DNA of 64,000 nucleotides, from NCBI RefSeq assembly GCF_022045235.1, contig NW_027266308.1, positions 53,444,001-53,508,000 on the forward strand, written 5' to 3'. This document shows, in pieces, positions 1 to 64,000 of this stretch (the stretch's first letter is position 1; every line of letters begins with the position of its first letter). The translations under genes were made by a program, and so were the position numbers. Origin of the DNA: Haliotis cracherodii. Its lineage: Eukaryota. The notes under the pieces are model-generated. The model was not told the DNA's origin. It was given only the letters and a program-made list of their open reading frames with translations, and did no database searches.

Positions 1-183
1 TAATTAGGTAAACAAAGATATAGTTCTTATTGCTGTGAAAACAATCAAGATGTTTCAACTTAAACAGCATGGCGGCTATACATGAAGAAAGAATTCCTGA
101 TTATTAACAACACAGACGTGGGAGTAATGAGTGGGTGGTGTATGGTGGTTGACTTAAAAGAAGCCCGATGGTCATGGTACGGG

Positions 184-220
184 TATAAAGTCGAAAACTT
201 CCATCCTTGAGTCATCAGTC
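184..220 (+). promoter_or_regulatory. TATA box plus Inr core promoter of homeobox copy 1 (repeated in every unit)
   Basis: TATAAAG at 184 and Inr-like TCAGTC with A at 217 (33 nt apart). The same spacing occurs in the diverged paralog (18106/18139). Confidence 0.6.
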
Positions 221-324
221 ATAGAGCTGCCCTAATCGAAACCAGCAAGACTTGTCACCGAGACCATCTTCACATTTCGAGCATTTTCTCTTTTAAAAGT
301 ATTCTATACAATTACCACACTATA

Positions 325-1541
325 ATGAAAGTGAAGAGCCCCGAAACCAAGCCAAGCAAGTGCACCGTCAACAAGACAATCGTTCCGGCAAGGAACAGAA
401 TCAAGTACTCTGCTAGTCAGGTAAACATTTAATTGCTCGAAACGTCAATAGGAAGAAAACATAAACTATTGTTATTTCAAAAGTAAATCGCAATACAAAT
501 TTAACACGTTTTCATCTCCACTATCCATATCCACAGTTGAGGGAACTGGAGAAGGTATTCGTGTCCTCTCAGTATCCTGACAGCTCCATCTTGGAGGATC
601 TCTCCAACACCATCAACATCGACGTAGAGAGACTATCGGTAGGTAAATTACACTTAACAGAAGTTCTCGAAAGAGATAATTGATCGCACAATACACAATA
701 TCATAGTGATATAAAACTCTCTTTCTTGTCCCCTTAAATGTACATAGGACCCATGAAATGTACTGAAGTGAAATTCTCATTTTTACTGCTTTATTCAGTT
801 TATATGGTAGACTTAAAGAATTGTTGTATATTTCCTTTCATAATCTTTTCAACCCATATAATAGACCCTGATTTCATTAAATGTCTCGATAATAATGACC
901 TCTTTCTGCCATACAGATCTGGTTCCAGAACCGCCGTTCCAAGTTCAAGCGTCAGTCTAAAGGTGCTCACGTGAACTGGATGAGACAGCAACTGTATCAA
1001 CAAGGAACATCACGGTCACGTGACGTAACGGCTACGGAGGAATGTCACGTGCTCACACCACCAACGACTTCCAAGAAAGATGACGTGAAAGACAAACCCA
1101 AATCAAAGTAAGTACACACCAAGTTAGTTTCACCTGCGTGTAGTGGGCTCTTATTAGCTTCAACACAATGGCATGTCTGTCTCGGACTAACAACAATCTC
1201 TTCTCTTCTTCAGCCTCCACTACCTACCCAGCACTGGACCCGGCTGCTCTTCAGTGACGGACTACGACCCCGTCTACAACCCCCTGATGTATCCATCATC
1301 ACACAACGTCTACAGCGCACTCACTGACGCAGTATCCTGTACACGGCCTACCCAGAATACTCTCCACTACCCACATCTGATGACGGAAACATCCTTCCAA
1401 GTCACACCATGCCAGCAACAGTGGACAGAGTATTCCAACCAGTCCAACTTCAGCTCTCCCGGAACTCCATACTACCAGAATTATATACCCCACTTCAACT
1501 TCCTAAGTGATCAGATGACATTTCCCCAAATAGGCGTCTAG
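325..1541 (+). CDS. Divergent PRD-class (Q50) homeobox protein, copy 1, 238 aa
   Basis: Exons 325-420, 537-638, 917-1107, 1214-1541, all GT-AG and in frame. Homeodomain PARNRIKYSASQ|LRELEKVFVSSQYPDSSILEDLSNTINIDVERLS|IWFQNRRSKFKRQS has YPD25-27, WFQNRR and the PRD-type intron at 46/47. AATAAA at 1727. Confidence 0.93.
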
Positions 1542-3901
1542 AACCTTCGGGGATGTATTCGTGGCCAGACGAAGCACGAGGGCGTAATTTGTGCAATATG
1601 CACTGCAGTCCAATGTTGAACTCATCTTGGGCCTGCTTTGTTGTTACTATTAATGTATATATTGTTGTGTTTACGTTATGGATTGCAACTGTCATTTGAA
1701 GAGGACTGTGTAAATGTTTCTGAGATAATAAACATTATCTGAAAACTATCATTTCCTGTTCTTATGAAACACGCATTTTCCCACTTTCATGTAAACCACG
1801 ATTACAAATATCTTACTGATAAACAAAGGATCCTAAACAGGCGAATCTTGGATTCGAACACATGATTGGTGGATGTTGGTTGGACTAAGAGACAAACCTC
1901 TGCACCGTTCAAATGAATCTGCTTAAAGGAAACTTTTATTGTGAAATTTAACCGTTCTTTAGGTTGTGTGATATGAAATATAAAGCATTGTATAAATCAT
2001 TTTTAGCAAAGCTACCCTCACAGGTATAGATCCTCACCTCCTTGGAAACATGTGTGTTGCAACTGCGACAGATATCCTGCTTTGCTCAGGTCACATTTAA
2101 GAGTGTTGTGGTTACATATGTTCCATCGTATATAGGTAATAACTAAAACATTAAATGAAGCTATGTTTTCAAGGCTTGAATGATACATTTGGCATCAAAT
2201 AACACTCATGTTAAACTTTGAAGCTGCTCAGTTACGGTCAATGTGATATCCCGATCTATGCCTGTAAGGTATTATCAACAACTTTCGTATGCACTTGTAA
2301 TCGCCATGTTGCGTATAGGAGCCAAACCTTCATGCTGACGTTATCGGATTATCGGGCGCTTCCTTTGGATACCATTGTCTTAAGCAGATGTCGACACAAG
2401 TTACCGCCTGGGAGCGTAAAACATATATACATGTATAAGGCGTGTCGGACAAACCAATTACGTCAATCAGTACTGTACATACATTATATACCACTAGTTC
2501 AAACCATTCATTATTTCATATGGCGAGAGATACAGACTGGTAAACGGGAAATTTACCCATAGGGTGACCCTTGTATTGCAGAAAAGCCAAGCAAGTGATG
2601 GTACAGCAATCACAGTTTAAGGTGTCATTTACAGGTATTTGGATTATTACCACGAAAAAGTACATGGCAATAGTTTCAACAGTTTTAAAAATAGTTTGCC
2701 AAATCAATACTGACATTAATTTCTTCATAACCATCATTTAGGATCCGATTTTCTATCATAATACCATATGCATCTTCCAAATGTTATATATCAATTTATT
2801 TATGTGTCAGTTTAGGTATGTAATGTGTATTTTATTATCATATTGTGAGGCGCTAAATATACAGGTGAGGAACATCAAACGTCCCATGAAATACTTGAAC
2901 CTTGTCCCTCTATAAATTGTAAATATAGTTGCTGACTTTTCAGTTTCATGTTGGTTGTGAGTCTTCATTAAATATTAAGTCCAAAAACGTCTCTACACTA
3001 TGGTGGCAGCCAACTTCTACTAATATTTCGATCAAATGATAATATACCTTACGTCGGAATATATGCCTCGGAATATATAGAATCTGAGCGTGATCTTGAA
3101 ATAGCTTGGCACATCCGTTCAGTTAGCATAGAGTAACATATTTTGAAGTTAATAAAGTGAAATATAAATAGCTACAAAGAGAAAAGTAATTTTTACGTGT
3201 TATCGGTGGTTATGATGGACACGTAACTTGAAAATTGCAAGGTTTTTACCAAACCTAAAATTCTTAAGAGAGGCGGGTAAAGACAATAAAATAAACTTTC
3301 CATATTCATATTAAGAATTTGTGTCAAACACACACTCGATTGTATAATTCCGACCATATCATGAGTATGTTTCCATTAGTCGCCATCAAATAGTGATGAT
3401 ACCAGATGTTGGCGAAAAGGCGAGCGTATCCGGCCCCGCTATTTCCCCGGTTGCACCCCGTCACAAACACATGCAAAACCAAGGCAATTGTTCACCCGAA
3501 AAAAAAACAAGGGAACAAGTTAAAAAGGGAACTGTATCAAGCATCATTTGGTCACTGGTGCGTCAGATTTGGAAATGTCATCCACATGTCTACCACAAAA
3601 GCTTTAAAAGCTTTATGTTGTAACTAAGAACACTCTTTGAAATCATCGTGGAAAGAGCTTGCTCGAGTGTACCTCAAAAGTTGTGAAATGTAGACAACTG
3701 GGAACCATTTTTCTTGGCTCACGACATATATACGCCTTATTTCTTTTGAACAAATACATGATCATCGAGATTTTTCTGTATCCTCTTATTCCAAAGATGT
3801 TCAATTATATAATGGATATGCGTTTCAAGCTTATTACGAGCATAACTGTTTCACACAATAACAAATAAGTTATCCTTGTGAAGACTACGGTATTGTTAAT
3901 G

Positions 3902-3963
3902 TTTGTTTGTTTGTTTGTTGTTTAACGCCGCACTCGGCAATATTCCAGCTATATGACGACGGT
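3902..3963 (-). mobile_element. 5'-truncated family-B SINE tail inside the repeat unit (also present in units 2 and 3)
   Basis: (TTTG)n followed by TTTAACGCCGCACTCGGCAATATTCCAGC, flanked by 11-bp TSD TATTGTTAATG (3891-3901 and 3964-3974). Confidence 0.8.
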
Positions 3964-4090
3964 TATTGTTAATGCCTGGCCCTTCCACACACTATAAGGA
4001 TTCCTCGCTAGGATTTGTAAATGTTTTGTCCCTGTTTGTTAATGAAATTGTCCCACAAAACAAGATGGACATTTAAACGTAGTGTCCACA

Positions 4091-4150
4091 CAGGTGTGCT
4101 ACGTAGGGCGGCCTCTTTGATGTAGGTGTAAAGTTTTGACAGGTAAGTGA
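4091..4150 (+). promoter_or_regulatory. Candidate upstream enhancer (E-box, Helper-like GGCGGC, TCF core CTTTGATG, TALE site TGACAG); also at ~8304 and ~12507
   Basis: Block is conserved with 17793-17852 of the diverged paralog, at the same distance from the TATA box (284 vs 289 nt). Confidence 0.55.
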
Positions 4151-4539
4151 GTACACGCTCACCTGGCGGAGGCTACTTTAATGTACCGCTACCTCGTCGA
4201 CGACTGCTACCGTTTTAATTAGGTAAACAAAGATATAGTTCTTATTGCTGTGAAAACAATCAAGATGTTTCAACTTAAACAGCATGGCGGCTATACATGA
4301 AGAAAGAATTCCTGATTATTAACAACACAGACGTGGGAGTAATGAGTGGGTGGTGTATGGTGGTTGACTTAAAAGAAGCCCGATGGTCATGGTACGGGTA
4401 TAAAGTCGAAAACTTCCATCCTTGAGTCATCAGTCATAGAGCTGCCCTAATCGAAACCAGCAAGACTTGTCACCGAGACCATCTTCACATTTCGAGCATT
4501 TTCTCTTTTAAAAGTATTCTATACAATTACCACACTATA

Positions 4540-5756
4540 ATGAAAGTGAAGAGCCCCGAAACCAAGCCAAGCAAGTGCACCGTCAACAAGACAATCGTTC
4601 CGGCAAGGAACAGAATCAAGTACTCTGCTAGTCAGGTAAACATTTAATTGCTCGAAACGTCAATAGGAAGAAAACATAAACTATTGTTATTTCAAAAGTA
4701 AATCGCAATACATATTTAACACGTCTTCATCTCCACTATCCATATCCACAGTTGAGGGAACTGGAGAAGGTATTCGTGTCCTCTCAGTATCCTGACAGCT
4801 CCATCTTGGAGGATCTCTCCAACACCATCAACATCGACGTAGAGAGACTATCGGTAGGTAAATTACACTTAACAGAAGTTCTCGAAAGAGATAATTGATC
4901 GCACAATACACAATATCATAGTGATATAAAACTCTCTTTCTTGTCCCCTTAAATGTACATAGGACCCATGAAATGTACTGAAGTGAAATTCTCATTTTTA
5001 CTGCTTTATTCAGTTTATATGGTAGACTTAAAGAATTGTTGGATATTTCATTTCATAATCTTTTCAACCCATATAATAGACCCTGATTTCATTAAATGTC
5101 TCGATAATAATGACCTCTCTCTGCCATACAGATCTGGTTCCAGAACCGCCGTTCCAAGTTCAAGCGTCAGTCTAAAGGTGCTCACGTGAACTGGATGAGA
5201 CAGCAACTGTATCAACAAGGAACATCACGGTCACGTGACATAACGGCTACGGACAAGTGTCACGTGCTCACACCACCAACGACTTCCAAGAAAGATGACG
5301 TGAAAGACAAACCCAAATCAAAGTAAGTACACACCAAGTTGGTTTCACAGGCATGTAGTGGGCTCTTATTAGCTTCAACACAATGGCATGTCTGTCTCGG
5401 ACTAACAACAATCTCTTCTCTTCTTCAGCCTCCACTACCTACCCAGCACTGGACCCGGCTGCTCTTCAGTGACGGACTACGACCACGTCTACAACCCCCT
5501 GATGTACCCATCATCACACAACGTCTACAGCGCACTCACTGACGCAGTATCCTGTACACGGCCTACCCAGAATACTCTCCACTACCCACATGTGATGACG
5601 GAAACATCCTTCCAAGTCACACCATGCCAGCAACAGTGGACAGAGTATTCCAACCAGTCCAACTTCAGCTCTCCCGGAACTCCATACTACCAGAATTATA
5701 TACCCCACTTCAACTTCCTAAGTGATCAGATGACATTTCCCCAGATAGGCGTCTAG
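4540..5756 (+). CDS. Divergent PRD-class homeobox protein, copy 2, 238 aa
   Basis: Exons 4540-4635, 4752-4853, 5132-5322, 5429-5756. Intact; variants DITATDKC, DHVY, HVM. Confidence 0.93.
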
Positions 5757-8752
5757 AACCTTCGGGGATGTATTCGTGGCCAGACGAAGCACGAGGGCGT
5801 AATTTGTGCAACATGCACTGCAGTCCAATGTTGAACTCATCTTGGGCCTGCTTTGTTACTATTAATGTATATATTGTTGTGTTTACGTTATGGATTGCAA
5901 CTGTCATTTGAAGAGGACTGTGTAAATGTTTCTGAGATAATAAACATTATCTGAAAACTATCATTTCATGTTCTTATGAAACACGCATTTTCCCACTTTC
6001 ATGTAAACCACGATTACAAATATCTTACTGATAAACAAAGGATCCTAAACAGGCGAATCTTGGATTCGAACACATGATTGGTGGATGTTGGTTGGACTAA
6101 GAGACAAACCTCTGCACCGTTCAAATGAATCTGCTTGAAGGAAACTTTTATTGTGAAATTTAACCGTTCTTTAGGTTGTGTGATATGAAATATAAAGCAT
6201 TGTATAAATCATTTTTAGCAAAGCTACCCTCACAGGTATAGATCCTCACCTCCTTGGAAACATGTGTGTTGCAACTGCGACAGATATCCTGCTTTGCTCA
6301 GGTCACATTTAAGAGTGTTGTGGTTACATATGTTCCATCGTATATAGGTAATAACTAAAACATTAAATGAAGCTATGTTTTCAAGGCTTGAATGATACAT
6401 TTGGCATCAAATAACACTCATGTTAAACTTTGAAGCTGCTCAGTTACGGTCAATGTGATATCCCGATCTATGCCTGTAAGGTATTATCAACAACTTTCGT
6501 ATGCACTTGTAATCGCCATGTTGCGTATAGGAGCCAAACCTTCATGCTGACGTTATCGGATTATCGGGCGCTTCCTTTGGATACCATTGTCTTAAGCAGA
6601 TGTCGACACAAGTTACCGCCTGGGAGCGTAAAACATATATACATGTATAAGGCGTGTCGGACAAACCAATTACGTCAATCAGTACTGTACATACTTTATA
6701 TACCACTAGTTCAAACCATTCATTATTTCATATGGCGAGAGATACAGACTGGTAAACGGGAAATTTACCCATAGGGTGACCCTTGTATTGCAGAAAAGCC
6801 AAGCAAGTAATGGTACAGCAATCACAGTTTAAGGTGTCATTTACAGGTATTTGGATTATTACCACGAAAAAGTACATGGCAATAGTTTCAACAGTTTTAA
6901 AAATAGTTTGCCAAATCAATACTGACATTAATTTCTTCATAACCATCATTTAGGATCCGATTTTCTATCATAATACCATATGCATCTTCCAAATGTTATA
7001 TATCAATTTATTTATGTGTCAGTTTAGGTATGTAATGTGTATTTTATTATCATATTGTGAGGCGCTAAATATACAGGTGAGGAACATCAAACGTCCCATG
7101 AAATACTTGAACCTTGTCCCTCTATAAATTGTAAATATAGTTGCTGACTTTTCAGTTTCATGTTGGTTGTGAGTCTTCATTAAATATTAAGTCCAAAAAC
7201 GTCTCTACACTATGGTGGCAGCCAACTTCTACTAATATTTCGATCAAATGATAATATACCTTACGTCGGAATATATGCCTCGGAATATATAGAATCTGAG
7301 CGTGATCTTGAAATAGCTTGGCACATCCGTTCAGTTAGCATAGAGTAACATATTTAGAAGTTAATAAAGTGAAATATAAATAGCTACAAAGAGAAAAGTA
7401 ATTTTTACGTGTTATCGGTGGTTATGATGGACACGTAACTTGAAAATTGCAAGGTTTTTACCAAACCTAAAATTCTTAAGAGAGGCGGGTAAAGACAATA
7501 AAATAAACTTTCCATATTCATATTAAGAATTTGTGTCAAACACACACTCGATTGTATAATTACGACCATATCATGAGTATGTTTCCATTAGTCGCCATCA
7601 AATAGTGATGATACCAGATGTTGGCAAAAAAGGCGAGCGTATCCGGCCCCGCTATTTCCCCGGTTGCACCCCGTCACAAACACATGCAAAACCAAGGCAA
7701 TTGTTCACCCGAAAAAAAAACAAGGGAACAAGTTAAAAAGGGAACTGTATCAAGCATCATTTGGTCACTGGTGCGTCAGATTTGGAAATGTCATCCACAT
7801 GTCTACCACAAAAGCTTTAAAAGCTTTATGTTGTAACTAAGAACACTCTTTGAAATCATCGTGGAAAGAGCTTGCTCGAGTGTACCTCAGAAGTTGTGAA
7901 ATGTAGACAACTGGGAACCATTTTTCTTGGCTCACGACATATATACGCCTTATTTCTTTTGAACAAATACATGATCATCGAGATTTTTCTGTATCCTCTT
8001 ATTCCAAAGATGTTCAATTATATAATGGATATGCGTTTCAAGCTTATTACGAGCATAACTGTTTCACACAATAACAAATAAGTCATCCTTGTGAAGACTA
8101 CGGTATTGTTAATGTTTGTTTGTTTGTTTGTTGTTTAACGCCGCACTCGGCAATATTCCAGCTGTATGACGACGGTTATTGTTAATGCCTGGCCCTTCCA
8201 CACACTATAAGGATTCCTCGCTAGGATTTGTAAATGTTTTGTCCCTGTTTGTTAATGAAATTGTCCCACAAAACAAGATGTACATTTAAACGTAGTGTCC
8301 ACACAGGTGTGCTACGTAGGGCGGCCTCTTTGATGTAGGTGTAAAGTTTTGACAGGTAAGTGAGTACACGCTCACCTGGCGGAGGCTACTTTAATGTACC
8401 GCTACCTCGTCGACGACTGCTACCGTTTTAATTAGGTAAACAAAGATATAGTTCTTATTGCTGTGAAAACAATCAAGATGTTTCAACTTAAACAGCATGG
8501 CGGCTATACATGAAGAAAGAATTCCTGATTATTAACAACACAGACGTGGGAGTAATGAGTGGGTGGTGTATGGTGGTTGACTTAAAAGAAGCCCGATGGT
8601 CATGGTACGGGTATAAAGTCGAAAACTTCCATCCTTGAGTCATCAGTCATAGAGCTGCCCTAATCGAAACCAGCAAGACTTGTCACCGAGACCATCTTCA
8701 CATTTCGAGCATTTTCTCTTTTAAAAGTATTCTATACAATTACCACACTATA

Positions 8753-9969
8753 ATGAAAGTGAAGAGCCCCGAAACCAAGCCAAGCAAGTGCACCGTCAAC
8801 AAGACAATCGTTCCGGCAAGGAACAGAATCAAGTACTCTGCTAGTCAGGTAAACATTTAATTGCTCGAAACGTCAATAGGAAGAAAACATAAACTATTGT
8901 TATTTCAAAAGTAAATCGCAATACAAATTTAACACGTTTTCATCTCCACTATCCATATCCACAGTTGAGGCAACTGGAGAAGGTATTCGTGTCCTCTCAG
9001 TATCCTGACAGCTCCATCTTGGAGGATCTCTCCAACACCATCAACATCGACGTAGAGAGATTATCGGTAGGTAAATTACACTTAACAGAAGTTCTCGAAA
9101 GAGATAATTGATCGCACAATACACAATATCATAGTGATATAAAACTCTCTTTCTTGTCCCCTTAAATGTACATAGGACCCATGAAATGTACTGAAGTGAA
9201 ATTCTCATTTTTACTGCTTTATTCAGTTTATATGGTAGACTTAAAGAATTGTTGGATATTTCCTTTCATAATCTTTTCAACCCATATAATAGACCCTGAT
9301 TTCATTAAATGTCTCGATAATAATGACCTCTTTCTGCCATACAGATCTGGTTCCAGAACCGCCGTTCCAAGTTCAAGCGTCAGTCTAAAGGTGCTCACGT
9401 GAACTGGATGAGACAGCAACTGTATCAACAAGGAACATCACGGTCACGTGACGTAACGGCTACGGAGGAATGTCACGTGCTCACACCACCAACGACTTCC
9501 AAGAAAGATGACGTGAAAGACAAACCCAAATCAAAGTAAGTACACACCAAGTTAGTTTCACCTGCGTGTAGTGGGCTCTTATTAGCTTCAACACAATGGC
9601 ATGTCTGTCTCGGACTAACAACAATCTCTTCTCTTCTTCAGCCTCCACTACCTACCCAGCACTGGACCCGGCTGCTCTTCAGTGACGGACTACGACCCCG
9701 TCTACAACCCCCTGATGTATCCATCATCACACAACGTCTACAGCGCACTCACTGACGCAGTATCCTGTACACGGCCTACCCAGAATACTCTCCACTACCC
9801 ACATCTGATGACGGAAACATCCTTCCAAGTCACACCATGCCAGCAACAGTGGACAGAGTATTCCAACCAGTCCAACTTCAGCTCTCCCGGAACTCCATAC
9901 TACCAGAATTATATACCCCACTTCAACTTCCTAAGTGATCAGATGACATTTCCCCAAATAGGCATCTAG
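8753..9969 (+). CDS. Divergent PRD-class homeobox protein, copy 3, 238 aa
   Basis: Exons 8753-8848, 8965-9066, 9345-9535, 9642-9969. Intact; homeodomain residue 15 is Q; ends QIGI. Confidence 0.93.
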
Positions 9970-12955
9970 AACCTTCGGGGATGTATTCGTGGCCAGATGA
10001 AGCACGAGGGCGTAATTTGTGCAATATGCACTGCAGTCCAATGTTGAACTCATCTTGGGCCTGCTTTGTTACTATTAATGTATATATTGTTGTGTTTACG
10101 TTATGGATTGCAACTGTCATTTGAAGAGGACTGTGTAAATGTTTCTGAGATAATAAACATTATCTGAAAACTATCATTTCATGTTCTTATGAAACACGCA
10201 TTTTCCCACTTTCATGTAAACCACGATTACAAATATCTTACTGATAAACAAGGGATCTTAAACAGGCGAATCTTGGATTCGAACACATGATTGGTGGATG
10301 TTGGTTGGACTAAGAGACAAACCTCTGCACCGTTCAAATGAATCTGCTTGAAGGAAACTTTTATTGTGAAATTTAACCGTTCTTTAGGTTGTGTGATATG
10401 AAATATAAAGCATTGTATAAATCATTTTTAGCAAAGCTACCCTCACAGATATAGATCCTCACCTCCTTGGAAACATGTGTGTTGCAACTGCGACAGATAT
10501 CCTGCTTTGCTCAGGTCACATTTAAGAGTGTTGTGGTTACATATGTTCCATCGTATATAGGTAATAACTAAAACATTGAATGAAGCTATGTTTTCAAGGC
10601 TTGAATGATACATTTGGCATCAAATAACTCTCATGTTAAACTTTGAAGCTGCTTGGTTACGGTCAATGTGATATCCCGATCAATGCCATACGGTATTATC
10701 AACAACTTTCGTATGCACCTGTAATCGCCATGTTGCGTATAGGAGCCAAACCTTCATGCTGACGTTATCGGATTATCGGGCGCTTCCTTTGGATATCATT
10801 GTCTTAAGCTGCTGTCGACACACGTTACCGTCTGGGAGCGTAAAACATACATACATGTATAAGGCATGTCGGACAAACCAATTACGTCAATCAGTACTGT
10901 ACATACATTATATACCACTAGTTCAAACCATTCATTATTTCATATGGTGAGAGATACAGACTGGTAAACGGGAAATTTACCTATAGGGTGACCCTTGTAT
11001 TGCAGAAAAGCCAAGCAAGTAATGGTACAGCATTTACAGTTTAAGGTGTCATTTACAGGTATTTGGATTATTACCACGAAAAAGTACATGGCAATAGTTT
11101 CAACAGTTTTAAAAATAGATTGCCAAATGAATACTGACATTAAATTCTTCATAACCATCATTTAGGACCCGATTTTCTATCATAATACCATATGCATCTT
11201 CCAAATGTTATATATCAGTTTATTTATGTGTCAGTTTAGGTATGTAATGTGTATTTTATTATCATATTGTGAGGCGCTAAATATACAGGTGAGGAACATC
11301 AAACGTCCCATGAAATACTTGCACCTTATCCCTCTATAAATTGTAAATATAGTTGCTGACTTTTCAGTTTCATGTGGGTTGTGAGTCTTCACTAAATATT
11401 AAGTCCAAAAACATCTCTACACTTTGGTGGCAGCCAACTTCTACTCTACTAATATTTTGATCAAATGATAATATCCCTTACGTAGGAATATATGCATCAG
11501 AATATATAGAATCTGAGCGTGATCTTGAAATAGCTTGGTACATCCGTTCAATTAGCATAGAGTAAAATATTTAGAAGTTAATAAAGTGAAATATAAATAG
11601 CTACAAAGAGAAAAGTAATTTTTACGTGTAATTGGTGGTTATGATGGACACGTAACTTGAAAATTGCAAGGTTTTTACCAAACTCAAAATTCTTAAGAGA
11701 GACAATAAAATAAACTTTCCATATTCATATTAAGAATTTGTGTCAAACACACACTCGATTGTATAATTCCGACCATATCATGAGTATGTTTCCATTAATC
11801 GCCATCAAATAGTGATGATACCAGATGTTGGCGAAAAGGCGAGCGTATCCGGCCCCGCTATTTCCCCGGTTACACCCCGTCACAAACACATGCAAAACCA
11901 AGGCAATTGTTCACCCGGGAAAAAAAAGGGAACAAGTTAAAAAGGGAACTGTATCAAGCATCATTTGGTCACTGATGCTTCAAATTTGGAAATGTCATCC
12001 ACATGTCTACCACAAAACGTTTTAAAAGCTTTATGTTGTAACTAAGAACACTCTTTGAAATCATCGTGGAAAGAGCTTGCTCGAGTGTACCTCAAAAGTT
12101 GTGAAATGTAGACAACTGGGAACCATTTATCTTGGCTCACGACATATATACGCCTTATTTCTTTTGAACAAAAATGATCATCGAGATTTTTCTGTATCCT
12201 CTTATTCCAAAGATGTTCAATTATATAATGGATATGCGTTTCAAGCTTATTACGAGCATAACTGTTTCACACAATAGCAAATAAGTTATCCTTGTGAAGA
12301 CTACGGTATTGTTAATGTTTGTTTGTTTGTTTGTTGTTTAACACCGCACTCAGCAATATTCCAGCTATATGACGGCGGTTATTGTTAATGCCTGGCCCTT
12401 CCACACACTATAAGGATTCCTCGCTAGGATTTGTAAATGTTTTGTCCCTGTTTGTTAATGAAATTGTCCCACAAAACAAGATAGACATTTAAACGTAGTG
12501 TCCACACAGGTGTGCTACGTAGGGCGGCCTCTTTGATGTAGGTGTAAAGTTTTGACAGGTAAGTGAGTACACGCTCACCTGGCGGAGGCTACTTTAATGT
12601 ACCGCTACCTCGTCGACGACTGCTACCGTTTTAATTAGGTAAACAAAGATATAGTTCTTATTGCTGTGAAAACAATCAAGATGTTTCAACTTAAACAGCA
12701 TGGCGGCTATACATGAAGAAAGAATTCCTGATTATTAACAACACAGACGTGGGAGTAATAAGTGGGTGGTGTATGGTGGTTGACTTAAAAGAAGCCCGAT
12801 GGTCATGGTACGGGTATAAAGTCGAAAACTTCCATCCTTGAGTCATCAGTCAAAGAGCTGCCCTAATCGAAACCAGCAAGACTTGTCACCGAGACCATCT
12901 TCACATTTCGAGCATTTTCTCTTTTAAAAGTATTCTATACAATTACCACACTAAA

Positions 12956-14181
12956 ATGAAAGTGAAGAGCCCCGAAACCAAGCCAAGCAAGTGCACCGCC
13001 AACAAGACAATCGTTCCGGCAAGGAACAGAATCAAGTACTCTGCTAGTCAGGTAAACATTTAATTGCTCGAAACGTCAATAGGAAGAAAACATAAACTAT
13101 TGTTATTTCAAAAGTAAATCGCAATACAAATTTAACACGTTTTCATCTCCACTATCCATATCCACAGTTGAGGCAACTGGAGAAGGTATTCGTGTCCTCT
13201 CAGTATCCTGACAGCTCCATCTTGGAGGATCTCTCCAACACCATCAACATCGACGTAGAGAGACTATCGGTAGGTAAATCCACTTTATTACACTTAACAG
13301 AAGTTCTCGAAAGAGATAATTGATCGCACAATACACAATATCATAGTGATATAAAACTCTCTTTCTTGTCCCCTTAAATGTACATAGGACCCATGAAATG
13401 TACTGAAGTGAAATTCTCGCTTTTACTGCTTTATTCAGTTTATATGGTAGACTTAAAGAATTGTTGTATATTTCCTTTCATAATCTTTTCAACCCATATA
13501 ATAGACCCTGATTTCATTAAATGTCTCGATAATAATGACCTCTTTCTGCCATACAGATCTGGTTCCAGAACCGCCGTTCCAAGTTCAAGCGTCAGTCTAA
13601 AGGTGCTCACGTGAACTGGATGAGACAGCAACTGTATCAACAAGGAACGTCACGGTCACGTGACGTAACGGCTACGGACGAGTGTCACGTGCTCACACCA
13701 CCAACGACTTCCAAGAAAGATGACGTGAAAGACAAACCCAAATCAAAGTAAGTACACACCAAGTTAGTTTCACCTGCGTGTAGTGGGCTCTTATTAGCTT
13801 CAACACAATGGCATGTCTGTCTCGGACTAACAACAATCTCTTCTCTTCTTCAGCCTCCACTACCTACCCAGCACTGGACCCGGCTGCTCCTCAGTGACGG
13901 ACTACGACCCCGTCTACACCCCCCTGATGTATCCATCATCACACAACGTCTACAGCGCACTCACTGACGCAGTATCCTGTACACGGCCTACCCAGAATAC
14001 TCTCCACTACCCACATCTGATGACGGAAACATCCTTCCAAGTCACACCATGCCAGCAACAGTGGACAGAGTATTCCAACCAGTCCAACTTCAGCTCTCCC
14101 GGAACTCCATACTACCAGAATTATATACCCCACTTCAACTTCCTAAGCGATCAGATGACATTTCCCCAGATAGGCGTCTAG
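12956..14181 (+). CDS. Divergent PRD-class homeobox protein, copy 4, 238 aa
   Basis: Exons 12956-13051, 13168-13269, 13557-13747, 13854-14181. Intact; intron 2 is 9 bp longer; homeodomain residue 15 is Q. Confidence 0.93.
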
Positions 14182-14642
14182 AACCTTCGGGGATGTATTC
14201 GTGGTCAGATGAAGCACGAGGGCGTAATTTGTGCAATATGCACTGCAGTCCAATGTTGAACTCATCTTGGGCCTGCTTTGTTACTATTAATGTATATATT
14301 GTTGTGTTTACGTTATGGATTGCAACTGTCATTTGAAGAGGACTGTGTAAATGTTTCTGAGATAATAAACATTATCTGAAAACTATCATTTCATATTCTT
14401 ATGCAGCCCGCATTTTCCCACTTTTATGTAAACCAGGATTATAAGTATCTTACTGATAAACAAAGGATCCTAAACAGGCGAATCTTGGATTCGAACACAT
14501 GATTGGTGGATGTTGGTTGGACAAAGAGTCAAACCTCTGCACAGATCAAAGGAAACTGCTTGAAGGAAACTTTTAATGTGACATTTAACCGTTCTTTTGT
14601 TGGGTAATATCAAATATACAGCATCTACCCTCACAGATATAG

Positions 14643-14792
14643 GGTCGATGGGGTAGCCTGGTGGTAAAAGCGTTCGCTCGTAACACTGAAGACCCGGGTT
14701 CGATTGCCCACATGGGCACAATGTGTGAAGCCCATTTCTGGATATTGCTAGAATATTGCAAAGGCGGTGTAAAACAATACTCGCTCACTAGA
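14643..14792 (+). mobile_element. tRNA-derived SINE family A, (CACT)n tail
   Basis: A-box and B-box (GGTTCGATT) like motifs; 8-bp TSD AGATATAG (14635-14642 and 14793-14800); empty site visible in unit 3. Confidence 0.88.
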
Positions 14793-15729
14793 AGATATAG
14801 ATCCTCACCTCCTTGGAAAAATGTGTGTTGCAACTGCGACAGATATCCTGCTTTGCTGAGATATAGAAATCCAATTCCCAGTCGTGCATTTATTATCAAT
14901 TATCAATACCACTTGTGAAGATACCTCAAACCAGGACGTCACAACAGATACCTCACACTCATGTTAGAATATACAGCAACTTTGAAGCTACTCAGTTCTG
15001 GTCAATGTCATCACCTGATCTATGCCTGTAAGGTATTATCAACAACTTTTGTATGCACTTGCAATCGCCATGTTGCGTATATGAGCCAAACCTTCATGCT
15101 AACGGATTATCGGGCGCTTTCCTCGGACTGAAGCAGCTGTCGACACAAGGTACCGTCTGGGAACATCAAACATATATACAGTACCATATTGTTTCTTTAT
15201 TACTGTTTTAGCACTGAAAAGGAAATTTGTAAGCACTTAATGCAGAACCAATACGTCACACTACACTAAATCCACCATACTGTGCACCATAAAATACCCT
15301 TAATAGTCATTTTATGTTTTTAATGTGTTGTAATACCAACACTTGAATTTCAGTTTCTTGAATTCTATAGAGATATAACACTGACACAGTTTACGTAAGT
15401 AATAGCACTGTGGAGACACCTAACTGATTTTCAGTGACCCCTTCATATAATTTTCACCAAAACATTTCGTCTTATGCCCAATGAAATCTGTTTCAGGAGA
15501 TAAGCGAGCCTGGTTAATGTCTGGCGTTGACGTTTTACATTTTGAAGATGTCCATGTGAGATTATAAAAAGATAACAAAATTCGATTTCAGCCCTACGAA
15601 ATTTGAAAACTAATAAGACAACCCGTGTTAATCAGACGGCAAATGAGTGCCGAACAAATCGACTCCCGATTGTGGGAAGCCATTCAGTGTGTTTTTCAAC
15701 CGTGCCACAAACCATGATATGTGGTTTTC

Positions 15730-16010
15730 CGGAACCTTTAAACCGATTTATCAAAAGATAATGACGTAGCTCCTTACAAACCAATAACCATTTTTTGTAT
15801 GCTGTTCAAGCAAAATACTCACAGCTGTCATAATAATGGTAGTATCCACTTCCTCATACAACATGAAATTTTGTCAGAAGACCATGCTGGATATCGTAAT
15901 TAAATGCTATCACTTCTCAATAATCACTTCCATGTTTTCGACTTCTCAAAAGTGTTCGATACTGATCACACTTTTCAAAACTATGGGGAGTCTGGAATCG
16001 TGGCAATAGT
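15730..16010 (+). mobile_element. Decayed LINE reverse-transcriptase fragment
   Basis: Frameshifted remnants PIYQK..YKPIT and FDFSKVFDT...KLWG resemble the non-LTR RT motifs PIxKK/YRPIS and DxSKAFD. Confidence 0.45.
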
Positions 16011-16324
16011 AATTCCGATGGTCAACTATTTAAGTCATGTACCAGGTATGTCGCCCAGTGACCAAAGATAAGGAAACTTGTTATTTGTGAAAACGGTGTC
16101 AGACATGGTGAAAATGTCACACCCATGCTCTTCACTTACATCTTCAAACTATCTCGGCATTGTTTTTGCAATCAAGGTCGTTTTGTCCATTTCGAAAGAT
16201 TATACCAACCAAATATGATCATGACACTTTTCTACATTAGAATACGCTCTGTGTTTACCAACTGATTTACATTACAAACTATCGCATCCCAACGAACCTG
16301 TGCGAAATATAGGGATCTGAATCC

Positions 16325-17285
16325 CTAACAGTTATATACAAATCCCATTTATCTGGATTTATTTCGAGGCTTAGAAAAGGGGACATACAGCCAACGATCT
16401 ATGAAGAAACAATATATATCGCTGCATTACGATTTTGAGTGAAATAATATGTTGATGTTGTTGCTGAACACCACATCACACGTCCAACAAGACTCCAGTT
16501 CCGCCGTCCAGATCACATACAACAACATCAAGCAACCAGATACGGTGTCTTTGCCTCTAAATTTTAACTCAACATGATCAAGGAACTAACGGAAGCCATT
16601 CACATCAAAAGATACCAGCCGTCCATCAAACAAAGACCAACTAACGAAAGCCATTCACATCAAAAGATATCAGCCGTCCGTCACACAAAGAGCAACTAAC
16701 GGAAGCCATTCACATCAAAAGATACCAGCCGTCCATTAAAAGAGAGCAACTAACGGAAGCTATTCATATTAAAAGATATCGGCCGTCCATCATACAAAGA
16801 CCAACTAACGGAAGCCATTCACATCAAAAGATACCATCCGTCCATCACACAAAGACCAACTAACGGAAGCCATTCACATCAAAAGATACCATCCGTCCAT
16901 CACACAAAGACCAACTAACGGAAGCCATTCACATCAAAGATACCACCCGTCCATCACACAAAGACCAACTAACGGAAGCCATTCACATCAAAAGATACCA
17001 TCCGTCCATCACACAAAGACCAACTAACGGAAGCCATTCACATCAAAAGATATCGGCCGTCCATCATACAAAGACCAACTAACGGAAGCCATTCACATCA
17101 AAAGATATCGGCCGTCCATCATACAAAGACCAACTAACGGAAGCTATTCACATCAAAAGATATCGGCCGTCCATCATACATAAACCAACTAACGGAAGCT
17201 ATTCACATCAAAAGATATCGGCCGTCCATCCAACAGAGACCAGGGTAACTTCATCCCGTCAGTGTACCATGACCTCGTCAACTAC
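16325..17285 (+). mobile_element. Decayed Penelope-like element, GIY-YIG endonuclease C-terminal region
   Basis: Remnants VIYK, EHH, SSSAV, then LTEAIHIKRYQPSI and NRDQGNFIPSVYHDLV match the PLE GIY-YIG end pattern EAIxI..P.LNRD.G. Confidence 0.6.
16584..17232 (+). repeat. 55-bp minisatellite, 12 copies
   Basis: Unit AACTAACGGAAGCCATTCACATCAAAAGATACCAGCCGTCCATCACACAAAGACC starting at 16584, 16639 ... 17187. Confidence 0.97.
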
Positions 17286-17792
17286 AATCACACTGGCTCT
17301 CACCATTGTAATGATACACTGTATACGAAAATAACATATTTTTGTGATATAACATGTCTAAAAAGTTTAAAGATGATTCCCTATTGAAGAATATCTAGCC
17401 TATGTTTTGACGACCTTCATAAGATTAATGAACATAAAAAATATCAAACATTTAAACGCACCGTGAAGAGGAATTGTGGGACCAGCTAATTGGTAATTTT
17501 AAACGGAGTTACGTCCCTTGTACAAGCTCCCTCCAGGGACCACATGCAAACTTCAGACACTGCGGCACAGTATGGCACAGTAAAATATCATACATTTACC
17601 TAAAACCATTTAGGCATAATGATACTCGCACAAATATTTGTTTCAAACAGAGACAAATACACACACTGTCTCTTTCAGTATTTTTTTTGCATGACTGGTG
17701 TGTACATGTTTAATCCTATCACTATGTAATGCTGGCTTCTTCCGCTGTCCAATCTGCTGATTATGTGTTTGTTAAACCAACAATTACACGCT

Positions 17793-18224
17793 CAGGTGCG
17801 CTAAGTCGGGCGACCTCTTTGATGTAGGTGGAACGTTTTGACAGGTAAATGAGGATGGACGCTGGAGACGGTGGCCAAGTCTTGGATGTGCGCCTACCCG
17901 TGCACAAGGGGAGTAGGATGCTGCTATATAGATTGAGAAAACAATTAACATTCTCATTGCTGTAAAAATAATAATGGTTTCGCAAGAAGCTCTCCTCGGC
18001 GAGTCGTATCTGCTCTTGTGAAAGAGATCTGATTCTTACAACAACATGATCTCAATGTGTTGTTTTTCGATAGGTGTTGAAAGAGTTCCGACAGCCAGAA
18101 ATACGTATAAAACTCACACGTTCCGATATCACAGCATCATTTCTGATATCTCATTTCGTGAACAAGTTGTCTGCAGCGTCTATAGATTTAAACAGTTCGT
18201 CACGCCAACTATCTAACCATACAA
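17793..18224 (+). promoter_or_regulatory. Enhancer block, TATA/Inr and probable non-coding first exon of paralog 5
   Basis: CAGGTG..GGCGACCTCTTTGATGTAGGTG..TTTGACAGGTAA at 17793-17852; TATAAAA at 18106; TCATTT with A at 18139; donor CAA|GTAAGT at 18225; acceptor TTCAG at 18885. Confidence 0.55.
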
Positions 18225-18276
18225 GTAAGTTGCCGAGTCAAACAGCATGTTTCTATTGCATGATAATGCAGCTGAA

Positions 18277-18498
18277 TGTGTTTGTTTGTTGTTTAACGCC
18301 GCACTCAGCAATATTCCAGCTATGTGACGGCGGTCTATAAGTAATCTGGACCAAACAATCCAGTGATTGATATCATGAGCATTGATCCACGCAATTGGGA
18401 TACGATGACACGCATCAACCAAGTCAGCGAGTCTGACCATCCGATCCTCGGCAAGCATGGGGTGCTGAAGACCTATTCCATCCTTGATCTTCACGGGT
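18277..18498 (-). mobile_element. SINE family B, (AAAC)n tail
   Basis: Matches 45450-45694; TSD CAGCTGAA. Confidence 0.85.
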
Positions 18499-18600
18499 CA
18501 GCTGAAATTAGTTTGGTTTGGATGCATTGCATATGCCCTTCTATATTAAAAGGTTACTAAAATAAAAACCCTGCGGTGTGCTTACAGAATGTAAATGTAC

Positions 18601-18766
18601 GTTTGTTTAAAGCCGCACTCAGCAATATTCCAGCTATAAGATCATGAACATCGATCTATGCAGTTGGGATACGGTGACATGCATCAACCAAGTCACCGAT
18701 CCCGTCAGTCGCCTCTTACAAGCATGGGCTGCTGAAGACAAAATCTAACCCCGATCTTCAGGGGTT
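18601..18766 (-). mobile_element. SINE family B, internally deleted
   Basis: Family-B head and tail both present. Confidence 0.8.
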
Positions 18767-18886
18767 ACGGAATGTATATGTGAGTGGAGGTGTGTCTTCC
18801 GGGTAGCATTGCTCATACCACTGCATGTGTACACCCCTACAATATATAACATAACAAGTACAGTATTTTCATTTCTTCAATTCAGT

Positions 18887-20204
18887 ATGAAGGTGAAGAG
18901 TCCAGAGATCAAGCCCGGCAAGAGTGACGTCAGCAAAAGGGTACTTCCGGTCAGGAACAGAATCAAGTACTCTGCCGTTCAGGTGAGTACACAAATAGGT
19001 TGCACAAAAAATCCCCATCAGAATTCCTACTATTACTTATGCGTGATTGCAAATTATGAGTATGGTTTACAGCAATGTCAAGTCGGGGGAAACCAAAAGG
19101 TTAAATTATGAATTTAATTACAACGATATTTTCCTTCACAGTTGAGGCAACTGGAGAAGGTGTTCCTGTCCTCTCAGTATCCTGACAGCTCCATCTTGGA
19201 TGATCTCTCCAACACCATCAATATTGACGTAGAGAGACTATCGGTAAGCTGATTCTTCATAGTATATGAGCTGATATATAATTTGATAATTTTGATAATT
19301 TAATTATATTTATTGATATTATTTATATTATTATTTAATTATAATAATCATGCCAGTTACCATATTTTGTATTTCTAGGAACAACACGTGTGCCACTATG
19401 TGTATATATAATGTTTATTATTTTCCACAGATCTGGTTCCAGAACCGTCGCTCCAAGTTTAAACGGCAGTCTAAGGATGGCCACGTGGCCTGGATGAGGA
19501 AACAGTTGTATCATGGCGGTACAATCCAGTCACGTGACAGTTCCCAGAAGGAACGGTGTCATGTGCTCACTCCGCGCACTCCTTCCACGTGCATCGACGC
19601 TGCTGACAAGGCCAGGTCAAAGTGAGTCTCAAGCTCTTCATTCCAAATAATTTGAATTCTTTGGCACCCAAGCTAAGGAGACAACTAAAAATAAGGATTT
19701 GGTGCATTAGCCTGGACGATTTTGTTGTATACTATACCGGATTTTGCACATGCTGTCAAATGATGCAAATATACAGGCTGTGATACAGCTGGAATAATGG
19801 GTTTACCCACTCTAATATGATTGTCAGAAATGTATCTACGGACACATACAAACCAATGATTACCAACCGTTCTTCTTTCCAGCCTCCACTACCTGCCAAG
19901 CGCCGAACCCAGCTACTCGCCTACATCAGACTACACATGCAGCCTCACGACGTCATCTACGTATCCATCCCCTTACACTATTCATGATGGAGCTTTCAAC
20001 GACACGCCTGGTACAGAACCCACACGGACCCCTCTTCAGTACTACCCGGCCCCCGAGGTGTCATACCAGGAGGCATATCAATGGGCAGCACAACCTACTG
20101 GTCCCTCCTGGCAGTCCTTGGCAACCGGAACCTACCCTTACCAGAGTTATTCCCCCTTCGACTATCCTTCAGTTCATTTTCCTCAAATTGGCTCCAGCTA
20201 TTAG
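18887..20204 (+). CDS. Divergent PRD-class homeobox protein, older paralog (copy 5), 236 aa
   Basis: Exons 18887-18982, 19142-19243, 19431-19621, 19883-20204, with the same phases and identical exon 1-3 lengths as the array copies. Homeodomain is 55-56/60 identical. Ends HFPQIGSSY. AATAAA at 20349. Confidence 0.93.
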
Positions 20205-20918
20205 GCGTGTTTATTGACTTATTCAAGGTATACCCAGGTCATACAAAGTGCTTTTTTCGATGTCATAATGTCGGTCGATGTCTGGTATCTGTAGTTGCTA
20301 TGTTTGTTAGAGCGACCCATCTCGTCATGTTGACATTGTGTAAATACAAATAAATACATAATAGTTATTTCATTGTCTTCTTATATTTAATCTGATGACA
20401 AGTAAAACTCCGTACCCCGTCTTGTTCCGATGTAAACAGCCTTATACACGTACTGACGATTGCGATCTGGGTGACGGACACATAGACAGCAAGTTGGTCT
20501 CACTGAAATGTCTCGCCTCCCCAGAATATCTGGTTACGGTTTGTAAATCATTTGCAGTCTCCTTTATTTGTCGTTAATGCTTCACAGGTCTGCATGTACA
20601 CTCTCTCTATCAATATTTCACGGGCCTGTACACGCCACGTTCTTCTTTCGTCAATTCGGACGAAAAAATGTAAATCTACCCCTTGTTATCCTGACACCAT
20701 TTACTATTCACGATACATATGTATTTTTAGTAAAAGGAGCTAAATGTGGTCGTAACAGACTGATTGTTAGGACAGACTTAACTACTGGGCTGGAATTGTG
20801 GCAAATGTATTTTGGATAGTAAAGTCCACCCATAACATGTACAGATATATTCGCCAAGTGACCACCAAAGATCAGGATACTTATTTGGTCAAACCGGTGT
20901 CAGACGAGGTGAAAATAT

Positions 20919-21117
20919 TCAGCAACTCATGCTTGCCGAGGATCGGATGGTCAGGCTCGCTGACTTGGTTGATGCATGTCATCAATCCCAATTGCGTGGA
21001 TCGATGCTCAATGATGTCAATCACTGGATAGTCTGGTCCAGACTCGATTATTTACAGACCGCCGTACATAGCTGTAATATTGCTGAGTGTGGCGTTAAAA
21101 ACAAACAAACAAACAAA
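20919..21117 (+). mobile_element. SINE family B, 5'-truncated
   Basis: Family-B body and (AAAC)n tail. Confidence 0.85.
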
Positions 21118-22207
21118 CTTTCAAAATGTGTATTCATATTTAAAGTTTAAAGCAACCGACCTGTTCCCTCAGGCAGGAACGTACAGCGATGATTCACCGG
21201 TATTCCTGCCCCATGACTGTGGAATATATTTATTTTATATATAAAAATAATCTAGAAACGCATACAAAAGCAAGTCTAGCCAGCTCTAGCTAGCTCCATG
21301 AAATCAGCATAGGGATTTTTTTGTTTATCTTTAGAGTCAAGAAGGATATTGTGTCACATAAGATTTCAGAGACTAAATGTTAATCTAATTCACCGGGTAA
21401 CAGCTTTTTAAGTTCGGGCTAAATTGTTTTGCTTGTGAGGCCACCATAATCTGGAATTGCCTGCCTAATGATTTCCGAAAAGCTGGACCATAAAGAGACT
21501 TCTGCTGGCTTCTTCGGACCCCGTCACGCCCCATATGCAAATGCTCCATGTTTTAATGTAATATATAATAAATGATTCTCCCCTCTTCTTTATACTGAAA
21601 ACATGTTTTAGCTTTCATGTTCATTTATCATCTCAGATGTTATATAATTGTTTTGGTTATACACATTATTCAGTAATATATATATTATTTTTTGTCAGAA
21701 TATTAGTTCCGAAGAGGTAATGTTATATTGTTACCTGTAATAACCAACGTTAAATAACATTTCTTGATTTTTCTTGTAGATCTCGGTAAGTCTTTTGTGA
21801 AGCCATATTTAAGCAGGTTGCTTATCTTATATATATTTCGCAGCAAGAGTCAATTTTCCACATCAAATCAAATAAATACTTCTCCCTTCTCAAGTCGAGC
21901 TCACATGAGCGCTATAACGGGGTGTTAACGATATGTTCCCCGTGGGACCTTTTTCATCAAAGAATATTTCCACTGTTAATTGGTCGATTTGGCTAACTAA
22001 GATATAATAAAAGTCAGGTAATACATAGTCAGATACCAAGTCAGGTACTCATTGAGAGATATTGTATTAGTACATCGCGAACACATGTACTATTTCGTGA
22101 GGGCATCACGATAGCGTCTTCTCTAACCGGAAGTTGGGAATAACTGGTAAACAAACGTCTCCTCACACAGCCAATATGTGATCGTTTCCAAACATCTCCA
22201 ATCAACA

Positions 22208-25200
22208 ATGCCTGGATCAACTCAAGTAAGGGAGACCATAGAGCTGCTGTCAACATTACTGAACGAAAATGGAGTATCACTTGTCACCGCAGAAACATTT
22301 CGCTTGGCAAAGTTCAACAAATATGAAGCGGTAAGATTTCCGACAGTAAATGGCGTAACCCTGCTTTCCTGTGTTAGGGCAACCTACCATAACACTTCAC
22401 AAATGATTTTTAATACATATACCGGGGTTTATGATTTTTTAACATTTCGAAGCAGGGTTATGGACGAAAGTTTTACCAACAGGCAACACGAACTAGGCGT
22501 TACACAACATTCAAACAAACAAACAAACAAACAAAACATGCAGTGCTATCCCTCCTTAGACCTTGGATTCTCTTTTCTTTTCAATTTCCCTTTATGATCC
22601 TTGGGGTTATCAACTTAGCACCCCTTTACAATAAATCAATTGTCAGTAAGGATTAGGGATGTATCACCTCTACAAGCTGGCATGAGAAGTTTGATGACTC
22701 CAAATCCCCATAGCACAGATCGTGTGCCCGGTAAAATCCAGCACTGCCCAAATGACATTTGTACGGTCCTACTAAATAACGCCCGGGGGCGTCCGGAAAC
22801 GTCCAGGAGCGTCCGGGCAATGCCAGGGAGCGTCCGGGAGAATGATACTAAATAATGAAGTGTATTCTATATAATTGTGTTCTTGTATTAATTATACAAA
22901 ATAACATATAGCTGCTGAAAAATTTACATACCCCCCCTATTCTTTTTAAATGGTGAATCTGCAAAGCAAATACGATTTGATTTTATTCGAACTGACGAGA
23001 TATTCGTAACGTAGGCTTTGAAGGATACAATGTAAATTTGCTTAGAGAACAAAAATAATGTTCTTTTATAGTGTCATATTCTGCACACTATTCCATAACT
23101 AATACTAAAACGCAAACGTTTTCAAAAGTTCATGCATGGCCCCAGATGGTTCACTGAGTGTAAAACGTCCGGTACTATATAGCATCCGGGCAACGTCGGG
23201 GAGCATCTGGTGGGAGCGTCTGGGAGGTTTCATCAGACGTCTGGAAACGTCCGGGAGGTTTCATCAGACGTCCGGGAGTTTAAAAAAACAGTGCAGTCAA
23301 TAAAACATGTCTTTCTCAGTTTGGTAAGATCGTGAGAATATCAACTGGCGTACGTGTTTGCCACGTGCAGCGGCCAGAAACTTCCGGTTACTGGAACTTT
23401 TCTGGCCGCTGCACGGGCGTCCTCGGACGTTAAATAGTAGGACCCCATTTGTACAGTTCTTCACATATAAACCATGTTAGGATGATCAAACAGAATTTTT
23501 CCTCATCAAGAAGTTGATTGATACTGTTCAGCAGTTTTATGTTTCATTTACAGTGACTACTCATGATTGTCAAGTTGATGTTTTTATCAATTACAGACCC
23601 CCGTGATGTGGAAGCTGTTGTTTGAGCTGGTATACTTCAGCAATTATGGAGTAGTTGATGAATCTGCTGTCAAGGCTCAGAGGCAACTTTCAGATGGTGA
23701 GGACATCGCTTTTTTATATTGTTATGAACATGATGATTATGATTTTTGCCATTTCATGTTTCCAAAAGCGAGAGACACTCACTTCATTTGGTTGTATCCC
23801 ATGCTCGTTGTAAGATTATACTAGAATGTTTATGTGAAAAGAAAATGACCACTTATCATGCTTAGCATGCTGAATATGATCAGATGATACATACTTGAAC
23901 ATGTTGAATGGTAACCACCAGGGAAGTCGGACAATCTAACCGTGGATGGAAATTAACCAGAAATTTGTGCTATCCCGAAGAGTGATAACATAAAGCAGTA
24001 CATCTCAAAATGTTTAAAATTCTACAAGCCCGCAGGATACCTTATCATTAACATGTGATTAACAAAACTGGTCCAGGCTAGCAGGCTAGTGCTAATTTGC
24101 ATCCCTACTGACCTGACTACTTGCGTGTCACTATAGGCCACACAGCATAGGTCATTGCCTGGTACTATCAACCACTGGTTCAGGATCCACAGAAAAACCA
24201 TTGTCATACATCTATGATATTGCCTGATGTAACTTATACTTTAATTTTCACTCCCCACCTTTTACCAACAAAACACATATCACATGCAAACTGGAGGAAT
24301 TAAAAACACAAGTTTACAGATAAGAGCATGTTATTAAGATATACTGTTACAAGGTGATTTCCAAATTGAAACACAGAGGTTAACCCAGAAGTCGACTCAC
24401 AAATAAATGAATTATGTAATCTGAAATCAATGAATAATCAATTAATAATATTAAAACTCACATTTTTAGGTTTACTATCACAATAGGATATACGATGAGT
24501 CAATTTAGCAATAAGTGAACTCATAAATGTCTAGAATTTCGTCACAGTGGAATGTCTTGAAACAGGCCTGTCTCCATTCTTGAATCTAGCATAGTATTGG
24601 AAGCTGTCAAGAATCCAGTGTGTCACAAATAGGCATCCAATCCTCACTTGGCAAGTTGATAAGACACAAGTCAGGTCGAAAAAGGTTTCAAATTATCCTC
24701 ATGTTGCTCCTATATAGGTACAGCCAACCTTCTAGTAATTGTCCCATCCTGAAACTTCTCAAACAACCAAGTCATGTTCATGTTTGCACAGGGGGGATAA
24801 CTCTAAATTACTCACTGCTGGTGGCAGCTTTCACAATTAGTCCATGACAGCACTTAACATTTTACTGGCACTTCAATCATTTTCTGCCACTGACAATCAG
24901 TACACATAAAATTTGCAGTTTCCACTGCCACATAACAATAGATTTGGCCCAAATTGACATGCTTTTTCTTCACAGAGGAGAAGTGTGTCCTTGTCAAACG
25001 AGAACTACAAAGCCGTGGTTACATGTCCCATGACTTTGCTCACTTGCCAAATGACACCTCAAGAGGAAGTCGTGAACTGTTGCTGGCTATGGCCTGGCTG
25101 ATGTGTAAAGAGACACTGATAGAGAGGTTCATGGACAAGTGTACATCTCCCTTGGATGAAAACATTTCACAATGGTGCAAGGTAAGGGAAATCATGTAAA

Positions 25201-28200
25201 GAAATCTTTTCAAGGACAATGCATGAACCCTATTTGAAAGCTACATGCAGATTTCGGGGGATGATAAACTTGCAGGCCTTTAGCTCCCTGTAAAACACAC
25301 ACACCTAATTAATATATTTTTTAACCTGTATGTTTTTTTATCAAAATAGAGGATAAGCATTTACACAACCATGCGACATGTGTTTCTTGTGTTTGTAGGA
25401 ATGGCCTAATTCTATTTGTGATTTGGGTCCTACTGCCCAAGGAGATTCGGCTGTGCCACCTGGAGAGAGAGTACAGAGGTTGCTAGTGCTGAATAGTAAA
25501 CTACGACTCAACCTACGGCGAATGTACGCAGCTCAGCAGCATGAAGCTAAGCTTCTAAACAAGGTATGTTTTCATTTACTCATTTATTTTTGAATGAGTG
25601 TGTTGGATACGATCAACAATAATATCCTGTTATTCATGAATTAACAAAATGATGTTTGAGTAATAAATATTTTTCTGCTCCTTGAACTATAAGTAATTTA
25701 TCATTTTCTGTATCAATATACACAATATATGTGTAAGTCTACAAAATCTTTCTTGAACATCAGTAATACTCCTGAAAGTAAAACACAATTCTGATATCAC
25801 GATAATGTGCCTTGTTCTGCACACATTTTCAAAAGTCGGTTACTTGAGAACCAGTTGTAGGGATAATGTTCAAATCACATTATCAGTGTTGATACAGGTT
25901 ATGTAGTAGTACACGTATATAACTTTCATTTCAGATTGAAAATACCACAGCAGGGATATCACTTCGGAAAAGCCGTGACAATTTATCAGCATTGGAAGTC
26001 CATTTGCTAAGACACCCACATCTGCTGAAACGAGTAAGGGAATATTGTTGTTTATTGATATCAAACGTTACATTCTGTAGATGACCACTAGTCCGAAGTA
26101 ACAATAACAGCATACATTTTAACTCTAAACTCTACTGAAATTGATGACAAGGGACCAGCCCAGGTTAGTAGAATAAAGTGGTTAAAGTGTTCGCTCGTCA
26201 TGCCGAAGACCGGGGTTCGATTCCCCACATGGGTACAATGTGTGAAGCCCATTTCTGGTGTCCCCAAACATTATACTGAAGGAATATTGCTAAAAGCAGC
26301 ATAAAACCATCCTCACTCACTCACTCACTCACTAGTAGACTTAAATGTGTTTGTCAAAGACAAATAAATAAACATTGGTCTGTTAAATCAAACTGAGAAT
26401 TGTGAAACCTTTACCGTGTTAGAATTGGGTCCAAATAATTTAATTACATGTCCTGCTTGTGTTTTATCATGCGTAGATGCTGGTGCTACTAGATAAGGAC
26501 AATGAACGTCTCCAGAACCTCATGAACTGGCGACAACATGAAGACGTATTTTGGAAGTGGATGGTAAGCCGTGAAGAAAAAAGCATTCTAGACCACTGAT
26601 CTTTCAAAGAGAAAAGTGTTGTTTTTATTGTTTCTACTCATAAGAGTGGATGTGTATACCAAGCACATTCTTGGTGAACCCACCATGATTTGTTTACACA
26701 ACTCAATTGCTTAATTTCAGGACAGTGTCCTTGACCTGAAGGTGAAGGCTGCAGCAGAAGACCGAGACCAGAGTGAGGCTCAGTCTGGCGCTGTGTATCT
26801 CCAGGCCCCAGTCGATGGACCCGTGCAGATGCAACTGGCTAGACAGCAACTGGTACAGTCCATCCTCAGCTATGAGAGCAGCATAAAGTACCTGGAACAG
26901 CTGTGGGAGACTAAGGTACTTGTTTTCCTATGTGAGAACAATCATTCTGCCTTTCAGATATCATTGCATAACCAGATTGTTGAGAGGTGACCATGGTGAT
27001 GCTAAGGTGTGTTAAGGTGAATTGTTTTTAGAAGCTGGAAACCTTGTTTAAGCATGTTTCCACTTTGGATTGAACAGAAGAATGAAAAATGCATAGTGTG
27101 AGATAGGATAAGTATATTAATGTACAATTTATTGTCAAGTTTTCCATTCTCTCAGTTGTGTATTGATAGGAATTACAAACAATGACCAGTACGCTTTCCC
27201 TCAGCTTCATCTTTATACACTTTTAGTGCAGTATATTTAACTGTTTTAACTTTGTATGCTGGTGATTAGGTCTCTAACTCTGAGACTTAAGGTTCGAATC
27301 ATGGTTGTGACTTCACTGTAAAAAGTACTAGAAAGTGTAATCCCAAATATAATATCATCTTCCCGAGGCAAGAGAGTTAACTGACTATAAAAGTCCAGTT
27401 TCCACCTTGCTAGGCTGGTATTATGGAGTTACATTTTGGCGGGACTAAAGAGTGTCTTCATAGTCCAATCAAAATCTCGCACCGAAATCGAAATCCGGTT
27501 CATAAACTGTCCTGCAGATTTCAATCGATTGCAGGATTTGCAAAGCATATGCACCGCCAACTCGGTGTCAGCAGATATTTTCCAAATCTTTTCATGTTTT
27601 AAATCAAGGTGCTCATGTGATTTGATACATTTCGCAATGTAAGACCCATTTTATCACAATATAGATCTTGATTTTCGATCAGATCGTCCTGACTGGGCAC
27701 CATCATTTTTTGTGAAGTAAACGCAAGTGATACGAGAGGTGATATCTGATTGGTCCATAGGAGAGGCTGAGAAGGGACATAACTCATAATAGCCACTGGT
27801 GGTGCTACGATCGAACCCAGTAATTCCAGCCTAGTTCGGCAAGGGTGGAAAGTCAGTTAACTCTCTTGCCTCGGGAAGATGGTATAATATATGTTATATT
27901 GTTCTCCTTGCAGAGACAGGAAATCAGCAACCATGAGCTTGACAACTTAATAGCCTCAATCAACATGGACATATCAGTCCACAAGGCTAACCTCATGCTA
28001 ACTGCTGCACATGATGTAGCTGGGACACTCAAACCAGAACCTTCGTTCAGACTGGCAAGTAGAGCACGCTCCCGGGGTCAGGGCAAAGTGGCAAATGTGC
28101 AGCATTCCCCCGGTGAAGGTGGGGACAGTTGTTGCACAGATATTACCAGAGTGACAGAGGAACTGACACATCAGATTCAGGACATGCGCACTCAACTCAC

Positions 28201-28309
28201 CCAGATGCACCGGGAGTGTCAGAAGACACTAATGGGACTAGCCCGGAACATACCCTCTGCTATCTGTATAGAACCAACAGCAGTCCGACAATCCGACCTG
28301 TATGCGTAG
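22208..28309 (+). CDS. TEDC1: Tubulin epsilon and delta complex protein 1 (C14orf80 homolog), 456 aa
   Basis: Exons 22208-22330, 23597-23696, 24976-25181, 25399-25563, 25935-26033, 26477-26563, 26721-26915, 27914-28309, phase-consistent. Motifs ETFRLAKFN, WKLLF, GSRELLLAMAWL and FWKWMDSVL match TEDC1 as I recall it. Confidence 0.92.
22765..23445. mobile_element. Non-autonomous Mutator-like DNA transposon in TEDC1 intron 1
   Basis: ~31-bp imperfect TIRs starting GGTCCTACTA; 9-bp TSD CATTTGTAC (22756-22764 and 23446-23454); internal CGTCCGGGA repeats and a palindrome at 23364-23414. Confidence 0.8.
26177..26333 (+). mobile_element. SINE family A
   Basis: Family-A body and (CACT)n tail. Confidence 0.85.
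27354..27883. mobile_element. MITE with ~33-bp TIRs in TEDC1 intron 7
   Basis: TIR CATCTTCCCGAGGCAAGAGAGTTAACTGACT at both ends; inverted partial second copy at ~39857-40295. Confidence 0.85.
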
Positions 28310-28423
28310 AATGGGAATCTGTGATCTTCCATATCCTCGACGGTTTTCCATTCTGGTTTGATAAATACCCTGGACCCATTCTCCACCATAGCTTTCTATC
28401 GGAAGTGACATCACCATCTCCAT

Positions 28424-28863
28424 TAGGGCTGTAACAATGCACCGATACCTATATATCATCGATACTTAGGTACACACAATACTTGAATCATCAGTTTGTG
28501 AGATCGCGATATGCTGTAAGTAGAACAGGAACTAATAGAGTTACCTCCCAAAATGGCAGAAGTAGCATAGCGCCACCTTTAAGCATGGCAGAACACGACG
28601 ACTTGTTAGCTGAGTATGCTCCGACTAACTGTAACATTTATTAACAATCCCTTCATTTAAAACTGTTTTGATCTTGTGGTTTTCTTTGTTAATGATTTTG
28701 AGATATCAATACATAGATGTATGAAGAAGGAGGTCTTAGAGATGTATTTCAGTAATTTCATCATTTCTTACTATTTGATTTGGTGTATCCTAATACCAGT
28801 AGTATCGTCAGTCCGTATCATGATACGAATCTAGCGCAAGATACCAGGCGATACTCAGCTCTA
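28424..28863. mobile_element. hAT-like MITE downstream of the TEDC1 stop
   Basis: Ends TAGGGCTG...CAGCTCTA; internal sequence shared with ~45695-46070. Confidence 0.6.
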
Positions 28864-30735
28864 ATCTCCACATATTATCACCAATTCAGAACAGAATTTC
28901 TCACATTGGTCATGTTGGTGAGCTTGAAATCAGTAACCAATCAATATGACTCCCTAAAAAGAGTTTGGCATTAATCTAATTTCAAGCCCTTTGTATGTTC
29001 TAATAAAATCCATACACTGTTACTAATGATCTTTTAGCTGTATTACATTATTTTGAATGGAGAAGGAAGTACTTGCCTTATCAGGCATCTGACAGTTGTA
29101 TTTGAGATGGTATGCCACACACCTAGTTAAGTACTGGTGATTTTACCACTTTTTTCAATCATGAAATAACGTGTATTTTACCAACAGCTATTTTTAACGA
29201 AGTGTCCTTCAAGCTGGACTCTTTGATTTGAAGCTATGGTGTCCAGGGTATTTATCTTGATAGACATGATAGAGTGGAGGTGTATTACACTGGAGTATCA
29301 AGGAAGGAACTTCCAGTGCCATATACCTTTCCATCACTTAGTATAACAGCTCCTCATGACTTAGAAAATTCTTCCTGATGACGTTTTCGGAGGGGGTAGG
29401 GGTTGGGGGTTGATGTATAGACAAGATGTTTACTAGTACAACTGTATGTCTGGATTCAGGAAAACAGAGGGGAATGCACAACATGCTTAAGCAGGAGATT
29501 TGTTTTTCAGTGTTAGCTTCTGATTAATTCTCCCTGAGGAATATACAGATAAGACTTCTGTTTGACCGATTCTTCTGTTCTCCCCTCTGTCCATTGATCC
29601 CCAGGGTATTTTCACCTTTGGATCAGTTTAATATGGTGAAGATTAAGGCTAAAAAAGATCATAGCCTTGGTTCTCAGGCACCGCCTGCATCATCATGAAG
29701 TCTGCCGCACGGTTCGTTTTTATTTCCTAATACCCCAAAACAATGCGATCCAATATGGCACGCAGTTACTTCCCCTTACATGCGCACTGCTTTATTGTGT
29801 ATCTGGTGTTATGGTAGTGGCGGCAATAACGCTTTCCCAGGTTGATGGTACACAACTGTTTATCTGGTTACATACTAGTTTGAACAAGCAAAAATAAAAT
29901 AAAACGCCACCTGCCCCCACTATATTTTCAAAAGTCATTGCTTGAGAACAAGTTCTTTTACTTTTGTAAGCCTAATATATACATTTAGTTCTGTGTATAC
30001 CTTGTTCCATACACTTTTGATATACAGAGAATGTGTATTGATTCATATAGAACTACTGTGCATAATTTGACATGAAGAATTGGAAGTGGAAACCATTATG
30101 TGCATCGGCTCTGTCTGCTAGTGCTAGAATGTTGCACATGTGGTGCAGTGGTCTATTGCATTGTAATAGGCTGTGCAGAATTATGTCCCTTAGTCAAGCT
30201 GAGTTTGAATCCTTGATAATGATCTTAGATATTTCTAAAGTGGCAAATGTTTTCCACACTATTAAACCTAATTCACTATCTAGATGTACAAGCATTAAAA
30301 AACAACGTTGTAGTTCTTACTCCTTTGGGGTTTAATTTCATTTATTTTTGCATGTGATGAAGACAGCTTTAATTCATATATTCATAATTAGAAACAATAC
30401 TTCATACCAATTAATTTGCCAACCAACCAACCATAATTTTGAATTCTCTGAAATCATAACATCTGTTGTTTTTAAACCTTTCCTGAAGGATTCATCAAGT
30501 GGTGCTGCTTTAGAGTTACCTCCCTTTCATGACCAGTGCCTGGTGGCGTCTGCTCGCATTCAGTATGTGCCTCTATCAAAGTAAACTGCTGAAACAAGCC
30601 AGCAGGTCCAGGAACAGCCCTCATGCCATGCAGCAGTAGCCAATGTAGATCATAGACACATGGTTGTTTTGTTACGGGATGTTGACAGCTGCATGAAACT
30701 CAGAAGGCATTATGCATCAGCAGAGTTTAGAACAA

Positions 30736-30950
30736 GTAAGGTTAATAATTTATGGATGAACAACTTCTTTATTACAATTAACAACGACGTTTCAGTGTAG
30801 GTTCTAACACCGTTATCAAGCAAGTGGATAAGGGTGTTAGAACCAACACCGAAACGTCACTCTTAATTGTAATAAAGAAGTTGTTCATCCATAAATTCTT
30901 TTCTTTACTTACTACTCCAACTTCTAAATGCCTATCAAAGAAGTTAAAAA
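30736..30950. mobile_element. Penelope-type pLTR fragment pair in inverted (head-to-head) arrangement
   Basis: ~75-bp inverted repeat centred near 30825; 12-bp TSD AGTTTAGAACAA (30724-30735 and 30951-30962); related copies at ~47360-47482 and ~56325-56468. Confidence 0.7.
30782..30826 (-). ncRNA. Putative minimal hammerhead ribozyme variant (U3-A8 core)
   Basis: Minus strand reads GC-UUGAUAA-C-GGUGU-loop-ACACU-GAAAC-GUC-GU, with palindromic ACGU stem III. Confidence 0.55.
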
Positions 30951-32098
30951 AGTTTAGAACAATTTCAAGTAGCTGACTGGACTTTTGCCACATAAAATTC
31001 CCACAAAGACATTGCTTCACAACTGTCAGTTTTTTTAGATTTGTCTTACATCATGAATACTTTGCCAAGTTTTGTATTCAAATATAGGTAAATAAAATAA
31101 GGAGACCTACATATCAAACTTTTAATGGAAATTTGGGACACCTGTATTTGAAAATTGCTTGAATGTTTCTGGCTTTTGTCTCCTAGACCAGCATATTGTC
31201 TAATATTTATTGTCTAATACTTGTTTTGAAATAAGTGTTGCAATATGATACATATCGCCATATACGAATATTATTATATCATTGTCCCAAGATATTGTTA
31301 AATTTAGAGACACATTTGATGTCTTTTGTGTACACAATCTGATGAGAATATTCTGGTATGTTTTGCAACATGATATAGCAGTTGTAATTAGCTGTGCACT
31401 TGATGCCATACATTGTCATAGCATTGCCACACAATGTTACAAGGTGAGACTCAGTGAGGCATATCATGACTGGGAAAGGGACTGGTTCAAAAGTTGGATA
31501 TCCGATAAACAAACTGAATTCCTTAAGTTTTGAGACATATCTCCCTACTCACCAAAAACATTAATTCTGACAATGTTGAATTCCGGGTTTAGTGGTCTTT
31601 TTTTTCCTTGCTATGTTGTGTTTTTCCCTGTTTGTTTTTTTATAGCATGAAGTTTATTAATAGGTGTTGACAATCATTTGTAGGCAGGGCCATAAACTTA
31701 AGGAATTTAGGTGTTTTTGGACATCAAACATTTGAATTGGTCTCTAAACACACATAGTTAAGACACAGTGTGGCACACTGTGTGGCTGTAATTGGTTGTT
31801 TGTTGAGCATAATGTAGATGAGTTAACATGCTAAGGCATTTTCCTGCATGTACGTTGTTCATTGTTTTTTGTTTGTTGTTTTTATGCATGAAACACTGCC
31901 GTTTGATGAGAATATCTAATATAATGTACACATGGATGCTGAATCGTTGTCAATAGTAACTCTTAAACAGATTTGGAACTGCAATAATGAGAATGTAGAT
32001 TTAAAAAACATTTCTAATGACCCCCCAACAGTATTATTCATTGAAAAGAAATCCGTTCATCAAATGTGTAGTTGAATGTCATCAAGTACCTTGTATAT

Positions 32099-32227
32099 AT
32101 ACTACACAAAAGACGTCAAGGACTACCCAATTCTTTCATATTACTATAGTTAATTTGTCATGGCATGGAAAATTAACTATAGTAATATGAAAGAGTCAGG
32201 CGGTCCTTAGCTTCTTGTAAGTAGTAT
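32099..32227. repeat. Foldback hairpin (probable MITE)
   Basis: Perfect 25-bp arms TCTTTCATATTACTATAGTTAATTT / AAATTAACTATAGTAATATGAAAGA with imperfect outer arms. Confidence 0.75.
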
Positions 32228-33140
32228 TGATATATTAAAAAACTATATCTGAAATGTTTTAATGAGAAATTTGACAAATAACTGCTGCTGAGATATACTT
32301 GTCATGTTTATACAAAAACTTCGTCCTGTTGTATAAAGTGTATTCTTCCAGGTAAACTGAGTTTGTTTTATTTGTTAGGGTACAGTGTCACGCCCATCTG
32401 ACACCCGATGCATTTAGTTGCCATGTGCAAACATATGCTGATGGACATCAGTTACCCTGTCATGTAACTCATCTGTTGTGGATTCTAGAAGCAGTATAAC
32501 CTTGAACATAGCGATAACCATTGGGGTTTTTTTAAGTTGAGGGCTGTATAGAGTGAATGTATCACAGTTATATCAGTGGTTGATTTCATGGACCATGTCC
32601 ACGTTAGGTTGTGATGTTTGTCACATGAGGAGACATGGTGTGAAATATATTTGGAATGACACATTTATTTCCGACAATTCTTTAACTGCTATAAAACCTG
32701 GCTATTAAAAAGGAAAATACTGAATCAGATATTAGTGACCAGACCATAATGTCTATCCCATTGTATTGTATCTGAGGCTAAGCCCCTCCCCTCAAAGGAT
32801 ATCTCCCATCAAGTTTTTATTCCTGAAATTTGTGCACCCAGTCCCCAATTTAGTTAACTCAGTACAATGTCATTGTGTGTATGTTGTACTCATTGGTGCT
32901 GCACTTAACGGTAAATATTCCTTTCTTTCATAAAATAGCACTCCATGTAATATGTATCCTCTTTCATACTGATTTATGTCATATACAAATACCAGGTCCT
33001 GTGTTTAAATTGAGGTTCATTAGAATCTTGGTTATTCTTTTCAGTCGCATCAGGTAACATTCTTCTGCAACAATATGTGAATCCTTTTGTATTTGACACT
33101 GTAACATGACTGACTGCCCCTGCTGAGGTACCATGTTAGG

Positions 33141-33460
33141 AGACCGCCTCTGTGGTCTAGTGGTGGAGCACCTGCCAGGAGAGCAGAAAGTTTGGGCTTC
33201 GATCCCTTGCCGTGTCATACCAAAAGACGTTAAAAGAAAGTATTTGTTGTTACCCTGGTTGGAGGCGGCATTGAGTGGTCGGCTCGGAGTCAGTATTCTG
33301 TGTCTGAGTGTGGTATTAATGTTAAACTGCAGCATGGTATCTCAGTGAGCTAGCCTAAAAATTCGGCATTAGTCCGGACTAGTACACGCAGCCACAAACT
33401 CGCATGCATGCACGTCACTTTATGATTAAATGGGACCATAAACCCCATTATATTTTCACC
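33141..33460 (+). mobile_element. tRNA-derived SINE family C (older copy)
   Basis: Matches 34390-34735. Confidence 0.85.
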
Positions 33461-34389
33461 TCTCCTGACAATGTCATGTACGCGTCAGTGGAGCGTAAGT
33501 AAGCGGTCGTAAAATACGTATATCGTCGTACAAGAACAGTTGTGAAGTACACTGAATGGTCTGTCTTACAGTCCCTGAAACAAATATGTCCAATACAGCC
33601 AATGCAAGTCTATAATATTTGGCAAGTCTAGATTACTGCAGTATCAGGACCTGATAATAAAGAAAGTCTCTTGACTCCTTTTGATTATATTGTATAACTA
33701 TAATTTCTGTAAAATATGTTCATTTCAGGGACGAGATGTTGGTCTTTACTCTGACGTAAGGTTTATACAAAAGAGGCATTATTGTACGGTGTCCTAGGTT
33801 TCAAATATTATTACTATGCCTTTGTCTTAATCTCTATTTATAAATATCTGACGTACTTGCGTTGTGTGCTGTAATATAGGTAACAGCAATCGATGACAAG
33901 TTCACTTCAAATTAAATAACATTTAATTAACGGCCATGTCCCTTGTTGGTCGCCTCAATGAAAATCATTTAGAAACAACATTTTGTTGAGTTGGAATCCC
34001 AGTAAGTAGATAACAGCTTGCTATAAGCCTCGATATCACTAACTTATTATTGTACACCAATCCATTCTAGATTGGTTAATTCTAATTTATAACCGTGCGC
34101 AGGAGTAGGAGATATGGTACATCCAGTCCTCAGCGGTTTGTGAAAACCTATTAACACAACATATAAATATGATTAACGATGTGTATCAGGTGTCCGTGGA
34201 CCTTTTATTGACCCAACACTTTTATAACCCGCTGTAGACGATTAACGAGCATATATTTGGATAGTAAATGTTTACGCCTGGGTTCTGACGTTCCGGAATA
34301 GACTCGCACATTTGTCAGGCAAGCACCGTGTACTTTATAAACAAAAGTCCCGCCATTGCCTCTTTGACTACCTGCTTATACCTCCACAG

Positions 34390-34735
34390 ACCGCCTCCGT
34401 GGTCTAGTGGTAGAGCGTCCGCCCGGAGAGCGGAAGGTCAGGGGTTCGATCCCCGGCCGCGTCATACCAAAAGAAGTTAAAAGATGGTACTTGTTGTTAC
34501 CCTGTCTGGCGCTCGGCATTAAGGGGCTCAAACAAGGACTGGTCGGCTCGGAGTCAGTATACTGTGTCTGAGTGGGGTATTCATGTTAAACTGCGGCATG
34601 GTATCTCAGTGAGCTAGCACTATAAATCGGCATCAGTCCGGACTAGTACAAGCAGCCACACACACACACGTACATGCACGTCGCTATATAAGTGCAATAA
34701 TCTTGGACGCGACGTTAAACACCATTCACCTCACC
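34390..34735 (+). mobile_element. tRNA-derived SINE family C, (CACCT)n tail
   Basis: A-box TGGTCTAGTGG, B-box GGTTCGATCCC; 14-bp TSD TTATACCTCCACAG. Confidence 0.9.
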
Positions 34736-36879
34736 TTATACCTCCACAGTATTAAAGGGGACTATGCACTGCCAATATGGCAGTCTACCCAAATTTGATC
34801 CATTTCCGTAAAGGCAATCATTTTGTACATAACCAACTCTCTATTTATTACATATGATTATATATAAAAAGTATAACTACGATATCAAAAGTAATCTTCT
34901 TAAATTCAAGCATGGCATTATGACAACACCCTGACATAGACTAAACATTGGAAACACAGTCTGAAGCATTTACAGTCTCCCTTTACTAGATATATTTATA
35001 AACCTCCGGTGACGTCATCCTATTGTTCACCAGTCGGGTTAAATCTCATAAACAGGGACGTTGTAATGTCCCCGGGATTTTATAGGATATTCAAGTCATA
35101 TTTGCTATATAATGTGTTATAATATCCCAGGGATTTTATATAATGTCCTGGGTATTTTATTAATATAACTTCCGTTCAGATTGTAACATGTAATGAAATG
35201 TAAAATCAAATGACAAATATTTTCTTTATATTCCCGAGGACTGAACACGCAACCTTCGTTTCTGTAGCCCAGTGAGTGTACCACTAGGTTAGAGAGGCGT
35301 TGATAAGTCGCACTGCTTTTAGAATGTCCTTTTCAAGATCCGTATGCCAGCAACAGATATTTTGTTGATAAATGTTGATAAATGTTGTTTAAAGTTTCTT
35401 TTTTTCGGTTTATAAGTAAGATAAAGCACTTCCCCTTGCCAGCGTGTTTTATCCTATACGTGTTTTATCCTATACGTAACTAGAGTGCCGGACAAAATAC
35501 GCTCGTGTTTGATGGTGGCTAAAACTGAAACAAACAAGAAATGGTTATTCGATGGGGATGTATTTAACACGTGTATAGTTACGCGCCTCATGTTTCGGTG
35601 ACTGTTTTCAGAATAGTAACGTTTGGTAATTATATGGTTCAGTCCAATTTTCAAGTGTATATTTTCTTTTGATCGGCATGAAGTTTATTTCATCTACTGC
35701 TAGAAGGACGTCGTCAGACCGAGGGAGCTATATGTTAACACATGCTGTGGGCCAGGCACCGTGTGTAAATGTTGTAACAGCTATTCATATTGGCACTGTC
35801 TGAGACCAACATACCTCTAGCCCTTCCGAAACTTCACAATTTGTTCACATATGAAAAAAATAAGACTGATGGATTTCTTGTTTTCTGCAACGTACACTTT
35901 TCAGATTGGCGTTGACTGCCTATAGTAAAGTTCAGTTTCAATTCGCATCGAAAGGTGAAACGTAATTTATAATTCGGAATTATAGAAATCATTTTAAGTT
36001 AGAAGGGACTCTGGGCAAGGATTAGATAATGGAAACAAAAATAATATTCACTTGTCCTGTATAGTCCGACAATAACTAGCTATTCCACGACCGGTAATAA
36101 CCCCAACATATGTTGTCGTTATCTGCTTTGATCGATGTTTTGTTGTCAAGATTGATTTATGAGTCAACCAATTTCCAACCCACCCAGGACTATCTAATCA
36201 CATATATCACAAGTTATCCCTTGTTTACTACATATATACGCAGTCGACTTCGAATATGACGAACACCATGACACCCAAAAATCGGTTCTGTATCAGATAT
36301 TCTACTAGATATGCTCAATTTATGCTCGAGAGGTGAGTGAGTGAATGTATGAGGGTGACACCCACCCATACATACCCACCCTGATCCACCCTGCCCACCC
36401 TAATCCACCTATCTACTTTTTCACTCTGAGTCCCATTGTTCCTGAATCCTGAATACAGCTTTACACAATTCGAAAAAGCATTGAGATAAGGATGCGAGTT
36501 AAATTGGGGGGGGGGGTCGAACAAAATAAAATAATAACGAACACCCACTAAATATACCGCGATTCCCGCGTACCAAAAGCTAGACAGACTCATAGGAATA
36601 TTTCTTTACCTCCCAAATGATGATAATTTTCTCCACAATATCATCATACTTGGTATTGTATAATATGGAAATATCGGTGAATGTTTGTGCTGTAACCAAT
36701 TTCTCTGTGTTTTTTGTCCGGTATTCTGTACATTGTGTAATACTTATATAAATCAAATGCATATAAGAAGAGCAATAAACTAAATCATTAAAAAATGTAC
36801 AGTAAAATCACATCTGCAACTGAAACAGAACAACGTCCAATTAAAATTGACTTAATGAGTGTCAAGTGCTGTACATCTC

Positions 36880-37094
36880 GAAAGGCGACTATGCTTGTCG
36901 TAAGAGGCGACTAACAGGATCGGGTGGTCAGGCTCGCTGACTTGGTTGATGCATGTCATCGCATCCCACATTGCATGGATCGACGCTCATGATGTAAATC
37001 ACTGGGTTGTCTGGTCAACACTCGATTATAACAGATCGCCGTCAAATAGCTGGAATATTGCTGAGTGCGGCGTCAAACCGCAAACAAACAAACA
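36880..37094 (+). mobile_element. SINE family B, 5'-truncated
   Basis: Family-B body and (AAAC)n tail. Confidence 0.85.
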
Positions 37095-37643
37095 ATATAT
37101 ATTTTTGTCCATTCATAAACAAATGTCTAATTCGGGTCCAATGAAAATTTGAACATGAAAGTGAAAATAAGTTATTTGTCTTTCCTGCATAACATAAAGT
37201 AGTTGAAATTTGCATAAATCAGGTCGAGATCTTATTAATTTTTTTAATGGACCCTGTTCTTTAATCATTGTTATGGCATTGTTTTTACCTTACATAATAT
37301 GTAAATTTCGTGTCTATTATTATAATGTGCGTCCATTTGCACGTGTTCTGCCATTCAGTTTTCAGTATATGTCTTTGTCGCTTTTGCCGGAGGCTTTTTT
37401 TTGGTACTATATTGATTTTTAATACGCCCGCGTGAATGTATTATGCAAGTGAACATTCGGCAAATGATATAGCGACTAAATCAGGTTGAAGCTCATTGGA
37501 GCGTTGTATGAGGAAGATCCATTTGAGGCGTTTCGATTGGTCAATCTGCCGCCGGAAGCCGTGTCAATGTGCTTTGCTTGACAGTATGTTTACAGTGGGT
37601 GGCTGTAGATCGGTGTAGGAAGTTGAACAGTGTCCTCCTCGAC

Positions 37644-40600
37644 ATGGCGTTAATATTCAGCATTGGCAGCATCTTGAATATCGTCCTGGGTCTACTCGTA
37701 GCATTTGTATGTGCGGAGCCTTCGATTCCATTTGACTTCAAGCATGTAGAGATCCTGACGCCTGAATCACATACGTCACTTCAACATAAGCCATTCGTCA
37801 GTGTGATTTACTACTACAAGCGTGGTGAGATGTTTTCTGTGTATTTTATAAATGGCAGATATCTAGTGGGCAGGGCAGCTGTTTACACGCTGCTGATCGC
37901 GCTTCTCTGATTACAACTAGCCTTCATGAATTTGTAGATGAAAGAACCCCACCCCACCCCCAGGTTAGATACGGGTGGTTCTCTCTTGGCACTGTATAGT
38001 CTTCTTCATAAGACACTATACATCCTGCACTAAACAAAATTTTCATTTTTGTCTAATTTATCGAACTAATCCAATATGTTTTATCTGAGCAAGAAATGGC
38101 AATCTGGTATTCAGTTTTGGATACTGGACTGATTTATATACTGGGATCATCCAATCCTTGTACATGTTGTAAGCATCTTTAGGGATTTTTCAGGGGTGCA
38201 CAGATGGAACCTTGTCAAATACACCTCTCCATGCATATGCTTTTCTTAGATCAGGTTTGAAACTTACTGTAGGCCTATATTACATTTGTAGGTACTGGGC
38301 ACACATTTCTGTGAATACTGGGAATGAATTACCTGGATTAATAATATATATGACATTAATTTTACCTTCAACTTCAACAGATCCGTGGCATGTAAATCTT
38401 GTGCCAGGCCAATAGTTATCCATTTGCATGGGTCTTCACGGCCTGCAGTAAAATTACGAGTCAATTTATTTGTCACAATAAGCTGCACTTCGGAGCTCAC
38501 TCTGGCGTAACTTGTCTGGGATATCTGTATAAATGTAATCTTGCTTGCCTTCTTGATCCATAGGGGCGGTCGGGTAGCCTAGTGGTTAAAGCGTTAGCTC
38601 GTCACACCGAAGACCTAGGTTCGATTCCCAACATGGGTACAATGTGTGAAGCCCATTTCTGGTGTCCCCCGCCATGATATTGCTGGAATATTGCTAAAAG
38701 CGGCGTAAAACCATACTTACTCACTCTTGATCCTTACGAAGCTCTGTATGTACTGCTCCACTTTTACTTTCTGACATATCTTCTATTAGCAACTGTCGGA
38801 AGCAGCTAGGGATTTTGCAGCTAGGTTAGCTGTGTTAGGGTTTGGGTAGGTTACCCCCAACTCTATCCTTAGTTCTTGCATCCCCTTTCAGATCAAGCAC
38901 ACCTTTACACTTATTAGGGTAGGGCACCCCTTTCCAGTCAAACACCCTTCGCAATCTAGGTTCTATGCTCCACTCACACAGTGCTACTTAACTGAGACAG
39001 TAGTTCTGGTTGTTTTGGTTTGTTTGTTGTTTAATGCTGCACTCAGCAATATTCCAGCTATTCAAGCGGTCTGCAAATAATCAAGTGGGAGATCTGTAAT
39101 CATATGCAATTTTTTATTTTTTTATATTTTATATGACAACAATGATTACCGACGGTGAGGTGAGGTGAAATTGGGTTTAACGTCGCGTCCAAGATTATTG
39201 CACTTATATAGCGACGTGCATGTACGTGTTTGTGTTTGTGTGGCTGCTTGTACTAGTCCGGACTGATGCCGATTTATAGTGCTAGCCCACTGAGATACCA
39301 TGCCGCAGTTTAACATGAATACCCCACTCAGACACAGTATACTGACTCCGAGCCGACCAGTCCTTGTTTTAGCCCCTTAATGCCGGGCGTCAGACAGGGT
39401 AACAACAAGTACCATCTTTTAACGTCTTTTGGTATGACGCGGCCAGGGATCGAACCCCGAACCTTCCGCTCTTCGGGCGGACGCTCTACCACTAGACCAC
39501 GGAGGCGGTCGATTACCGACGGAAACATGCACAAGCATGGTCATGTGTATCCTGGTGGCAGTCACATATTGTCTTGAGTGAAGCTATATCCTGTTAGCCA
39601 GGCTGTTTAGAGACATACTCTGTGTCTGTTGTTTAACAACACACTCTGCAATATTGTGATCTATGATTGTCATGCAGATAACTCCGGGTTCAGTTCACCA
39701 GCTCATTTCTATTGTCCTGCGGTGTGATATTGTTGGAACATTGCTAAAAGTGACATAAAGGCCATCCAACTCACCCTATCTATATGATGGCAGATACACA
39801 CTGGCAACACAACGTCGTCAGTCTAATAGCAGGCATGATAATAACCAGTTACACTAATCAACCTCCCGAGGTAAAGGAGTTAACTAACTGCAAAAGTCTA
39901 GTTTCCACCCTTGCCGAATTAGGCTGAAATTTCTGGCCTGAAACGTAGCACCACTAGTAGCTGTTATTAGTTATGTCCCTTCTATTGACCAATCAGATTC
40001 CACCTCTCACATTACTTGCTTCAAACAAAATGGCCGCGTCCAGTCAAGACAATCTGATCGATAATCAAAATCTACATTGTGATAAAACTGTTCTTACTTT
40101 GTGAAGTGCATCAAATCACATGAGCACCTTGATTATAAACATGAAAAGATTTTGAAAATATCAATTGATGCAGAGTTGTCGGTACACATGCTTTGCAAAT
40201 CCTGCTATCAACCAAATTTTCCACGTCAGTTTACGAACCTGATTTCAATTTTGGTTACGAGATTTTGATTGGACGATGCATTGACTCGTTAGTCCAACTA
40301 TGATGTTTTGAAATGTCTGCCATTAAAGTTATCTCCTTGTGATAAGAACTCTTGTTGATAAGAAGAAGACTCATCATACAATTCGTTCATTTCAGAGTCA
40401 AGATGTTGGTCTCATGACTTGGAAGTGGAACCTTCGATACTGAGAATTTGTCTAGATACTCTTAATCGTGATAATTTTATGAAATTATTGTTGCAATGTT
40501 TAGAGTTTTGTTTGTAAGTTTCTTAACCATGTCAACGGTTTCACAATTGAAAGGTGTGATCAACTATTAGGCCTAGCTATCGATACAGATCATAGAGATC

Positions 40601-43600
40601 GATAATCGTTTACTAAATATCGATCAATTATCGATAAATATCGGAGAAGTGTCGTAGAAAAAAATCCTAAAGAAATAAACATATTTATCTCCACAGGTGA
40701 GTGGTGGCAGATTTAGTCAGGGATTACTCAGTGGACATTTGATATATAACAAAAACTAGCTACTTTCCATCTTCAGTAATTAACATTGACAACAACAAGT
40801 CTGTTTTGGTAAATCTTTATTTCATCACAATAGTTTATGTAAGGTATTATTGATGACACAATTTTCATATCTATAATCATTAATATTTCTTCCCATCGAT
40901 GATAATTCCGATTATTGATTTATTTTTGCCAGCCCTGTCAGCTATGCACATTATAGGCAGTAGTAATGTTCACATCAAATTGTGTTGATCACTACTGATG
41001 TCTATTCAGTCAAGGACTTAGTCCCCATGCCCAGTCTCTCCATGCTTCAAGCCAAAATAATAATGAAGAGAATCCTGAAACTTGTACATGAATATTCATC
41101 ATGTTCATATTCCGATGAGTTCTGTTTGGACAAGCTTTCTTGTCTTCTATTCCAAAGAACGTTCGTTGCCTGCCTCTGTTTAACACCTGCAGTATATGAG
41201 ATTGAGGTGAATTTATAGAATAACATCTAGTCTCTGAAATGAACATATTTTACAGAAAAAACAGTAATTAACTTACAGTTATAAAATATAATAAAAAGGA
41301 GTCCAGAGACTTTCTTTTTTTTCCTGATACTGCAGTAAGCTAGACTTACCAAACATTATAGACTTGCATTGGCTGTATTGGATATATTTGTTTCAGGGAC
41401 TGTATGACAGACAAGTGAATTTACAGAATTCGTTATTTGTTTGTGAAATTAAGTTTGATAGCTGAGTCTGTTCATACTGAATTGTAAAACAGTCAAACAT
41501 AGGTCTGGGTGCCATTGTTCAAAACTACCTTAGCACTACGACTGTCGTAAGCCTATGTTTAGAAATGGAAGTTACGATCACCTTAGTGCTAAGATCACTG
41601 GACTTTTCACCTGGTTAAGGTTTCCTCAGTTAATCTTTAGCCAAAGAACAAATACCTGTATTTGCTTGGCTGGTGGTTTCAGGCTTTAAAATACTGAAAC
41701 CTAGGTTATGGTTCCGAGCTAGGTCATATTTATCGAAATGATTTTATTGCCATGGAGCATAAGTATTCTTACATGGAAGTACAATTTGCTGTGGATGAGA
41801 TTTCAAAGTGGAAGAGCTCTTTTTCCAAGAACCCTGAAACCTAGCAGGGCATACCTTTATCAGTGATTGTTTAGGTAACATGATCTGATTATACCCTAGA
41901 CATTTGTGTCATGTTCCCGGGGTATGTCTGCACCTGCTCCAGATAAGTCTGCAGCAAATGTCAGTCAAAATTACCAAATGAGAATAATACAAATTCCTCT
42001 TTCATGTAATATAGTTATAACTAGTGTGATGGCTTGGTTGAGGTGACTTTTATTCCTCTGATACTAGAACTAAGAAAAAGGAATAGGCTTCATGGTACAT
42101 CATTGCATTGAATGCAGTGTTATTCAATGCAATCTCCAAATACCTCTGAAAATAGTAATCTGATCTCAAATAAAATCTCAAGTTTTAACAAAATAAAAAA
42201 AAATCCAAATTTACCTGGGAATTGCCCTTATTTTGAATCCTACAAAAATCTCAGTGTTCATGATAAGCTGGACATATTAGAGTGAGTGAGTAAGTATGGC
42301 TCAAATAAGCTACTGGCTGTTTGTGAATGTTATATATATATACACATTTATATCCCAGTAGTACATGTAATATAATTAACGTGATTGATGTGGTTTAGCT
42401 ATTTCCTTGTAAATGCAAGCTTCTGCTGAATTCTTTATTGTTATAATTAGGTGGTAAATTTTGTTGTTGTTTTTTCTTTATGTGTTAAACACTGTTAAAC
42501 ATGTTCAACACATTCAACAAATTTTGACCAAGTTGAACATTTTTGTACATATGCTACACTCTTTGTAATACCCTTCACATGCGCCTCAATACATATGTGT
42601 ATATATGTGCATATGTGTGTAGAAGTACATACGTGAGTAAACTTGTCATGTGAATGCGTCATGTGTGTATATTTACACCAGGAGCAAATCTGCATCATGT
42701 CTGGAGCAGGTGCAAATGTAAATGTGAATTTGCACTGTGTGTATACGATCGTATGTTGCAATGTGAACGTTTATGTTATGGTAAGAGGATGATCTAATTA
42801 ATATATGTTCTTTTGCCAACACCAAACAGTCAACAGTTGCCAACTTTTATGTGTATATACAGAGTTGAGTGGACAGTGTTTTCTTTTGGTTTCAACATGT
42901 TCATGTGTACAAATTAAATCAAACACATGTTGTTTCATGCGAAAATTTTCGGTGAAGTAACTCTCTTCTCTGTCAGCTTTGATTGGAAGACAACCTGTTT
43001 TGCATTGAAAGTCGTGAACAGACTGACGAATATGTGTGCCTTACACAATTTACATACTTTATCTACACCTAAGTTAATTTTCCGGTGAACACATAGTAAA
43101 TCTACATATACACATGTATGTATAGTTACACATCTCCAAAATTACTTACGTTAGTAAATGTTGTGGATGTGAACGGGGTGTAAAAGCGATATGTGGTCAT
43201 TTTGGGCTCCATTCTGCTCCATTTAGCAATTCATATTTGGAAATGACCTGGGTGAGTCCTGGGGTTACTGGGGGGTCAGGTTATAGATATGATGAATATA
43301 GAGGCCCCATCCTCACAGAGAATGCAGAGTGACCACTGAACCATCAACAAATAATCTACATATATTTTTGGTGAAGCCTTATGCTCAGTTTCTGAATTGT
43401 GTATTCCTTGTTTTACATGAAGCAATACTTAGTGGAGAATAGGGCTGAGATGAGTATCCCAGGGAACGGAACCTCTATTATATGACCCTACCTGGGTACC
43501 CGCTGTAGCTCTCAAATGTTGGGAACAAAATGTCCAATTGGGAATTATTACTGGCAAAAAGTATTTTGATACACGTCTAAAACAATCTGGTCATGCATAC

Positions 43601-46600
43601 ACTGAATTTTTATCTTTACCCAAGCATGCATGTTCAGAAAGAAATGTGAACGTTAGTACTTGTAGTGTAACCATGGAGTTACGGTGAATTTTTGTCATTA
43701 CACAATTTGTCACATGACTAACCACATGTCCGGGTAGTCCTGTGGGTGCCGGGGTCGTGCTGAGTACCCACCCGACCAGGGTACCCGAGGTACCCGTCCC
43801 ATCCCTGGTGCAAAAATTTAGATGAGGTGGGATGAAATGGGGTTTAGCAAGAGGTACCAACTTTTAACATCTTTTGGTATGGGCAATATGTGTCCCTGTT
43901 CCTATGTCCCTGAATAATATGCATTTAATTTAAAACAGACATGCAGACACTGTTAAGGTGACTTTTATTTTCGGTGATAAATACTCACTCATTCAGTATA
44001 TTGTGTGGTGAATCTTTAGATCTTCAGACTGATGTGAATACTCAGAGATCATGTTACCTTTTACCTGAAGAGATGATGGGTCATATATCATTGTCAGTGA
44101 CGGAGGAGCAGGGTCACCTCCTGGTCAGTGACTTCAGGGAAAGGGGTACATGCTAGGCCTGGGACTCGGGTACTCGAGTCTGGTGGGCACTGAGTTGTAC
44201 CCAGGTACACACAGGACTAACCGGACCCTTGGTTAGTCATGTGATATATTTTTTTATGACGTTAACAATAGAATTTCTTGGTTACACTTTTTAAGTACAA
44301 GTCGCTAATGTTCACATTTCTTTCTGACTGTGCACACATTCCTTCTGATTTTTATATGTTTGAGTAAAGACAAAGCTTCAGTCAACTCTAGTATATGCAT
44401 GATCAGATCGTTTTATACTATATATAAATATGTTTTGCCAGGGCTCCAGTAAAATAACTTCCCATTTGAACATTTTGTACCTTTTGTAACTTGAGACCTA
44501 GAGTGGGTACCCGGGTAGGGTCGAGTAATAGGAGGTCGGGTACCCGGGTAGTAAATTTAGACTCGTCCCAGCCTTAGTACATGATGTGTCAATTTAATGT
44601 GCATGCGCATGCGAGCGCGCGTGCATGAGCCACTTTCGTTGACATTATTGTTAGAATCCTATAAAGAATCCTGATCTGCAGAAGTGGGAATAGGGTGCTA
44701 CAGCTGTGAAAGAGATGAGAATGGGATGAGGGTGATTGTTTTATGAAATATGACTTACAAGGGTACAATGTAGTGATGTTATAGTTTCTGAATATTCCTG
44801 TTGTAAGAAGGGAACTATATTCAATAATCATTCAACATAATTTTCTGCTGAATGAATCCAGGATGCAATACTTCATATCAGTGATAAAAAAATAATTCAC
44901 TGAAGTAATGAATGTCTACATACATGATATATGGCCATAAGTGCAGCAGACGTTTCTGCAAGACTTAGTGGCTAATGAGCCTTCAGTGTTAATATATAGA
45001 ATCTAAACTTGATAAATCTGCAGAAGGATCAGGATTTGAATCCACAGTTATATTTAAAAGTTTGTCGCCATACCCATGCTCGTGGGTTTGTAAGTTTACC
45101 ATGTCTAAGAGTAAGACCTGCATTTCCTCCCACATCAAGTTGACATGCCGTGATATAACTGAAACACAGTTCAAAGTGGCATTAAACCAAATTCACACAC
45201 TTATTCACTAAAGCTGCAGGTGTTATCCTTTCATGCAGACCATCGAGCATGTTTGTGTGCTAGTTGTCAGTGCCTGTCTGTGTGTTTCAGAACTGCCACG
45301 GTTACGCGCCTTCTTCAAGGAGCTGGACAAGTCGGCCGAGTACCTGGACATCTATGGCACCAAGACTGGCATTGTAAGTAACATGGTGAACACTCACTAC
45401 TTGAATGATAAGTATGTTGTATTGTAATCTTGGTCATTACAGCTGTTTACCCGTGAAGATCGGGGTTAGAATAGGTCTTCAGCAACCCACGATTGCCGTA
45501 AAAGGCGTCTATGCTTGTCGTAAGAGGGGACTAGCGGGATCGGGTGGTCAGGCTCGCTGAATTGGTTGATGCCTGTCATCGTCACCAGTTGCATTGATCA
45601 ATGCTCATGATATCAATCGCTGGATTGTTTGGTCCAGACCGCCATCATTTTGCTGGAATATGCTGAGTCAACATTAAACAACAAACAAACAAACACTGGA
45701 GATGTAACAATTCACCAATCCCTGGGATGTCATTGATACTTAGGTACAGATGATACTGGAATTGTTTCCGAGATCATGGTACGCTAAAATAAAACCAGAA
45801 CTGATAGAATTACCTCCCATAACGGCGGAAGTAGCACAGTGCCACCTATAAGCATGGTGGAACAGGCAGATGTGGTGGTAATAATCTTCAATTTTGGCAA
45901 ATAGAGAAAAAGGTTGTGAAATGTATGAAGCCAAAGGTTTTATAGTTTCAGGGTTCAGTGATTTCATAATTTCTTACTATTTCTTGTGGTGTATTGTGAT
46001 ACCAGTAGTATCGTCAGTCAGTATCTTGGTACATATCGTATCACAAGGTCTCAGGTGATATCCAGCACTGATGTTCAATGTACATATATAGTGAGTGAGT
46101 GAGTGTGTTTGGTTTTTACGCCGCTTTTAGCAATATTCCAGCAATATCACGGCAGGGGACACCAGAAATGGGCTTCACACATTGTACCCATGTCGGGATT
46201 CTGACCCGGGTCTTCAGCGTGATGAGCGAACGCTTTAACCACAAGGCTACCCGACATATATAGAACATAGAGGTGTGATTGTTTTACAGTTCACAATTTT
46301 TACCTTTCCATAGCAACAATGTTGCCTTGGTTTTGAGTAGCCTACCCAAGCTTCAGGAATTGCTTGTATTTGTAGCTGGACTGTAGCAGCGATGCTGTCT
46401 TGGTTGTGAGTAGCCTACCCAGACTTCAGGAATTGCTTGTATTTGTAGCTGGACTGTAGCATCGATGCTGCCTTGGTTATGAGTAGCCTACCCAAGCTTC
46501 AGGAATTGCTTGTATTTGTAGCTGGACTGTAGCAGCGATGCTGCCTTGGTTGTGAGTAGCCTACCCAGGCTTCAGGAATTGCTTGTATTTGTAGCTGGAC

Positions 46601-49600
46601 TGTAGCAGCGATGCTGCCTTGGTTGTGAGTAGCCTACCCAGGCTTCAGGAATTGCTTGTATTTGTAGCTGGACTGTAGCAGCGATGCTGCCTTGGTTGTG
46701 AGTAGCCTACCCAGGCTTCAGGAATTGCTTGTTTTTGTAGCTGGACTGTAGCAGCGATGCTGCCTTGGTTATGAGTAGCCTACCCAGGCTTCAGGAATTG
46801 CTTGTTTTTGTAGCTGGACTGTAGCAGCGATGCCGCCAGCACGGTGGAGGAGTGTAAGACAGCCAGAGTCGAGTACAACGTCTACAGCTACAGGTCAGCA
46901 CTGATGAATATGTCAATGTATTCCTTTACTACACACTTGGCAGTAATTGCTATTTTTAAAGTATTTATATGTTGTACCTCAATAGCTAATACTGCCATGT
47001 GTGTTTTGTTGTTACCATGGTTATAAGCATGTGTGACCTTAGGAAATGAACCTAGATTATATGGGTGTCAATCTGTCATATTGGCCAAAAAACTAACAAG
47101 ACTGCAGAAGTGCCGACATTCAACTGGACAGAAGTCTGTGGTTTGGGGGACATCTGATAATACACCTGTCACAGTTGATTGACAATGAGTTAGATCGAGA
47201 CAATGGTGGACATACACAATGTGTGTGGAAAATCTGGTTCACCGTCGACATCACTGCATTTACATTCTAGGAAGGGATCATTAACTGATCTGGGCAATAT
47301 TTCAGACAATTCTGTTAAAAAGGTAAGTGAACAAGTAATTGACTTTGCAACTCTTCAAGCAAAGTAAGGATAAAAATTTATGGATGAACAACTTCTTTAT
47401 TACAATTAAGAGCAACGTTTCGGTGTAGGTTCTAACACTGTTATCAAGCAAGTGAAGGGCTTCACTTACCGTTATCAAGCAAGACCTCACCACTGCAATG
47501 AAAGAGTTTGGTGTTGGTGTAAAATTTGATTATGACATTGTATGTATCCTTGCGTATACAGATGATATAGCACTACTTGCACAGACAGGTGGATCTAAGT
47601 CTCATGCTTGATGTTTTAAAAAGCTGGTATGGTAAGCATCAGATGACTGTCAACCCCGAAAAATTTAAAGTCATATACTTTAGAAACCCTTCAATACAGC
47701 AAACAGATTTCCACTTTGAGCTTGATGGTTGTGACCTGGAGGTGACAGATAGCTATTTATCATCCAAAACTGGCCCCCAACTGGGTGAGATCAAGCGATA
47801 TCTATTCTGTAATGAAATTGCATCATAATGCTTTGCAGACCATCGTGACGTCATAAGTTACCATGACGTCACAATCAAATGACATCACCAATGGCTGTGC
47901 TACTGAAACTGTTAGCAGTAGTTTTTGCACTTTAGACACTGCTTATAACTTTCTACAAGCTGAAAAAGTTGGATTAATGATGTTGGATGATAAATAAAAT
48001 TTCACCCTCATGTCTTTTGATATCAAATATATCAACGCTCGTTGAAAAAAGTGGAAAAAAATCCTCGGCAAGCCTCGGAGTTTTCCCACTTTTATCAACT
48101 CATGTTGATATATTTGATATCTAAAGACACTCAGGTGAGATTCTCTATAAGTACCCCGGACTCCTTACAGAACATCTAGACTACAGCTTCATGGCTTATG
48201 CAGCTACCAAGTGTGCTGGACGATCGCTAGGCCTTCTGATATCCAAGTTCAAGTCACTGGGAGAAATGAAATACAGGACATACACAAAACTTTATGACTA
48301 GATGGTGTAGTCTGTGTTAGATTATGGAGCAGCTGTCTGGGGATGTTGTGAACAGTCCACGGTAAACTCGATTGTCAACAGAGAATTCTGTGTGTTGGCA
48401 CTTCATTTATTATACACTTTATCTTCTTACAATCTTAGTCTATTTTCTATGTTGGTTATGTGCGAATACATTTTTGAAATATTATCTGTGTCTTATTTTA
48501 TGTGTATACATATCTGATTGTTCCTCCTGTAGGAGTGGCTGGAGTATGTTTCACTTTTGTCTGTATTCTTTCATATTGTACGTAGGCCGATTTATGAGAC
48601 ATAAATAAACTGTCTGTCCGTCATATTGGCCTTTGGCAGGCTGTAGTCCGAGACAGTGCTGAACACACCATATTGGCATAGCATATTGGTAGCATGGATG
48701 GCCGAGCTGCCTAAGGCAATGCAAGTCTCAGCCCTTTGGCATGACACAAACCAATGATTCCCAGATTTGCTTGTTTGTTTTCTCCAACTCGATAAACTGC
48801 GTCGATCATGACACACCATAATACAACTGAAATACTGTTCAAAGCAACATTTGCCCCTACTCACTCAAACCTGTGGTCAAACTCAAACCCTCTAGCCCCA
48901 CTGTATGGTACTGGTGTATTTAGGACTTTTATCACTTGCGTTTGCTCAAATATTGTCAGGATATACAAGTTTCCAGATATCTGAATCCTGTGTAAACTTG
49001 ACCAGAGTTAGCTCTCCTATCAAATTCTACAAAGGCATAAGAAAGTGTGTATTATGCACTGTTGGCAACTGAAATTCACTTTCCAGGGGACAAAAAAGCC
49101 TTTTATGTAGTATTTATTTCATTTGACATGTTGGGTGGTCGGATAGCCTAGTGGTTAAAGTTTCACTCGTCAATGACCTGGGTTCAATTCCTGACATGGG
49201 TACAATGTGTGAAGCTCATTTCTTGTGTCCCCCGGCGTGATATTGCTGGAATATTGCTAAAAGAGGCATAAAACCAACTCACTCACCCTATACCAACCCA
49301 CTCACTCACTCACTCACTCACTCACTCACTCACTCACTCACTCGCTCACTCGCTCACTCGCTCACTCACTCACTCACTCGACATGTTTAATGGTCAAATA
49401 TCATCCGGTAGTCAAGGTTTCCGGGTAACAGGTCCGGATAAGCGGGATTCAACTGTGAGGCTACAATTACCTTGTGGAATGAGAGCCAGATGAGCATTGT
49501 CCCAAACTTGAATGATGTGTGTTGATGTTCCTTGTTGTGATATTTCAGAGATGGCAACAGTCTGCTCACACTGGAGCTGGAGACCATGTTTGATGTCAAC

Positions 49601-52600
49601 TCCATCATGTCCAACATACTCCAGTAAGTAGCTTGATGGCCAAGCTTGGCTGAGATTGTTTGGATAATCAGTGCCACTCACGATAGCTGTGGCTTCTGTG
49701 TGGCTTGTGGACAAGCATTGTAGCATCTACCAAAGTTGCCCTGTTGTAGTAAATTGTATGAATGTTCACAATTCACTGTGCCAATTATTCTATACCAGAA
49801 TGGACAAACCCATGATATATTTTCTGTAAAAAACTTGTTACCGGGGCGGTATTTGAAAAAAAACCTGGACATTCATGACCTTGATGACTGAGGTCATGCG
49901 TAGGTGTATCCAAAATCAACACTGCTGTCTTGAATGTGACATGTTCCTTGATGTGAATACATGTACTATATGACTCAGAGCTGTCATGCTTGACTGCACA
50001 GGTAATGTCCACATTGTTGCTTCCTACCAGGCTTATCTTGCTGCACGAGGTACCCATCGTCCAGAGTCGGTCAGACCGGCAACAGATTGAGCTGAAACAA
50101 AGGGGCAAATCTGATGTCATCTTCTCCTTCCACAAAGCCATTGGCACCTATGGTGAGTGACAGTGTTGTGTGTTTCATATACGTTCATAGGGTGTTTCAT
50201 CCTGATTGAATCCGTGAAGATCCGGGGTAGAATAGGTCTTCAGTAACCCATGCTTGCTGTAAAAGGCGACTATGTTTGTCATTAGAGGCAACTCACGGAA
50301 TCGGGTGGTCAGGCTAGCTGACCTGGTTGATGCATGCCATCGTATCCCAATTGCATGGATCATGATGTCAATCACTGGATTGTCTGACCCAGCCTCGATT
50401 ATTTACTGTCATATGGCTAGAATATTCTGAGTGTGGCATGAAACAAAAAACAAACAAACAAACAAATCATCCTGATTCAAGGTCACTGGTACTGACGGTA
50501 CGAGTATTTAGATTAGTCATCATATTCTTCATCCAGGCCATTGGTACCAATGGTTCCAATATACAGTTTGATCATCATGTTTTTCAAGAAGGCCAAATGG
50601 TATTCATGGGGAGTGACAGAAAATGTTGTGTACTTGACATAGTTAAATAGTTCATTATTTTAGCATTCCACAAGGTTATTTGTACCATTGGTAAGACCTT
50701 TCTGATATGGTGTTATATCCTCCCTTCAGAAGGCCTTCGGTACCAATGGTAAAACTTTTCTGATATGTTGTTATATCCTCCTTTCAGAAGGCCTTTGGTA
50801 CCAATGGTAAGACCTTTCTGATATGGTGTTATATCCTCCCTTCAGAAGGCCTTTGGTACCAATGGTAAAACTTTTCTGATCTGGTGTTATATCCTCCTTT
50901 CAGAAGGCCTTTGGTACCAATGGTAAAACCTTTCTGATATGGTGTTATATCCTCCTTTCAGAAGGCCTTTGGTACCAATGGTAAGACCTTTCTGATATGG
51001 TGTTATATCCTCCTTTCAGAAGGCCTTTGGTACCAATGGTAAGAACTTTCTGATCTGGTGTTATATCCTCCTTTCAGAAGGCCTTTGGTACCAATGGTAT
51101 GAGCTTTCTGATATGGTGTTATATCCTCCTTTCAGAAGGCCTTTGGTACCAGTGGTATGAGCTTTCTGATATGGTGTAATATTCTCCTTTCAGGGGGCCT
51201 TTGGTTCCAATGGTAAGGCCTTTCTGATATGGTGTTATATCCTCCTCCCACTAGGCCACTGATACCAATCATAAGCGCTTTCTCATATGGTGATATATCC
51301 TCACCATATAAGTGCAATAATCTTGGACATGAGGTTAAACCCCATTTCACCTCACCTCACCTCACCATCGATGAGGACCACCTCCTTGGTCTAGTGGTAG
51401 AGCGTCCGCCTGGAGAGCGGAAGGTACGGGGTTTGATCCCCAGCCGCGTAATACTCAAAGATGGTACTTAATGTTACCCTGTCTGGCGCTCGGCATAAAG
51501 GGGATAAAACAAGGACTGGTCGGCTCGGAGTCAGTATACTGTGTCTGAGTGGGGTATTCATGTTAAACTGCGGCATGGTATCTCAGTGAGCTAGCACTAT
51601 AAATCGGCATTAGTCCAGACTAGTACAAGCAGCCACACACACACGTGCATGCATGTCGCTATATAAATGCAATAATTTTGGACGCAACGTTAAACCCAAT
51701 TTCACCTCACATCACCTCACCACTGATTTCATTGCCACATAAGAACTGTAACAGAAAGTACAGACTATCTTAAAAATCATGACAGAGTCATCAGAGATCT
51801 GAGCGTGCCTTGTTTATGCATCTACATTTCATCTTTGATAGGGTTATGAGATCAGGGTACAACCCTGGTACAACCAAATTTTTAATGGTGCAACTGGGTT
51901 TTCATGTCAGCAAGCACCTGGTACAAGTTAAATGAAGTTCCTTTAATCAAGCCCTGTTATTAGGAGCTCTTCTCTTGCAAATATGTTTGATAGCCATCTT
52001 ATTCTTGAAATGGGAATTATGTTTCACATATGAAGGACATTTTTCATAAAAATAATTTCTTGATTTACATGATATAAGAATAGTTTATTATTTTTCTTGT
52101 TGCTCCCTAGATATGCTTGTAAGTGTGTCCAAATAGTCACATGTTAAAATAAATTATTTAAAACATTGGTTTCTCTGTCAAGCAGCTCTGTATATTATTT
52201 GTAGACTGGGATCTCTGTCAACAAAGTCACCTTGCTTAATCATTATGAATTTATAATTAGAACTATTTATGATTTGGGGAAAATTGAACAGTATGAACAT
52301 TATCTGTAGATTGATCATTTCATCAGAAGGAGCAAGTGCTAAAGTATGGATTGTCGTGTTACAGCAATTATAGTATGATATATTTGTGTCAATTAAGAGA
52401 ACCACCAATCACTGTGAGAGAGACATCCGTAGCCGGAAACCAGACTATTTCAGGTAGTGTGGAGCCAGTGTTCCAAATGAGAGAAATCAATAAAAGACAG
52501 CAGTGAACCACCTGGACGCCACGCTGGAACAGCTTGCTGCCTAACACCATTAGTTGGCTCCAGCATAGAGCAATGATGAAACATGACGCCCACTTGGAAT

Positions 52601-55600
52601 TCTCTGTTGTTACGAAAGAAACATTTTTTCTCTTGTTATTGGACTGGTGACCATGATGAAGGAAATATAATGCTACTTGTGATTGTTCGGTTTCAGTAGT
52701 CAACCGGAATTGAGACAGCTATGAATTTTTTTATTTCACAATACTTTTTTCCCTTCTATAAAAATCCCTTTATTTCTAATGATTATTTTGTAATGCTAGT
52801 TTTATCATCTGGATTGGTTTTAATCTAATTAAGTGCAGATATTCAACAGTTGTGCTACAAGAGTCAAACGGAACTATCCTTTGTCTGATATTTGAAGTGA
52901 TAAAATCAATACAAAGCTAATTGGTGATTGTTTTGTTGTTAATAGCCTGGGGTAGACACCATATTGGAATAATGTGTGTCCTGATACACAGTTCACTATG
53001 ATGATCATGAGGATTAGGGATTATACGTGTATGGTTTAAATATTTGTAGGTAAAGTGTAGTTTGTTGATTCAAGAAAACAGCTCCCTAGTAGTAGAGCGT
53101 AACAGAAATTTGGGTTAAAAAATGTTGTTGATTGTTGTTTAAGTACACAAAAGTGAGCAGTATACAACATTGGATTAGTTCTGAGGTCTTAAAAGTTCAG
53201 GTACAGTTGACCACTCTCGTACACTGACACGGGACCAACATTCAACTATTGGTAGGTTGTCAGTGTCACATGGCTGTCTTTCATTGAGTGAAACAAATAT
53301 TGAAAATCTGAAAAGTTTTGTGAGCAGGAAAGTAATGCGGAAACTGCGAGTGACACATCATGTCGCAGTAAATCAACAACAAACAAAAGATGTAAGGAAG
53401 CATATTTCTGGAATTAACGTCAAGACGTTTTCAAACCAGCCAGTACATGATTAATGCATAATCCCAAAGAATAAATATAATAAGTTTTTGTTTTTTTCAA
53501 CAATCCAGATTTGATTAATTTAGGACAGGAGGTATGAAAAGTTTGAGGTAATTTATGATGGCCTGATTTTTGGGTTACACTTGTTGCAAATCAGAATGGA
53601 CTTCTGCTTCACCCACACCCGGCATACACCCACTGTAACATACGGAGGCCCCAGAAGCGTTATCTCTCGCATCAGGAAGCTTGGTGTGAGGCAGCACCAT
53701 ATGGGTTGATAGTCATAATAGGATGTAGCTGGTGCCATCATGTTGGAACCATGTGTTTGATTCACCTTATACATCTGGAGTGAGTGAGTGAGTGAGTATG
53801 GTGTTACGCCGCTTTTAACAATATTCCAGCAATATCACGGCGGGGGAAATGGGCTTCACTACATCTGGAGAAATTCTATTTTTTTATTTCTACTCCAGAG
53901 GAAACCTTACTTCACTGGTCACCAAAGTTGTAGCTTGTCATCTGCTTGAACTAGATGAAAAAATGATATGTTTACATTTTCGGTCAGTTTTATTCAGTTC
54001 CAGTTTGTAGTTTAATTGAAGCATTGAGGTCTGATCGATTGAATTTCAATTTCATTCTAAGAAATCTGACATTGGCTTATGTTATGATTTTTGTGGGTTT
54101 TAAGCTTGTTAAACATTAGATATCCTTTGACAGTATTGTCAACATAATCTGAAATTTGGCTCTTTCAATTTTCCACAAGCTCCATATCTTTCATATTGAT
54201 TCCCTATAAAACATTGTGGCCCTTCAGAAAAGCACCAACTTTGAGACCTGCTATAAAGGCTTGAAAACAAAACAAAAAGCAACCCAAAAACAATAGCAAT
54301 AAACAAAACAGGATGGAATGTGATACAAAACAATGTTACAGTGCAAGAGACTTTAGACAATCAGCAGGGCAGTTACCATGGTTACCTCAAGAGCATCACA
54401 GGAACTGCAAAATGGGAAATGTGATTTTGTAGAATCCTAGCAGACAAACTTAGCGGACTTGAACCTCAGCAGACAAAACACGATATAAAAAAAGTGTTAA
54501 TACTACTAGCGATGTAAGCAATTAAATGTAACCAAAAGAACACCAGACACCAGAATGTGAACTGACGACACAGGGCTGACCAACGCATCACTATCATTTG
54601 CATTAATTAATAATCTTAATCAAGGAATAAGATGAAGAAATGTACTTCTAGTTCTGTCTTAGTCACACATCCTCACAAACATGGCCTAACACATTCCAGC
54701 TAGTGATTCTCTTTAAGGGCTGTGCAGGTGTTTGGAAGTTCAGTTTTTGGACATTAAAATTAGAAGATACATTCTATTAAGTGTTGTTCATAAGATGTTC
54801 TGAATAGAGTGTGAGATCAAAGCTGAGATCCATTCAACCATATCTTATGTACATGTATTCGATTCATAGGCTATAGGGCTGGGACGGGTAACTCGGGTAC
54901 TCAGGTCGGGTGGGTCCTGAGTAGGACCCGGGTACCTACGTGTCTAACCGGACCCGTGGTTAGTCACGTGACATACTGTTTAATGACATTAACAATAAAA
55001 CTCAATGGTTTCCGGTACACTACAAGTATAGCTAATGTTCACATTTCTTTCTCACTATGCAGGCATGCGTTCTGACTTTTATATGTTTGAGTAAGGATAA
55101 AGCGTCTGTCAACTGCAGTGTATACATGATGAGATAGTTTATATACGTGTATCAAAATAGTTTTTGCCAGGGCTGTGGTAAACGTAGATGAAAGTAAAAT
55201 TTTCACTAAATAGTTAGAAGGCAGTTGTATACCCCTTGTACACTGTGTTTTCTATAAATATTGTAATATTGACAAGGGGGTGGAGGGGGATGGCAATCAT
55301 GACCAACTCATGTTATTCCGGGACAAGCCGAAGAGCAACTAGTGACTGTCTCGTAGCCATTTAACAACTGGGTTCGGTCTAAGCACAAATGGGGGGAACA
55401 GGGTGCTTAATACAGCAAATACCATATTCGACGTAATAAGCGCCCAGGGCGTTCTCAAAATTTGAAATATGGGGTTCTTATTAGAATAAAATTTTAGTGG
55501 AAAGATGGTAAATTTCGTGGTTTATGCTGACAGCCTAAAATGATACAAAAGACAAGTCTGTGCGTATTATATGTATATTATTTTTCCAGAATTTAATTGC

Positions 55601-58600
55601 CCATTATTGAGGGTGCCTATTACACACGAGTGCGTATTTTACACGAATAAATAAGTCTTGTGTACATTGATCAATTGGAGGGGTTGCTAATTGGGAATGT
55701 TCACTAGCCAATATATTACCAAATAATGCTGTGGGCTCTTATTAGAGCGGGGGGCTTATTACGTCGAATACGGTAATGTACAACTGATCATATTGATGGC
55801 CAGAAACTTCATGTCAGCCTTGTGCTCATATCCAAACGGTCATTGAGACCCAGCTTCAGGTCATTCAATTGACATTAAAGCTTCAGGCACATTCACACCT
55901 CAGTAGTGGCTGTTGAGATAACCAGATAAGGCCACTTTATGTACGTGGCGTGGATTCAGGTGACATCCTGGATGGTAGAGCAGTGTGTTAAGCACAGACA
56001 GATAGATACAGGTGATAGACCATCTAGATAGAGGTCTGGTTTTAGGTTTCATCATTGGGACATAGGGACATTTAGTGCGTGTGTGGAGCAGATCAAAATC
56101 TCCTCACTGTCATCAGTGATCTGAACACTGAAGTCCTTTCACTCAAGAAGGTGTAGGGTGACTGCACCAGGGAACTCTAGCCAAAAGAGGTCGTTAAACA
56201 AATCTCCATTGATGTTGACGCTGATGTAGGAGAGTAAAAAAATCAAGCTATCAACCACAGTTTGCCAGGCTTAAACTTGACTTCTAATAAGCCACCATGA
56301 TCAATTACATCGTGTCTTTGAGAGGCATTTAGAAGTTGGAGTAATAAGTAAGGATAAGATATATGGATGAACAACTTCTTTATTACAATTAGGAGTGTCG
56401 TTTCTGTGGAGGTTCTGACACCATTATCAAGCAAGTGATGACTTGGTGTTAGAACCTTCACAGAAACTTAGGATTAATTACAAATCAACCACAGTTTGGC
56501 CAGGCTCACTCAAAGTAAGAAAAATGTTTAATGTCAACGTGTTCCTGGCGGGATTCAAGGTTACAATAGGTCCCCATCGATTATGCTGGCCATAGGTGAC
56601 TAAGTGGAGGTCAAGTCAGGCTTGGTGACTTGGTTGCATGTCATGTTGAATATTTTGCATTGCATTGCATATCACATACTTATATACAGTCAAGTCTTGA
56701 TAATCTGACACTCATTAATCAGTCTTGTTAATCTGACACAGTGATCAGCGTATTCCGTGGTCATCTGCCTACGAGTACACAGCCCCTGTTTTGATGCGAG
56801 ACCAGTCGGCTGGTAGCTGCATATTACAATGGCTGCAGAGATAAACTTGCTTAACAATCAACAATTAATGCTTTAAATAAACAAAACAGGATTAATCACA
56901 TGCTTTGATTACCTCAATCTCTTTAAAATCAGATACAAGTTCTCGTCAGAACGACCTTTCACAACTGGGCTGACCAATGAAATGACTAACAGGAAGACGA
57001 CATTAGCCAATAAGAAAGCAGCTTTCTTGAGCTTTGCAGCACCAGTTTCAAACTGGTTAAAAAAATGTTGTATATATTGCATTGCATATCACATTCTTAT
57101 ATACATGTACTTGGAATCTGATATGTTGATGAAACTTTGTAAGCATATCAGATATCATACATATCTGGGTTAATATAGTTCCCAAGCATCCTATGTTTGT
57201 TTTGAAAGGCGACGGAATGGAATCGGGCGGTCAGGCTAGGTGACTTGGTTGATGTGTGTCATCGTATCCCAATTGCATAGATTGATGCTCATGATATCAA
57301 TCACTGGATTGTCTGTTATTTACAGACCGCCGTCATACAGCTGAAATATTGCTGGAAGTGGCGTTGAACAACAAACAAAACCAATGTACAGACTGATTGT
57401 GTGACTTTGTACCTTGTCAGAGTGGGATTATGCTCACAATCCAGTGTTTATTAAAAACATCATACATCAGTTTAGGACATGTTAAATTTTCTTGGTATTT
57501 CATCATGGAATTTAGAGTTTTGAAAATATATGTAACATGGTTATCTAAAATGCTTGGAACAGATTGAAAGCATTTAAACAATAGGGAATCATTTAGTCAT
57601 CAAATGCAATGTCTATTGTACTCACAAGGTTTAGAATTAAAGTGCACCTTTTTTAATATGATTTTATATATAATACATATCTTTTTTTATTGTTTGCATA
57701 TATTTAAAAGGTCAGGGGATATCAATGTGTTGTTATTTATTCAAACCAACTGAAAGTGGTAGCTTGAACCTTTAGGATGATGTCTAGTGCAATAATAGGA
57801 CTTTCTTCATGACACTAACATAATATGTTAGGTGGCTTTTTTATATAAACATACTAAATGAAAACCAAATCAAATTGAGAAAAAATCCCTCAGACTCTTC
57901 TAAGAAACCAGCCTAGGAACAATTGATTTGCAAGTACAGCAAGTCCGTGTTAAACCAACTTGCTTACTGTTGGTTTTCTGTAGTCATGCTTTGTGAATTG
58001 ATAATTCCATGTCTGTCATGTTTATGTTACCTAATGGTGTGTGTGTGTGTGCATATTACAGAGCACCGGGTGTTCATGGAAGTGGCTTATGCTTACCAGG
58101 ATCGCTACAAGTTCGGGCTCACGACAGAAACAAAGACTGCAGAAGGGCTCAAGTAAGCAACAGTGAACATCTTAAATGGGGACTAGTTTTTAAACAGTTA
58201 GCATTTGTAGCGAGTTTGATTCTAGTCCTCAAACATCATGCTGCTTGTCTGCTTGCCATGTCTTATATCAATGGAGCAGTTACTGGTGCACTAATTGTGG
58301 CAGTGTCAGTATTTGTAAGATATTATGTTGAACACATGACCTGCCTTAGCTGAAGTATTGAAAGTTACTGCCATAGCTATTTCTTGATCAGTTGGGGGGC
58401 ACGGGTGGCCCCGTCGTCTAAGGTGCCGCAATTGGCTGTGCAGAGTTGCATCCCTTGGGCATGCCAGAAACCTATGATTGTGGGTTCGAATCCTGGTTCG
58501 CCCCAATTATGTTTCTAGGTTTGTCAGCACCATACCCGTGCTTGTGGGTTTCACCGAAGTGGTAAACGACTGAAACCTGCATCTCTTCGGGCTTCCCTCC

Positions 58601-61491
58601 CACATTAAGCTGACACACCGCAATATAACTGGAATACTGTTAAAAGCGGCGTTAAACACAACTCACTCACTCATCCTGATCAGTTAGACCATCCAGGATG
58701 TCACGTGTGAGTCCACACCACACAGATCAGAGATAATAAGACATTGCATCTACCATCTAGTGTAGCTGCTGTTGAAACCTTGAAGTATTCTCTTTATGAC
58801 AGGGAGGCTGACACTGTGACCATCTCCGATGATGCAGCGGTGTGGGTGCTGTACTGTCGTGATGCTGATGAGGACAGCGAAGGGTGTCCCAGTGTCCGGT
58901 ACCGAGGCAAGATGGACCTTCCCTCTCTTGCTGTCTTCCTCAAGGCCCTTAGCCTGCCCAGAATAGTATGTAGACTATGCTGTAGTGTATTATGTCAAAT
59001 GGAATTAGTAAAATCTGATCTTTTACCCCAATACAATACCTCTCTGCTTGTAGATCAGAGGACACGTCCCTTAATGGGAGGTCACATAAGGTGAACTTTC
59101 AATCAACCAATCAACCAATGATTTTTCTAAATTCTTGGTAGGAGTGAACGGACCAATCAGACAAGCATATCTGATTTCTGTATCTCAAAAATGAAACAAA
59201 TGAAGAAATGGGACAAAATAATGCTGCATTATTATATTGTGAATATGTTATGCATCCTGTCATTTGTGAGCACCATGGCAAATACACCCAAAATGGTTGC
59301 TATGTAGGGTATATATTTGTTCTGAATTCGAAATTTCTGAATCATAGTGGTAAAGAAATGAAGCCACATCATTTTAGAAAGCTGACATCTGATTGGTTCA
59401 AGAACCGAAGCATCCTTCGTTTTGATTGGACAGTCAAAGTTTGCTCAGAGTCCACCTGATATGCAGTTTTATGTGGGTTTCCTAAGATCTTCATGGGCAT
59501 AGGTGGCCCCGTCATCTAAGGCGCCACGATTCACTGTGCAGAGTTGTGTCCCTTGGGTACGCCAGAAACCTATGATTGTGGGTTTGAATCCCAGACCTGC
59601 ATCACTTTGGGCTTTCCTCCCACATTAAGCTGACACACCGCGATATAACTGGAATACTGTTAAAAGCGGCGTTAAACCCAACTCACTCACTCACTCTATT
59701 CACCAAGCCACAGGATGTGACCACCCGACCATTGATGGATTGGGACATTGCTCATAGCATCAATAACTGGTTTGCCTGGTCCAGCATAGATTATTGGTAG
59801 ACTGCAGTAGCAGTGGTATTTCTGGAATATAGCTGACTGCAGCATTATACAACAAACAAACACGTCTGTGTGTACAGCAGGTTCTTTGATGTGATATCAC
59901 ACTTCCTCTTGTCACTGTGTGATGGACATTTCACAGAGGTAATTACCAAATAATAAAGCAGTTTTTAGTATACCTTTTCAAAGTGGAATGGGGAAATAAA
60001 TTAGTTGTAGAATCAATGTTGTTTAATGTATAAGGAGTCACTGTAGCCGTATTTGATGTAATAAGCACCCCGGTGAAATAGAAATAGGGGGCTCTTATAA
60101 GCATATAATTTTGGTGAGAGAAAACCAAGAGTTGAAAGATTGTAAATTTTATGGTTTATGCTGACAGCCTGAAATTATATAAAAGAAGGATCTGTGCGTA
60201 TTATACACGATAGATATATTTTCGAGAATTTAATTGCCCATAATTAAGCGTGCATATAACACATGAGTACGTATTATACACGAATATATAAGTCTTGTGA
60301 ACATTGATCAATTGGAAAGGGTGCTAACTTGGACTGTTCACTAGCCAATATATGAGCAAATATCGCCATGGGTGCTTATTGGAACAGGGTGCTTATTATG
60401 TCGAATACAGTATCTAGATACATCATGATAATACATTTCAAAATAGCTGCACCTCTTGAATCCTGATATCTTTTAAATAGCAGACCTGTTTACTCCTAGG
60501 GTTTCTCCATAGTTCCTAAGGATTATTTAATAAAAACATGACAACGAATCCAGGTGAATAAAATACAAATTTTGAGAATGTATACATTAAGTTCTTAATG
60601 ATGAAGTAATATTACTTCTAATTTGAAACAAGGGTATCAATAGTTGTTCAACCAATTGAGCATGACGGAAATAAACCTGTTGCATTGGGCGTAATAATAT
60701 CGAGCAGACGCTCAGACTTCCAAACCAAAGTCTGATGACCTTTATTGGTCAGTCAAGGTCAGTGAAGGCTATAGTTAAACCAAGAAAGTGATTCAAGGAT
60801 ACATACAATAAGATCTGGACGTGTCTTTAATTCTTACTGGGGCGGCTGGGTAGCCTAGTGGTTAAAGTGTTCGCTCGTCACGCTGAAGACCCGGGTTCGA
60901 TTCCCGACATGGGTACAATAGTTGAAGTCTATTTCTGGTGTCCCCCGCCATGATATTGCTGGGATAAAAACTAAAAACGGCGTAAAACCATACTTACTTA
61001 CTCACTTTAACTCTTACTACCTCAAAGAGGGGACGGTCATTTGTTCATTGTAACATGTCTGAGATTGACTTCACCTGATCGCACGCTGTCATAATGACCA
61101 CTGACAAACAGCTGAAACTACTGACAGATTCCTAGTGAACTACGGGTATGGCCAGTGAGGAGTAAACAGGTTGGTAATAGTGCCAGTATAAACTGAATAC
61201 ATTAAAACAACTTGATGCCAGTAATGATGTGCATGTGTAGATGATCATGACAAAGATCAACGTAAAAACAAAAGATGAAGGAGTTTCTGTAGTTTTGTGA
61301 CCGTTCCACCTTTTCCTCCGCGTCCCCTAGTTTGAGCTCCCAGAGCACGGCACCATCCCGAGCTGCCGCAACGAGAAATTCCACTGTGTGTTCCTCTACT
61401 ACGACAGAGACACCAAGGAGCAGGTGTTTGAAGCAGCGGAGACCCTCAAGTTTGAGATCTATGGAGTAGCGGGCATAGTCGTTGTTGATAC
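37644..61491 (+). CDS. TXNDC16: Thioredoxin domain-containing protein 16 (ERp90) homolog, 5' part; continues beyond the window
   Basis: Exons 37644-37824, 45291-45373, 46814-46893, 49549-49623, 50031-50152, 58062-58152, 58803-58965, 61331-61491, phase-consistent GT-AG. N-terminal signal peptide. Motifs TMFDVNSI, GKSDVIFSFHKAIG, EHRVFMEVAYAY..YKFGLTTE match TXNDC16 as I recall it. Confidence 0.9.
38563..38725 (+). mobile_element. SINE family A
   Basis: Full length; TSD TCTTGATCC. Confidence 0.9.
39154..39510 (-). mobile_element. SINE family C
   Basis: Reverse complement of the 34390 copy; TSD GATTACCGAC. Confidence 0.9.
39857..40295. mobile_element. Partial inverted copy of the 27354-27883 MITE
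   Basis: Reverse-complement similarity across ~430 bp. Confidence 0.75.
42566..43182. mobile_element. Possible Tc1/mariner-type MITE
   Basis: Imperfect TIRs TACCCTTCACAT / ATGTGAACGGGGTGTA with TA ends. Confidence 0.4.
43440..43807. mobile_element. hAT-like MITE (inverted relative to the 44154 copy)
   Basis: Ends TAGGGCTG..CATCCCTG; GGGTACCC repeats. Confidence 0.75.
44154..44576. mobile_element. hAT-like MITE
   Basis: TIRs TAGGCCTGGGAC / GTCCCAGCCTTA; 8-bp near-TSD GTACATGC / GTACATGA; third, truncated copy at 54875-55173. Confidence 0.8.
45450..45694 (+). mobile_element. SINE family B, full length
   Basis: Starts CCCGTGAAGATC, ends (AAAC)n. Confidence 0.88.
46091..46255 (-). mobile_element. 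SINE family A
   Basis: Reverse complement of family A. Confidence 0.88.
46323..46834 (+). repeat. 73-bp minisatellite (7 copies) containing the TXNDC16 exon-3 acceptor and its first codons
   Basis: TTGTAG|CTGGACTGTAGCAGCGATG at 46376, 46449, 46522, 46595, 46668, 46741 and 46814. Confidence 0.96.
47360..47482 (-). mobile_element. Penelope-type pLTR fragment with hammerhead-like motif
   Basis: Minus strand CACTTGCTTGATAACAGTGTTAGAACCTACACCGAAACGTTGC followed by AATAAA. Confidence 0.65.
47483..48380 (+). mobile_element. Decayed LINE (CR1/L2-like) RT fragment interrupted by a ~390-bp element at ~47757-48145
   Basis: ILAYTDDIALLA, MTVNPEKFKVIYFR, LEVTDSY|KY..LTEHLDY, SVLDYGAAVWG, with stops and frameshifts. 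The insert ends in a long palindrome at ~47998-48143. Confidence 0.8.
49133..49379 (+). mobile_element. SINE family A with expanded (CACT)n microsatellite tail
   Basis: TSD GACATGTT; tail at ~49297-49379. Confidence 0.87.
50212..50466 (+). mobile_element. SINE family B
   Basis: Full length; TSD TCATCCTGATT. Confidence 0.87.
50682..51305 (+). repeat. 58-bp minisatellite (~10.5 copies) derived from the TXNDC16 exon-5 3' end and donor
   Basis: GTACCA recurs every 58 bp from 50682; 36/48 nt identical to 50110-50157. Confidence 0.93.
51376..51722 (+). mobile_element. SINE family C (with a 3' tail fragment at ~51305-51366)
   Basis: Matches 34390-34735. Confidence 0.88.
53781..53859 (-). mobile_element. 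SINE family A, truncated
   Basis: Family-A tail; TSD TACATCTGGAG. Confidence 0.8.
54875..55173. mobile_element. hAT-like MITE, truncated
   Basis: Starts TAGGGCTGGGACG; matches the 44154 copy. Confidence 0.75.
55420..55775. mobile_element. Tc1/mariner-type MITE
   Basis: TIRs TACC(A/G)TATTCGACGTAATAAGC with TA ends; second copy at 60044-60412. Confidence 0.8.
56325..56468. mobile_element. Degenerate Penelope-type pLTR fragment with a short inverted partner
   Basis: Same layout as 30736-30950. Confidence 0.6.
57185..57381 (+). mobile_element. SINE family B, degenerate
   Basis: Family-B body and tail. Confidence 0.8.
58394..58673 (+). mobile_element. SINE family D (tRNA-Leu-like head)
   Basis: GGTGGCC..TCTAAGGYGCC head, GGTTCGAATCC B-box, (CACT)n tail; near-TSD CYTGATCAGTT. 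Confidence 0.82.
59495..59696 (+). mobile_element. SINE family D, internally deleted
   Basis: Matches the 58394 copy. Confidence 0.8.
60044..60412. mobile_element. Tc1/mariner-type MITE, second copy
   Basis: Matches 55420-55775. Confidence 0.78.
60839..61005 (+). mobile_element. SINE family A
   Basis: Full length; near-TSD CTTTAAYTCTTACT. Confidence 0.88.
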
Positions 61492-62039
61492 GTAAGTACA
61501 AATGTCTTTGCATGATTCATGCTATGATGCCTTCAGATTTTAATTACCAGGGCCCACTTACCAGGGTGATCTTAGCGCTAAGATGATCATAACTCCCATA
61601 CTTGAGAATAGGCTTACGATAGTTTTAGTGCTAAGATCGGTTGAGCAATTGGCCCTGGGGTTGTAACTGCTTTAATCTTTTAGCATAGACTTACGACTGT
61701 CGTAACGCTACAATCGCTTTATCGAACAGGGCCTTGGTTTACAAACAAAAAGTTGTGGGGTTGGTTGTCAAAATTAACATGAAAATCAAGAAACATTTTT
61801 ACTGTCTTTACATGTTTGTTGTATTGACCATTTACAGTACAAGTAGTTAACAGTATATTAAGAATGTTTTCATTGCAAGTTTTACCAGATGGCAAATATT
61901 GCATCCTATACTCCTGTAGAAATTGAAATAAGTTTCACTTCACTTCGGGCTTTCCTCCCACATTAAGCTGACACGGCGCGATATAACTAGAATAATGTTC
62001 ACTCGGGCTTTCCTCCCACATTAAGCTGACACGGTGCGA

Positions 62040-62169
62040 NNNNNNNNNNNNNNNNNNNNNNNNNNNNNNNNNNNNNNNNNNNNNNNNNNNNNNNNNNNNN
62101 NNNNNNNNNNNNNNNNNNNNNNNNNNNNNNNNNNNNNNNNNNNNNNNNNNNNNNNNNNNNNNNNNNNNN
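62040..62169. other. Assembly gap (130 N)
   Basis: Run of N. Confidence 1.
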
Positions 62170-63672
62170 ATGACAATAATGTTCTTGGAAACCAAGTGAA
62201 ACATGAGACATGACCTGCATGACTGGGACACCCAAAGTTTATAACTGAGAGAGCCCTGGACAAGCTAGGCCAAAGCAAATCTCTGCATTGTTACATCTGC
62301 TGTACTTCTTGTCCATCTTCAGTATCTACCTCTCACCTCCCAGCTCCCAGGGTAACCATGGTAACCTCCTAACTGATTGATTTCAGGGAAAAGATTGTCT
62401 TTGAGGATGCGCATGGTTTTAATGGCAAGACACCAGCCATAAGTGTCTTTCTGAAAGAAGAGGTAAGTTGCGTCTGCTGATGTGATGTGTTCAACAAGAT
62501 GGCTGCCTTTCAGTCTTTCCTCACCCATTTAGTGACGAGTTGGCTGAATAGGTCTCAAGCTCATCTTGGACCTGTACATGACAAATTAGATTAGGATTGT
62601 ATACAGATAATACTAGCGGCATCATTGATTGGAAATATTAGTACTGATATATCGACTCAAAGAATCACAATAGACATGATAAAATTATTATTTTTGATGT
62701 GTATAGATACAGCGATTCCTCGACATAAGGCTCCTCAATGTACCGCTACCCTGGATACAACGCAGGGTAAACCTTGGCTCCCCAAAATGCATGAAGAATT
62801 TCCCTTAAAAGTACCTATTTAGACCTTTTAATCAATTTATGCTATTATACTATTGATAAATTTGTATCAATACAGCACCGCCATTACAAAATCTATTGTG
62901 ATATACGCTGACATCCCTAGATAATACCCAGATATAAGAGCAATCTCGTAGGCCACCTCCCAGTAGTGGCCTGGCAGGCTTAGTGTAAAAGTGTACCCCA
63001 GTCACATCAGGCCAAACTGCACTTTGCGGTTACATACTCTCTTTGTGGTTTGAATTGCACAATTGACCTGGTATTCATTCCTATGTCTGTCATTGAATAC
63101 CCATGCTCATTGGTTTTACTATGATCAAAATTTTAACTCCTCTCAAATTAAAACTGACCTATGTGATATGACTTTAAATACAGATCAATGCAGTGTTAAA
63201 TCTCACTCCCTCGTATTCTCCGTGGATTACAAAACCTTACCATAATTTAAGATTCATCTGAATGATGAGAAATCTGTCCTTAATTGCTCAGACTGTAAAT
63301 TTTGCCACCTGTTGAACATTAATTATTATACTGTCCCTCGTGGAACAATCTCAGTAAAATCAGGTCTTAGTTCTCGCTACCGCAAAGATCTGAGGACATC
63401 CCATTACAGGTCACATCAGATTATTAAAGATGATATATCTTATATCCATCTTTGCTTCTGTTGGTGTTCCTGTGAATCCACTAGCTAGTATCAACCCCGT
63501 GAGGAATTAGGATTCACAGTCCTGATTGTCTAGGATATTACATCTCCCTTCTATTATAATATACACCCTGGACCCTTTTGCTGCCATAGCTCCATTTTGA
63601 GCCAGACTTGAATGGAATGATAGCCATCCAAGCAAATAACACTCATGAGCAAGCAAAAGTCTGTGCTTAGAG

Positions 63673-63835
63673 TGAGTGAGTGAGTTTGGTTTTACGCCGC
63701 TTTTGCAATATTCCAGCAATATCACGGCGGGGACACCAGAAATGGGCTTCACACAATGTACCCATGTCGGGAATCGAACCCGGGTCTTCGGCGTGACCAG
63801 CGAACGCTTTAACCACCAGGCTACCCGACCGCCCC
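63673..63835 (-). mobile_element. SINE family A
   Basis: Full length; TSD TCTGTGCTTAGAG. Confidence 0.9.
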
Positions 63836-64000
63836 TTCTGTGCTTAGAGAAAGGGGAGAAGGGAATGATGACTTCAAATGGGTCCAGGGTGTTTATCATA
63901 ACAGAATGGGGATGTAATGCACTGGGTAAGCACAAGCAAATAACACCCATGAGCAAGCAAAATTCTATGATGCACTCGTATTCTCCAAACCAGAGCTTGT

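What the first reader, a model, noticed from the sequence alone, without database searches (positions are those of the whole stretch)
1..20354. Macrosatellite-like array of intact PRD-class homeobox genes (D4Z4/DUX4-like architecture) in an invertebrate
Seen: a ~4.21-kb unit repeats head-to-tail at least 4 times. Each unit holds a whole transcription unit (upstream block, TATA/Inr, 4 exons, AATAAA). All four ORFs are intact and each encodes a slightly different 238-aa protein. An older paralog caps the array. Established: mammalian PRD-class genes of the early embryo or germline (DUX4 in D4Z4, mouse Dux, Obox, Rhox) occur in copy-number-variable tandem arrays, and lineage-specific novel homeobox genes are expressed in spiralian cleavage stages. 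Inference: a compact, TATA-driven, dosage-amplified homeobox array for a short, strong burst of early zygotic expression, evolved convergently in a mollusc. Unlike DUX4, these genes retain coding-region introns.
Basis: partly seen in the sequence, partly recalled or inferred. Interest (0 to 1): 0.85.

Follow-up and report, generated by a model that had tools for sequence, protein, structure and literature searches.

The report
Abalone tandem array of homeobox genes
One black abalone chromosome carries eleven head-to-tail 4.2-kb repeats, nine holding an intact abalone-only paired-like homeobox gene; the layout is real and resembles known early-embryo homeobox arrays, but when the genes are expressed could not be tested.

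Summary
The window is Haliotis cracherodii contig C45. The ~4.21-kb head-to-tail repeat runs about 30 kb further upstream. In all there are 11 units: 9 intact four-exon genes, which give 7 different 238-aa proteins, and 2 copies that share an exon-3 deletion. An intact older paralog (236 aa) lies downstream, and a third family member sits on contig C5.

My exon models match RefSeq XP_071080775-784 letter for letter. The protein is a divergent Q50 paired-like homeodomain factor. I found it only in Haliotis, and it is multi-copy in H. rufescens, H. asinina and H. rubra. Array copies group by species, and one unit carries a conversion tract from a distant unit, so the array evolves in concert. 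dN/dS against the paralog is 0.31 (0.15 across the homeodomain part).

Similar arrays are already known: Dux, Obox, Rhox, rabbit LEUTX and sea urchin hbox12/pmar1/micro1. I therefore call this a new member of a known kind. The scan had already flagged the same array from the adjacent window (s1-823165).

The parts
1..4215 (+). Array unit u1. It is the 8th of 11 units; the array continues upstream of the window.
   Evidence: Direct repeats. BLAST of one unit against C45:53384001-53508000.
4216..8428 (+). Array unit u2. It carries a C/D-type conversion tract at unit positions 835-1292.
8429..12631 (+). Array unit u3, the most divergent full unit (1.6-2.2% from the others).
12632..14624 (+). Array unit u4. 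This is the last unit: the gene is complete but the spacer is cut short.
325..1541 (+). Gene u1. Exons 325-420, 537-638, 917-1107, 1214-1541. 238 aa. Identical to XP_071080780.
4540..5756 (+). Gene u2. Exons 4540-4635, 4752-4853, 5132-5322, 5429-5756. 238 aa. Identical to XP_071080781. The homeodomain is residues 21-80, with introns at homeodomain positions 12/13 and 46/47.
8753..9969 (+). Gene u3. Exons 8753-8848, 8965-9066, 9345-9535, 9642-9969. 238 aa. Identical to XP_071080782.
12956..14181 (+). Gene u4. Exons 12956-13051, 13168-13269, 13557-13747, 13854-14181. 238 aa. Identical to XP_071080783.
4399..4435 (+). Core promoter of u2: TATAAAG at 4399-4405 and Inr-like TCAGTC at 4430-4435, 31 bp apart. 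The same pair sits at -141 and -110 from the ATG in every unit except upstream copy E.
   Evidence: Motif reading only; no TSS data.
5939..5944 (+). AATAAA polyadenylation signal of u2. The equivalents are 183-186 nt after the stop in all intact copies.
7508..7909 (.). Interspersed SINE-like repeat inside each unit's spacer (unit positions about 3293-3694). It is dispersed over many contigs at 70-79% identity.
   Evidence: 4598 first-look candidates
18887..20204 (+). Older flanking paralog. Exons 18887-18982, 19142-19243, 19431-19621, 19883-20204. 236 aa. Identical to XP_071080784. AATAAA at 20349-20354.

Best explanation
This is a genuine tandem gene array in the black abalone (Haliotis cracherodii).

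Shown here:
- A 4.2-kb segment holding one complete small gene has been amplified head to tail to 11 units. The gene has a TATA plus Inr-like core promoter, four short exons and a poly(A) signal.
- The units are kept alike by unequal crossing-over and gene conversion.
- The gene encodes a 238-aa protein with a divergent Q50 paired-like homeodomain, a conserved N-terminal MKVKSPE motif, conserved HVNWMRQQLY and CHVLTP motifs after the homeodomain, and an S/T/P/Y/Q/N-rich tail.
- The family was found only in Haliotis. It has three loci in this genome: the array, a flanking paralog and a paralog on contig C5.
- Over the long term the coding sequence is under purifying selection.

Inferred, not shown:
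- The protein is a TAAT-core DNA-binding transcription factor.
- Amplification serves dosage, giving much transcript from short, TATA-driven genes within a narrow time window. By analogy with Dux, Obox, hbox12/pmar1 and the oyster novel PRD2/PRD4 genes, that window is most plausibly the cleavage to blastula embryo or the germ line.
For: Array and copies:
- Period and extent.
- Nine intact ORFs giving seven proteins, with GT-AG at all introns.
- Models identical to RefSeq XP_071080775-784.

Protein class:
- Homeodomain by exon pieces and precomputed PF00046 on all family proteins.
- Nearest solved homeodomains to exon 2 are HESX1, PRRX2, PHOX2B, CRX, Paired, Aristaless, ALX4 and PITX2.
- R5 and Q50 fit the PRD-LIKE class as tabulated in PMC4901127.

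Selection and distribution:
- dN/dS against the flanking paralog is 0.31 overall and 0.15 across the N-terminus plus homeodomain.
- Multi-copy orthologues in H. rufescens (at least 6 accessions), H. asinina (at least 12) and H. rubra (3).
- phmmer of exon 4 against 1.84 billion representatives finds only this family.

Concerted evolution:
- Copies cluster by species (asinina 100/99, rubra 97/94). The paralog clade falls outside all arrays at 100/100.
- Units differ by 0.1-2.2% and neighbours are most alike.
- Unit u2 carries a C/D-type tract although those units lie more than 25 kb away.

Promoter and analogies:
- TATA and Inr-like motifs and AATAAA sit at fixed positions in the units.
- Precedents: PMC5322547, PMC5370098, PMC4901127.
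Against: - None of the 20 holder runs is on record as RNA, and the two RNA-guessed runs that carry a species label shared with the best holders hold next to none of the words.
- Within the array, 14 of 20 variable coding sites change the protein. The CDS is no less variable than the introns. Selection on individual copies is therefore not demonstrable.
- Three of 11 units are damaged: two lack exon 3, and one has a LINE between TATA and Inr.
- All RefSeq models of the H. asinina array lack homeodomain residues 47-50 (I-W-F-Q). If real, DNA binding in that species is doubtful.
- There are no P3 palindromes (TAATNNNATTA) in the units.
- The promoters of the three paralogous loci do not align.
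Confidence: 0.55

Rival explanations
1. The array is real and functional, but it is expressed in gonad or germ cells, or in a larval or adult cell type, rather than in cleavage-stage embryos. This would resemble mouse Rhox, or the late-expressed novel PRD genes of the oyster.
For: - In the oyster, five of nine novel PRD genes are expressed after the trochophore stage and only two from egg to blastula (PMC5322547).
- Mouse Rhox and Obox are reproductive-tissue clusters (PMC4901127).
- Sixteen small runs from 11 studies hold 9-31% of the sampled words. If these are RNA, that would be odd for a gene confined to a few cleavage cycles.
Against: - The two RNA-guessed runs with a shared species label hold next to none of the words.
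- No protein from a Logan run assembly matched this family full length. The only Logan hit is an unspliced piece of the C5 locus.
- The short, compact, TATA-plus-Inr gene build fits rapid-cycle transcription. This is inference from my own knowledge.
Confidence: 0.28
2. The amplification is a neutral by-product of an unstable, repeat-rich region undergoing birth-and-death with homogenisation. Extra copies add nothing, and many are silent or decaying. Only one or a few genes, or the single-copy paralogs, do the work.
For: - Nonsynonymous to silent variable sites within the array are 14:6, close to the neutral expectation of about 3.5:1.
- CDS, introns and upstream sequence are equally variable.
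- Two units share an exon-3 deletion and one has a split promoter.
- Decayed relics lie upstream on the minus strand.
- The H. asinina models lack I-W-F-Q.
Against: - All nine full-length copies keep a 717-nt ORF, all splice sites, TATA/Inr (eight of nine) and AATAAA.
- A multi-copy state is kept in four Haliotis species.
- The genic part is about half as variable as the spacer (2% against 4.2%, Fisher p 0.002-0.02).
Confidence: 0.15
3. The copies are an assembly artefact: uncollapsed alleles or a misassembled repeat.
For: None found. Read depth could not be examined.
Against: - Eleven units lie in one orientation and carry unit-specific markers: a shared exon-3 deletion in two units, a 3.36-kb LINE with a 5-bp target duplication in one, an 8.5-kb interruption in the first, and graded divergence of 0.1-2.2%.
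- Alleles cannot give 11 head-to-tail copies.
- Three other Haliotis assemblies also hold several copies.
Confidence: 0.02

Closest known systems
Human D4Z4/DUX4 and mouse Dux macrosatellite arrays
   Same: Kilobase-scale units (here 4.2 kb, against 3.3 kb for D4Z4 from my own knowledge) repeat head to tail at high identity. Each unit holds a PRD-like homeobox ORF. The family is restricted to one lineage and evolves rapidly and in concert (PMC4901127, PMC13558733).
   Different: - One homeodomain here, not two.
- Three coding-region introns, so the duplication was at the DNA level and not from a retrogene.
- Every unit has its own TATA/Inr and AATAAA.
- AT-rich (GC 0.36-0.42).
- Copy-number polymorphism, chromatin state and ZGA expression were not tested.
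Sea urchin hbox12/pmar1/micro1 multigene family
   Same: It is an invertebrate, lineage-restricted paired-like homeobox family. Its small intron-containing genes were duplicated as intact units and are clustered in the genome. Copy number varies between individuals, and expression in early cleavage is transient (PMC5370098).
   Different: - There is no detectable sequence relationship beyond the homeodomain class.
- The urchin genes have two exons and are often divergently oriented or in two-gene clusters. They do not form a regular 11-unit head-to-tail array.
- The urchin expression and repressor function are demonstrated. Here they are unknown.
Mammalian Obox, Rhox and ETCHbox (LEUTX, TPRX) tandem clusters
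   Same: These are PRD-like genes with very divergent homeodomains. They are tandemly duplicated in unstable regions, with different copy numbers in related species and gene conversion. Examples include a large LEUTX array in the rabbit (PMC8208926) and Rhox with 33 genes (PMC4901127).
   Different: Most of those clusters hold diverged paralogs rather than units 98-99.9% identical. Their parent gene is known (Crx for ETCHbox, PMC4904359). No parent family could be named here.
Spiralian novel homeobox genes (non-canonical PRD clades I-VIII; SPILE/TALE expansions)
   Same: These are taxonomically restricted, hard-to-classify homeobox genes of molluscs and annelids. Several are expressed from egg to blastula, for example oyster PRD2, PRD4 and most novel TALE genes (PMC5322547, PMC6118893, PMC8524836). 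Another first-reader note (s1-826363) reports a tandem TALE array in this same genome.
   Different: Membership of any PRD clade I-VIII was not tested, because no reference set was on hand. No relative outside Haliotis was detected. Those papers do not describe a regular high-identity macrosatellite-like array.

Membership tests
Homeodomain superfamily (Pfam PF00046) | A 60-residue three-helix homeodomain that matches the profile. | tested here: met
   Exon 2 matches profile positions 13-42 (22.6 bits) and exon 3 matches 46-57 (14.5 bits), in register across the intron. Precomputed PF00046 is recorded on all full-length family proteins.
PRD-LIKE (paired-like) class | Typical 60-aa homeodomain without the TALE 3-residue insertion, with R at position 5 and Q (or K) at position 50. 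| tested here: met
   The homeodomain is residues 21-80, with R5, Q50, W48, F49, N51 and R53. Class table in PMC4901127.
PRD-LIKE (paired-like) class | The homeodomain is the only large domain, with no Paired domain. | tested here: met
   Only the Homeodomain model was found, on exons 2 and 3; exons 1 and 4 had no hit at E up to 10. The protein is only 238 aa.
PRD-LIKE (paired-like) class | The homeodomain is closest to PRD/PRD-like homeodomains. | tested here: inconclusive
   Eight of the ten best PDB matches to exon 2, and 12 of the 17 listed, are PRD-class homeodomains: HESX1, PRRX2, PHOX2B, CRX, Paired, Al, ALX4 and PITX2. E-values are only 0.01-1.3 on a 34-aa piece. RefSeq's automatic names (OTX1 B-like, PRRX2-like, CRX-like, Pax-6-like, PROP1-like) point the same way. 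No class-wide phylogeny was run.
PRD-LIKE (paired-like) class | Intron between homeodomain codons 46 and 47. This is common in PRD-class genes (from my own knowledge). | tested here: met
   Exon 2 ends after homeodomain residue 46 and exon 3 starts at residue 47. A second intron lies at 12/13.
PRD-LIKE (paired-like) class | EH1 or OAR accessory motifs. These are present in many families of the class but not all. | tested here: not met
   By eye, the sequences contain no EH1-like or OAR-like motif. This is not a defining requirement (PMC4901127).
Otx family (RefSeq name 'OTX1 B-like') | K at homeodomain position 50 and a C-terminal Otx tail (PF03529). | tested here: not met
   Position 50 is Q. 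Exon 4 has no Pfam hit at E up to 10. The Atlas feature hit to an Otx2 cluster scores 0.84, below the level of a usable lead. The automatic name should not be read as orthology.
Macrosatellite of the D4Z4 kind | Head-to-tail tandem array of kilobase-scale units at high identity. | tested here: met
   Eleven units of about 4.21 kb, all on the + strand, with 97.8-99.9% pairwise identity among the eight full units.
Macrosatellite of the D4Z4 kind | Copy number varies between individuals. | not testable with these tools
The only data are between species, as lower-bound counts of listed RefSeq accessions: 9, at least 6, at least 12 and 3.
Macrosatellite of the D4Z4 kind | Intronless double-homeobox ORF in a GC-rich unit. 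| tested here: not met
   Single homeodomain, three introns, GC 0.36-0.42.
Early zygotic / ZGA homeobox factor (Dux, Obox, pmar1-like in function) | Transient expression at cleavage stages or at genome activation. | not testable with these tools
The runs are coded and none is on record as RNA. No literature was found.

The most novel reading that the evidence does not exclude
The abalone array is a convergent counterpart of DUX4/Dux and of sea urchin pmar1/hbox12. It would be a genus-restricted paired-like factor whose roughly ten near-identical TATA-driven copies fire together for a few cleavage cycles. It would act at the top of zygotic genome activation or early blastomere specification in a spiral-cleaving embryo. 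The I-W-F-Q-less form seen in H. asinina would be a natural dominant-negative or a lost-binding variant.
Probability: 0.3. Interest if true: 0.7.

Novelty: new member of a known kind. Interest (0 to 1): 0.5.

Why it matters
Very early development keeps recruiting young, fast-evolving homeobox genes, and it often does so as tandem arrays. Examples are Dux, Obox and LEUTX in mammals, pmar1/hbox12 in sea urchins and SPILE/TALE genes in spiralians. Why this happens is an open question.

A clean, fully assembled array of 9 intact and 2 broken copies would make the question testable in abalones. Multi-copy orthologues exist in four species, single-copy paralogs serve as internal controls, and there is direct evidence of concerted evolution. 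Copy-specific SNPs allow per-unit expression to be read, and the embryos are farmed and accessible.

The finding also warns that the RefSeq names ('OTX1 B-like', 'Pax-6-like', 'prophet of Pit-1-like') do not reflect orthology.

Without expression data it remains a well-documented structural finding, not a new mechanism.

Tried and rejected
I used exon pieces beside them (window:5168-5320 only inside local scripts, window:5430-5753, window:4752-4853) and database protein ids restricted to residues 1-66 or 79 to the end. Local scripts on the window files still read the stretch for translation, a motif scan and dN/dS. align_proteins, which is not a search, saw whole database proteins.

2. Joined model. 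I sent no joined spliced model to any search tool. Exons went by reference, and RefSeq proteins returned by the tools stood in for the joined model.

4. The look-up of sequencing runs gave coded runs, none on record as RNA. The 9-31% word shares in small runs could equally come from low-coverage DNA of a multi-copy locus. I draw no conclusion on expression.

5. Autoregulation through P3 palindromes is rejected. No TAATNNNATTA site lies in any unit, and the window holds 6 sites against 3.1 expected.

6. A promoter shared among the paralogs is rejected. The 550 bp upstream of the array gene, the flanking paralog and the C5 paralog do not align.

7. Otx membership is rejected (Q50, no Otx tail).

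8. The ESM Atlas search on the tail gave only sub-threshold leads: Otx2 0.84 and SEBOX 0.79.

9. Nine literature searches found no paper on this abalone family.

10. I ran no structure prediction or complex prediction. The fold is not in doubt and no partner is proposed.
Full report
WHAT IS THERE

The window is G000:C45:53444001-53508000 of a 1.18-Gb, 80-contig assembly. Direct repeats with start-to-start spacings of 4203-4215 bp and 94-100% identity tile window 1-14624. I read one unit and derived a four-exon model. I then located its equivalents by anchors and translated them.

All four window copies have a 717-nt ORF, GT-AG at all three introns and a 238-aa product. The four products differ pairwise at 2-7 residues. 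The homeodomain is residues 21-80. It is split by introns at homeodomain positions 12/13 and 46/47. It has R5, W48, F49, Q50, N51 and R53.

Searched exon by exon and by reference, exon 2 matches Pfam Homeodomain positions 13-42 (E 9.5e-5). Exon 3 matches positions 46-57. Exons 1 and 4 match nothing.

The downstream paralog at 18887-20204 has the same exon structure and is intact at 236 aa.

A search of the genome itself with the genic part of a unit found further full copies upstream on C45, two paralogous loci and nothing else. I fetched 60 kb upstream and compared it with one unit by BLAST. The array spans C45:53413579-53458624. Its content, from upstream to downstream:

- Copies A and B share a deletion of unit positions 717-1099, which removes exon 3. 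Because they share it, the deleted form was itself duplicated.
- Copies C and D are full units.
- Copy E has a 3357-bp insertion.
- Copies F, G, u1, u2 and u3 are full units.
- Copy u4 is the truncated last unit.

All nine full-length genes are intact and give seven distinct proteins.

TATAAAG at -141 and an Inr-like TCAGTC at -110 from the ATG are present in every unit except E. AATAAA lies 183-186 nt after each stop.

In copy E a 5'-truncated LINE sits exactly between the TATA and the Inr-like motif. Its features are RVT_1 at 2e-47, RNase_H at 3e-18, a (TAAG)n tail and a TCCTT target duplication. That copy has an intact ORF but a split core promoter.

IDENTITY OF THE ORGANISM AND OF THE GENES

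phmmer of exon 4 against 1.84 billion representatives found one related cluster, and its representative is a Haliotis rubra protein. Word-based searches used that protein restricted to residues 79-236 and 1-66. They found only Haliotis proteins.

The cluster listing shows nine H. cracherodii RefSeq accessions, XP_071080775-783, named 'homeobox protein OTX1 B-like'. They lie on a contig of 70,628,833 bp, which is exactly the length of C45. XP_071080784 is the paralog. My spliced translations equal these ten proteins letter for letter and in genome order. NCBI's pipeline therefore arrived at the same models independently.

The listing also shows at least 6 accessions in H. rufescens, at least 12 in H. 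asinina and 3 in H. rubra.

A third family member on contig C5 (L007, minus strand) has the same exon structure. It is XP_071096113, 'prophet of Pit-1-like', 245 aa, and has an H. rubra orthologue at 87% identity.

Homeodomain identities are 55/60 between array and flanking paralog and 45/60 between array and C5.

The varied automatic names (OTX1, PRRX2, CRX, Pax-6, PROP1) and the PDB ranking for exon 2 agree on the PRD-like class but on no particular family. That ranking runs HESX1, PRRX2, PHOX2B, CRX, Paired, Aristaless, ALX4, PITX2. Otx membership fails, because position 50 is Q and there is no Otx tail.

HOW THE ARRAY EVOLVES

In a maximum-likelihood tree the array proteins group by species: asinina 100/99, rubra 97/94, rufescens 80/72. 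The cracherodii and rufescens flanking paralogs form a 100/100 clade outside all arrays. The array/paralog duplication therefore predates the split of these four species. The array copies have since been homogenised or re-amplified within each lineage.

Full units differ by 0.12-2.2%, and neighbours are the most alike. Unit u2 carries a run of nine C/D-type variants between unit positions 835 and 1292. That run is flanked by sites where it does not share the C/D state, although C and D lie more than 25 kb away. Many other site pairs are incompatible with a single tree. This is direct evidence for gene conversion or unequal exchange.

The genic part plus the upstream 740 bp has about half the variable columns of the spacer (about 2% against 4.2%, Fisher p 0.002-0.02). 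CDS, introns and upstream sequence are alike in this respect. Among coding variants 14 change the protein and 6 do not.

Selection on individual copies therefore cannot be shown. Long-term constraint on the protein can be: dN/dS against the paralog is 0.31 overall and 0.15 over the N-terminus plus homeodomain, with dS about 1.1.

WHAT IT MOST LIKELY DOES

Shown: a lineage-restricted paired-like homeodomain protein is encoded by a concertedly evolving array of self-contained transcription units.

Inferred: it binds TAAT-core DNA as Q50 homeodomains do. The tail (58% S/T/P/Y/Q/N) would be a disordered effector region. Amplification would serve dosage in a short expression window.

- The compact build: 1.2 kb from ATG to stop, with introns of 106-278 bp.
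- The TATA plus Inr-like promoter at canonical spacing.
- Several precedents: oyster novel PRD2/PRD4 and most novel TALE genes from egg to blastula (PMC5322547); sea urchin hbox12/pmar1/micro1 (PMC5370098); Dux, Obox and Rhox (PMC4901127); and the rabbit LEUTX array (PMC8208926).

The runs that hold the sequence are coded and none is on record as RNA. Two RNA-guessed runs that carry a species label shared with the best holders hold next to none of the words. No paper on these genes was found.

I put early-embryo expression at roughly one in three. A germ-line or other restricted pattern is about equally likely. A largely neutral amplification is less likely.

AN UNEXPLAINED POINT

Every RefSeq model of the H. 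asinina array lacks homeodomain residues 47-50 (I-W-F-Q) but is otherwise conserved. In the window the first 12 nt of exon 3 end in a second acceptor-like TTCCAG. An in-frame acceptor 12 nt downstream would produce exactly that form.

It may be a fixed deletion, an alternative splice or an annotation choice. It matters because W48, F49 and Q50 are central to fold and recognition. I could not check it.

COMPARISON AND NOVELTY

It is not a D4Z4 homologue or close analogue in detail. It has a single homeodomain, three introns and an AT-rich unit. Every unit has its own promoter and poly(A) signal.

The closest invertebrate precedent is the sea urchin hbox12/pmar1/micro1 family, so an amplified early-type paired-like family outside mammals is not new in kind. 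Two things appear undescribed in the literature I could search. One is a regular, fully resolved, high-identity 11-unit array in a mollusc. The other is its conservation as a multi-copy locus with concerted evolution across Haliotis.

The genes themselves are already in RefSeq under misleading automatic names. I class the finding as a new member of a known kind.

LIMITS AND RULES FOLLOWED

- I sent no joined spliced model to any search tool. Exons went by reference, and proteins returned by the tools stood in for the joined model.
- After I sent nothing from 5130-5165, or its copies, to a search tool. Protein-id searches were restricted to residues beside it.
- The N run at 62040-62169 was left alone.

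Noticed in passing
L005:4217-7573 (C45:53428217-53431573), in array copy E: A 5'-truncated LINE with an open RT plus RNase H reading frame, a (TAAG)n tail and a TCCTT target duplication. It is inserted between the TATA box and the Inr-like motif of one array unit. Another first-reader note (s1-826161) reports RNase H-bearing LINEs at transcription starts of a TALE homeobox family in this genome. Whether this is the same element or a shared target preference was not examined.
   Followed up: partly
L003:9828 to L004:2905 (C45:53413828-53416905), array copies A and B: The two upstream-most units share the same deletion of unit positions 717-1099, which removes exon 3. Copy A also lacks unit positions 2169-3980. 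These are pseudogene units that were themselves duplicated.
   Followed up: partly
L003:911-1043 and L003:1044-9578: A 133-bp piece of unit sequence (unit positions 3839-3975, 94% identity) lies 8.5 kb upstream of the array. It is separated from it by inserted DNA. This matches the nested transposon insertion noted by another reader (s1-823410). I did not analyse the insert.
   Followed up: no
L001:6590-7713, L001:9907-10000 and L002:1-35, L002:753-875 (minus strand): Decayed, stop-containing fragments resembling exons 3 and 4 of the family lie in inverted orientation about 50 kb upstream of the window. One fragment type is present twice, 840 bp apart. They look like relics of further paralogs.
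   Followed up: partly
L007:3659-6371, minus strand (C5:28195659-28198371): A third intact family member sits on another chromosome-scale contig: XP_071096113, 245 aa, with the same intron positions. Its tail holds PQQ(S/N)PSY repeats.
   Followed up: partly
RefSeq proteins of H. asinina (alignment A2, columns 69-72): All H. asinina array proteins lack homeodomain residues 47-50 (I-W-F-Q). In the window an in-frame alternative acceptor 12 nt inside exon 3 would give this form.
   Followed up: partly
window 7508-7909 and the same place in each unit: A SINE-like interspersed repeat of about 300-400 bp sits in the unit spacer. Thousands of first-look matches occur across the genome at 70-79% identity. 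It could have seeded the first unequal exchange.
   Followed up: no
window 16584-17242; 46311-46837; 50682-51302: Three minisatellites: a 55-bp unit x12 between the array and the paralog, a 73-bp unit x7.2 and a 58-bp unit x10.7.
   Followed up: no
window 18213-18494 (minus) and 20929-21150 (plus): Similar ORF fragments (both containing MLAEDRMVRLADLVDACH) flank the paralog on opposite strands. This is probably an interspersed repeat in inverted copies around the gene.
   Followed up: no
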